Shown piece by piece: positions 1-64,000 of a DNA stretch of 64,000 nt. Each line of letters opens with the position of its first letter. Position 1 is the first letter of the stretch. The stretch is from the NCBI RefSeq assembly GCF_963853765.1, contig NC_088856.1, positions 52,328,001 through 52,392,000 of the forward strand, read 5' to 3'. The translations under genes were made by a program, and so were the position numbers. The stretch comes from Magallana gigas. Its lineage: Eukaryota. The notes under the pieces are model-generated. The model made no database searches. It was not told where the DNA came from and saw nothing but the letters and a program-made list of their open reading frames with translations.

Positions 1-41
1 TCACGATTTTACTAAGTTGTTGTTTTTTTTTACCAAACCAG

Positions 42-763
42 AGTGGATCTACATGTCCATCAGTTTGTCATCTTTCCTGGCTCTAGTTTTTGTCTGCATA
101 GTCGGCGTAGTGATTCTGAAATATTGCTATATTCTCTGTAGGTAAGTAAAAATGAAGATATTTCCGGATAACGCGTTTTTCTCAATATGAGGTTTAAAGG
201 CATGACAAAGTATTTGTACATTAAGATATAGGTAAGTCCGAAAAACCTGAAATGTTGATGGCTCTTTTAACGATTTTGATACTTTACTTGCCAGGACAGT
301 AAAATATCAAAATCGTTGAAATAGCCAGGAAAACATCAGATGTTTCAGATTAGATATAGGTATGATTACCTATTCATATTATTTATGCAATAAATGCATA
401 AACACTTTTATATGTAGATGAGTGTGATTTTTTTGTCATTCATTTTCTTTACACAGGCAAAAAACACGTGTAAAAGACGACGAAGAGGAAGTTGAGACCG
501 GATGTTGCTACACGTGCTGTATTCACTGCATTTCTTCCGGTTGCCGGGGGTGTTTCCCTGTACGTAAAAATAGCCCCAGGCCCACCCCTCAACCCCCGTC
601 ACCCAAGCCCAGCCTACGGTCGGTCAGTATACAGGCCGGAAGTAGTCCCAGTACCCTCAAACTAGAGGAAGTGGTGACGACTAAGAAAGTGGCAAAAGAG
701 TTGAGGAACTACTGGAAACCTCACATGCACGACATCCGGCAAAACAACCAGAGCACGAACTGA
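42..763 (+). CDS. 3' part of a single-pass membrane protein gene (TM exon + Cys-rich cytoplasmic tail exon); 5' end lies outside the window
   Basis: Exon 42-141 (ccag| ... |gtaagt) encodes WIYMSISLSSFLALVFVCIVGVVILKYCYILC(R). A phase-2 join to exon 457-763 (acacag|) gives QKTRVKDDEEEVETGCCYTCCIHCISSGCRGCFPV...QSTN*. Exon phases and layout match the downstream Sushi-TM gene. Confidence 0.75.
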
Positions 764-1524
764 CCATGACATTTGTGTAAGGCTAGAATGTCAAGGACAC
801 TTGATTGGACACGGCAAAACAAGGAACCAAATGTAGCGATCATACATGTACTTTAATATTCTGTTTTTTCATAACACGATCATCTGAAACTGACTTGTCC
901 TGTTCATTAGACAATTGTGGTGTTTATCAGAAGAAAAGGATAACAAGTTGAGAGGACTGCGATTTTTCACATTCAAATCATTACTATACATAATTCCTCA
1001 TCTTAACAGTCACAATACAACAAAATGCACTGAATAGTTACAATACACATTAAAATGTGCTTCGTATTGTCCTGTATTACCTAGTTCTTTACATAAATAA
1101 TCACACCTTTCCATTTTGCATGGACCATGTGGTACTTAAACAGATCCAGACTGTCAAGTTGCAATCATAATCCGCTGTATATGTTTAATGAAATTTACAG
1201 TCGGTCGTTTTCCTTCGCATAAATTGTTGTCATTAATATGGTCATGGCCATGTTTTATTACTGCGTTGAAAATCAATCAATTAATTTACTCAACATTGGT
1301 ATGCCTCTTATGATCACTAATTTTTTTATGAATAAAAAGTTAAAATCTTTAGTAGTTTTATTCTTAATGAAAATATATATACAATTTAGATTGAACTCCT
1401 TATCCCAAAGGACGAATCCACAGTCTAATTAAACGATTTGGGATTTTGTTCTTGGTTCATCTAAAAAGGTCAACTGTTATTACTAAACAGTTTAAAAGGA
1501 TACTGTTTCAACCTGTCAAACAGA

Positions 1525-1530
1525 TATAAA
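1525..1530 (+). promoter_or_regulatory. Candidate TATA box for the Sushi-TM gene
   Basis: TATAAA about 145 bp upstream of the ATG at 1671; based on position only. Confidence 0.3.
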
Positions 1531-1670
1531 TCTTACATACAGCGTTAACCCGTTGCTGGCATTCTCCCCTCGAGCTAAGCGACCAACAAACGTTACAACG
1601 CGGTTTTTGCGGGGCCTTGGAATTTTTTGATTAATGTCTCAAAAACGAATATTTATCCAAACTACATCAA

Positions 1671-2972
1671 ATGCAACCGTGCAGCTCCCCTCCCTCAGTA
1701 ACAAACGGGTTCTTTGTGATCGCCAAAGGATCGTACTCTAATGGGGACCAGATCAGTTACTACTGCAAGATGGGATACGAGCTGACCGGAACAGCAACAA
1801 GGTCATGTGACGGAGCGACTGGTGCGTGGAGCGGATCCACCCCGAAATGCACCGCGGCGACCACGATAGCTTCCGTTACCACAACTACAGAGTCCCCATC
1901 CCAAATTACAGGTAGGTTCTGCTGTTACTTTTTTGGTTTTGTTGTTTTCGTTTGGTTTTTTGGTATTGTTTTACATTTATTTTGTATTATTTATTCATGC
2001 ATGGATTATTTGGGGTATGCACGGAGACCAAAGAAAGTCATCAGGAGATCGTATACATAAATGTACAATAGCGCAATATTTCAAAGACATGGTTTGTTTA
2101 AATGAAATGGTTTCTGATCTGGAGTATGGTTTTCTGTAGTTGCCGCCCTAGTTCTGGTTCCTATGGTGATCCTGCTCCTCGTTCTGGTCAGTGCTGTAAC
2201 GGTGTACGCCATGAAGTACCTTCACTGTCAGAATGGCTGCAAGTAAGACACATTTTGTTTGGCTGATTGTCATGGGGGAGGGGGTGTCTTCGGGAGTCTT
2301 TGGACCAAAGTGAAACTGTTCCAACAGACCAACACTTAGGAATGGATTTATGGTGTATACTTGAAAATGTGTTCGTTAATTTTAGATAATTTAACTACAT
2401 AGTAAATGGGACATTGGACATAAACTTGTCGTTTCTAGCAAAACGTTTGGCCTGGTTTTCAGTTAAATCTTCTAGAATACAAGAGATAAAATGATGCGAT
2501 TTTAATTTGCCTAATTTTCAATAGTGTATATGTACATAAAAAAAATAGATGTGTAAATACAGCTTTCAGGTTTCAAGGGCTTTCAGTGAATATCAAATAT
2601 ATAATATATAAAGTCGTTTTGTTTTCCACCATTTTTTTTTCTAGAAAGCAGACGTTCTGGTTTGATGGAGATGAGTACATCCAGTATGGTCGCTGGTATT
2701 CCTGCTGCAATATTTGTTTAATCAACTGTTATGAACTTTGCACGTGTCAGAAATGCCAGAAAGTACGTCCTTCGGGAAATCGTAAAGCAGACGTGTGGAG
2801 ATCAACAAATGGCGGACCCTGGATGCCAGAAAATGCCAAAATGTCGACCCCGTCCAAAATGTTTTCTAGTTCTGTGTGGAGTTCCTCTGTGGAATCTAGA
2901 AATGGTGAGCATTGGAGACCAACTCTAGGTTCCTTGCATGAAACTTCTCAGACAACGCTATCCGATATCTGA
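1671..2972 (+). CDS. Sushi/CCP domain - Thr-rich stalk - TM - Cys-rich cytoplasmic tail protein (3 exons, ~223 aa)
   Basis: Exons 1671-1911, 2140-2242, 2645-2972 have canonical GT-AG and matching phases (1, 2). Sushi signature C-SSPP-V-NG...Y-C-MGY-L-G...R-C...G-WSGSTP-C; TM VAALVLVPMVILLLVLVSAVTVYAM; tail SCCNICLINCYELCTCQKC. Confidence 0.85.
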
Positions 2973-3166
2973 TGTTTAATATACGTATATTATACGTGTG
3001 TATTTGTGACTTTTGTCAAATACTTTTATGTATAGATCCGAAAGTTTTTCTATTTAGATTGCTGATTTACATACCGGTATTGCCATTTGAATCTTGATGT
3101 TAAACATGTTTGAATTTCAGATTTGATCAATTGTTTTCTATCAAATCTTATTTTAATTACCTTTAT

Positions 3167-3168
<2 letters not shown>

Positions 3169-3230
<62 letters not shown>
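3169..3230. repeat. (CT)n + (AT)n microsatellite
   Basis: Directly visible. Confidence 0.95.
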
Positions 3231-4065
3231 CTTGTTTTACTAGTATTATTTCCCTTGTTTTGGGTACAAACAATTTTAAATCCTCGTTGGATAACATAAA
3301 CAAACTCTTAAGACTGTAAACAGCCATGCTATGACCTTGAATTGCTAGTTGTGTGGACCCTGAGGTCCACGCAGAAAATATATAAGCGAGGTTAAACCGG
3401 ATGCTATGGGGAAAATTCAGACTGCGCATGAGCTAGCCTGGTTCTTGTATATCTGAATCGGGATCGGGATTCCGTGCCATATGCACACTAAGTTCAAAGG
3501 CGCTGTAATTGTAAAGTTGTCGGTAAACAGAACAGAAACAAAGTATTCCTTTTAAAGAAATAATTGGCATGTGATATGAACTATCAGTATTATGAAATAA
3601 GTTAATGTTATGCCGAAACTACAACACGCATCAAATAGCATAATTTGCAATGTTTTGTTGTTTTCCGAATACACAAGTAACTTAACGTTACTTTTATAGT
3701 AGGCGAGGCTAGAGAACTTCCCGATTAAATTTTTTAAGCATTTAAGTATGATTGAATAATTAAGTCACTGTATAAAAGTTTAAATCTCAAGAAAAACGCA
3801 ACATATGAATATGAAATTTTTAATTTACACAAAGCTGTCACTGCATAGTTAACAAAGTAGTGCGAATCGTAATGTGTGCGGAAATAGTAGAATTCGCCGA
3901 TTGCCTGATACTATACATGCAAACTTCATTCATAGAAAGATCATAATTATTTTAGAAGCATGAATCCTTTAAATTCTGAGATAAAAAGCCAGGGCTATAC
4001 ATACATGTATACGTAATACAACGTACAAATTTAGTGGTTAAAAGCAGAGGGCTAGAGTCGATGGA

Positions 4066-4388
4066 CAATCGCAACTTCTCGGGCCTTTCCGGCAAGCTCG
4101 GAAAAACACCTCGAATGTATTACCTAAGCGTCCATGACAACCCCCCTTTTTATAAAACTTGATATAAATTCAACACATTTTAAGATCTGTTGAAATGTGA
4201 GTTACATTTTATTAAAATCAATGATATACCCTAAAATATACCACAGAAATGACTTACAATGCTGTTTAGCCGATATTTATTATAATGGGAAGCGACTCCT
4301 TTTTGTATAAAATTCTAACATCCGGTGATGTTAATACATTCGAGGTGTTTTTCCGAGCCTGTCGGAAAGGCCCGAGAAGATGCGATTG
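4066..4388. mobile_element. MITE with ~56-bp terminal inverted repeats
   Basis: Left caatcgcaacttctcgggcctttccggcaagctcggaaaaacacctcgaatgtatta is the near-perfect reverse complement of 4332-4388. No TSD recognised. Confidence 0.8.
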
Positions 4389-6914
4389 AATCGGTGGAAT
4401 CTCTGATAATCATAAGGCTTTCACGTTTTCTTTGGAAACACATGCAAATGGTCCACGTATTGTAGTCCTTTTTTAAAGGACAGCAACTTGTATTACATAT
4501 TGGTCACTATGATACTTAATTATGTATACCTAGCTACTGCGCATTGAATTGTGGTAATGATAACTAACAGAATGAACTCTGTGACTCTTGTAGCACTGCG
4601 TAGTATTCCTAAATGATGTTATAAAATCAGGTGAATAATACGGGCATAATAATATCCAAATTGAGAGTTTAAAAACAAGTGTCATATTTGGCGATTCTGT
4701 GTCTGCAACGATAGCTCTGGTACTCTATATTGAGTCATGCATTGTATATTCTATATATTAACCTTTGTAACCTTTTATGCCATGTATGAATAAACGTATT
4801 ATGAGGAAGTGATGCCTCATAACTAGGTGGGGGACTCCGAGACTCAGGACTCGGAGACTCAAGTCCTTCATCCGTACTCTTTGATAGGCAGTTTTGACAG
4901 TTTTGTTACTTTATTTAAAAATAAAATATTAATCTGAAATTTGAACACTAAATGTTCACTCATGATCGTCGAAGATGGGCCAAACTGTCCATCATAAGTA
5001 AAATGTTAAATATACCCATGTAAAATGAGGTTGAGTGGACTCTTTGATTTGGACTGCTTTTAATTGTTGTAACTTTGACTATACGATCACACTTTAATAA
5101 AACCGCTTGTGAAAGAAATACTGTACTTGGTGATTAGTAAGTTTTAGCTGACCCTCAAGTGGATCCATTAGACAGAAGGCTTACAAGACAAAATAGTCCA
5201 ATCGCCGCATTTTCGGGCATTTAAACCTTTTTGTATCGACTTGATTACACATTAGTATAAAGTATATCAGGTTTTCGCTTTATTATTTTCATTGCATTTT
5301 ATTGAATTACTTTACAGATATGTTCCATTTAGATGAAAACTCTTAATTAATTATTATATCTAACTCATCACTATGACAGATACTGACTATGTGGTAATTT
5401 TTTTTGGAGGGTGGGGGGTTTGGGTTTTGTAAAGAAATTTTCTCTTAGGCAGTTATGGTCCCAACCGCACCATATCTTGGGAAGACAACCCATTTTGTTT
5501 CGACTTGATCACATATAAAATAAAAAGATCATATTTATTTTTTGTTTATTTTTTATTTATTTGTTAGAAGTACTCCACAAGTATGTATAGGCCTACTCAA
5601 CCAATTACCGCAGGTGCCTGTATATACTCGCTGAAAAAGAAATCAAAATAGTATATTTCGTAAACTGTGAGAATTTTCTATGCTAAACTATGCTAGGGTT
5701 ATTGGACTTTCGCCGGCATAGAATTAAGAACATGTAATTCGAATAATTAATATGTAAACAATGGGTAAAATATCTTGAGTTTGTTTAGTGCATTATGCCA
5801 ATTTGAAAATACATTGATACTCGTTATTGATCGGCTACAATTAAGCGACATTAAACATCGCATCATAAATTACTATATTATTGGTGTGTTTGAATTTTCG
5901 TGGATTTCGCGTGTACTTCGGATCGACGAATTAAAAAAGTCTTTCTCATATATTCAAATTAATCCAAAAAATCCTGTACAGAACATCCCATAAAACTATT
6001 AAAAACGACAAACCAAGAAAATAAATCGTAATCATTTTAGAAATAAAAAATCATTCTTTGAAATTAATGGGGAAGATTATTACGGTTTGGCAAGTGATGA
6101 AATCCTATTAATTTCACAGGGATTTTGTGGCACGGGACAATGTTGTTTTATGAAACTCACTGAAGCAAGGGGGTGTGTGTCTTTGGAACTCTGATACCAG
6201 AATTTATTTCTCCAGTTTCCATTCAACACAAATGCCTTTAATTCACTCCCTATAAGGCTTATCACCAATTGGAGGAAAATTAGTAGTCAGAATGTGTAAA
6301 ATTTTCAACATATAAAGTGTTTTTTCTGAGTTTCGACCCTTTCTTTTTCGCCCAATTTTCATGATTTGTTCAGCTTTTTAGGCCACCCTCGCTAATTCCC
6401 TGGAAAAGGGTTGGCAATCCGTATCATGTGCATTTTGCACCTTTACATAACAGAAACCTACCTGTGTAAAGTTTACTACATGTATGTCACACCCACCTAC
6501 TTTTTGTGCTATATTTTACCATAGGCGCAAGTCTGATTCACAGGTACGTAACATGACGGGTAGACTATGTATTTGGTAGACCTGTTAGTTTCAACAAGAG
6601 ACAACCCTATAACTAATGATAATCATTAAAAATCATTTCATGAATTTTTCAGCAATTCTCAATTTTACAAAAATGTTGATTGGGTACTTCAATCATCTGA
6701 AACTGTCTCATGCTACATTTGTGATCGATTTGATAACGTACAGACAGTAATGACCTGTCATTCCCCTCCTATTTACATTGACAGCATTTTCCAGTTATTT
6801 TACGTAAAATCAAAATTAGGACATTTTGACATGCTTTGCATCATGCGAGCCCCGCTTGTACCCTCGCAGTCGTCGTCTTGACTCGCATGGATTTACCAAG
6901 TAATGTAGACTGTA

Positions 6915-9789
6915 TTACCATGCAGTTAAAGGCAAACACGTGATACTGTTAAGCACGCTAATTTCATACCAATTATGTTATTATAAAAAAAACCAAAAAA
7001 ACAAAAACGGTGGAATTTGATTCGAAGTGTATATATTAAATCATTAAATTCGCGTTATTTCATACCATATTAAAGATATACCTGGAGTCGTATTCACAGA
7101 TGTAGTACAGGGGGTACGAACATAGAGCGTCCCCCCACATTCCATGGAACTGGGGGGAGGAGTCTATCTCCACGCAGTCTTCTTCGTGGTAGTTGTCAGG
7201 GTTACCGCTCGCCCAGGGCATGGTCAGGGTCACGGGTTTCCTGGAGTAGGCGTACATCCACTCCCCCTCCAGGAATATGTCGTGTATCCCAATAAAGTAA
7301 TCCCCGTTGTTTCCTAGCAACACATATTGTTAAAGTTGAGCCCAGCACAAAATATTTCAAATCTCGAAAGTTTTCTATTCATAAATATATTTCATTTCAT
7401 CGGACAAGCAGAAGGAAGACTTCTAAAAAGTTGTACTATACAAACAGTTTTTAATAAGTTTTTGTTTAATGGTTTTATTAGTGGTTTGTAACGTGATCCG
7501 AAGGGCTTCTCAGATCAGAAGATTTAATCACCTTGGTCAAAAGTCCAATTGCTTCCCGTTTTTATGTTAAAAATGTAATTTCAGAATTGATACATTGTTG
7601 TTCTTGAGAAGGGGATTTTTTAAACACTTTCCCTATGTTTGATTTCATTGTTGAACTTTGAACCCCCCTTGGGGCCCCAGTTTTACATGTATCTAGGTGT
7701 CATGGTTTTTACAATTGAGAAATCTACACTGTCTGAGGATCCTCGTATCATGATAGTAATCTCACAAATTGTTGCATTATGTTTCTTGAGAAGATTTTAA
7801 AAAAATCTTCGTACGTATTTTTATGTTTAACTTTGAATTCCTCTTGGTCTGGGGATCACATGTGCACTATCTTAGAATACCTGCAAATTGTAGCATTGTA
7901 GTTCTTGGGTTGATTTTTAACCATTTCCCATAATATATTTTAATGTTAATCTTTGAACCCTCTTGCGGCCCCAATCTTGGTTGGGGGTCACGATTTTAAC
8001 AATTTAAATCTATATTTACTTATGATGCTTGCATGGCCATCATACACATTGTAACATTGCAGTTTTTTAAAGAATATTTCTTTTTAAATTCCCTATATAT
8101 TGGAATTTTAATCTTTGATTCCCTCAAGGGGAACAGGATTTGCGTTCGGGTCCTTGTTTTAACAAGTTAGACTCTATATTTGTAATTTGTCAAATTGTAG
8201 CATTGTAGTTCTCTCAAATAAGATTTGAAAACATTACCCTATATGTTTCTATGTTGAACTTTGAACTCCCCTTTGCACCGTATAATTTTTTTCAAGGGTC
8301 ACGCCTTAAATAATTTAGAATCTACACTATCTTACGATTCTTGCCTAGTGATGTAACAAATTTTAGCTCTGTATTTTTTTTTAGAAAAAGATGTTTGAAC
8401 ACTTACCAACAAATTTCTTTCATAATTTATGAACTCCTTCTAGGGTCCCGGTATTACTTCGGGGGCCACGATATTAGCAATATAGAATCTTCACTAATAT
8501 ATACAAGCTTTGTAAAGTTGTAAATGTTAGTGTTTCTATACAGAGGTTCTTAAGAAATTTTAAAAGACACACACCCTATTTTCACTGTTTCGCAATTATC
8601 TCCCTTTTATATCAAAAGGATTTTGCCGTTTGTTTTCACATTTTAAAATCCTCTTCCCATAAGGATGCTTTGTACAAAGTTTAGCTCAGTGGTTCTAGAA
8701 AAGAAGTCCAAAATATAACAAGTTTACAGACAGACAGACGGACGACGGACAGCAGGTAATCAGAATAGCTCTCTTTAACCTTCAATTCAGGCGACCTAAA
8801 ATTCTGAGAGTTGAGTAAAAAAAAAACTAACATAGAACCTGTATTTCAAACTTTATGTTTTCATTATTTTCCTTTGAATTAACGTCATTATCTTATTTAT
8901 ATTTTTATTAAAGTTTCTATAATACAAAATAAATATTTCATATGAGATGTTTTATATTACCTATCTGCATCGTTTCACGTCCCAGAAACACCACCTCTTC
9001 CTGTGTGACCGGTTCAGCAAGTTTACTTCCGAACGATTGGCACAGCGCCTACAAAAAGGCATTGTCTTACTCAACAGAACGGAAGATCATCATAAATAGC
9101 GCCTATCCAAACGACGGCACAGCGCCTAAAATAATTATTGGCAAAATATCATAGGATCAAATAAAGAAACATTAATTTTTTTATTCTAGATAGTAAACTG
9201 TACACACAGAAATATTCGCTACCGCTTTATTTTCGCTCATACAGCAAAACTCGGTTATAACGAAGTCACTGGGACCTGAGAAATTACTTCGTTATATCCG
9301 TAGTTCGTTATAACCATATAAATTTACACAGCTGGGTATCCAAGATGACTTCGCTCTATCCGTGAATTCGCAATATCCGTGTTCGTACTCAACGAGTTTT
9401 ACTGTATCGCCTTTAAGACTGGGTGAATTCAAAACAATCTTTAGATAACTGAGTGTGTTAATTAGTACGAGTCTACCTCTTACTGTGTCTGGAATTCAAG
9501 ACAGGGCGGAACCGCTTGCAAATGTTTAAGGGTGCATGAGAAAAACAGCGGGCGAACATAACCATGCATGTATACAGAAGTTATTGAACTTATGACCACT
9601 TATGGCATTGTCAAATCTATGTATACTTTAGACTTTAATTTTCATCGAAAACTGCAAGATGGTCCAATTTACTTGTAAATGCGCCAAAACTGCCATTTCA
9701 GAAACAAATTCATTCCCTAAAGTGGGTCGCGGGTTTGCTTTCGTCATCTGTACTCATTTGTCTTATAATTTGAAATATACATGGTGTAT

Positions 9790-9874
<85 letters not shown>

Positions 9875-10365
9875 ATAACATACCGATGCAGCATACCAGG
9901 TTTCTTTGGTTTTCCCAAAAAAGTAGCATTTGTCTCGAAAAGTCACCCACCCATGAACACATGACGCTGCTAAGAGAACATTGTACCTAGAAACATGTGC
10001 CTCTATTCAAGGTGGTATGGCAAATCTACTTTTCTTTCATGCAGATGAAAATTTGATTATTTACTTCATATAGTAAAAAAAAAGTAGTATCTTTTAATTA
10101 AAGTATTTATATCGTACGTGTTTCTATATTTTTAAAGACATATGATTTTCTGCGTATATATCAAGATTGCAAAATTAACTCATAGCACTCAACATGTTGA
10201 ATATTCTATTTACAACAGTAAATTAGACTCCATGTATAGTGAAGAAATGTGTATTATTCATCTCATTACATGTATATGTATACACATGTATAATATAAAG
10301 GTTTTACCTTCAGAAAAGGGAAAGTACAAACAGGCCAAAAGAACTACCGTAGAAAGATTCTCCAT
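6915..10365 (-). CDS. Secreted C-type lectin, perlucin-like (CTL-1), 5 exons, ~164 aa
   Basis: Exons 10365-10308 (signal peptide MENLSTVVLLACLYFPFSE), 9969-9884 (SCVHGWVTFRDKCYFF...WYAAS), 9048-8961 (ALCQSFGSKLAEP...), 7313-7082 (YFIGIHD..EGEW...WASGNPDNYHEEDCVE...WGDALC...YICEY) and a probable micro-exon 6945-6915. All junctions are GT-AG with consistent phases; exon 5 is less certain. Confidence 0.88.
7500..8800 (-). mobile_element. Non-autonomous Helentron-like (HINE/CvA-type) element with a degenerate internal tandem array
   Basis: Degenerate ~160-bp repeats (ttgaactttgaacccc...ggggcccc...). The end has gacagacagacggacgacggacag...caggcgacctaaaa, homologous to the element end at 61450. 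Left boundary approximate. Confidence 0.6.
9242..9405. mobile_element. Small TA-flanked MITE (Tc1/mariner-like ends), family also at 30412
   Basis: ta|cagcaaaactcggtta ... tcaacgagttttactg|ta. Confidence 0.65.
9797..9872. repeat. (CT)n microsatellite immediately downstream of the CTL-1 exon 2 donor
   Basis: Directly visible. Confidence 0.95.
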
Positions 10366-10807
10366 TGTTTGATAAAGTGTTCTTTAACCTCCGGCTTATC
10401 GCTTATCTTCAGGCGGTTGTTGGTCTTATAAATCCTATTATTTGCTTCCATAAAATATATATAGTGCATTTGCTATGAAATGGGTTTTTGCAAAATTGGA
10501 GGTGAGCGCCCCACCCCCTTCCCCCCCCCCCCTTTTTGGGGGGTGGGGGTGGATTCGGATTCTTGTAACTGACTGTAATAGCGTGGTTATCGAAAAAAAA
10601 AGTTTTTATTTGATTTTGAATAATTGTAAAACATGAGAATATTCTGTATACATTCATATCAATAGCAAAATCTGTCAATGTATTTTTTAATTGGAAGGAC
10701 CGGCGTATGATCAATTTTGCATGAACACATGTACAATAAACCAGTTAGTCATTTTATTTTATTTTTAAACATTTAATTTTCATTCAGACAGTCACTTAAT
10801 TAGTCCT

Positions 10808-13036
10808 TCATCCAATCACAAGCGTCTGTTGTTGTTCTCTGTTAAAAAAAAGGAAAACCCCCAATTACTTCGAATGCCAATACAACTAGATCGGGATGCT
10901 CATTTTTGTTTAATTCGTTGAGTTAATACATTTTTACAGAAAACATGAGAATACTATTTTTACAATTCATTTTTTGCATTTTTGCACAGTACATAACCTT
11001 AAGCTTCATTATCAGTGTCTAAGCGCAAATTTAAAACGGGGATAAATGAAAAAGTAAAATTAATATTTTCTCAACAAAACAGATCCTTTCTATTTGCAAA
11101 TTTTAAACGGAGCGAATTTTTGTACAACACAAATATGCTCATGTACACACAATAATAGCTTAGCGAACAGAGCCTTACACTCTGCTGTATTCACAGATGA
11201 ACTTGGACGGTAGGGGGCATGATTTGTCTGCGTACTGTCCGCTGTACGGGGGAAAGGCGGCAATCTCCACGCAGTCCTCCTCCTTGTAGTTGTCCGGGCC
11301 CCCATTGGTCCAGGGTAGAGCCACCTCCACGGGGGTGCGGGAGTGGGCGTACACCCAGTCTCCCTCTAGAAATAGGTCAGTGACCCCGATATTGTAGGCG
11401 CTATTGTTACCTGACGTGAAGGATGAAAATTTATCATTGTAAAGGACTTGTTTTAGGTTCATGTTAAAGATCTCACTCTTGCAATAGATCATAATTATAC
11501 AGTTCTCTTATTCTTTAGACGTTCTCTGACATGATTGCTGATTTTAAAGGTCACGGATTATAGTGTCGAGTTATAGATCATATAGTTTTTGTTTTAACAA
11601 AATTAATATTTCAATTTTTTATTGATTTCAAACAGTTCTTAAGGTCAGACGCGACCTATCTTACATTTTTTCTATTGTTTCCTATCTTCACAATGTGAAG
11701 ATTTTTACTTAGTAATTTTATAGTTAAATTTTTATGTGATATGATTCTTCTTTTATTTAGATATAAAGTGTTCAATTCAAAATGTATTGTATGGCTTTTT
11801 TTTTATTAGCATTCAAATGCATTTTGCATGATATTTTAAGGATTATTCGAAATATTCTAGCTCCGAAAAGAGCATGGTAATATATCCTGAATTTTTGGGA
11901 ATTAACAGGTTGAAATGTCAATAAAAAGGAATTAAATATCAGGGAAAATAATATAAAATTGAGGAACGTCTCTTGTGTCCTTGATTTTGAAATTTCCCAT
12001 GTTTTTCCACAATAATATATAATGTACCAAGCCAATCTAGGTAGACGTATAGAATATTATATAGGATAAGTTTTATCGCTTTAAAGAACCCTGAAGTCCT
12101 ACCTTGTAATACAGTCTGTTGGGAGAGGAAATCTACCTCCTCCTGAGTTTTGGGTTCGGCTAGCTTGCTGTTAAAAGCTTGACAAAAGGCCTTAAAGGAT
12201 ATAATAAAATGTGAATATTATTAAAGAATAGACCCCATTTTATGAAATGAAAACAAAGGGGTCAAATAGTATTGAGGACGACGACGACGACGATGATGAT
12301 GATGATTACGACGAAGAAAAAGATGAAGATGATGATGATGAAGATAGAGCTACACAATACTCACGGAGGCTCCAAACCAGGTATCTGTATGTTCGCTGAA
12401 GAAGTAACACTTCTCTTGATACGACACCCACCCATTCAGACATGGCAACGCTAAAAAGGAAAGTGTATCTACCGGGTCTTTGTTGGTCCTTGATTTAGTT
12501 GTACTGACAGGGGATATCATAATAAAGTTTGAATGAACACATTTTTTTATTATAAGGTTGCATGTCATTTCAGTTTGCGACAAATCTCTTAGTTTAAGAA
12601 ATAAATACTATTGAACACTTTTAATTTTTTTTTTATATTTTTATAAAAGTGTGACTTTTGTTACGCATGCAGCAAAATGTGCCACACATGCATCACATGT
12701 GTGACCTCACGTGTTTAAATAGTATGATATTAGAATCATTCGGACATCTTCTTTGAAGTTATCACCGATCATAAAACTCTGATATAGGCAGAGAACAAAG
12801 GTTAATGATAACTATGATCTTTGGTTTTGCATCCTCTCAATTTCCAAATTGGTTGTTCAATATTAAAATACGATTTTCAAATATAGGATTTATTCCTACA
12901 TTATCTGTAAAACATAGTGAACATTAAACAAATGTGTAAATGCCTTACCTTCAGAAAAATACAGTAAAGGAAACCAATAAAGTAAATAAACAAAAACTCC
13001 TTGGGTACCTGCTCGTCCCCCCATATCGTTCAGCAT
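10808..13036 (-). CDS. Secreted C-type lectin, perlucin-like (CTL-2), 5 exons, ~174 aa
   Basis: Exons 13036-12949 (MLNDMGGRAGTQGVFVYLLYWFPLLYFSE), 12450-12365, 12190-12103, 11410-11179 (WTNGGPDNYKEEDCVE...YADKSC..KFICEY) and 10838-10808 (EQQQTLVIG*). Internal exon sizes 86/88/232 are identical to CTL-1. Confidence 0.9.
12277..12345. repeat. (GAC)n/(GAT)n trinucleotide microsatellite in CTL-2 intron 2
   Basis: Directly visible. Confidence 0.9.
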
Positions 13037-13322
13037 GATATCGTCCTCAGATTACATGTAATTAACCCAAACAATGGCTATACAGATGTGATCCTGCGCA
13101 GTGTACCACATATTTGAGCTTCCAATACCCAACAACCAACTAAAAGCCCACCTGTACATTCGCTACCGGTGTATTCTTGTCTCACTGTTTACAGGTGAAA
13201 TACTTTACGCAAACATTGAATGTCCTTGATGATCAGAACAAACCATGTAAACCTGTACTTATTTAATTAGGCTTTATCTCCAATGAAAATATGTAATAGG
13301 AGTTGGTTGTTTTGAAACCCAG

Positions 13323-14453
13323 AGAGATGTGCTTTGGCCGATTGATGGAAAGATGTGATTGAACTGATGGATGGAGAGATGTGATTGGACGGAGTGATGG
13401 AGAGATGTAAATAAACTGATTGATGAAGAGATGTGATTGGACGGATTGATGGAGAAATGCGCTTGGACTGATTGATGGAGAGACGTGATTGGACGGAGTG
13501 ATGGAGAGATGTGATTGGACGGAGTGATGGAGAGATGTGATTGGACTGAGTGATGGAGAGATTTGATTGGACGGATTGATGGAGAGATGTAAATAAACTG
13601 ATTGATGGAGAGACGTGATTGGACAGAGTGATAGAAAGATGTGATTGGACTGATTGATGGAGAGATGTGATTGGATGGAGTGATTGAAAGATGTGGTTGG
13701 ACGGAGTGATGGAGAGATGTGATTGGACGGAGTGATGGAGAGACGTGATTGGACAGAGTGATGGAGAGATGTGATTGGACTGATTGATGGAAAGATGTGA
13801 TTGGACTGATTGATGGAGAGATGTGATTGGACTGATTGATGGAGAGATGTGATTGGACTGATAGATTGAGAAATGTGATTGGACGGAGTGATGGAGAGAT
13901 GTGATTGGACTGATTGATGGAGAGATGTGATTGGACTGATTGATGGAGAGATGTGATTGGACTGATTGATGGAGAGATGTGATTGGACTGATTGATGGAG
14001 AGATGTGATTGGACGGAGTGATGGAGAGATGTGATTGGACTGAGTGATGGAGAGATGTGATTGGACGGAGTGATGGAGAGACGTGATTGGACGGAGTGAT
14101 GGAGAGACGTGATTGGACAGAGTGATGGAGAGATGTGATTGGACGGAGTGATGGAGAGATGTGATTGGACTGAGTGATGGAGAGATGTGATTGGACGGAG
14201 TGATGGAGAGATGTGATTGGACTGAGTGATAGAGAGAGGTGATTTGACGGACGGATGGAGAGATGTGATTGGACGGATTGATGGAGAGATGTAAATAAAC
14301 TGATTGATGGAGAGATGTGATTGGACGGAGTGATGGAGAGATGTGATTGGACTGAGTGATAGAGAGATGTGATTTGACGGACGGATGGAGTGATGCGATT
14401 GGACGGATTGATGGAGAGATGTGATTGGACTAATTGATTGAGAGATGTGATTG
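13323..14453. repeat. 26-bp minisatellite, ~43 copies
   Basis: Unit GATGGAGAGATGTGATTGGACTGATT / ...GACGGAGT; period 26 measured at 13921 and 13947. Confidence 0.95.
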
Positions 14454-15676
14454 GTAAGTTTGAGATATTTATCTAATTTCAGTTCAAATCAAAGCAACAA
14501 ATTCAATCAACGGATATGTTTATTTCTTTAATATAAGTGTACATTATTATGTAATTGACATAGCAACTGTGTCACTCATTCCCTCGTCTACCAATGGGCA
14601 AAGGTTCAGCACTGTGAAATAATTCAAGAAATACATTGTAAATAATGAGGTTTAAAATAAGATCTTATAGACTGAAGTAATGAAAACAAAAAAGTTGCCT
14701 TATTAACTGCACTGTTGCAATCAGAGATGTTTAGAACAGGCAGGCCAACGCGCACGCGTACTTGTACGTAAAGGTCACACGTAAGAGTCGCATTAAGTTT
14801 TACACGTTCACTCGTTCACACCATGACTTTTCTTGTTCAGCAAATTATATCATGTAAATAATATGGCAGAATAAATATTTTTTACGCTCTAAAACATTTC
14901 TAATAAAAACAAAATCATTGTTCTTTATTCATTATTTTAGACATTTAATGATAATAATGGTTCATTGGTTTACGAACACCATTCCATACTAATGGCAACC
15001 ACATTGCTTATAGTTTAATTATATGCTAATTTGCTCTTATCCTTCGATATTACGATGATGTCATTGTAATGGTGAGAGGACGAAATAAATAATGTACGTT
15101 CGAGCTGCTAGCTATCTAACCATTCGAAGACAGTTATAAATGTCTCACATAAATTAACGTTAACTAAGTATAAACTTAAGTAAGTAAGTTCTAACTTAAA
15201 AGCGAATGAATTAATCATGAAATTTGATTATACATTTTTCAGTAACGGGGGGGGGGGGGGGGGGTGTACTCGATATACGGTGACTTATTGCTTCATGTGA
15301 GCTTCCTCGTGAATCACTTATATTCATCTCATTTGAGGGTGGATATTAAATGCAGCAAACAACGACTTTCAGAAAATTAAAAAAAAACATGAAAATTAAT
15401 AAGCATATAGTTTTTTTTACTAAGTAAACTATTACAATATAATGATAAAAAACAATTTACGACCACAATTACGTCCTAATCATCATAACAATTGCCCTTG
15501 AATTCCATTGTTGATGAAGTTATTCCTATTAAAAGATAAAAGTCAACGCGTGAAGACAAATGACAAAACAGACACATGGTACTAGTCTGACAAAAGATAA
15601 CTCTATATCTGTTCTAACGCCAACGCCGCTCAGTAAAAAAAAAAACCAGAAACAGCAACAAAATCAGTTAATATAA

Positions 15677-16300
15677 AACAAGAGGCCCAGAGGCCACATC
15701 GCTCACCTTAGGAGCATTAATATCCATAACTCTGAGCAAATCAGCTTTTTACTCAATTACAAAACATCTTGATAATTTAGCAAAGTAGATCTTGTTTTAA
15801 AAGATTTATTCCCCCCCCCCCCACATATTCTTATGTTTTACATGTAGACCCTTTTGTTGTTTTAGATTTTGATAAGAAGATTTTATTGATTATGATATAT
15901 TTATTGCTATGTTAAAAAAGTTCACCACATGTTGTGGCCTCATCCTATCCCCTTAAAATGGTTTGGAAAACTCGAATTTACACTACCCTAGGATGCTTCC
16001 ACAAAAGTTCCAGCCTTTCTTACCAAATTTGAGAAAAAAAAAATTAAAAATCCCAACAAATTTTACATAAAAAAAATCTCGCCTTGAAAGATGACGTAAC
16101 CCTTAATTTCAAATTTAAAGCCATTTCAAACGAGAACGATTTGCACTAAGTTTGATTAAAATTAGCCAAGTGGTTATGGAGAAGAATTAAGTAAAACATG
16201 TGAAAAGTTTACAGAGGAACGGACAGACAGTCAGACGGACGCCGGACAAAAAATGATGAGAAGGCCTCACCTGGGCTTTCAGATCAGATGAGGCAAAAAA
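15677..16300 (-). mobile_element. Non-autonomous Helentron-like (HINE/CvA-type) element
   Basis: Begins aacaagaggcccagaggccacatcgctcacct (reverse complement of the 63001-63031 terminus). Ends with gacagacagtcagacggacgccggac...cctcacctgggctttcagatcagatgaggcaaaaaa. Confidence 0.75.
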
Positions 16301-16404
16301 TTATGAAAATAAAACACACACACACACACACACACACCACATCAGCTGATGTCACATTGTGTAACTGAGCATCGTCGAAAACCAACGACCATTTTCGTAT
16401 TCGC

Positions 16405-19400
16405 TTACCTAGAACCGCTCAGTCAGCGTACATGCGAGACTGACCGCGACTTTCCGCCGCATTGGTACTTATTTAAATAAAAAAACACGTGACACTCACT
16501 CGTTGTCGTATTCACAGATATAGAAGAGGCTGGTGGTGCACTGGACGTCCGACCACTGGCCGCTCTGACTGGACACCACCTCCACACAGTCCTCGTTATG
16601 GTAGTTGTCCGGGCCACCATTCAGCCAGTGGGGCCGGACTCTGATCAGAGTTCTTGCGTATGAATACACCCATTGTCCCTCCAGGAAAGAGTCCGTTACA
16701 CCGATATAGTAGGAGGCGCTCTGACCTTCGAAGAAAACAGAACACTNNNNNNNNNNNNNNNNNNNNNNNNNNNNNNNNNNNNNNNNNNNNNNNNNNNNNN
16801 NNNNNNNNNNNNNNNNNNNNNNNNNNNNNNNNNNNNNNNNNNNNNNNNNNNNNNNNNNNNNNNNNNNNNNNNNNNNNNNNNNNNNNNNNNNNNNNNNNNN
16901 NNNNNNNNNNNNNNNNNNNNNNNNNNNNNNNNGAGATTTTTTTCTAAATTGCAAAACACCCTGTAAGTAACACAGACTATGAAACACATGAATGTTATTA
17001 AGTGTCATTTTCAGTAACATGTTTAATTTGATAAAAATATATTTTATGTATTGATCAACGTAGAACTTAAAAAAAATGCTGCAATGTTTAAGTTGTTTCT
17101 ACATGAGTGAAGGAAGTGTAATCGTATCTGTCTACCTATCATAACCACCGGACTGGTCAGGAAGTATCATCGTATCTATTAACCTATCATTACCACCAGA
17201 CTGGTCAGGAAGTATCATCGTATCTATTAACCAATCATAACCACCAGACTGGTCAGGAAGTGTCATCGTATCTATCAACCTATCATTACCACCAGACTGG
17301 TCAGGAAGTGTAATCGTATCTATTAACCTATCATAACCACCAGACTGGTCAGGAAGTGTAATCGTATCTATTAACCTATCATAACCACCAGACTGGTCAG
17401 GAAGAGTCATCGTATCTATCAACCTATCATAACCACCACACTGGTCAGGAAGTGTAATCGTATCTATCAACCAATCATAACCACCAGACTGGTCAGGAAG
17501 TATAATCGTATCTATTAACCTATCATAACCACCAGACTGGTCAGGAAGTATAATCGTATCTATTAACCTATCATTACCACCGGACTGGTCAGGAAGTGTC
17601 ATCGTATCTATTAACCTATCATTACCACCGGACTGGTCAGGAAGTGTCATCGTATATATCAACCTATCATTACCACCAGACTGGTCAGGAAGTATAATCG
17701 TATATATCTACCTATCATTACCACCAGACTGGTCAGGAAGTGGAATCGTATCTATCAACCTATCATTACCACCAGACTGGTCAGGAAGTGTCATCGTATC
17801 TATCAACCTATCATTACCACCAGACTGGTCAGGAAGTGTCATCGTATCTATCAACCTATCATTACCACCAGACTGGTCAGGAAGTGTCATCGTATCTATT
17901 AACCTATCATTACCACCGGACTGGTCAGGAAGTGTAATCGTATCTATTAACCTATCATTACCACCAGACTGGTCAGGAAGTGTCATCGTATCTATCAACC
18001 TATCATAACCACCAGACTGGTCAGGAAGTGTCATCGTATCTATCAACCTATCATTACCACCAGACTGGTCAGGAAGTGTCATCGTATCTATCAACCAATC
18101 ATTACCACCGGACTGGTCAGGAAGTGTCATCGTATCTATCAATCTATCATTACCACCAGACTGGTCCGGAAGTGTCATCGTATCTATCAACCTATCATAA
18201 CCACCAGACTGGTCGGGAAGTGTAATCGTATCTATTAACCTATCATAACCACCGGACTGGTCAGGAAGTGTCATCGTATCTATCAACCTATCATTACCAC
18301 CAGACTGGTCCGGAAGTGTCATCGTATCTATCAACCTATCATTACCACCAGACTGGTCCGGAAGTGTCATCGTATCTATCGACCTATCATTACCACCACA
18401 CTGGTCAGGAAGTGTCATCGTATCTATCAACCAATCATAACCACCAGACTGGTCAGGAAGTATAATCGTATCTATTAACCTATCATAACCACCAGACTGG
18501 TCAGGAAGAGTCATCGTATCTATCAACCTATCATAACCACCAGACTGGTCAGGAAGTGTAATCGTATCTATTAACCTATCATAACCACCAGACTGGTCCG
18601 GAAGTGTCATCGTATCTATCAACATATCATTACCACCAGACTGGTCAGGAAGTGTAATCGTATCTATTAACCTATCATTACCACCGGACTGGTCGGGAAG
18701 TGTAATCGTATCTATTAACCTATCATAACCACCAGACTGGTCAGGAAGAGTCATCGTATCTATCAACCTATCATTACCACCAGACTGGTCCGGAAGTGTC
18801 ATCGTATCTATCAACCTATCATAACCACCAGATTGGTCCGGAAGTGTAATCGATCTATCAACCTATCATAACCACAAGACTGGTCAGGAAGTGTAATCGT
18901 ATATATCAACCTATCATTACCACCAGACTGGTCAGGAAGTGTGATCGTATCTATCAACCTATCATTACCACCAGACTGGTCAGGAAGTGTGATCGTATCT
19001 ATCAACCTATCATTACCACCAGACTGGTCAGGAAGTGTCATCGTATCTATCAACCTATCATTACCACCAGACTGGTCAGGAAGTGTCATCGTATCTATCA
19101 ACCTATCATTACCACCGGACTGGTCAGGAAGTGTCATCGTATCTATCAACCTATCATAACCACCAGACTGGTCAGGAAGTGTCATCATATCTATCAACCT
19201 ATCATTACCACCAGACTGGTCAGGAAGTGTCATCGTATATATCAACCTATCATAACCACCAGACTGGTCAGGAAGTGGAATCGTATATATCAACCTATCA
19301 TTACCACCAGACTGGTCAGGAAGTGTCATCGTATATATCAACCTATCATAACCACCAGACTGGTCAGGAAGTGGAATCGTATCTATCAACCTATCATAAC

Positions 19401-22077
19401 CACCAGACTGGTCAGGAAGTGTCATCATATCTATCTACCTATCATTACCACCAGACTGGTCAGGAAGTTCAGTTCATCTTGTGTCACTGGTTCAGCTAGC
19501 TTGCTGTTGAATGCACGACACAATGCCTACAAACAAAGCAACAAATTGTTAAGTAAAGAACAGCATAGCTATACCTGTAAAATATTAGAAGACACTTGGT
19601 GTTATTTATGGGCCAGGTGCCTGTCAAAAACTTATTTTCTTACTTGTTATGCATTTACAGATAAAACCTTCAAGAATCATAGTCACTCTGGTGTTAAAAG
19701 TCCCGTCGCATAGCTATTAAAGCACTGAATGGTTGACAAAACACGATAAACACGATAGATGTCACTGACATCTTCCCGTATTTCTTTAATCAAACTATGG
19801 ATATGATTGATGTAATCTATTTGATGTTATAACAACATACAAAATATAAATAGCAGATATGACAGGAAGTTATCTACAGGTACATATTAAATATTAAATC
19901 GATCGGCCATCATAAAACCTAAATGAACTCACAGATGCGTCGGCAAATGTCTGTTTAGTTTTGCTGAAGAAGTAACACTTGGAGTGGTGTCCAACCCAAC
20001 CATCAGTACAGGAAAACTCTGAAAAGGGGAAGAGGCTGGATGGTCAAGAAATTAACCAACTGATCTACCTTGAATTTTAATATATGATTTGTTTAGCTAT
20101 AAACTACATGTGTTATTTAGTACATAAAACATCCACACATGTTATCTTTTAAAATTTGGGTATTTTCCTATATTTTAATATACAGTTCTTCTTTTAAAGG
20201 AGATCGATACAGTCTAAATATGACCACGACCAACGATCTCTCTTAATAACGGCTTTTTACAAAACAAATACTTGTAGAGAGTTACACACACGTGTATGGG
20301 CAAGGGATGACCCTTAAAATCAGACGTAACATCCAATTGTATTGAAAACTAAAGCGATGAATTAGACATCCAGGTAAATAGACAAAGGATGAAATACACA
20401 TCCAGGTAAATAGACAAAGGATGAAATACACATCCAGGTAAATAGACAAAGGATGAAATAGACATCCAGGTATATAGACAAAGGATGAAATAGACATCCA
20501 GGTAAATAGACAAAGGATGAAATAGACATCCAGGTATATAGACAAAGGATGAAATACACATCCAGGTAAATAGACAAAGGATGAAATACACATCCAGGTA
20601 AATAGACAAAGGATGAAATAGACATCCAGGTATATAGACAAAGGATGAAATACACATCCAGGTAAATAGACAAAGGATGAAATACACATCCAGGTAAATA
20701 GACAAAGGATGAAATAGACATCCAGGTATATAGACAAAGGATGAAATAGACATCCAGGTATATAGACAAAGGATGAAATAGACATCCAGGTATATAGACA
20801 AAGGATGAAATAGACATCCAGGTATATAGACAAAAGGTGAAACAGACATATACATATAGTGAGTCACATCCACTTGAGTAGAAAATTAATGAAAAAGACA
20901 TCTGTGTACTTAGATAGCAGATCATATGATAGACATTTATGTATGTAAACAAGGGATGAAATAGACATCTATTTACCTGTATATAGACAGAAGATTAAAT
21001 AGACATCCATGTATATAGACAAGGGATGAAAGAAAAAAATATATAGTGAGTTACATACACGTGTATAGACAAAGATGCAGTAGACTTCAACATATATATA
21101 TACAATCATTATAGATGAAAATAGATGCGTATTGGGTTACATGTATTTATTTGTACATTTGTATCCAAACGAACCAGACGAAGCAGTTTAAAAGTCAGTA
21201 TGCTAAAAGTAGACATTGGATAAAACATTTCACAATGAATAAAGCTGTACAAACGTTTGATAAGTCAAAACCCTCAATCTTACCCGTTATAAGAATTTTT
21301 GTTTCCAGGGAGAGGGGTTCCGAGGGATATTGAGCTGGCGTGTTGGCGGGGAGAAGGGGGCGGGGTCAGAGACATTTTTTTGGTAATTTAATTGTTAAAA
21401 GTTAAGAAATTTGATTTTTCCAGAGGGGAGGACCCACCGATACCCCCCCCCCATTCCGCGCATGCGTAAATGAGTCGGATTTCAATTCACGATTAGATGA
21501 ATTACTGGGAGGAATGTTGTATTTATCAGAGATTCGGAGCTTTGACGTATCGTGTATACTTTTCCATTTACTAAATGACACTGCAATCAAGTATGTTTGT
21601 AGTTAGTACGTTTTGGAATGAGATTCCCACACACCATTTTACGCAGCCTAAATAGTAATTTAAATGGAAACAATGTGTTGAGCAGATGATATTGATATGG
21701 TTCCGACATTGCCACATCGATAATAAATAGCAATACACCTTCACAATTTTGTGGTGTAAAATGAAACGATAAAATATCAAGATCCCCAACGAAGAAAAAA
21801 AAGTAGCCTAATTTGAACAGATTTAATGTGTTTTATCTTTATTGTACTAGTCTAGAGTAGCATTTCTTAACAGAAAGTTGTACATTTTACATGTACATGT
21901 ATTACGAACAAGGACACCGAAAAGATAACCTCCACCGGAATCAAGTAGCATACGGGCAATGTTAAGGTTTTTATAATAAGTTGTTGAGAGAGATGTACAC
22001 ATTCACTGATACTTACGCTGAAGAAAGGAATGGTCAACCAAAGTTAGGACTAGAACAACTGAAAGCAGGGACCTCAT
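16405..22077 (-). CDS. Secreted C-type lectin, perlucin-like (CTL-3), ~154 aa
   Basis: Exons 22077-22017 (MRSLLSVVLVLTLVDHSFLQ), 20018-19933, 19526-19439 (ALCRAFNSKLAEPVTQDELNFLTSLVVMIG), 16725-16500 (YYIGVTD..EGQW...WLNGGPDNYHNEDCVE...WSDVQC...YICEY) and 16408-16405. Exon sizes 86/88 match the paralogs. Confidence 0.88.
16747..16932. other. Assembly gap (N run) in CTL-3 intron 3
   Basis: Run of 186 N. Confidence 1.
17114..19468 (-). repeat. 48-bp minisatellite (~49 copies) made of the CTL-3 exon 3 end plus its splice donor
   Basis: Unit on the minus strand: ACTTCCTGACCAGTCTGGTGGTAATGATAG|GTTGATAGATACGATGAC. The first copy overlaps exon 19526-19439. Confidence 0.95.
20365..20840. repeat. 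32-bp minisatellite, ~15 copies, with degenerate copies to ~21140
   Basis: Unit GACATCCAGGTA(A/T)ATAGACAAAGGATGAAATA; period 32 measured at 20461 and 20493. Confidence 0.95.
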
Positions 22078-24304
22078 TCCGACGATTCCTTATCGGTTAT
22101 CTACAGACGGTGAACAACCTTCAGTTTGCTCTATAGGACATCAAAAACTATCAACGACCCGCCACTGATTTAAATCGCACTGTCAAATATCTGTGTCCTT
22201 TTCGTGGGAATATTCTTATTTGTCTTCGTATGCCTTATTTCTTAACAAGCCCTTGTCCGAACCTTATATGTCAATATATATTTAAACTTGTAAAAGTTTT
22301 TAAAAAATTATATGTATATAAAAAGATAAATCATACAGCATAAAGTATTATGATGTTGCTAATTTAAACTTCTTAGTCAAAGATTTTTAACAAATTTATT
22401 TTTTTTCTAGTAAGTCTCGAATCTTGCATGTTAACCTGATTTAGCTCAGGTGAGCTATACAACCTACAGTTAAGTAGAACTTTACAATAGACCACCTTTT
22501 TCCTTCAAATCTTACGAACAAGTTTGTTTTGTGTGACTTATAAACATTACAAATTTACACCTATCGAAGAGAGGAACGGAACATCAGTATTTGTTATTAA
22601 TTTTATTTCAAGTATGAGAAACAAGCAAATAAACAAAATTGACAATCTTATTGAGATCAAAAAAATATTTAATACAACAGAGTCGAGAGAGAAGAGTCAA
22701 GATAACCAAAACAAATAGCTCTACTCTTTTACTCTTTAATCTTTCACAACTTTTGAAGCAATGGAATACAGCAAAAAAAAAGCCAGTTAACATTGAATCA
22801 AGTATTGCATTGATTAAAAAATGGTTTTAAAAAATTTGATTTTGATTATAGCATGTTTAATATAGCACTGCATATAATATCTTACCTGTTCAAACGTCAC
22901 AGTCGTAAAAGATGAACAAACTCAATTCTGATCTCAAGCATACTCTTATAAAAGGAGAAGATACATCGTAGTGAAATTGCGCTCAAAAGCGAGTCTGTCA
23001 TTGATTTTTAAAATTCTTTAGCCTTGAACCAGTCACATGTTACCTTTATTACCTTAAGTTTGTACCTGTGACATGGCAAAGCGATGTTGTAAAATGATGA
23101 AAATGTTAATCATTGCATTGATATCATTCAGAGAATAAAACAACAGCCCAAACACTTCTCCTTGTTCAATGTTCTGGATATTTCCATAAAATACATGAAA
23201 AAATGAAGTTCACAGAACTTTGCAATTTCATGCAACATAAATATACATCTGAATATAAAATCTAGAAAAATAAGACATATCTACTACTACCAAAATACAT
23301 GTAACATTTTCTAATTAGAAAAATACAATCTGTTTGATTAACCGGTAAAATTCTGCTGAGTTTATCTCAGAATACAGATAAAAGATAATGCTTATTGTGC
23401 ACAAGTGTTTTGAAAAATTAATTTCAATGAATGTATGTGCTTGAAAAAAATCATTCCAATATTTAAAAATTTCAATTTATTATTTGAAAACTTGCTAAGT
23501 TTGAATGTAGATCTTAACTAAAATGGGGGGGGGGGGGGGGGGGAAATCGATCAAATTTAAACTAATTCTTACTAGGCAGTTTATTCCTATAAACAAATAA
23601 TATGTCATTGACAAATGATTTCTGAAGACTGTTAATTTATATCAAAAGCTTGATGGTTAGTACTCCTTAATACAGCTTTGAGTTGTGTACTTTGTTAAAC
23701 AGGTTCTCCTGCTAAGCTTCAATGGACGACTGAAAACTTAATGAATGATCTTTTTTGAATTCTAAATTAAAATTAAAGTAAGTTAACCACTAACTGATGC
23801 TTCAAATTAAATCAAATTACAAATTATTTTTAAAACAATTAACGGTACACACTGTTTGTTTTTAAATTGAATGGGAAAGTTTTAACAACAAAGAAAGGAA
23901 ATTAATATTGAGAAAAGTAATTACATATAGTATATTTGTATGTTAATTATTAGAACTTGTTTCTAATCCTACATTAATAAATTGGCAATGAAAATTCCAA
24001 ATCTAAACTAGCAAAAAAGTTCATAAAACTGGTGTGGAAATAACTGTTTAGTACTCTTTAATTCATTACTTAACATGAAATATGATTAAGGTCGGACAAC
24101 ACGTTCCTCAATTTAATATAACATTTTCAAGGAATTTGTTAATGGTTTACTACTACTCTGAAAAGCTTTCTTGCAAAAATTAGGATACCTTACCAGGCAT
24201 TTCTGCAAAATACTAGAGAATGTAATTTCTTAAATAATCTTCTTGAAAAAATACTTGAATTCTGATATAAAAATAAATAAATAAAACAGCACAGTGAAAT
24301 TCGC

Positions 24305-24396
24305 TATATTGGGCCGGGCTTTGAACTCACAACCTCTAGAACCTACACTCCTGGCAGTGAGCAGCCACGGCTCTAACCACTCGGCCATCTAGGCAT
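24305..24396 (-). mobile_element. tRNA-derived SINE head / tRNA pseudogene
   Basis: Minus strand gatgcctagaTGGCCGAGTGGttagagcc...gtgaGTTCAAAGCcc has Pol III A- and B-box-like motifs. No clean cloverleaf. Confidence 0.55.
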
Positions 24397-26599
24397 CTAT
24401 TCATATACAAGTAAATTTTAATCATTTTAAAAATCATTATAAGAATAATAATTTTTATTGGAACTCTTTATTACGAGGAGATACAAAAAAGATGCTCGAG
24501 GAACGTGTCGTCTGAACTTAAAGTCATTCTACCTCTTTATTCCAGATATGAAACAAGCAAAATGTTTCAATAACTAATAAACCTGTTGCAGTCACTCTCA
24601 ACTCAAATTAATTAAAGGCAATTGGTTAAACATTGGCATTCATAAATTTCTGCATAATATAAAAACTCCTAATTACACTTTCAAAAAAATAGAATAGCAC
24701 ACAATTGTCACAAAATACAGCATAATGTTGGGAAAATATATAAGGTTGGTTAAAAAAAAATATCTACATGTATATTTCTAAATATTATCATATATATAGA
24801 GTTATATATTTAATAAAAATGTTGATGTTTATATTACTGCATTGAAATGTCAAGAAAAACAAAATGGGCAACTAAATAATGATTATGCTGAAAAACAGGT
24901 GAACAACATACTCATTGCATTGAAAATAAAATCATTTGCATTAGGGAAAAAATGTTATAATATTTGCATTGACAGTAACACATAAAAACAAAAAATAAAC
25001 ATGCATGTTTCTACTTTTTTCAATGTTTTTTAATAATTTTCTAAAGAAATTCTCCTTGAAATTTTTAACGTGTATATCTTGTTCAAAAAGAAAATGTGGA
25101 ATTTGTTTAAAAAATTTCAGGTTGATTTTTTTTTCCAGCATAAATTAAAAAATAAAATATACAGAAAATGCATTTGTCATGTATGATTTTTATACTTATC
25201 TTTATTTTTAACAATCAGAGATGATTCTTTATTACATATATTCATCCTCTTTTTTCATTTATCACAAAAAAATATGATAACTTTAAATATTTCAACTTCT
25301 TTCTGATAAAAATGATATAATATTCTTAGTATTTTTTTTATAAATATTAAATATTTATCTATTAGAATCTACACAATTTGCATTGTAATGAACACAGCGG
25401 AATGTAAACTTTGATGTGTGTTTTCTGCTTTCCCTGATAAAAACTTTATTGTTCAATTGACTCCATGAAATATGCATCAGGTTTCATAAACATGTGCATA
25501 TAATGTTTTTGGAATGGCAACCTTTTGCTTTTAAACCAAAAACATACCAATAAGGCCAATATAAAATTGTGTTTATTTGGAACTGCAACCCACCTCAATG
25601 AAATACCCCTTGCTGATAAAATTTTATCAGCCAGAAATAAAGAACCTTTTTTTTTAAATACGGAAATTTTTATTTTTTACCTAATTCTAATAAGTTAAAC
25701 TTCAAGTTTGAAAAAAAAAAATCCCCTCCCTCCCTCCTCGGTCAAGAAAATGAAATAAATCCAAGTGGCAATTCCAAACAAACATTTTTTTAAAGAATGG
25801 CGGAAGTGTCAGTAAGTGGTGAGCCATGAAATGTAGTATCTACATTGACTGTTGGTTTATATGTGAATGATACAAATTTAGAATGATAAATAAAGGAATG
25901 CTTCCCACTTAGTAAGAGCAACAACCCTTTCCCACCCCCTCCCCCCTCCCCCTTACCCCCCCCCCCCCCCTTCCCTTATGATTGGTTTATAATATTTTTT
26001 AAATTAGTAAAAGTATACAGTTAATAAATAAAGTGTCCTCTTCAGAGCTTTAAATAATATCACAGACATTGGTTTATTACATGTTCTACATGTAAAAATT
26101 CTCCATTATGACCTCAAGACCAAAAGTTTGAAATATCAAAACACGGGCCAGGCCTTGTTTCTTCCTTTTAAAACTTCCATGTACGTTAGATTTAGGTGGG
26201 TTGTACATTCAACAAGTACTTTTATATGAATACACACAATTTACAAAAAATATGTTCCTCAAATTAATTACTTGCATTCAATAACACAACTTTTTAAGAA
26301 AAAATAGAAAATAGTTAAATCTCTATATTTTTACCGAAAAATATAGAAACTATCTCTCATGTTCCCAAATTATGGCAAAGTACAAATAAATCTATAACAA
26401 CTGTCACCATGAGTAAGTTATGCTTGATCAGAGAGATGAAGGATTCAGTCATGTATATTTCAAGAATGAAAATCTAAGTCATCCATGACCTATACTCAGA
26501 CATAATCTTTGATCCATGACCTTACATTGTTCACACATGACCTGTAATCCAAATGAATCGATCAACCATGACAATTGACCTTCAACCTGTCATGACCAA

Positions 26600-29500
26600 T
26601 CATGTGTGACCTCCTATACTTTTATAATTGTCCTCTGGGTCACACACGTTACAACAGGATGCACAAGACTGTGGGGTGGGGGACTCCATGTCCTCAATTC
26701 CTCTGGCAAACAGGGAGATCAGCTGACAATGGACTCTGTGCAGGCGAAAAGAAAAAAAAATATTCAGCATTCCATAACAAGCAATCTGTTGCCAATCAAA
26801 GTAATGTGTGTAAAAAGGGCTTGAATCCAAGAACCCTGTTCTAGCATACATCAATTAAGTGGTATAAGCTTGTTTCTAAGAACCCTGTTCTAGCATACAT
26901 CAATTAAGTTGGATATTGTATTTGCCAATGCAATGCAAATAAAGTAGTCTAAGACTTACATGTGTACAAATGTTGAACAGAACAGCATGTATCTCTATCC
27001 TTTAAAATCTTTTTTGTATTTAGGTATTCTAAACAGTAATTTATATTCCAATTCCATAATCATTTAATTTCCCCCTTGCCCTATACATAGGAAGATAAGG
27101 TACCTGATGCTGAGTTTACAACACAGTAAATGTTATAAACATGTATCCTCTATCACCCTATAACACACAAAGAGATTGTCAATTATTACCCCCCCCCCCC
27201 CAAAACATAAGAAGACCAGGGGTGTGCAATTACAAAATTTGGCCACTAGCCCAGGGGCTAGTGGGAGTACCAAAGTTACTAGCCCAAGATTCAAAGTTAC
27301 TAGCCAGACTATTTCGGACATGTCGACATTTCATTTTATAAAAAACACTAAATTTTATGTACATAATGTTTTCTCCTGTATGATACTAGTATATATAATT
27401 ATTAATATACGAAATATTTATTACTTGCATGTTTTCTGTGGTAGACTAGTTCAAAAATATTCAACTTCATTGATCTCTCACATTTTAGTTACAAAATTGG
27501 TTTGGGTACCGTTTATATAATAAAACCCAAACATAACATTGTGAATGTGAACAGACTCTATAAAATCACTGCAACTATCTATGTGTGCATGCATTTTATC
27601 CTGTTTAATTTCCAGGTACAAAATATAACTATGCAATTAATTACGTAATGGTAAATTTTAATTAAAAATAATGGAAAATGCACAAATAATATGCAAAATA
27701 TGATTATTTTTGAATTCACCAAGCAGGTCACTTTAAAATGTGTTCATGAGAATAGTTAGTGCAGAAATTTATAATATCTCTGTAATGCATCTCTCTCTCT
27801 CTCTCTCTCTGTAAAAAAAATTATATCAAAAAAGCCAATGAATACATATTAAAGGAAAAGGAATCATTTTACAGTGATGTCACTTGTACGGAAGCCATGT
27901 GCAGTGAGGCGTGACTATCTCGTCTAGCCACTGGTCAACACTGTCGGTAAAACTTCAAAGTGTGAAACTTACAGCAGAGTGTTTTTTCTCAGAAGAATGT
28001 AGCACGAGAAAAAAATGCTTAAGAAATTTTTAGGCTATCATGACTTAAAAGGAGCAGATATTATGCCTCTGTGATAACAATGACGATACACTTTTCCTAC
28101 TAGGACACTGCAAATTTACCGGCATATTTTGCCAACTCTGGTTATGATTTACTAGCCCGACGGGCTACCACAGTTAATGTTTTTGCTAGCCCGACCTCTA
28201 AAATCGGTAGCCCCGGGCGTCGGGCGATGGTAATTGCACACCCCTGAAGACAGAATACCGGGGTACCTAATGGTAAGATTATGTCCCCTCCCCCCACACC
28301 AAACAAACATACTTTGGAGATATGATAAATCATAGCATACCTGATGTTGAGATTGGGTGAGGTGATGATTTCCCCGTCACAGTTCCACACGCTGTGGGTG
28401 GGGGCGCGGCTCTCCCTGGGGGGTGGGGATGGCTGGGACTGAGGGTCAGTGTCACCCTCTGTATCAGTCTGTACAGAGAAGCTCCACTCTCTGACCCGAA
28501 ACACCTTGATAAACGGCAGGTCAAACTGAAAAAATGAAAAAGATATTGTACTCATGATCACATTTGTTAAATGCATGTAAAATGCATGTGTTAGGCAGGT
28601 GAAAGTTACAGCAGATTCAGGCCAAAATGCTGGTTTATAACTTAAGAATCTTCAGAATTTTATCAAGCCATTGAAAATTATTTGAAATTCAAAATAATTT
28701 TTACTCTGTTACAAATTACCAATAACATTGTCAATTCATGGACCATTTAACATCTATCTGTATAAAAAGTCACCATTATGATAAACAAAAGAGAGTTAGC
28801 TCTCTTGGTTAAATTATATCTGTTATCCCTTCATCATGCCTGTACCAATGATTTTCATCTATTATATATACTGTAGTGTGTTCATACTGTACATATGTAT
28901 TTTCTCTACACTGTAAATTCAGTTATGAGAGTAAAGTTCATTGTCATTGTCATATAAATTGTTTGAACTTTCTTGCTATTATCAGTGTGGATATATATTG
29001 TCATTACCACAAAATCTTATCACATGTACAGTGCAACTCAAAACACAATCCCCCCCATCACATAATACGATGACACTCAAAAAACAATACCACATCACAC
29101 AATGAAAAGTTGGTGCTATTACCTGTAAATAAAGTAAATATAGTGCTTATACATGTACAATAGTCAACATAACATCACAACACCTGAGTCGTTACCTGGT
29201 TGCCGTTGGTCGTGGAACACCTGTACAGGTGACGCAAGAACTGTATCCTTGAGCACTGCTGTATCAGGAGTAGGTCGGAGGTTCCGTCGCCAAGGTGACA
29301 GTAGGGGGAGGGGCCGATGGGACTGATGAGACAGCGACAGCTCATAGTGAAGCTGGCCACCGCTAGGAATTTCCCCCGCACTGTGTGCCACGAGTCTGGC
29401 CCTTTTTCCTCCTGAGAGAATTGACTCATTGCACAAATATTACAACTGAAAAAAAAATTGAAAATAAAATAACCTTCACATGAATTACTGAAACATTTCT

Positions 29501-32500
29501 TTTTAATTATATTTAATTTTTTCACAATCTTATTAAAATTAGACTGTTAAGACCACATAAATTTAATATTTAGATTCTCATCCTGATTTGCAAAAAATTT
29601 GGGGTGGGTGGGTGGGCTTTATTCTTTATTTTTTTTTAAATCATCTTTTTGACCATTCATGTTCTAGAAATAATAACTGCTCTATCTTTATCAAATTGTT
29701 AATGCTAATATGAGTACAAAAACCAATATGCAGTCTTTCAATTCCATTTTATTTCCACTTAACTGTTATTGCATGAAGACATTAGTATCCTTATAACAAG
29801 CATGACTGGAATCAAACGATGATCCACATGTTAAGCAGCCGTTAAAATGTTCTGAATTTTTTGGTACACCAACTTAAATTTTTTTCCTGAATTTTTTTTT
29901 GTACAATTTTTAAAAAATAACATACATCGGGGAGGGCAACTTTCAGAGGGGATGAGACTCTAAAGACAATTTTATGTGGCCTTATATTGCTTCTTGTTTA
30001 TCAACATCACTAGCAACAACAGATAAACTAAGATAATGTGAAAGGTCTAGTTTTAATTAGATTGATTTTCCCAAGCGTATGTGATGTTAATGTTTGGGTG
30101 CTTTATATGAATCAATGTAGCTCACTGATAACAGCTTATTAAATTTCATCAAATCTATCATCAAAATGGTCACACTTTGTTGTGTACATACCCTGAGTTA
30201 CACATCATCTTGTCTTTTGGGTTTGTATCAGCAGAAGATGCCAATTTAAAGGACACTTCTCCTTCATAGGACTTATTGGCCAAAAACGTTTTGGCCCCTA
30301 CAACCATTCATCAAAAGAAAATCATGAGTATTCAGTAGGGCCAAAAAAAATTTTATGTATTGGTTTACAAGTCAAAATTTCAAAATTTGGAAAAAGGGGA
30401 ATAACCCAATACAGTAAAACACGCTTATAAAAAAGTCCCAAGGACGAGCAATTTTACTTCGTTATAAGCATAATTTGTTATATCCATCATGTTTACTACA
30501 TGTAATAAAGTCAGGGGGAATGGAACTCACTTTGCAATAAGCGTAATTCATCATAAATGTGTTCGCTATAGCCGTGTTTTACTGTATATGAAAATTAAGG
30601 TTTTCCCCTTTTCTTAATAACTCAAATAATTCAACTCTGCCTGCAATCAATACATGAATATTTTTGGGCCAAATGAAATTTGGTTTGAATATATTTCTGA
30701 ACCACAATTATCTGTTCTTACCAGCAACTTGGTAGCGCTTTGGCCCCATCCATCTGTTATTTTCACTGTCCTTCAACATGTCTCCATAGTAACCGTAAGC
30801 CAACATGGAGGAGCTGTAGCGAAGAAACTGGTCCCCACTGTAGATTGAGCAGACGTCAATAGCTGTAGAGTCACCTGTCATAAACAAACATCCTCTCTTA
30901 TTGCTTTCATTCTACTTCGTGTACCAACAATTACTGTAAACCAACTTTTATTCACATGCAAGAAATTTTTGCGAGGTTAGCGAGAGCCTTGTTGTTGAGA
31001 ATATTTCTCACCGTGAACCAATCCTTTGTCTATAGTTTTTATAACAATACAGGTCTGGATAAGGCTTGGTCGTGACCATTAGTCGTCGCGAACCAGTTTA
31101 TCGGCAGTTAATTGCGAAATAAAGTCACCGAGACTAAAAATTGGTTTACAGTTTCATCTTTTTTAACAAACTACTTCTAAATGATGACGGATTCAACTAT
31201 TTCAACTATCGTACATTTTGATGAAAAGATTGTCAAACCTATTTAAGGACAAACTTTTTGTCATAAAACGGGGGAAGGGAGAGATTGTGTCCTTTGTGAG
31301 GGTAGAAGACAGATGTCAGACAGTGGAGGTCCTCTATAACCATAATCTTACAGAATCTGGTGTAATTTAGCAATTACATTTTATGGTCTTTGAACTCTTG
31401 ACCCTTGACTGATTCATGTGAGTGCACCATTCATTACCTATAATGAAGTGTATAGCTGACATGTATAGCCCACCCATAATGATGTGTGTAGCTGACATGT
31501 ATAGCCCAACAATAATGAAGTGTATAGCTGACATGTAAAGCCCACCCATAATGAAGTGTGTAGCTGATATGTAAAGCCCGCCCATAATGATGTGTGTAGC
31601 TGACATGTATAGCCCACCCATAATGAATGGTATAGCTGACATGTATAGCCTCCTACAACAATGTGTATAGCTGACATGTATAGCCCACCCATAATGATAT
31701 GTGTAGCTGACATGTATAACCTCCTACAACAATGTGTATAGCTGACACGTATTGCCCACCTAAAAATGATGTGTATAGGTGACATGTATAGCACATATAA
31801 TTATAACGATGTGTATAGCTGACATGTATAGCCCACTCATAATGAAGTGTATAGCTGACATTTATAGCCCAACCATAATGAAGTGTATAGCTGACTTGTA
31901 TAGCCCACCCATAATGATGTGTATAGCTGACATGTATAGCCCACATATTCCATACTTTACTGAGATCACCAATACCTTACCTATAATCATGTGTATAGCT
32001 GATGTCATCGGGTCATTTATCCCTGTTGTGGAGAAGCAGATAGCATCTGTGGACCCTGAAATAAACCAACTAGTCTATATCAGACTATGGTAAACATACT
32101 CTTCGATGAAAAATATAAACTGCTAACATCAACTTATATTAAAGCATTGAATCATAATTTTTTGAAGTATACAGTCTCATAACTGCAGCGGTGTGTGCAT
32201 ATAAATTGAGGAAAGCACGTTAGAGTGTTATAAAAATTTGTATGCAAGCATCGCTGCAGTTATGAGACTATACTTCAAAAAATCATGATTAAATGCTTAT
32301 ATTTACATTATTTTAACTTCATGCCTTGTCTGAAAATGTGATTTATACCTTAAAATTACTATCTTATCCTAAGGGTAAGTTCATATTAATGGAAGAGCCA
32401 CAGCAACAGCCGCAAGCGTGAACTTTGATTTTCGCTTGTGACGTTGCAGTTAACAGCGTTCAACGTTTGTGACGTCATAATAAAACTCGTCATTTTAACC

Positions 32501-35500
32501 TTTGAGTACCCTGTGTGCATTAAAGTGTTAAAAATGCCATAGCTTTCAACTCACTTTACAAGCAAAAAATGTGTGGAATGTAAATATAAGCTTGTACATC
32601 GCTAGGTCTAAGAATAAAGTACAAACCTGCTGGAATGATTCCAACCCGTAAATCGGGGGATATTGGTTGTTCCGAGGGAGTCTGCATTTTCCCGGCCTCC
32701 GACATCTTTCTGTCAATCAAGCCGTTTAGGAGCTCGGTGAACATTCCGTCCCCGCCCACACAAACCACTCTGTATAAACCGAACAGAGAGAAATATACAC
32801 AAGAAAGAAATATATATAGAGTTGTAATGATACACATAGAATTTTTTTTTTATAAAATATAGTGACATTCAACAGAAAGAACACTGTGATTTTCTCAACA
32901 GTAGCCTAAAAAATTGGAAATGTGATACTATAAAAGTGGTTATTAACATGTAGGGGAAATTCACAAAAGTAAAGCAGTAAGCTTAAAATGCATATAATAA
33001 CCCCGTGCATGTGTTAAAAACTTGAAACTTCTGAGAGGTAATTCGCACTTCTGCGTATTTAAAACATATGCGTATTGTTTGACCATAGAAAATGCGTATT
33101 AACCCCCTGCGTAAATAACCACTTTTACAGTAATTGTCAGAGAAAAGAGATGAAGATAATAGGTGACTTAGAGATCAAGCATTATATGTAAGACTTACCC
33201 GTCCACTGACTGCAGGTCGTACTTGGTTATCACCTCCTTGGCATGTCCTGCATGTGTAGTGGCTGAAACAGGAATTAAAGATCGCTGCATTATTACTCCT
33301 CCAGAAATCTACTGGGCATCAACATGACAGGTGCCACAATGTATCATAATCTTCAGTACATATGAAATGTGTATATATAGCAAGGATTGACATAGGATTT
33401 TGTTAAGTACAGGGACAGTTTTAAAATTACAATGTACTTCTGATTAAGTAAACACCTACTGATAACGTGGGTTCTGATTTTGGCCAGCTCCATCAGTGGG
33501 GACACGGTCTCCTCAAACACCCGCGGCGCTCGTCTCTTACCCCCAAAAGGATTTATAAACACCAGCAAACTCCGGGGTCTTTTCAGTGCTGTCAATTGAA
33601 ATAAAACAAAAATGATCATCATCTTTCAGTATTCATTATTTATCATATAAAGAAAATAAGGCTGTTTCCACTATCAGACATCAGTAAGTATGATTTTATT
33701 TTCTTCATTTTCCGCTCCATTTATTCAATTGTGCATAAATAACTGGGATTTTTGCATTAAACTGGGTAGGAAAATTACAAGTTAAAACTGAAGTTTCTGG
33801 AAATATTGCAGTAATTTAAGTTACCCGGGTTGGAGAGGGCCTCTTCGATCTTCTCTACCCATGTCCTGCAAAGGTTCTCTCCTTGACAAAAAAATGTCAC
33901 TTTCTTCTTCTTCCATTTGTGGTTTGGACATCTCTTGACGACGTGAACTGAAAATGAGACAGGGTGGAGAGGCTGGAGCTCGATATAAATAGGTGACTCT
34001 TTTAGCGGTGTGGAGGAATTCTTCTTGGCTGACTTAAATGGGGACACTTTTCCAAGACTGCGCTCTAGATTGACTGCAATGATTTCTTGTAAAGGCACAT
34101 GCTTACAACCAGAGTGTCCTGATAAATAAAGATAAAAGTTTGAAAATAAAAGACCTGGCAGTGAAATAAAAGCCTTGCCAACTAGGGGATGTAAAAAGTT
34201 TTAACCTTAAATAATGTGATCATAAACCTCACTGTTTGGTATATGTAGCATGTCGAAGTATTGCTATTGAAGTACTAACTTTTTAACCAAAAATTATGAC
34301 AACCTTCATGTCTTTAACAATAATTCAAATATCTTCTTTGAACTACTGAAAATATATTGCATTTAACGATGAATTAACCACAGGGGCTCGGATAGTGGAG
34401 TTCTTAATTATTTGTTCCTGAAAAAAAAAATTGATTAAAATTGGTCATCTTATGTGTATTTCTGTGTATTGCAATAAAAACATTCCCTGAAACCCCCTGT
34501 TTCAATCATTTTAAAAATCAAAGTGTATTCAGTGTACATTAAAAGAGTAAAGGGACAACACCCGCCATCTTTCAATTGGAGTCCACGTTTCAAGCTACGT
34601 TTTAAACAAGTTTCCCAATTTCTCCAACGATTTCTGACAAGATCTAGGTTGGAAAATAATCAAATGACTAATACCTATAGTCTGTCCCAAGATATTTATG
34701 CAGCACATTTGGACGATTTTTATTAAAAAATACACATACCTGTGAAAGAAGTGCAATTGAAATAGTTGAAAGGGATATTTTCCAAGATAATTTCATTGAC
34801 ACATTATCATCTTTCACTCGGAAAAATTCACAGGAACGAAAACAGATTCCTTACGGAGATTTATAATGGGGAATGTTTACATCTTTTCTCCATTCGGATT
34901 ACACTCGGAATACATCACGCAATTTTTCAACGTTATCATCCGGGCTTGCTGCAATACAAAATCTCCGTAGACATCACATTTTTTAGCATTGTGTTGAAAC
35001 TGGATAAGCTAACAGGGGTCGTTTCGACTGATAAATCTTGGAAATTTTTCATACTTTTGAATGAACATTGTTTGAATCCTGAGGTATTTATAAATATCAA
35101 GCAATTAAGCCAAATGTGAATCCAAAATATCTTGGGACAGAGTATAACATTAGACTACATCTGTGTGCTGCATAATTAACACCTCATGATGAAATGTACA
35201 AGATACTCGCCAAACTTATCGAAATCAACAGAAGTTGATGCAAACTCTTCATGTAATCACTGAGAAGATCTGAAAGCATACAATAAACCAATAGGAGTCT
35301 TTTCGCAGATTTTTTGCTCTATCTAGACTTATCATATGTTTTCGGAAAAACTCAGCGATTATATGGAGAATATACATCACTCAAAGGTAAACTTCCCTTG
35401 CTTTCAATAAGTTTGGTGAGTATCTAGTACATTTCGTTTATGTTTATTATGCGTAAGGAAATGCTTTTATTGCGATACACAGAAATACATATAAGATTAC

Positions 35501-35928
35501 CGATTTCAATTAATTTTGATTTTGGAAACAAATAATTAAGAACTCCATTATCCGACAACCGAGCCCCTGTTGAATTAACTGCAACTCTTCTGCAAATGTT
35601 TAATTGTGTGGCTAACAGAGTAGTATCTATCGTTTCATATAACACTATAAATAAATGACGACAAAAATTAAACTATATGAAACATCCAGTAACACACAAT
35701 CGATTTTCCTTAGTTCTACATTTTCAACTTTATTTGTTGACAATCTGTTGACAGCTGCGTGTACTCACCAATAAATGGCTGCGATGACGGACTTCCAGTC
35801 TGCCGCAGGGATTTCCCCGGAGAAGCTAGGTCCCATGTCAGGTGTCTCCGCGTTAGCTGTACCTGGTGCGTCTTTTTGTTAATGTCTAGCGACGACTGGA
35901 AAACAACATCGTCTCCACATTCCGCCAT
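26600..35928 (-). CDS. CERK: Ceramide kinase (PH-like N-terminus + DAGK-type catalytic domain), 11 exons
   Basis: Exons 35928-35769, 34118-33825, 33588-33461, 33262-33199, 32769-32627, 32055-31981, 30874-30722, 30297-30192, 29445-29196, 28525-28341, 26735-26600, all GT-AG with consistent phases. Motifs RPRSLLVFINPFGGKR, VVCVGGDGMFTELLNG, GIIPAGSTD, MLAYGYYGD, MGPKRY, SYEGEVSF, CNSGCNIC (CxxxCxxC), HLGDGTSDL, WNCDGE, VHCQLISLFARG. Confidence 0.93.
26829..26912. repeat. Short direct duplication (~31 bp, twice) in CERK intron 10
   Basis: aagaaccctgttctagcatacatcaattaag occurs twice, about 50 bp apart. Confidence 0.8.
27217..28246. mobile_element. Non-autonomous DNA transposon with 17-bp TIRs and 5-bp TSD (AAGAC), in CERK intron 10
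   Basis: aagac|CAGGGGTGTGCAATTAC ... GTAATTGCACACCCCTG|aagac; subterminal (t)actagccc repeats at both ends. Confidence 0.8.
30412..30585. mobile_element. TA-flanked MITE, same family as 9242
   Basis: ta|cagtaaaacacg ... cgtgttttactg|ta. Confidence 0.75.
30934..31151. mobile_element. MITE with ACTGTAAACCAA termini; related truncated copy at 56140-56320
   Basis: actgtaaaccaa ... ttggtttacagt; internal similarity to 56140-56320. Confidence 0.7.
31430..31945 (-). repeat. 36-bp minisatellite (~14 copies) derived from the CERK exon 6 end plus donor
   Basis: Minus-strand unit ATGTCAGCTATACACATCATTATGG|GTGGGCTATAC versus exon end ACATCAGCTATACACATGATTATAG|gtaagg. Confidence 0.9.
32143..32590. mobile_element. 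Dispersed repeat with an internal ~155-bp hairpin; inverted homolog at ~57500-57855
   Basis: Arms 32143-32190 and 32252-32298 are reverse complements. 32355-32580 matches the reverse complement of ~57500-57720. Confidence 0.7.
34676..35146. mobile_element. Tc1/mariner-like MITE (uninterrupted copy)
   Basis: TIRs tatagtctgtcccaag ... cttgggacagagtata; a second copy at 61198-63261 is interrupted. Confidence 0.8.
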
Positions 35929-37592
35929 TGTTTGTTGCTGCCATTGGTGGTTTCAGAAAACGTATGTCGATCCCGACATAATAATAAAAGGTGGCTCTCT
36001 TCACCGTGAAACTTTTTTATCAAATCAGCAGAAAATCACTTGATTATGATAGATATCATAATGGATAAGAAGTATTTAAGTCTAATAGGCAAAATATGCG
36101 CAATGCCCGGTGAAAATTCATCTTTATATCTAACAAAAAAGACGAACATTACGTTTAAAAATAATAGAAATGCTCATGAATCCGTTCTCACAGATACTCA
36201 TAGGAATTTACTTATATTGGGGGAGAGAACCTTGCGGGTATCATGGCAATTTTAATTTTTCACAATAAAAAATCAAAGCAGTGTAGCGATCTGAGTGAGC
36301 GGATCAAAGGATCTGATTTTAATCAGATTGTGTGTTTTCTTTCCTTAATGCGTTGATTTTCTTTATCTTAGGTTAGTTCTAGTATTTTATTCTATTCTAC
36401 ACCAAGTGAATTTGACATATGTACACGTACTATAGTCCCATTCCTTTTCTTTGAGTACTTGCTCTGTGCATTCCTTTTCTTCTCTCCACTAAAATTACGC
36501 GACTTTTGATTTCTTTTTTTTTTCTTTTATTTCTACATTGCCAACATGACTGGTTCGGTCTCTGTTTATGTTGTAGATCATTGTAAGAGACATGTCTAAG
36601 GGAAATCATACTCAACTATACTTCCAAAAACAATTCTTCCCTACCAAAATTTTTCCCTCCAAAATCATGAAATTCCTAATCCGTGGGGGGGGGGGGGGGG
36701 GTTACTTCAATTTGACTACTCATTTCCTAATTTTCATACCAATTTTTTACTAACTTCCAAAAAAGTGGGGGGGCCAACTCCATTATAATTCATTTTTTTA
36801 TATGTAAATTTTAAAAAATTTGTTGCTGCGAGAAAAAGTGGGGGGGGCCAGGCCCCCCCTGGCCCCCCCCCCCCCTGATGCTACGTGCCTGCTTATATTT
36901 ACATCTATCGAGTATGATTCTCTCCATTTCTTACGGAAACGTGTTGGTAATGCATAGCTCTTTTTAACAGCCAGACTGAAATCTATGCGACTGAAACTGA
37001 CAGGAATGAAATGTACACACCCCGTTTATCGATTGATCGAAACCTACAGCGACCTAAGAAAAATCATGGACTGCACGAAATAATTTTGAGGATGTCAGAC
37101 TCAAACTCCCACAGGAGACGATTTGGCTGTTTCTTAATTTTAGTTAACGTACTGATGTACATTAACAGTAATTTAGTGAATTTAACTTAATTTTTACGAT
37201 CAATTAATTAATTTGTTAAAATAAAGATGTAAATATAAACATCAAAATGCTTTCTTCCATGATTCATGCGGGTTATGAAGGTAGCGATCATTGCAGAAAA
37301 AATTATATAACCTGCTATAACGCGGAAAAAATACATAACCCGCTATATATAAGGCCGGGGTTTACAAGTGTAGTTGGGGTCGGCTCTGTTGTTAAGATTG
37401 GGTCTGGTCGGTACTGTATGATCGACCACGACAGTACTGTGTTGTCAGAAGTTACATATGTATATTAGTGAGCTTCCTGTTGTGGTACCTTAATTCTGCA
37501 ATATGGCGTGTTGTGTAAAAGTGCGTTATTCAGACGGCATATTACGCAAAATTGTTTTATATTATTTTTGTCACAAATTATTTAGTGAGGAA

Positions 37593-37730
37593 AAAATGAT
37601 TTATTTTTGACGTCGTCGTGTCAAAACTGCCGTCAGGTGAGCAGACAAATTGAATAACGCGCGTTATGATAATTTGTCTGTTCATCTGACGGCAGTTATT
37701 GACACGACGACGTCAAAAATAAATCATTTA
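37593..37730. repeat. ~135-bp near-perfect foldback (hairpin) element
   Basis: aaatgatttatttttgacgtcgtcgtgtcaaaactgccgtcaggtgagcagacaaatt ... aatttgtctgttcatctgacggcagttattgacacgacgacgtcaaaaataaatcattt. Confidence 0.85.
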
Positions 37731-38455
37731 ATGCTTATAAATACATTCCCTTATTGATGAAATTATTTTTTTTTTAAATAAATCGGTATAAATTGCAGAT
37801 CACGTAGGGAGTAAATTAGTAAGAGCAAGAACATCTGTTTTCTAAAACAGGTTCACACTGGTTAACACACAGACTGTTGAGATAAACATGCAATTATAAT
37901 CCATGAAAATTAACCTTTGAAATTTTGTTTTAAATAATAAAATCATTTTTATTGTTGAATAATTGTAGAACATGGTGTTTTAACAAAATGTATAAAATAT
38001 ATTTCTAAAAAGAAAGATTTTGTCATCTCTGTAATACAAAACGTATAGCCGATGAATTTCATTATATTTTAGAATGTGATGCAATATCACAAGTCCGGAA
38101 CAAGTTTATAGACAAAAAATTTTCAGCTAGACCTAATGTGTTAAAATTTTCGTATCTTATGACAACATGTAACATGAAATTGCTGAGAAAATTGTGTATT
38201 TTTATATCAAAGATATACGAGGTAGTCTAGATCTGTCCTCCATGAGTTTCATGTGCCATATGTTTGAAATGGTTTTGATTCAACAACTCTGCGCAATTTA
38301 CACGTTATCGTTCAAACATAATTTACATTGTAATTATAAACATAACAAAACATGTCGATAACAGAATTCTCAGCACTCTGTCGCACTATCACAGTGAATA
38401 TGTAACCTTTACTTGTACGTTGAAAAAAATAACGACAGGGGAGCTAAATGACCCT

Positions 38456-38548
38456 TAGCTGCAATAATGTAGCCCTCTCCGATTTTCATATCTGATGTTT
38501 ACTGGAGAGGGGGGAAAATCGGGAGAGGGCAACATTATTGCAGCTAAA
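38456..38548. repeat. Foldback/hairpin element
   Basis: ttagctgcaataatgtagccctctccgattttc ... gaaaatcgggagagggcaacattattgcagctaa. Confidence 0.8.
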
Positions 38549-38848
38549 TGACTCTGAGAATATTGGATGCAAACTACTGGTATTCTCATAACGTTGTCTT
38601 TTTTTTTATGTATTTTGCATCTGGATTATTAGTACAGTCAATTCAATTTCTTTATTGCAAAGACATACGTCTTATAGCACTTACATGTATAAATGTGAAC
38701 AATACATGAATAAATAATAATAATAATGGACGGTCACATAGATTACAAATCTATAGAATAATTTGTATTTGGAGAATGAAATAACACATATATTATATAT
38801 ATATTGATAGTAATAACAATTGAAATCAGCAAATGACACTTGATATAG

Positions 38849-41800
38849 TCAAACCATTCTGAGTGTGAGGGCTTTGTAAATGAATTTTCCTAAATTACAC
38901 AATTCTTTAATATTGTTAACACTTAATAACTGTATTAATTTGTACATGGATGGTTTACACCAGTAATACTTTTTTATGAGCTTTGATCGTAATGCTAAGT
39001 ACATTGGACATACAAGTATAAAATGATATTCGTCTTCAATGTCTGTTATACAAGTTTTACAAAATCTTTTGTCTCTTGGTATATTTTTATGTCGACCTGT
39101 TTCAATAAGCAAATTATGTGAGGACAACCTCATTTTGGAAATACATTTTTTATACAACCTTGGTATTGATTTTTCTAAATAGTATTGTAAGCAAAAATTA
39201 TCAACTAAGTGCTTGTAAATAAAACATTTTGTTTCTATTTGCATCTTGCCATGCAGCGTTTGAATAAAGTTGTCTTTAAGTCTTTTCTGAATAATTGGTA
39301 AACAAATACGACTGTTTAAATTATTTTGACCATTCCACATGTAGCCAAGTCCCAGATTATATAATTGGTCCTTAATAAATTTTGCCCAGCTTTGATAATT
39401 TTGCTTTTCGTTTTCACAAATACAATATGACCAGCCATAAGCAGCTCTTAATATACAATTTTCTGTCTGTAATAATTTAAACCAGAACTTAAACATTCGA
39501 TATATACGAATAAGATATAAGGGTAGACGCCCAGTCTCGAAATATAACATAGTTGTATTAGTATTTTTCCGGACACCAAGCACAAAGCGTAAAAACTCAA
39601 GGTGGACCTTTTCAATATCTTGTCCCTTGTGGGAACCCCAAACTTCACATCCATAATTTAAAATGCTACACACATAGGTATCAAAAACAGAAAACAAAGT
39701 ACAATGGTTTAAATAAAGCTGATTAATTGTTGATTTGAGAGCAAATATGGCTTTGCGACCTTGTGCCGCTAATTGTTTTTGAGTGGTAAAAAATTTACCG
39801 TTATAATTGAACATAACACCTAGATAAACAAAATGGTCCACAATTTCTAAATTTTCACCATTATAAAGCCATTTCTCGTTGGTGCGGTAATTCCCACCAT
39901 TTCTAAAAATAACCACTTTAGTTTTAGATACATTTACATCAAGGTTCCATTCATTTGTATAGAACTGTAAAATATTCAACATGCTCTGTAGCTCATCAAT
40001 TGATTCAGAAAACAATACCATATCATCAGCATACATAAGAAGATAAAGACTTAGCAATTGCAGGTCAGTGGGGGCAGTCCCTTTTCCTATAAATTCATTT
40101 TCAAGATCATTAACATATAATACAAACAACATGGGAGACAACACTTCTCCTTGTAAAAGACCAACATGATTTTCAAAGAAATTAGAAATATGACCAGAAG
40201 ATTTAACACACGTTCTAATTCTGGAATACATTGAACGAATTACTGTAAGTAACTTTCCCTGTATACCATAATACTTTAATTTTCTGTACAATTTCTCCCT
40301 ATTGATAGAGTCAAAGGCCTTCTTATAATCAACAAAACAACAATAAAACCGTTTTTTAGTTTGCAGCGCTTGTGAAACCAGGCAATGAAGTGCAAAAATT
40401 GCTTCTGTAGTACCTAACATAGGTTGAAAACCAAACTGTGCATCTGTGACAATACTATTGGAAGATGCCCATAATATTAGTCTACGGTTCAATATTGAGG
40501 TAAACAATTTACAAAAGCAGCTGATAAGACTTATGCCTCGGTAATTGTTGGGGTCATCTGGGTCACCCTTTTTAAAAACAGGAACAATAACTGCATCTGA
40601 CCATTGTGTAGGAAAATAACCGGATGATAATATACGATTAAAAATACTATGTAAACATGGCATAAGTATACCCTTGAATTCTATAAAATATTCATTCAAA
40701 ATATAATCAAGACCATGTGATTTGTCTCTTTTGAGATTGTCTATAGCATCTGATATTTCTTTTACATTAATTTCAGTGTCTAATTCTTCAAACACGGTAG
40801 TTCCAGTGTCCACCGGGGGATCGTTATCTGTATCGGTAGTAAATGTAGATAAATCTTCAAAATGTTTTCGGAATAGGTCCAGTTCAATTGATGTATGTTT
40901 AGGTTTTCTTTTCCGGAAATGTTTGTAGAATATTTTTGGGTTGTCTTTACGGAGATGATCAAGAAGGTTGCCTTCTTTTCGTAAATACTGGCGTTTAAGT
41001 TTTGCTTCTGAACGTTTGTAATTCCTCTTAGCTTCGATTAAGTTCAAATGGTTAACTCTGCTTTTTGTATTATTAAAACGAGTGAGTGCTGATCGATATA
41101 TCCTGTACTCTTTTCGGAGATCTTCATTAAACCAAGGTTTGTCAGGTGACTTCACACATGAATGAGGTCTCGCTCCACCTGAGTTTTGAACTGGGTTTGG
41201 ATACCTTTTGTTTATTTCGAAAAAGGGTCGCATAAGGTCACTCAGGCGTGATGTAAACAAATCGACCGATTCGTCAATACTAGACTGGGAATCACACAGG
41301 GTATTCTGGAAACATGCCACAAGGTCATCAGAATTCTCTATTAAAGCTGACTGGGCTTGATGAATCATGTCCTGGTTCCAGACGAATTTCGAAGACAATT
41401 GGTTTTCACTTTCATTAAGCACAGTTGAATTGCTAATAATTTCTATTTTAGACTTCAGTCTGACATGAAGAGGTGCATGGTCAGAGTACATAGTAAAATT
41501 TGCTACAATGAACTGATCAATTTTTGAAAATACATCAGGTGTAGTTATAACATAATCCACAACGCTCATGCCCCTTGGGCCAACAAATGTATAATCTTTA
41601 TCCATACCCAAATTATGACGCCCATTTAAAATTCTTAAACCACTACTTTTACATAATGATAATAACTTGTTACCCAAATCATTGATGACCATGTCAGGAT
41701 TAGTTCTACTTTGAAGACGTGTGTCTAAACCATAAAATAAAACTTCACTTAAATCTCTCAAAACATCATCATGTAGTATATCATACATTATAAAATCATT

Positions 41801-42271
41801 TGCATTTGCAGTTCTTGCATTAGTGTCACCAATCAACATCACTTTTCCAAAAGTCAAATATTTAACAATTTGGTTTTCTAGCTCACTAAATATATCACAA
41901 TCATAAGCTTGGTAAAAAGTTGAACTGCTTGGTGGTATATACACACATGCTAAATACAAATCTTCAGAACTATCTAATAGACATTTATCAAGCTTAAGCC
42001 ATATTATAGTGTCACACATATTTTCAAGAAAAGATACATAATGCTTAAGTTTTTCACGAATTAGAATAACACAACCACCTCCTTGTTTTGATTTTGAGCG
42101 CATTCTTGGAAAAACAAAGCTATGAAATCCTTCCACGTCAATTGAGAAATTATTTTCTATCCAACATTCCGTAAGGAGAACGATGTCATATGAGAGAATG
42201 TAACACTGGAATTTTTTATCACTGAATTTACTGGCAAAACCCCCGTTTATGTTCCAGCTGATTATCTTCAC
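38849..42271 (-). CDS. LINE ORF2: APE endonuclease + reverse transcriptase + C-terminal CCHC-like motif (1140 codons, uninterrupted)
   Basis: KIISWNING, LLTECW, MLIGDTNART, SVVDY, SDHAPL (APE); NNYRGISL, QFGF, FVDYKKAFDS, GLLQGEVLSP, LMYADD (RT); CKTC..DIEDEYHFILVC. Confidence 0.97.
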   Translation of the reverse strand: MKIISWNINGGFASKFSDKKFQCYILSYDIVLLTECWIENNFSIDVEGFHSFVFPRMRSKSKQGGGCVILIREKLKHYVSFLENMCDTIIWLKLDKCLLDSSEDLYLACVYIPPSSSTFYQAYDCDIFSELENQIVKYLTFGKVMLIGDTNARTANANDFIMYDILHDDVLRDLSEVLFYGLDTRLQSRTNPDMVINDLGNKLLSLCKSSGLRILNGRHNLGMDKDYTFVGPRGMSVVDYVITTPDVFSKIDQFIVANFTMYSDHAPLHVRLKSKIEIISNSTVLNESENQLSSKFVWNQDMIHQAQSALIENSDDLVACFQNTLCDSQSSIDESVDLFTSRLSDLMRPFFEINKRYPNPVQNSGGARPHSCVKSPDKPWFNEDLRKEYRIYRSALTRFNNTKSRVNHLNLIEAKRNYKRSEAKLKRQYLRKEGNLLDHLRKDNPKIFYKHFRKRKPKHTSIELDLFRKHFEDLSTFTTDTDNDPPVDTGTTVFEELDTEINVKEISDAIDNLKRDKSHGLDYILNEYFIEFKGILMPCLHSIFNRILSSGYFPTQWSDAVIVPVFKKGDPDDPNNYRGISLISCFCKLFTSILNRRLILWASSNSIVTDAQFGFQPMLGTTEAIFALHCLVSQALQTKKRFYCCFVDYKKAFDSINREKLYRKLKYYGIQGKLLTVIRSMYSRIRTCVKSSGHISNFFENHVGLLQGEVLSPMLFVLYVNDLENEFIGKGTAPTDLQLLSLYLLMYADDMVLFSESIDELQSMLNILQFYTNEWNLDVNVSKTKVVIFRNGGNYRTNEKWLYNGENLEIVDHFVYLGVMFNYNGKFFTTQKQLAAQGRKAIFALKSTINQLYLNHCTLFSVFDTYVCSILNYGCEVWGSHKGQDIEKVHLEFLRFVLGVRKNTNTTMLYFETGRLPLYLIRIYRMFKFWFKLLQTENCILRAAYGWSYCICENEKQNYQSWAKFIKDQLYNLGLGYMWNGQNNLNSRICLPIIQKRLKDNFIQTLHGKMQIETKCFIYKHLVDNFCLQYYLEKSIPRLYKKCISKMRLSSHNLLIETGRHKNIPRDKRFCKTCITDIEDEYHFILVCPMYLALRSKLIKKYYWCKPSMYKLIQLLSVNNIKELCNLGKFIYKALTLRMV

Positions 42272-42292
42272 GAAATCATCCTCCGATTGCCC

Positions 42293-42840
42293 CTAAGCTT
42301 CACCTCTGCCGTTTCCAGCGTCCTCTGTAAGTATGTCCGCAGGCTCGTCATCCTCGGGATCGTCTCTGCCAGCCTCTGTGTTAATGGTGTTTCCTGTCTC
42401 TCCCATGTATAGTTTGCCGTCAATAAATAGTTTGTCGTATTTCAATACAGCCCTTCTATTTTCCTCCAATGCTTTTCTCAATATAGGCATTAAAGCCTTT
42501 CGTTTCTCAACGATTTCTTTAGGAAATTGTTCTCGTATGTTGTACTGCTTGTTTTTGAGCTTGTATCCAGATGTCCTGACACTTTCCCTGACCCTGAAGT
42601 TCGAGAATTTCACAACAATAGGCCTTGTTTTGTTGTACTGGAATCGTCCAATCCTATGGGCACGCTCGATATTATCTTTAATGCCAACAATGTTCAGTTC
42701 TGCTTCACAGAACTCGTTGATCAGATTTGCACAGTTCTCCTTTCCACTGCCGCGGTATTCTGCGAGTCCGAAAAAAAGCAAATTATCCCTCATACTTCTT
42801 GCCTGCAGATCTGTAATTTGGCCTTGTAATTGTTTATTCG
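42293..42840 (-). CDS. LINE ORF1, C-terminal part (coiled-coil end + L1-type RRM/CTD), 5'-truncated
   Basis: ANKQLQGQITDLQARSMRDNLLFFGLAE...IERAHRIG...RPIVVKF...IREQFP...AVLKYDKLFIDG resembles L1-type ORF1 (established family pattern). Confidence 0.85.
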
Positions 42841-44394
42841 CTAGTCATGACAATGGTAATTTCTGAAGTAAGAACTGTTTAAAACAGCTCCGTTTTGTCA
42901 TGATGCCCATTTTTGACTGAGCATGTACAATTTGTAGGTCCATAAAATAGTTCCGTTTTGTCATGATGCCCATTTTTTTTGGTACATGTATATTTTGTAG
43001 GTCCAATAAACTAAATCATTTCCTGAAATGCAAAGCCCATGTACATCTAAAGATCTATGCAAGTTAAGTATATCATGATCATTCATAAAATTGTTGAATA
43101 TTTTTGTCAATATCGATTTGACAAGATATTGAATTTCACTCCTTTCGATGCCAAAATGGAGTATTTAGGAAATGAAAAATGCCCCCAAAAATTCAGTTCA
43201 ATGTAGCGCACAAACCAAGCTTGTTGGATTGTTTTAATTTTTGTGATTAATGAGGTTTAAATATAACATAGTCAATTTGTATGACTGGTCAAAGAGAGAT
43301 AACTCCAATATATCACACACGATTACATGTATAGATTATCAAAAATTTTGATTTGATTTTGATTTAAAAATAAAATACTTGTTTCCGTCTTCTGTAAAAA
43401 TCCGTACAAATATTAAAAGGTGGATAATTTTAAGCTCTTAAAAGTGAATATAAGAAAATTAATAGTAAATAAAAGGCATGTAGCAATGGAAGGGGGTAGG
43501 GCACATTTGTTTGCAAATCACATAATGACTAAACAAAATTATACCCCTCCACTTTTCTGTAACTGTTAAAAATGTATTAAAATTATACATCAAACAGCAT
43601 GATACAAAATCACTTTAATAAAGTTTTAAATAGTAATTAACAGCCCCCTCCCTCACAACCCGCAGATATGAATTTCGAATTTATTTTACATTCTTTTCTT
43701 ACACTTAAAGTTCGAAGCAATGCTACGTGCCTAAAATATTTTTTAAAAACTAACTTTTTCATCAGATTTACGTTTTCAACATTGTATTTTTTGGAAAAAA
43801 ATCCATTTATTAGCGTTTTATTAAACAGTTCAGCTGCTAACATACCCTAAAACCTTGAAAAAAAAAAGTTTTGGGCTTATTTTCAAAACCGTCTTATTTT
43901 CAATTCACTGCTGATTATAAAAAAAATTATTTCCGGCAAGTGACGAGAGAAAAATCACAGCTTAATGTGAAACCACTAAATTGAATCGATAGTTTGTGAA
44001 TTACTTGGTTATTCTAGGATATCCAGCTAAACATCTGTAAGAGTTAAATTATAAAATGTTCGTGTCTTTAATTCTGCGTGTCTATCTTTAAAACAGTGAG
44101 CTTTTAGTAATGACGACTACTAGACCTACTTCTACTCCTCATTAAAGATTTAGAAATTTTATTTTGAATCTAATTAATCATAAATGTCATGGAATTTTTA
44201 CAATAAAATAATGAAAACAATACTGTCTTTAATATATTACATGTAGAAAAAAACAACCTTTTATAAATGGTATTGTCATGACTAGCTTATAATTTCAATG
44301 CAACAAATAGGTGGTTAGTTTGAAAACCGGCTTATTATTAAATCCGGCTAATTTTCTTTTCTTTTTTTTTATAGTCACGGTTTTGATAATACTA

Positions 44395-44586
44395 GCGCGG
44401 ATCTGGGGGGATGGGGTGGGTCGGGGGGACCCCCCTTGCATAATTCAATTTTTTAAAATTTACATTGAAAAATTACCAAAAATATTCCTCAGCCAACCCC
44501 CCCCCCCCCCAGGCAAACTCAAATATTCGTCAGACACCCCCCCCCCCCCCCACCTCCTCCGGAAAAAATTTCTGAATCCGCGCATG
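44395..44586. mobile_element. Short MITE with (cat)gcgcggat...atccgcgcatg termini and poly-C/G tracts; relatives near 21300-21465 and 50320-50510
   Basis: agcgcggatctggggg ... ccggaaaaaatttctgaatccgcgcatg. Confidence 0.6.
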
Positions 44587-46160
44587 CAATAACTAGTATA
44601 TATATGCATATCACCGTCTTCAAATAGTGTCACTTTTGAAAACTTAAAGCCGAATATCTCATGTTTTTAATTGTTTGACCAAAAATGGTTACAACTGGTC
44701 TTAAAGTTTTCAAAAAGAATTTAATTAAAATTTGTTAAAAGCCGACGCACGGCGAACGACGACACACGAATAATAACGGCAAAAGTGACTAAGGTGACCT
44801 AAAAAGTCAGCGGATCAGAAACGCTTTGCTAGCGAAAATTTAAAAAAAAGTCAGTAGTCTTGGGCATCACAATCAAAATTTTAGACAAGATTGCTTTTCT
44901 TTGGAAAAAAAATTCAGACCGATTCTTTTTTAAATCCTGCACCGTTAATACAAATTTGTTTTTTTTAAACAATAAAATCAGTAGTCATTGCACCATCTTA
45001 TGCATCTTTCGTCTTATTCCTTGGGACTTCATATTGTTTACCAACATCGTCATAATCGATGACTGTCAATCAAGGCTCAAAAGACATCGATTGGACAAGA
45101 CTCTATTAACTGACATAATCTACTGATCAATTGACCTTTTGAACTGGACATGCTATAACAATAGTCAGCCTGTATACAAGGATTGACGACATCATCTACC
45201 CACCTATAATACCTACAATCTAAGTAGATTGCACACTTCCTAAAGGGAACATAATCATTGATAAAGAAAACGGGGCATTACATCTCCAATGTTGCGGTGC
45301 AACAAACAACATCGTTTCAATTTCTGAGGAGAATTTAAAAATGTTTCTGTCTTACCAATTTTTACCAGATCACGCAAACATTCAGACATTTTGCTCTATT
45401 CCTTTGAATCTGAAAGTACATTTTAATGCTGTAATATTTAAAATGATGGGGTGAAAAAAAAATATAAAAACCAATTAACAAAGTTGTTTACAAATCATTT
45501 ATTAGACATGATAACACATTATTTAAAGTATACAATATACAACTGCAGGGTTTATTACTAGAGTGTAAGAAACAAAAGTTACTCAATCTTCAGTGACAGG
45601 AATCTTTAATATGGAACAAAGATCAAATAAACACCATTCTAATGTTCAACAAATGTGGCACCTTCAGTTTTTCTGCTTTGAAAAAAGAAATGCATGATTT
45701 ATATTTCTATTCTGATGAAAAAAGATTGAAATTAACTCAATTTAATATAAACATGATAAAGGAGAGCTAAAAAAGATTTTTTTACAGATATTTAATTCCA
45801 CTTTTAGTGTTATTTTATCAACATTAAAATGGTTTGATTTCTTTGACAAATACCAAACAAGGTTTCTCTGATTGTATTCTTATAATGTACACAGTTTGTT
45901 TAGACATTAAATGTATAAACATTTGATTCATTGACAATACAATCACCATACTAAAACAGTTTGTTATTATGATGTATAAACATGATAAACAAACACAATG
46001 ATATTGTTGACATGAACTAAATGGACGTACATTTTATATGCATGACTCTATTATATAATATAATTAATTATCTTTATGCTAATACATGTTATATATATAC
46101 AGACAGTCAGTTTGTCAACATGTAATACATATAAACAATGTTACACTTCTGTGTAATGTT

Positions 46161-46558
46161 CTACACATATTGTATTTTCTTCACTTTACCTGTCCAGTTA
46201 TCAGCCACAAAGAGGTTGTCTCTGGTGTCCACACATAAACCGTATGGATACCGTAAATGACAGTTGTCAATGTAGCGGAGGAACTGTCCATCCTGATCCA
46301 GGATGTGGATACGGGCGTTGTCATAGGTACCGTCTACTGTCAGGATGCGACCCTGGCTGTCTGTTGTGATGCCGCGTGGAAGGAATGATTCCTTGGTAGT
46401 AGAGGGAGGACCAGTGTAGGTAAACCGGAGTTTCCCGGCCTGATTGACCACCACTACTGCACGGGCTCCACGGTCTGACACACAGATATCTAGGTTCCTG
46501 TTCTCACTGATGTATTTATAGTCACCAGATGAATAGAGAGGTTGTCCTTTGTCGTCGT

Positions 46559-46594
<36 letters not shown>

Positions 46595-47819
46595 ACACAA
46601 CTTTTGTTTGTTTATCATCATCATCACTGTCCATGACAACCAGGAGGTCACCAGAGGAGGTACTACAGACACCGAGAGGTCTCCACCCCCGTAGTCTGAT
46701 CACTGTCTTTATCTTTTTATTCTTCACTATGTTCACAGTTCTATCATTGTTATCAGTATAAACTAGATCCCCACGCCTTGTCACTGCTATGTCCTCTGGA
46801 TCGCTCCCTGACTTGGTTTTGACTGACTTCACTAGTTCCCCACGGAGGTTGTACAGTCTCATGATGTTGTCATCACACGTCCACATCTCCTCATCACTCA
46901 GACAGGACACACCGTGTAATCCTCTACACTCGGTGTTTATCTGTGTGATGATCCGTGGTACATCAATGAGCGGTCTGTCCAGGGGAGAGGACTCAGCACC
47001 GGGAGATTCCATGGTGTAGCCATGTTCTTCTGTTTTGATAGATGACGCTGACAGAGAACCAAACTGTTGATAAAGCTGTTCTTTGTTGATCTTCTGAGGG
47101 GTAAAACTTGGTAAGGACACTGTGAGTTTAGGAGGCACTCTTCTGAATTCATCATTCCTGGATTTGTAGGCAGAGACACGGCTGACATCATTGGAGTCCA
47201 GTAAAGTCTTCAGTTGAGTAATGGTCTGTGTGATTTCAGAAATAGTGTGTTTAATTTCATCTTCCTGTTTGTCTAAGACAGCCAGGTGTTTGGTGTCCGT
47301 TTCCTCCACATTAGATTTCATGTTTCTGATAATGGTGTTTATTTCTCTGTGCAAGTCTTCTCCATGTTTGTCGATTTCTGTTGTTAATTTCTGGGAGTTT
47401 TCATTCAGAGCAGATTTTTGGACTTGGTTAATGGATGCAATCTCTTGATATTTAGGATAAATGGATTTCTCTAGTTCTTGTAAATCTTTTTGAATGATTT
47501 CTTTCTTGCTTTCAATGTTTTTAGTTATTTCAATAAATGTATGGCCACTGTGTTCTTCAGAGGAAGCACATGTTGCACAAATAGGAATGTCACATTGTAC
47601 ACAGTAAAGTACACATAATTTTGTGGAATGTTTTGGACATTTAGGAGTAGATCCTCTCTTTTCAATTGGCAGCACTTTGTGTTCTTTGGATTGATCAGAG
47701 AGATGGTCCTTCTCACAAGCTTTACACAGATATTTGTTACAAATGACACAGTATATAGGGGGGACCGGGGTTTCACAGAGATGACACCGTAACACATCCT
47801 GGGCCCAGCGTTTGTCCAT
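46161..47819 (-). CDS. RING-less TRIM-like protein: B-box1, B-box2, coiled coil, NHL beta-propeller (552 aa, single coding exon)
   Basis: CHLCE...[17 protein letters not shown]; CPKH...[21 protein letters not shown]; heptad-rich middle; NHL repeats [52 protein letters not shown] splice acceptor (ttttttcag|) at ~47845 implies a 5'UTR intron. Confidence 0.93.
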
Positions 47820-48021
47820 GGTCTGATACTTTTACTCATATGCTCTGAAAAAATAAAAAGGTTGATATATCACTTTTCTATTTTTTGTTCATTTGACTAT
47901 TTCTTATGAAACTTTGGTTATTTTTGAAGAAAAAAAAATTGCTCTTGTTGCAAACAGGACACTTAAGAGCTTAAAAGACAGGCTTATAAAATTTCAGTAA
48001 TATTGGAGTAAATTAAAATGC

Positions 48022-48975
48022 AACAAGAGGCCCAGGGGCATTTCACTCACCTGATAACAAAAGCCAACAAAGAGCTTTAGACCATCTTTAGAGTATCAAA
48101 TACAAAATGTCTAGACAATTTCATAGAGTATATCTACATTTTCAAAGATTTTCAAACTTTTCTTCAACATATTTCCAAGTTGAACAATAATCTTCTTTTG
48201 TGGTATTAGTTTTTGAGAATAAGATTAATTTTTAAAAAAAATCTTTAAATAATCCAATGTTGAAATTCAACTATTGAGGCCCTATCCTACCCCTGAGGAT
48301 CATGATTGTACAAACGAATCTACAATACCTTAGGATGCTTCCACACAAGTTAAAGCTTTTCCGGCTAATTGGTTTTCAATAAGATTTCTAATGATTTTTT
48401 TCTATAAATTTCTATGTAATAATTTGAACCCTAACCCCAATGTTGACCCAACCTACCCCTGAGGATCATGATTTGAACAAAATTGAATTTACACTACCTT
48501 AGAATGCTTCCACACAAGTTATAGCTTTTCTGGCCAATTGGTTTTTGAAAAGATTTTTCTCTATGTATTCCTGTGTAAAAATTCAACTCTCCTCTAGTGG
48601 CCCGACATTAACTCCACGGATCAACTTGATTCTACAATACTTGAGTGCTTTCACACAAGTTACAGTTTCTAAGACTGATTGGTTTTTGAGAATTAGATTT
48701 TTCTATATATATTCCTACGTAAAAACTGGAACCCCAACTGTTGCCCCACTGTAACCCCCATTGTTGCCCATCCCTATCCCCAGGTTTATGAGTATTACCT
48801 CCCCTTTAAAAAGGATCTACACGTGGCCCAATTTAAATCCCCTTCACCCAATGATGCTTTGTGCTAAGTTTGGATGAAATTGACCAAGCGGTTTTGGATA
48901 TGACAATGTGAAAAGTTTACAACTGTGACAATGACAGACAATGGCCAAATTTTGATCAGAAAAAAACCTGAATTG
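48022..48975 (-). mobile_element. Non-autonomous Helentron-like (HINE/CvA-type) element with degenerate tandem core, in the TRIM 5' intron
   Basis: Begins aacaagaggcccaggggcatttcactcacctg; internal repeats ...cctacccctgaggatcatgat...aggatgcttccacacaagtt...; gacaatgacagacaatgg...tgatcagaaaa end. Confidence 0.7.
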
Positions 48976-49007
48976 GCAATACTTGCAATGACCAATTCTT
49001 GCCTAGA

Positions 49008-49102
49008 ACCATTTCTCGCCAGTGCATTGTTACATGATTTTAACAACACAATGACATAAAATCATATACATGAAATATGACGTAACAATGCACTGGCGAG
49101 AA
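49008..49102. repeat. Hairpin element with 22-bp arms
   Basis: tttctcgccagtgcattgttac ... gtaacaatgcactggcgagaaa. Confidence 0.8.
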
Positions 49103-49214
49103 AAAGTACTTGGCATGAATAGGTTGCATGCCAGTAGAGATAAAACACTAGGTTTAAATTATCAACATAATCATGTATTACATGTAATACCTACAGTTAA
49201 CAAATTACAAACCT

Positions 49215-49800
49215 TTTCACCTCCTACTCAAAATGGCGACAATGTGCTTCAGCTTTGGTGTTTTCTCTTCCTGATCAGGTTTCCTGTATAAAATCACGTG
49301 ATTGAGTAGTTTCAATACAACACAAAACCAAACATTCCAGTTAACTGAATAACTCTAAGAACTGTGCTAGTTTTAGTTTAATGTTTGACAAGTTGAAGAA
49401 CAGTAATTTTAATTTTCTTATCAGATTACAAAGATAACTGGATGATTTTAGTTTTATGATATGCTAGCCAATAGATATCAAGCTATAGATAATTTGGAAG
49501 GACATAGACATTTTAACGATTCCCTCAAAACTACTCATCAGTTCATAACCTTAACCTGGTACATTCTAGGCAATTACGCCAACTCTGTTAAAATCTTCTA
49601 CAATCAGTAATAACATTGATACGTTTAACAAACTACGCACCTCACAAAGGCATACAACTCAAAAATGACGACAATGTCCATGTTTTCTCTTCCTAGTTCG
49701 TGTTCACTCTAAATGACTCTTCCTCAAGTTCCTGGTCGGCGGCCTGTATAAAATCACGTGATTGGTTTAAATAGAGACAAAACCAAACATTCCGGATATA
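49215..49800. promoter_or_regulatory. Two duplicated promoter-like modules (TATAAAA + palindromic ATCACGTGAT E-box + YY1-like AAAATGGCG)
   Basis: cctgtataaaatcacgtgattg at 49283 and 49743; shared flanks actcaaaa(a)tg(g/a)cgacaatgt, gttttctcttcct, acaaaaccaaacattcc. Function inferred. Confidence 0.45.
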
Positions 49801-50118
49801 GCCAATTGTGTCAGTGCAATGGTTAACTTGCTGTCTTGAAGATCAGTTAAAATAATTTTAATCATTAAATCAAGGTTATAGTCCGATATTTCTTGATATG
49901 CCAATGAAATCAAACCAAGTACGTATGACATTTTACGTCCCTGGCCCTGATCAAGCTTAATTAAATGCAGTGGAAGGACAGTAATATTTTACCAATTGCT
50001 TAAATATTACTTATATAAGTTACTGATTAAATTTTACTCCCTGATGTGTAAGTCTCTACCTCTTCTTCCACAGACGACTCTTGACATCACGTCCACTGTC
50101 GTCTGCGCTACAGTCGCA

Positions 50119-50172
50119 TTCTCGGGCCTTTCCGGCTAGTGTTTTTCCGACACTAGCGGAAAGGCCCGAGAA
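50119..50172. mobile_element. Collapsed hairpin remnant of the 4066 MITE family
   Basis: TTCTCGGGCCTTTCCGGCTAGTG-tttttccga-CACTAGCGGAAAGGCCCGAGAA. Confidence 0.7.
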
Positions 50173-51047
50173 GTAACTTCTATAATATACAGACCAGTCT
50201 ACAGACAGACCACAGGACCAAGTCCGTTTTAATATCAATTTCAATACTTTACTTATAGTTACGTTGAAATTAATGTTAAAACGGGCTTGACCCCCCGGAA
50301 AATCAATATTAATAACTTCACACATGCAGTAAAGGGGGAGAGAGGGTCCGGATCCCCCCCCCCCCGGGGGACAGTTTAATTTTATTAAATATATATAATA
50401 AAGTCTCCAAAATATGTCTCGGACCCCCCCCCCCCCCCTACCACCACCACCGACAAATATAATTATCCATCGACCCCCCCCCCCCAGAAAAAGTTATGGA
50501 TCTGCACAGGCTGTTGAAAATAAATGCTAAAAAGTTAATCGTCTGTCTCAGATGTACTGACGCCAGTATGGTGGTCCGATGGTGCCGCATCTTCGCGCTT
50601 CGCCGTCGCATCTTCGCACTTTCGCCGTCGCACCTTCGCACTTTTGCCTTCGCAACTTCGCACTCTCGCACCTCGACTTAAAGGCGAAAGTGCGGGTCTG
50701 TACTGATTCGTATATCGGAGCTTACGAGCGGTCTGAAAAAAATTCGGACGGACTAGAGCTACAGACCTGCTGCTATGGTGTTCATATGGAGAAAAATCAC
50801 ACTATTAAACAGATCTAACTGTTCTCGATTAAAAAGAAACACTATTAATATTATCAATATTTTAGTCATTTTTTTTAAATAAGCGCATAACCTAGAAAAT
50901 TACATTCAAAATAGCGCGGCAAAATGCCTTATTGACATTTGGAAGTCCTCTAGATTTATACAACAATGTTCCGAGACCATTTGTTTACAGTCATGGCCGA
51001 TGTTCAAACCAGCAACAGGCACTAGTGGATCTATTAAAGTATAAAAG

Positions 51048-54000
51048 ATGAAGAAATTCTTTAATACTATAAAGAAGAAAACACAGGGTAAAGGAAGTTA
51101 CGACCCCCAGGAGGCAGCGGCCAGTGGAGGGGCTTCGGGAGGGTCCGAGGCGGGTTACGAGGTTCGCGAGAAAGATCTTCCCAAATTGCATAAAGCAGCA
51201 TGGACGGGGGATTTATCTAAAGTCGTGCAACTTGTCAAAAAGGACACGAGTGCTCTCGACAAAGAAAACAGGTATTTTAACATTTTATAAGTTAATTTGA
51301 GGAATATTCAGGCTGTATGCGAATTCTCGTCATTCGAAATTTGAGATTTAAATTACAGGTGTACGAGAAAAACAAGATTTGACATGTATCTTTTCTTGCA
51401 TTCTTCTGTCATCTTTTGAGACCGCAGTGTACCAGAGGAATTTGGTTGGCGCTGTAGTACATATAGGTCACTATAGTCAGAAGATTTTATGTTTGTTACA
51501 CTTAGCAGTACTGCTGTTCCTAGCATTAGAATATTATCTTTGTTAATTTAAGTCTGAATAAATGGGATCTGTTCGCTGTAAAAATCTGGTCTTTGCATAC
51601 AAAAGTATTTAAGAATATAACTTGAATGGGTTTAAATACCTACTACTACCCTGCTAAGACACTAAAGATTAAGTGACATATTATACACTCAAGAAAATGA
51701 AGTAAAGTCAAATCAACTCAAAAGCTGTTTATGAGTGCCTGCATCTTGCAAATAAATATACTTTAAATGATCTTTATGAACTATGAGCATACAATGATAA
51801 AATCTTCTAAATGAAATGTACCGGTAATCAACATGATCAAATTTTAGAAAATCTAGCACATGTGGCTATCAATATAGTAAGATGGAAATCAGTGGTGATC
51901 TGATTCATTGTCAGAGAGTGTGTCAGCTAGTGTATTACAACAATATCATTGCTTATTAATTCAACTCTAAAAACTGGTAATTCAAATCAATTAATAGCAA
52001 GAAATTGTACATTTGCCTGTATCAATCAGACATACCCATATCTACATGTGCTATAGGGGGTAATTTAATTTTTAGTAAATACTCTCTAGACTAGCACGAC
52101 AAGGTATTACAGAAATTACTGAAATAGTCGAAAGAACTTACAGACCAAAGCAACCCCCTTGCTTTAAAAAAACACCTTTTAGAAACTCACATATTCTTTT
52201 GTCTGCATTTGAGAAAAAACTAAAAAATATCTGTGATTTATTCAATGATTAACAGAATTTGTGTTTTATAATGAATGAGCGTTAATGTTTCAGGACTGCA
52301 CTGCATCTTGCCTGTGCCAAAGGCCATGCAGACATTGTCAAAGTTCTCCTTGAGTGGCATGCAAAGAGCAACATTGGAGACAGTGAGGCCAAGACCCCAC
52401 TACTCAAGGTAGGTCCAAAAGCTTGCAGTCAGAAATTACAAGTGAATTGATGAAAGATGAGAAAACAGCTAAAAGAAAATGATCTTTCTGACAATCACTT
52501 CTTCATGTATAGCAGTATATATCAAAGAGTTTTTCTGTGGAAGGGGGAATACCAGAAAAAATAATACTTGTGATGGTAGAATGATCTTGAGGTTTGCTTT
52601 TCTTGAACAAAGTTGAAGACAATTGATTTCATTACCATTAAGTAAAATGTATATACTCCTGTGACAACTGTTTTAATAACATTAAAATCAGCTTTCAGAC
52701 AAAGTTGAATCTTGCTCTCTCAAAAATTGGATTAACAGTACATATTAACACGTGTTACAGTAGTACTGTAAACCTATGCTGAATCGTGAAAGGTACCCCT
52801 TGTCTTTTCATGTGTGTTTTTTTTTTCCTTATTGATTACTCAATGGAGATTGATCTTTATATTTGAAAATTTGTCAGACATATTGTATTATATTTAAACA
52901 AAATCTGGCAGGTGAATTAATTGGAAGTGTGACATCTGTGGCTTCAAATTTTCTTCATAAATAATAAATGACTGTGCATTGAGACATATGTTAGAGAAGA
53001 AAAGGAGATATTTCAAGCCTGTCCAGTTAACCAGCTAGTCTTCAATGAGGAGACAATCAATAATTAATTGATAGTGCTGAAATGCGAGTGTTTTGGTTGT
53101 GAAAAGTGGGTTGTCATGGGAGAAAGAAGTTGTTCTTGTGTTAGATAATCCAACTGAAAGCATTTTATCTTGGTTGGTCTTCTTGATATTATATAGACTT
53201 TTTGGGGGCACAAAGTATGGTCACAAAAATGACAGATTGTCTTGCAAAAATGAACACACATGTAGAAATCATCATTACCTAGTGAAGTAGTGATCAGAGC
53301 ACTCGTGTCTGATAGATGATCTTTTTAATTTTTTCTTCTCTAAAACATTTTAAAATTTTGAGGTATATTCCAGATTAAATCTGAAATATATTACTATTTA
53401 CTAACATATTACATGTCAAAAATATATATATTAAAATCTACTTACCTAAAAAAAAAAAGTCATCAGAATGGTTATTTTAATTTTAAAGTGACAAATGGGA
53501 TACTGGTACTGTACCAGTTATTGGCTAAACCAAGAGTTCGGGTTTATAGCAAGCGACTATCCAAGATCTTTTAATTCAGTCGTCTGTTTCAAATAAAGAA
53601 AAGTAAGTTTGCTTCAAAACTTCCTTGAATATGATTTAAACATGAGCTTAAAAGATCATTATTTACCACTGATTTACATCTGAAAGTTTGTACTTTCAGC
53701 TGTCGGGAAAGTGACGTAATAAGTTAAAAATAGAATATTACCTCTTTGTGATACGTTATATATACCTTCTTTGATTTGACATATAATATCAGTACATATA
53801 ATATGTAAAAACTAAAGGAATTCATTAAATTTTGAGAGATTCATAGCACAGTTTAACGCCTGATTGCACATTATTATATACTGAATAACAAATGAATAAT
53901 TATATGAGTTTTGTTTGTGTATCATATCCCCTACGACTGTTAGTCCTACCCAAAAAGCGGCATAATTCAAATTAAATTTTGCAGAGTATCAAATCAACAT

Positions 54001-57000
54001 GTACAGGGATTTTACTATATGTTATTATCGCGGAGCGGAGAACTGGTACAGTTAATCGTAAAACTTGGCAACTTAGGGGCGTGCTAAAAAGCACAAAAAC
54101 AAGATGTTTTTGAGTTCTTAATAATGATAAAATCTAGCAGCTGGATAAACAAGGAAATCACCATTTAAAGTACGTGTGTCAAGTTTTATCCTAAAATATC
54201 AAGAAACAAGGAAATACGAAAAGAAAATTTTAGCTGATAATTGGTACAGTGCCAGTAGAGAAAACAAACTTGTAATAAGATATTTTGAGGTTGGCCTGAA
54301 TTTTATGAACAAAACACTTGTGTTCTTGGATTAAAAAAATATTATTTAGTATATTGTAATGTAAATAACAGTAAATAAAATGGTATTAAATTCTTTTCTC
54401 TGAGGCATATACATGTACCTTCACAGACTAATGGATAGCCAAGTTTTTACCTTTATTTTCCTTGTTCACAACTTAATTATAATTGTCCAGCTCATATTCT
54501 TTTCAGAATCTCAAGTTCAAACAGTTTTATTTGTAACTTGAGCTTTGAATGAGTACAATGTGCCAGAAGAAGTAAAACTTCTGAAAATTCTGAACACCAA
54601 GAGACCGTTGGAGCAGTTCTCAAGAATTTTAATACTGGTACTTAATTGTCTGAAGATAAGGGGGAAGAAATGACAGTTCGAAATTTCTATAGAAGATTTA
54701 GGAGAACATTCGTCACAATTTAATAAAAGTTATTAAATGCTCAATTATGTATCAAAATCAATATAGGAATAGTTGTAGATCATCCATTGTTGAGATGTTC
54801 TAGTAAACCTAGGTGTGTATGTGTACCCTCTCCTCAAAAGATCATTTTAAACAGAGCGTTTTATAAATCGACAAGATTACCCATCCTCACCTAATGAATC
54901 AGGGGGTGGTAGGATTTAAAATTCCTCTGCATGGAATTGAATGTCACTAATAGATCCAAGATTGTCACATTTAATTTATGAGTCTATAATGTCAATGTAC
55001 ATGATGAAGTAGATGTAATATATAACTATATAGATCTTTGATTGCCACATTGAATTTATAAAACTTTCTCTAAGTAATGCAGGAGGGCCATTGAAATACT
55101 TTTGAACTTGCACTCAAATAAATCAATGATTTGAGAACCATATGTGCATTACAATACAGCATGTCAAGTTCTTATTTAAAACAGCCTGTCACAATAAATT
55201 CTTAAGCTCAATACCTACAGAATAGATCTGCTACATAGTCTATGGCCTACATTTTTGCAAAACTTAGATATTTAACAATTTCCTTGACAAATGTCTTCTT
55301 TTGAAGCCATGGGTCAACAGAATTTTGGATATATAATTATGTCTACTCATCGTATGGTCTATTGGAAAATTTAATTTATATTTCTATAATTTTTATAAGA
55401 AAAAATGTTTTCTCCATAAATCCTTGCCTTTATAGTTTTATTTGAGAATGAATTTTGTAAACAGATTGAGGCACATAAGCTGTTATAAAGCTGCTAATGG
55501 CCAACTTAGGTTTGAGAAATTTCATGAGGCTCACAAAAACCTCGTACATGTAGTTTCAAATATTTCTCATACCAAAACAGTCTATTACCAGTACGTCTTA
55601 ATTTGCTATATTAATTGTCACCAAGAGAACCATTTTATCATTATGATATATCAATCAAGAATTAAAGCCATCACAGGTTTATTATATAATTGATGTGCTT
55701 GCTTGTTTAAATTTACAACTTTTTCATAAAAATTGTTTTCCAGGCAGTGGAATGCGGCCATGATGACTGTGTGAAGCTATTAATAGATCACAACGCCCAT
55801 GTTGATGCTGTGGATAAGTCTGGGAACTCGGGTCTCCACCTCGCGGTCCTATACAACCATCCAAAAATCGTCAAACTCCTGACATCCAAAGGGGCCAATG
55901 TCAACATAAAAAACAAGGTAACAATGTAGAACAATGTTTATAACCTACAGAGGTGCTTTCTGCCAAAAATGCTAGCCAGCAGAATACAGAATGAAATGTA
56001 AAACGTTTACAGTATTCTAATTATTCAGATACTTGTATTGCTCATTAGCTCAGCAATTTCAAGAAGCTCCAAATTCACTTACTGAGCTGTAATATTCAGG
56101 TTTCAGTGTTAATGACAGACACTGTTCCTCAGACTTAATACTGTAAACCAACTTTTTTTCGCGTGCGAGAAATTTTCGCGAGGTTCCCAAGAGCCTCGTT
56201 GTCACGAATATTTGTCGCCAGGAATTTTTTTTACGTATGGTTGTTATAAGAAAATACGGGTCTGGAAAAGGCTTGGTCATGAACATTAGTCGTCGTGAAC
56301 CAGTTTATTGAAGTAAATCATGTTCTCATTTTCAGACTGAGGAGGGCTTTGCTCCCTTGCACATGTCTATACAGCTGAAGCGAGATGAAATCACCAGGGC
56401 TCTCCTCATAGCCAAAGCCAACCCTGATGTACAGGATAACCTGGGCAGGTAAGAACAGGAAAGAGTAAAGAATGTGGACAAGTAAAACCTTGAATTTCTA
56501 GTGAATACCCGGACAGGTAAAAACATTGAAATTCTAGTGAATACCCGGACAGGTAAAAACATTGAAATTCTGGTGAATTCATGGGCAGGTAAAAACATTG
56601 AAATTCTGGTGAATTCATGAACAGGTAAAAACATTGAAATTCTAGTTAATACATGGGCAGGTAAAAACAATTAAAGAAATTAAAGGTAATACATGGGCAG
56701 GTAAAAACATTAAAATTCTATTTAATACCTGAACAGGTAAAAACATTGAAATTCTAGTTAATACATGGGCAGGTAAAAACATTGAAATTCTAGTGAATTC
56801 ATGGGCAGGTAAAAACATTGAAATTCTAGTTAATACATGGGCAGGTAAAAACATTGAAATTCAAGTTAATACATGGGCAGGTAAAAACATTGAAATTCTA
56901 GTTAATACATGGGCAGGTAAAAACATTGAAATTCAAGTTAATACATGGGCAGGTAAAAACATTGAAATTCTAGTTAATATATGGGCAGGTAAAAACATTG

Positions 57001-60000
57001 AAATTCTAGTTAATACATGGGCAGGTAAAAACAATTAAAGAAATTAAAGGGAATACATGGGCAGAAACAAAAAGTAAATTTCTCGTAAATTCCTGGGCAG
57101 GTAAGAACTTTAAGATTAAAGGGATTACCTGGGCAGCTAAAGTAAATCTTGTAGAACTTACAAGGATGACTTTTATACCTGATAGGTGAAAAATAAGGTA
57201 TCACTACCTGGCACTAGGTAAAATAAGATGTATGCTAGTTAAAGTTATTACCAACTCATATACCTTGCTAATTTAGATACAGTCACTGTGGAACTTTGAA
57301 GGTAGAGGTTGATATGTATATTTTTCTGGCATAAGATAATAGTAATTAAAAATTGAAAAGTCCATTGAATACAAAACCATGCCATGTGAATAATGGAGTT
57401 CTGAGAATTTGAATTATCTTTAGTAAATGTATGCATAGCATTAGATAGTAGAAGGAATTTGTATTACTAGAAGAAGTTACAGCAATATATTTGAATTCCA
57501 CATATTTTTGGCTTGTAAAGTGTGTCGAAAGCTACGGCAGTTATAACACTGTAATGCACACAAGGCACATGTACTTGAAGGTTATAATGACGAGTTTTAT
57601 TATGACGTCACAAACGTTAAACGCTGTAAACTGCAACGTCACAAGCGAAAATTTAAGTTCACACTTGTGGCTGTTACAGTGGCCCTTCCATTAATATGAA
57701 CTTACCCTTAGGATAAGATAGGAATTTTAAGGTATACTGTAAATCACATTTGCATATAAATTTTCATAACGCACTAACGCGCATTACTCAATTTGTATGC
57801 ACACACTGCTGCAGTAATGAGACTGTATATTTCAAAAAATCATGATTCAATGCTATAGTATGTAGAGTAATTGTCAGTGACTTTAATGATGTGCTCTCTC
57901 GTCCTTCAGAACCCCGCTGATGATTGCCTGTTACGACGGTGCCATCACGCCAATCAGAATGCTGCTACAGTTCAACGCACAGACCATCATCAAGGACAAG
58001 AAAGGTCAGGAAACCCGGCCATATTGATTCGAGGGACTTAATCTTGGGCTGATAACTGTTGAACTTTAATTTTTCATTAAGACAGCTTACTACAGTTCTG
58101 TAGCATTAACTGTAATGTAAACTTCTGGTTTGCTGAGTGTGCTTGATTTAAAAAAAAAATCTTTTGTAGGATGAATAGCAACATTTACTTAACTGTTTTG
58201 TATAGTTGACAGCATTTCTGAAGATATCACAGCATTGTTTACTCTGTTCTCTCTAGTTTACAGCATTGTTTAATACTGCGCTGAATGGTTTACAATATTG
58301 TTAGATATTGCTCTGTAGGGTTTTGAGCATTATATATTACAGTACTCTATAGAATGTATATTAACATTGTTCACCTTTGAACTGTAGGTTCACGTCATCG
58401 TTTTTCCTTGTTTTATTTGGTTCACAGTATTGTGTGATATTCTTCTGCATGGTTTACTGTTAACAGCACTTATTTACTTCTGCTCTGCAGGGTTTGCAGC
58501 ACTATTTACATCTATTCTGTAGGGTTTACATCATTATTTTCTTTGTTTTGTAGTGTTTACAGCATTATTTACTTTGTTATGTAGAGCATTGTTTATTTCT
58601 TCTCTGTAGGGTTTACTGCATTGTTAACTTCTTTGTAGGGTTTACAGCATTGTAAACTTCTTCTCTGTGGGGTTTACAGCATTATTTACTCCTGCTATGT
58701 AGGGTTTATAGCATTGTTTACTTCTGCTATGTAGGGTTTACAGCACTATTTATGTCTGCTATGTAGGGTTTACAGCATTGTTTAATACTTTTCAGTAGGA
58801 TTTACTACAATGTTTACATCTGTTGTGTAGGGTTTACAGCAGAAGACATGGCCAACATGACAGGACAGTACGCTGCCTCCCAGCTCCTGAGTGACCACAG
58901 CATGAAGCTGCGCCGATCTGCAGGGGGCAGCAGTCTGGCTGGGAGCATCACCCCCAGGGACACCCCCCGGGGATCAGTAGGACCATCCAGTGCCTCCACC
59001 ACCCCCAGAGATCCCTCATTGACCAACATGTTGCCAGTGGACAACAACGACAGAGGTTAGATACCTGTATCCATGACGATTGTCTTTTAAGAATAAATCA
59101 TGTATCATCTCGCTGTATGATTAGAATATTTTGATTTTTCTTTTTACTAAAGTAAGATTACTGCATATTTAATGAGAGAAGTTCAGTAGTTGACAAATTT
59201 TTAAACAAATTGTTTACTTATTTAGGAAACTCTTCACAAATGTCTATTGATTCTTTGTCAGTTTACTTATTTAGGAAACTCTTCACTAATTTTTATTTAT
59301 TCTTTGTCAGATATATAATGTAAACCGACTTTTATTATCATTCAAGAGAATTTTGAAAAAATTGTCAGGGCCAAGTTGTTTTGTTTATTTCTTGCCACAA
59401 ACCCAGTCTTGGTCACAAAAATTGATTAGGCGAAAAAAAGTTTATCACTTATCTAGTTAAATCTAAAATAAATTCATGGCAGATTAAGGTTTGTTAACAG
59501 TATTATGATGATAAATTCTGATTTTGACAGCGTATGACTCTGAGGAGGAGACGACCCAGAGCCGTGTGTCTCACAGTCAACAGGACGACTCCTGGGCTGA
59601 CGACAGCGTCAGTCTGGGCCCCGAGGGCAAGAAAAAGGTAACCAGTCCACAGGGGAACCAGTTCTCTCTTTATGTGTATATTGCCTTCATGTGAACAAGA
59701 TTATACTTCCAAATGGCATCATGATGTTTAATTCGTTCAAAATGGTGGTTTGTTTTTTTATTGTAAATATTAATGGTGGATAGACCATATCTAAATTTTA
59801 TCTTTTGTTGTGGGATTCATTATTAAAGTTGAACATGAGGCAAATTAAACTTATATAGTCTAGTTCTTTCATGCATGACTACAGTTGTGCATGATTTCTT
59901 TTTTCATTCAGTTTGTACATGTTGTAAGAATCATAATATTTATTGCAGATTTTAAATGACAGCATTAGCTTGATACAAAATTTTCAATTTTACTCAGTTA

Positions 60001-60758
60001 TTGAGCAAATCACCTAGCCTTTGCATAAAGACAATTTTAAAAGTATTTAGAAAAAAAACAAGCACAAATCTTTTATATTAAAGCTTTAATGAATCAGATT
60101 CAGAATTTTTCAACTTGTCGGCCATTTTTACACTTTATTCTGAGACGAGAGTTGTTTTGTAGAGAGTAATGCTTGATCCACTAGTAAGTCTTGTTCTTTG
60201 TGGTTTTCTCAGCGTTTGGCTTCCATTTAATCAGCTAGCTCACTGAAATCAAGGCCTCATTGAGTGATTTAATTTCTACTTCAGCATCACTTGTCACTTG
60301 TGAGCAGATTTTATTCGCAAAAAAGAAGAAAAGGGGGCTTCTTATTTATTTACAAGTTTATTTGTGAAGTACATTAATTCTTTTCAGACATGTCATTTTC
60401 AGATCTATGAAAAATTATCATTTACTACTAAAAATAAAAAAACCCAACAAATTAAACAATTAATAAAGATTTTGGCCATGTGTGGGTTTATTTTTTGCAT
60501 GCTACTATTTAATCATATGTTTGTATTAAAGCTTGTATATGAAAAACTGTTTGCAGAAATATAGACTGAGGTTTATTTTATTATGCCTCCATTAATTGGG
60601 AGAATGGATAAGAGGTCATCCCTAAGAAACTATTTACCCAGGTCATGTGATTTACACACTCTAAAACATGTAAAAACATTGATATAAACTGTTGTTAATG
60701 GTAGGATGATGGCGATGTAGACTCTGATATATTGGAGGACGAACTCGTTGAAACGGAT
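51048..60758 (+). CDS. ANKRD26: ANKRD26-like ankyrin repeat protein, exons 1-8; the gene continues beyond the window
   Basis: Exons 51048-51271, 52294-52408, 55744-55917, 56336-56448, 57910-58004, 58831-59055, 59531-59637 and (less certain) 60705-60758, with consistent phases. GYEVREKDLPKLHKAAWTGDLSKV...LDKENR|TALHLACAKGHADIV...KTPLLK|AVECGH...GNSGLHLAV matches the ANKRD26/POTE-family N-terminus. Orthology recalled, not computed. Confidence 0.82.
56440..57140 (+). repeat. 36-bp minisatellite (~16 copies plus degenerate ones) derived from the ANKRD26-like exon 4 end plus donor
   Basis: Unit CATGGGCAG|GTAAAAACATTGAAATTCTAGTTAATA; the real junction is CCTGGGCAG|gtaaga at 56448. Confidence 0.9.
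58200..58842 (+). repeat. Degenerate 32-bp minisatellite (~19 copies) derived from the ANKRD26-like exon 6 acceptor plus exon start
   Basis: Unit ...cttctgctatgtag|GGTTTACAGCAttattta; period 32 measured at 58701, 58733, 58765. The real junction is gtgtag|GGTTTACAGCAGAAGAC at 58831. Confidence 0.85.
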
Positions 60759-61197
60759 GTAAGAATTTGTGTTGTCCATAGCTAAGACGGTTTTCTAATC
60801 CCTATCCCTATGTTTTATCCTATAGATTGGTTGGTTTTTAATTTTAGATCTTGCACTGTTTTTAGATATATTTTTATCAAAATTTAGTGTTACCATATGT
60901 AGTGGATTTCTCAAAATATTTTTCCTTGAATTTGAAGTTTTAATTTTAAATGTAGAAATAATGATAACTTTATCCAGATTTTCATACGCTCTAGCCTCTA
61001 TACATGCGATAAATTATTTTAACTTCATAGAGGTGTTTTAGAGTAAATTGGACGGCAATGACGTGTTGTATATTTGAATTTCTGCAACCAGTTTCCAGTC
61101 TTAATTTTATTCATTTCGTATCAGTAACATATTTCTTTAAAAGTTTGATTGATATATGATAGTATATATAGTATGTTCAGTACTGCCATTTTCCTAT

Positions 61198-61464
61198 TAT
61201 AGTCTGTCCCAAGTTATTGCTTCCATCAATTTTTGAGGATTTTTAATAAAAATACACATACCTGTGAAAGAAATTCAATTGAAATCGATGAAAGGGAATA
61301 TATCCAAGATATCTTCATTGAACAATTATCCCTTTTCACTCATAAAATTTCACAGGTTCGAAAACAATTTTCTTACAGAGGTTTGTAATGGGAAATGTTT
61401 ACATCTTTTCTCCGTTCGGAATACACTCGGAATACATCGCGCAATTTTTAGCTCACCTGAGCCA

Positions 61465-61496
<32 letters not shown>

Positions 61497-61609
61497 GTCC
61501 GTTGTCTGTCGTTGTCGTCGTCGTTGTCGTCATTAACTTTTCACATTTTCATCTTCTTCTCAAGAACCACTGGGCAGATTTCAACCAAATTTGGCACAAA
61601 GCACCACTA

Positions 61610-61652
<43 letters not shown>

Positions 61653-63261
61653 CTTTAAAGGGGAGATAATTGAGAATTATTGAAAATTTGTTGGTATTTT
61701 TCAAAAATCTTCTTCTCAAAAACTATTTGGCCTGAATAGCTAAAACTTGTGTGGAGGCATCCTCAGGTAGTGTAGATTCAACTTTGTTCAAATCATGGTC
61801 CCCGGGGGTAGGGAGGGGCGACAAGAAGGGGATCAAATTTTACATAGGAATATATAGAGAAAATCTTTAAAATCTTCTTCTCAAAAACTATTGGGCCAGG
61901 AAAGCTCAAATTAAAATGGAAGCATCCACAGGTAGTGTAGATTCAAGTTTGTTCAAATCATGGTCCCTGGCGGTAGGGTGGGGCCACAATTGGGGGATAA
62001 AGTTTTACATAGGAATATATAGAGAAAATCTTTAAAAATCTTTTTCTCAAAAACTATTGGGCCACAAAAGCTCAAATTAAAATGGGAGCATCCACAGGTA
62101 GTGTAGATTCAAGTTCGTTCAAATCATGGTCCCCAGGGGTTGGGTGGGGCCACAATAGGGGGATGAATTTTTACATAGGAATAAATAGAGAAAATCTTTA
62201 AAAATCTTTTTCTCAAAAACTATTGGGCCAGAAAAGATCAAATTAAAATGGAAGCGTCCTCAGGTAGTGTAGATTCAAGTTTGTTCAAATCATAGTCCCT
62301 GGGGGTAGGGCGGGGCCACAATGGGGGGATCAATTTTTACATAGGAATATATATTAAATATCTCCTTATCAAAAACTATTAGGCCAGAAAGCTAAAATTT
62401 GAATGGAAGCATCCTCAGGTAGTGTAGATTCAAGTTTGTTCAAATCATGATCCCTGGGGGTAGGGTGGGGCCACAATTGGGGGATCAAGTTTTACATAGG
62501 AATATATAGAGAAAATCTTTAAAAATCTTCTTTTTAAAGACCATTTGGCCAGAAAAGCTTAAACTTGTGTAGAGGCATCCTCGGGTAGTGTAAATTCAAA
62601 ATCACAGTCCCTAGTGGTAGGGCGGGGCCGTGATGGCGGTTTGAATTTTTACATATATAGAGAAAATCTTTAAAAATATTCTTTAAAAAAGTTTTTCGGT
62701 CCAAAACTCAGTACTTAGTGTGAAAGCACAGGTTATGCAGATATAAGTTTGATGAAACCATGATACCCTAGAGAAAAGTGGGGCAACAAAATGGGGGGGG
62801 GGGGGGGGGGGGGTATATAGGAAAAGAGAAAAATCATCTTACAGGTACAACAACAAAAGGGGCTTGGTATTTACCAAAAGAAAGAGGTGGATAAAAATTG
62901 GCAGATTTTCAATTTTTTTTAGCAAGATCTACTGTACTTAGTTGTCAAGATATTTTGATACTGTAATGCTATTTTGATCAGAATTAAGGCAATTGTTGCT
63001 CAGGTGAGCGATGTGGCCCCTGGGCCTCTTGTTTAACATTATCATCCGGGCTTATTAATGGCTGATGCAATGCAAAATCTCCGTAGACTTTCAATTTTTG
63101 GATGTGTATTGAAACCTGAAGCAGTAGAGGGGGCGTTTCAAAACAGATAATCTGGACATTTTTCATGTTAGTGGATGAACGTAGTTTGAGCATATAGGTA
63201 TTTACTATTATTGAAATATCAAGCAAAAAGTGGTGGAAGCAAAAACTCGGGACAGAGTATA
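61198..63261. mobile_element. Tc1/mariner-like MITE (same family as 34676) interrupted by a Helentron-like insertion
   Basis: TIRs tatagtctgtcccaag ... ctcgggacagagtata; both halves align to 34676-35146. Confidence 0.8.
61450..63031 (+). mobile_element. Full non-autonomous Helentron-like (HINE/CvA-type) element with ~6 tandem ~166-bp satellite monomers
   Basis: 5' agctcacctgagccaaaggctcaagtgagc hairpin + (gtc/gtt) microsatellite; core monomers at ~61704, 61870, 62035, 62203, 62365, 62522; 3' caggtgagcgatgtggcccctgggcctcttg; inserted in a T run. Monomer size and context resemble the oyster Cg170 satellite (not aligned). Confidence 0.85.
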
Positions 63262-63297
63262 GTACATGAACTAGCTAATGGGATACCGGTAATCCTT

Positions 63298-63397
63298 AAG
63301 CTCAAAGGGTAGACCATTGGTTTTAAACGAAAGGGTCTTGACTTCGAGCCTAGTAGACCATTGGTTTTAAACGAAAGGGTCTTGACTTCGAGCCTAG
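63298..63397 (+). repeat. tRNA-like fragment with a 44-bp tandem duplication
   Basis: tagaccattggttttaaacgaaagggtcttgacttcgagcctag occurs twice, preceded by agctcaaagggt (degenerate A/B-box-like). Confidence 0.5.

Positions 63398-64000: not shown

Follow-up and report, generated by a model that had tools for sequence, protein, structure and literature searches.

Four arrays built across exon-intron junctions

The window, a 64-kb stretch of the genome of the oyster Magallana gigas to which all positions below refer, contains a C-type lectin gene, a ceramide-kinase-like gene and an ankyrin-repeat gene that harbor long minisatellites. As a sequence-only reading of this DNA had stated, the three hosts are unrelated (Pfam Lectin_C, DAGK_cat and Ank matches, respectively). 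Tandem arrays were located across the window with TRF, and their units were then read out in phase. Four of them, designated A to D, run head-to-tail inside the genes and are packed within 42 kb, with units of 48, 36, 36 and 32 bp, 12–49 copies and 75–93% matches. TRF and the phased units agree with the earlier description of each unit as a piece of exon joined to its own splice signal, which is a GT donor in A, B and C and an AG acceptor in D. In all four arrays the exon-proximal monomer straddles the exon-intron boundary, as judged from reading frame and Pfam matches and, for the ankyrin gene, from RNA joints.

The long arrays in the window number seven, starting at 13322, 17111, 20351, 31436, 56484, 58459 and 61703. 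The array at 61703 has a satellite-like unit of 166 bp; the junction arrays are four of the six long minisatellites, as originally counted, when this one is set aside, and four of seven when it is included. Array E (20351–20849, plus strand, 32 bp × 15.6 by TRF) contains CCAG/GTAAAT (in donor motifs, the slash marks the position of the exon-intron break) on the strand opposite to the lectin gene, and array F (13322–14454, no strand assigned, 26 bp × 43.6 by TRF) sits between two lectin genes. Both lack a coding flank; F was rejected as a junction array, and E was rejected on present evidence.

Array A (17111–19468, minus strand; 49.1 copies by TRF) occupies most of an intron of the lectin gene. 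Its 48-bp unit is composed of the last 19 nt of the lectin exon (CTTCCTGACCAGTCTGGTG), a GTAATG or GTTATG donor, and 23 nt of intron. The C-type lectin exon (ALCRAFNSKLAEPVTQDELNFLTSLV; 19449–19526, minus strand) has its last base at 19449 and is followed by the authentic donor GTG/GTAATG. Every one of the 48 decoy donors keeps the GT, and 16 match the authentic junction identically over 31 nt. Read-through past the exon meets a stop 5 codons on, and splicing at the exon-proximal donor is predicted from the reading frame and homology. A Pfam Lectin_C match is located in the last lectin exon (16499–16744), and the acceptor of the array-A intron adjoins or falls inside a masked stretch (16747–16932). 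A lectin paralog is present at 11175–12583.

Array B (31436–31980, minus strand) was detected by TRF at 31436–31944 (36 bp × 14.1), and degenerate copies run up to the exon at 31981. This ceramide-kinase-like exon (..GSTDAICFSTTGINDPMTSAIHMII-G; 31981–32055, minus strand, last base 31981) is accompanied by Pfam DAGK_cat matches in neighboring exons. The unit comprises approximately 24–26 nt of the CERK exon tail (..CAGCTATACACATGATTATAG), GT, and approximately 10 nt of intron. At the authentic donor, TAG/GTAAGG, 7 of 9 positions agree with the consensus, while the interior decoys, among which GT is kept in 7 of 14, are mostly TGG/GTGGGC (4 of 9 positions). The distal edge copy retains TAG/GTAATG. 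Reading frame and homology again suggest that the exon-proximal donor is the one spliced, and a CERK isoform with an in-frame insertion of 24 codons is possible because the first decoys of the array are open and in frame.

Splicing of the ankyrin-repeat gene

Arrays C and D are located in introns 4 and 5 of the ankyrin-repeat gene. Exon 4 (TEEGFAPLHMSIQLKRDEITRALLIAKANPDVQDNLG-R; 56336–56448, plus strand) is bounded by the RNA joints 55917/56336 and 56448/57910 in three RNA runs, and a Pfam Ank match spans residues 4–35 of its 37 aa. It ends at the authentic donor CAG/GTAAGA, and an in-frame TAA comes immediately after the exon. Array C (56449–57150, plus strand; 36-bp unit, approximately 18 copies) was found by TRF at 56484–57108 (×17.1), with degenerate copies running up to the exon at 56448. 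The unit carries approximately 16 nt of the exon-4 tail (..GGATAACCTGGGCAG) and a GTAAGA donor, and 17 of the 18 decoys keep the GT as CAG/GTAAAA or GTAAGA. The array makes up approximately half of the 1461-nt intron 4. Exon 5 (TPLMIACYDGAITPIRMLLQFNAQTIIKDKK; 57910–58004, plus strand), which is defined by RNA joints, keeps the reading frame continuous from exon 4 into exon 6.

Array D (58220–58830, plus strand; 32-bp unit, approximately 12–15 copies) was found by TRF at 58459–58841 (×12.3), and older copies extend from approximately 58220. Here the unit consists of the last 21 nt of the intron (a pyrimidine tract plus TGTAG) followed by 11 nt of the exon-6 head (GGTTTACAGCA). Approximately 10 of the 14 decoy acceptors still have AG, and of the 826 nt of intron 5 approximately three quarters belong to the array. 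Exon 6 (G-FTAEDMANMTGQ...; 58831–59055, plus strand, first base 58831) is bounded by the RNA joints 58004/58831 and 59055/59531.

The joints 56448/57910 and 58004/58831, by which arrays C and D are skipped whole, were seen in X1, X8 and X21. Two RNA runs have contigs with these joints, at a depth of approximately 300, and the raw poly-A reads that contain them number 10 and 6. Decoy joints were absent among the joints listed for this RNA, a list that stops short of 19 weaker joints, and the 6–13 junction reads are compatible with decoy use below approximately 10–20%. In arrays C and D, splicing takes place at the exon-proximal site and the pseudo-sites are silent at the available read depth, in agreement with the earlier assignment of the exon-proximal copy as functional. 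Each exon edge is present once in the spliced mRNA, and no unit is exonised. In one contig from an RNA library, precisely one 32-nt unit of array D (58471–58502) is missing, and a CTT insertion is common to three runs; short-read contigs of this kind cannot size arrays.

These data bear on whether the arrays could be assembly errors, transposon-borne repeats, or older arrays from which exon ends were recruited, an explanation that we regard as hardly credible. Short-read contigs do break within array C, and array A lies outside the read check. However, the stretches spliced out of the ankyrin RNA measure 1461 and 826 nt, exactly as assembled, and independent contigs from other samples match array D and the two edges of C at 97–99% identity. 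An assembly artefact is thereby largely refuted for C and D. When the units of A to D were searched genome-wide, each matched its own array only, save one 72% match of unit C (C6:19150480–19150716). Transposon-borne repeats and dispersed satellites, which should have units at many unrelated loci, were rejected on this result, and recruitment of exon ends from older arrays is opposed by exon tails that encode conserved domain residues.

Origin of the arrays

Each array is very probably a minisatellite of its own locus that arose by tandem duplication across an exon-intron boundary and was later amplified. The confinement of the units to their own loci and the position of the exon tails inside conserved domains bear out the proposed local amplification of junction segments, and for the same two reasons the exon preceded the array. 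The process would have started with the tandem duplication of a 32–48-bp segment straddling the boundary of a conserved gene, and slippage or unequal exchange may then have led to growth to 12–49 copies. These mechanisms are suggested because the interior copies are alike and the edge copies are ancestral, a pattern typical of concerted evolution. Specifically, the edge copies in B and C retain the authentic junction sequence, and the interior copies have derived changes in common.

As a unit contains 11–26 nt of exon end plus a splice signal, decoy splice sites follow one another along the resulting intron like the rungs of a ladder. The copy adjoining the exon body would be the one picked by the spliceosome; with this copy in use, the remaining copies are intronic and the protein is unchanged. 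Decoy use would give a stop codon or frame shift in three of the four arrays, and exon-proximal choice together with nonsense-mediated decay probably renders the arrays harmless. Between about one half and almost 90% of each host intron is array sequence, so the introns grew by array expansion, consistent with the idea of intron growth from tandem decoys. The accompanying statement that the arrays extend only intron-ward needs qualification, since this partly follows from which copy gets spliced and not from the DNA itself.

Genome-wide occurrence and donor bias

Given 60–100 junctions in 64 kb, chance alone would place four or more of six arrays across a junction with a probability of approximately 3 × 10⁻⁵ to 2 × 10⁻⁴, a value that is post hoc for the window. 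In a random 200-kb sample of the genome, 2 of 3 non-coding minisatellites begin at donors of an EF-hand gene, although the sample is small and both positive arrays lie within one gene. Pooling the window and the random sample places 6 of 9 non-coding arrays at junctions.

Motifs were also counted genome-wide as three tandem copies of a donor motif versus those of a reversed control motif. AGGTAAG gave 1263 matches versus 102 for its reverse. The corresponding numbers for perfect donor 9-mers were 113 versus 1 for CAGGTAAGT (27 places), 15 versus 1 for AAGGTAAGT (10 arrays) and 20 versus 2 for GAGGTAAGT (7 places). Match counts are swollen by long arrays and paralogous copies, and the robust quantity is the number of distinct places only, which for perfect 9-mer triplets totals 44, versus 4 reversed-control matches. 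The single donor 9-mer is only 1.57 times commoner than its reverse, which gives p of approximately 2 × 10⁻⁶ for the tandem excess. Donor-carrying arrays are in excess genome-wide. For the acceptor motifs TTTTCAGGT and TTTCAGG, two crude words only, no tandem excess was observed genome-wide; acceptors are poorly described by exact words, and one dispersed repeat family supplies many of the acceptor-motif matches. Genome-wide enrichment was found on the donor side and was absent for these two acceptor words.

Among 10 donor arrays that were inspected, 6 start at an exon donor; PEPCK and exportin-7 are among the genes with an exon that ends where the array's first unit lies. Pfam searches on the flanking exons identified conserved-domain tails for the PEPCK, XPO7 and EF-hand exons as well. 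The comparison of open frames upstream and downstream of the arrays gave modest support (Wilcoxon p = 0.02, n = 9), and the Pfam matches are more telling than this asymmetry. Junction-built minisatellites appear to be a common class across the oyster genome.

Minisatellites may be seeded anywhere in short introns, with a fair number of them overlapping a boundary by coincidence. Some introns are indeed short when their arrays are disregarded (approximately 200 nt for ankyrin intron 5), and by our estimate a 40-bp duplication would have a sizeable chance of including an edge. Such coincidence is nevertheless very unlikely given the low probability obtained for the window, the repetition of the pattern in the random sample, and the number of places with donor 9-mer arrays relative to the control and to the 1.57-fold ratio of the 9-mer to its reverse. 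Tolerance of arrays alone yields no excess over random seeding, and therefore part of the story is missing.

One candidate for the missing part is a mutational hot spot, in which tandem duplications would arise or expand preferentially at the exon-intron boundaries of this genome, 5' splice sites above all. This might come about through polymerase pausing with replication conflict, or through recombination intermediates that stall where homology between haplotypes falls off on passing from a conserved exon into a highly polymorphic intron. The donor excess of approximately 10-fold or more above the single-copy frequency and the share of pooled non-coding arrays at junctions speak for it. Amphioxus is extremely polymorphic. 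It is also the only other animal in which such arrays have been called frequent (PMC3087553), which would fit the hot spot. Against it, the lack of excess for the acceptor motifs is contrary to a pure boundary effect unless selection removes acceptor arrays, and the non-junction arrays E and F are also large. We therefore put the hot spot forward tentatively; it would supply an added cause to the duplication and amplification described above and would not displace them.

A selected function of the ladders is unlikely. Ladders of 5' splice sites could recruit U1 snRNP, suppressing premature polyadenylation in AT-rich introns or boosting transcription, or regulated decoy use with nonsense-mediated decay could tune expression. 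The restriction of the excess to donors and the strength of the decoys in A and C, which equals that of the authentic site, are in line with such roles. However, array B has decayed decoys (half without GT, and mostly GTGGGC), the host genes are unrelated, and decoy junctions are absent among the RNA joints listed for the ankyrin gene.

Relationship to known junction-spanning minisatellites

The amphioxus "mirage" minisatellites and VNTRs of the human F7 IVS7 type have their oyster counterparts in these arrays. The suggestion that the arrays form an undescribed class was incorrect, as junction-spanning minisatellites have been published for human F7 (intron 7, 37-bp VNTR), IFI6 (6-16), CBS intron 13, LMNB2 and PDGFA (PMC1557585) and for amphioxus Adh3, troponin C, the globins BflGb6/9 and PGBD5 (PMC3087553, PMC3902484). 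As in the oyster, the first monomer of the F7 type bridges exon and intron, identical pseudo-sites come after the authentic 5' splice site, and splicing normally takes only the site farthest upstream; this scanning behavior was demonstrated for F7 by mutagenesis (PMC1557585). In humans, such arrays are isolated cases and their copy numbers are mostly low (F7: 5–9, with 4 nt of exon), whereas the oyster units contain 11–26 nt of exon in up to 49 copies and include one acceptor array, with four arrays in 42 kb.

Amphioxus mirages resemble the oyster arrays in being boundary duplications, on both 5' and 3' sides, with normal splicing and concerted evolution of the interior from which edge copies are exempt. 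Their authors already suspected a general phenomenon in the amphioxus genome, and somatic instability is on record for the Adh3 mirage (PMC3087553, PMC3902484). The oyster, a bivalve, belongs to another phylum and has units shorter than the 150–160 bp of the globin mirages, and the present analysis contributes a controlled count over the whole genome and the donor bias. A literature search for junction arrays in oysters or other molluscs found nothing. The kind of array is already known, and novelty may lie in how abundant it is in a mollusc and in the bias toward donors.

The kinship to intron gain by AG/GT duplication that the sequence-only reading proposed is conceptual. In the Rogers model of intron creation by internal AG/GT tandem duplication (Gao and Lynch 2009, Zhuo et al. 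2007), as far as it is outlined in PMC3087553, intragenic tandem duplication likewise multiplies splice signals. Unlike in that outline, the oyster arrays lengthen an existing intron and make neither a new intron nor an exon, and the mRNA has one exon-tail copy; intron gain was rejected on this evidence from the ankyrin gene. The ABCA7 intron 18 VNTR, as summarized in PMC5954066, is also an intronic VNTR near a donor and linked to splicing, a likeness that leaves the exon content of its unit aside.

Implications

It is conceivable that 5' splice sites are true hot spots of minisatellite birth or persistence in the oyster and, perhaps, in marine invertebrates that are likewise hyper-polymorphic (amphioxus, for example), caused by a transcription-, splicing- or recombination-coupled process at exon edges or by selection for U1 snRNP recruitment. 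This proposal is speculative. If it is true, approximately a thousand introns (rough scaling) would be built largely from copies of their own donors, and the genome would combine lineage-specific intron growth with a natural library of 10–50 identical competing splice sites.

Single junction minisatellites have served as models of how the spliceosome chooses among identical 5' splice sites (F7), and amphioxus mirages have been proposed as a route of intron change. A genome rich in such arrays would turn anecdotes into a data set, with up to 49 equal donors and conserved host genes that include lectins, CERK, PEPCK, exportin-7 and EF-hand proteins. One could then test how splice sites are chosen, what decoys cost, what nonsense-mediated decay contributes and whether exon edges are mutation-prone. 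On the practical side, gene predictors can be misled by junction arrays, and the arrays are likely to be length-polymorphic markers at exon edges.

Splice-junction arrays and their host genes

Long arrays across the 64-kb window were listed with Tandem Repeats Finder (TRF), and the four minisatellites that the sequence-only reading had placed at splice junctions, with units of 48, 36, 36, and 32 bp, were all recovered, which confirmed the observation. Array A at a predicted lectin donor occupies 17111–19468 (48 bp × 49.1, 93% matches), array B at the predicted donor of a ceramide-kinase-like gene 31436–31944 (36 bp × 14.1), array C at the donor of ankyrin exon 4 56484–57108 (36 bp × 17.1), and array D at the acceptor of ankyrin exon 6 58459–58841 (32 bp × 12.3, with older copies at 58256–58323). 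TRF gave seven long arrays in place of the six counted earlier. Pfam searches with the flanking coding sequence identified two C-type lectin genes on the minus strand (Lectin_C, E = 1.6e-10 and 2e-5), the ceramide-kinase-like gene, also on the minus strand (DAGK_cat, 2.1e-6), and the ankyrin-repeat gene on the plus strand (Ank, 4.9e-15 in exon 3 and 1.1e-4 in exon 4). The reading frame carries on across the ankyrin exons: DNLG-R closes exon 4, exon 5 (57910–58004) reads TPLMIACYDG...KDKK-G, and exon 6 opens with FTAEDMANM. For the array-A intron, the acceptor lies either at ~16721/16720 (cag/AGCGCC, giving NFLTSLV/SASYYIGVTD) or under the masked run of N at 16747–16932, which adjoins the last lectin exon.

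The units were read in phase and in gene orientation (a slash marks the splice junction). The exon at array A ends as AACTTCCTGACCAGTCTGGTG/GTAATGATAGG, and every unit contains CTTCCTGACCAGTCTGGTG/GT(A/T)ATGATAGG, that is, 19 exon nt and the donor. GT is kept in 48 of 48 decoys (intronic copies of the splice site), 16 of which match the authentic junction exactly over 31 nt. At array B, the exon end is CAGCTATACACATGATTATAG/GTAAGG and the units read GTCAGCTATACACATCATTATGG/GTGGGC with ~24–26 exon nt each; GT survives in only 7 of 14 decoys, and the decoys are mostly weak. The copy most distant from the exon retains TTATAG/GTAATG. The exon end at array C is GGATAACCTGGGCAG/GTAAGAAC, and the interior units (TTAATACATGGGCAG/GTAAAAAC) are less close to it than the two distal copies (TTCCTGGGCAG/GTAAGAAC and GGGATTACCTGGGCAG/CTAAAG). 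Units of array D read CTGCTATGTAG/GGTTTACAGCA against an exon start of GGTTTACAGCAGAAGAC, with 11 exon nt, a pyrimidine tract, and AG per unit. Ancestral edge copies around a homogenised interior, as these units suggest, typically point to unequal exchange, and the same arrangement was described for amphioxus arrays (PMC3087553).

In a search of the genome (564 Mb, ten chromosome-size contigs, with the window at G000:C4:52328001–52392000), the units of arrays A, B, and D each matched their own array alone, and unit C matched its own array and, at 72%, one other array on C6. Transposon-carried repeats were ruled out for arrays A–D because each unit, with the one exception of unit C, is confined to its own locus. 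The exon tails lie within conserved domains (in exon 4, the Ank profile spans residues 4–35 of 37), so the exon is the older and the array was derived from it, not the reverse. The earlier view of array growth as solely intron-ward is partly definitional, since after duplication of an exon tail with an intron head the choice of the spliced copy sets what is intron.

Splicing of the ankyrin gene and predicted effects of decoy use

Contig sets from RNA libraries (X1 and X8), raw poly-A reads (X21), and a DNA-like contig set (X15) were mapped to window positions 55600–59800. GT..AG joints were found at 55917/56336, 56448/57910, 58004/58831, and 59055/59531; the second skips 1461 nt with the entire array C, and the third skips 826 nt with the entire array D. 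Each joint is supported by one contig in each of X1 and X8 (depth ~230–330) and by 6–13 raw reads with 4–10 distinct starts, and the mate orientation agrees with a plus-strand transcript. None of the best 15 of the 34 joints in this region used a decoy site. The exon-proximal copies are thus the splice sites used in arrays C and D, as the sequence-only reading had proposed. Independent contigs reach the two edges of array C and cover array D at 97–99% identity, and one contig lacks exactly one 32-nt unit of array D (58471–58502). Together with the RNA joints, the independent contigs exclude an assembly artefact for arrays C and D.

By sequence reading, decoy use would bring a stop 5 codons past the exon in array A, where every unit contains stops, and a TAA immediately past the exon in array C (GGC AGG TAA). 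In array D, one or two added units would shift the frame and three would add TAG. The frame at array B stays open for 38 codons past the exon and the unit equals 12 codons, so the first decoys, which are weak (GTGGGC), could give in-frame insertions.

Separately, 56023–56304 and 57433–57855 in ankyrin introns 3 and 4 had contig depths between thousands and tens of thousands in all runs, and reads link opposite strands at 57735/57854. Both resemble dispersed repeats of high copy number, and the second is MITE-like with inverted arms.

Genome-wide occurrence

Places where a splice motif stands three times in tandem at minisatellite-like spacings were counted across the genome, with the reversed pattern as control. 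The donor motifs gave 1263 matches versus 102 for AGGTAAG, 113 versus 1 for CAGGTAAGT (27 distinct places, ~22 unit families), 15 versus 1 for AAGGTAAGT (10 arrays), and 20 versus 2 for GAGGTAAGT (7 distinct places). Long arrays and paralogous gene copies swell the match numbers, leaving the distinct places as the only robust count. Taken singly, CAGGTAAGT is found 5646 times and its reverse 3590 times, which is only a 1.57-fold difference; with this ratio as the null, 44 places versus 4 control matches gives p ~2e-6. No acceptor excess was seen with TTTTCAGGT (2 versus 23 reversed) or TTTCAGG (91 versus 163), which is weak evidence of absence because exact words describe acceptors poorly. The acceptor counts are also inflated by a dispersed ~50-bp repeat (TTTCAGGTGAAAGACCT...), probably carried by a mobile element, that forms short tandem runs at many loci on many chromosomes (e.g., G000:C1:36369418, C3:20738630, C5:6185086, and C8:28719762).

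The ten AAGGTAAGT arrays were inspected with 1.5-kb flanks. In six, the first donor closes an open frame and the unit repeats the tail of that frame: L023 (PEPCK_GTP, 2.5e-11), L034 (exportin-7 TPR, 4.2e-11), L031 (kinase-like GKGAFAKVY within a 255-nt frame), and, with less certainty, L035, L025, and L022. No coding flank was found at L021, L024, and L030 (3 of 10) by this test, which is blind to untranslated exons, and the remaining array (L026/L028) extends past its locus. Upstream of the first donor, open frames were longer than those that follow the array (Wilcoxon p = 0.02, n = 9).

Twenty random 10-kb pieces contained five TRF arrays with at least 7 copies. Two of these start at donors of EF-hand exons on the minus strand of piece L009: 690–1733 (49 bp × 21; KAADAN-G/GTAGGG, 18 exon nt in the unit) and 8183–8969 (40 bp × 19.5; GKGYLDYE-/GTATAT, 16 exon nt). 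The Pfam matches of the flanking exons (EF-hand_7, 1.4e-10 and 2.8e-17) extend to the last residue. As both lie in one gene, they count as one independent, though unselected, observation. Two others, L011:5123–5360 (33 bp) and L019:1580–1903 (15 bp), are in-frame Gly/Tyr/Gln-rich coding repeats straight after an acceptor; they are exonic and of a class distinct from junction arrays. The L017 array had no adjoining exon.

Genome-wide recurrence, with enrichment of donors, is supported by the motif counts and the unselected sample. Under random seeding, tolerance of donor duplications could bring junction arrays to a proportionate share but no higher, so the excess needs a further cause, which may be a bias of mutation towards exon edges, a longer life of arrays at junctions, or selection. 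The difference between donors and acceptors could reflect a filter, as decoy acceptors upstream of the true site may be more harmful, or could be a product of the weak acceptor test.

One donor-bearing minisatellite recurs every ~30–50 kb at G000:C1:5368017–5463241, C7:5032311–5138671, C4:56108537–56356719, and C8:46763984–46813945. From this regular recurrence, junction arrays seem to be copied when their genes are duplicated in tandem and can be older than that duplication.

Published precedents

The sequence-only reading had taken junction minisatellites for an undescribed class; it is partly supported, in that they are recurrent and enriched at donors, but the kind has been published (PMC1557585, PMC3087553, PMC3902484). 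In intron 7 of human F7, the exon 7 boundary lies inside the first 37-bp monomer of a VNTR, mutagenesis showed that, among identical 5' sites, the one furthest upstream is selected, and IFI6, CBS, LMNB2, and PDGFA are further human cases (PMC1557585). Minisatellite-like duplications at 5' and 3' boundaries of amphioxus genes were named “mirages”; their splicing is normal, their evolution is concerted, and a general cephalochordate phenomenon was suggested (PMC3087553, PMC3902484). In human paralogs, introns can arise from variable internal repeats located at exon-intron boundaries (PMC2812944). A non-exhaustive literature search found neither junction arrays in oysters or other molluscs nor a genome-wide count, and the apparent frequency of such arrays in the oyster genome gives them more than routine interest.

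Other features of the window

Every unit of array E (32 bp, 20351–20849) carries CCAG/GTAAAT, which resembles a good donor, on the other strand from the lectin gene and with no coding flank; this may be a relic, may mark the edge of an untranslated or antisense exon, or may be due to chance. The plus-strand end of array F (26 bp, 13322–14454) abuts TTG/GTAAGT, a near-perfect donor word, at 14440–14470, where no gene is evident. The 166-bp array at 61703–62599 (5.5 copies; alternative period 487) looks like a satellite and not a junction repeat. On the minus strand, 38849–42271 holds an unbroken 1140-aa frame that combines an endonuclease/exonuclease/phosphatase domain and a reverse transcriptase (RVT_1, 5e-35) and is a LINE-type retrotransposon between the ceramide-kinase-like gene and a TRIM-like gene. 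The latter, apparently intronless, is a single 552-aa frame at 46161–47819 (minus strand) with a B-box zinc finger and NHL repeats.
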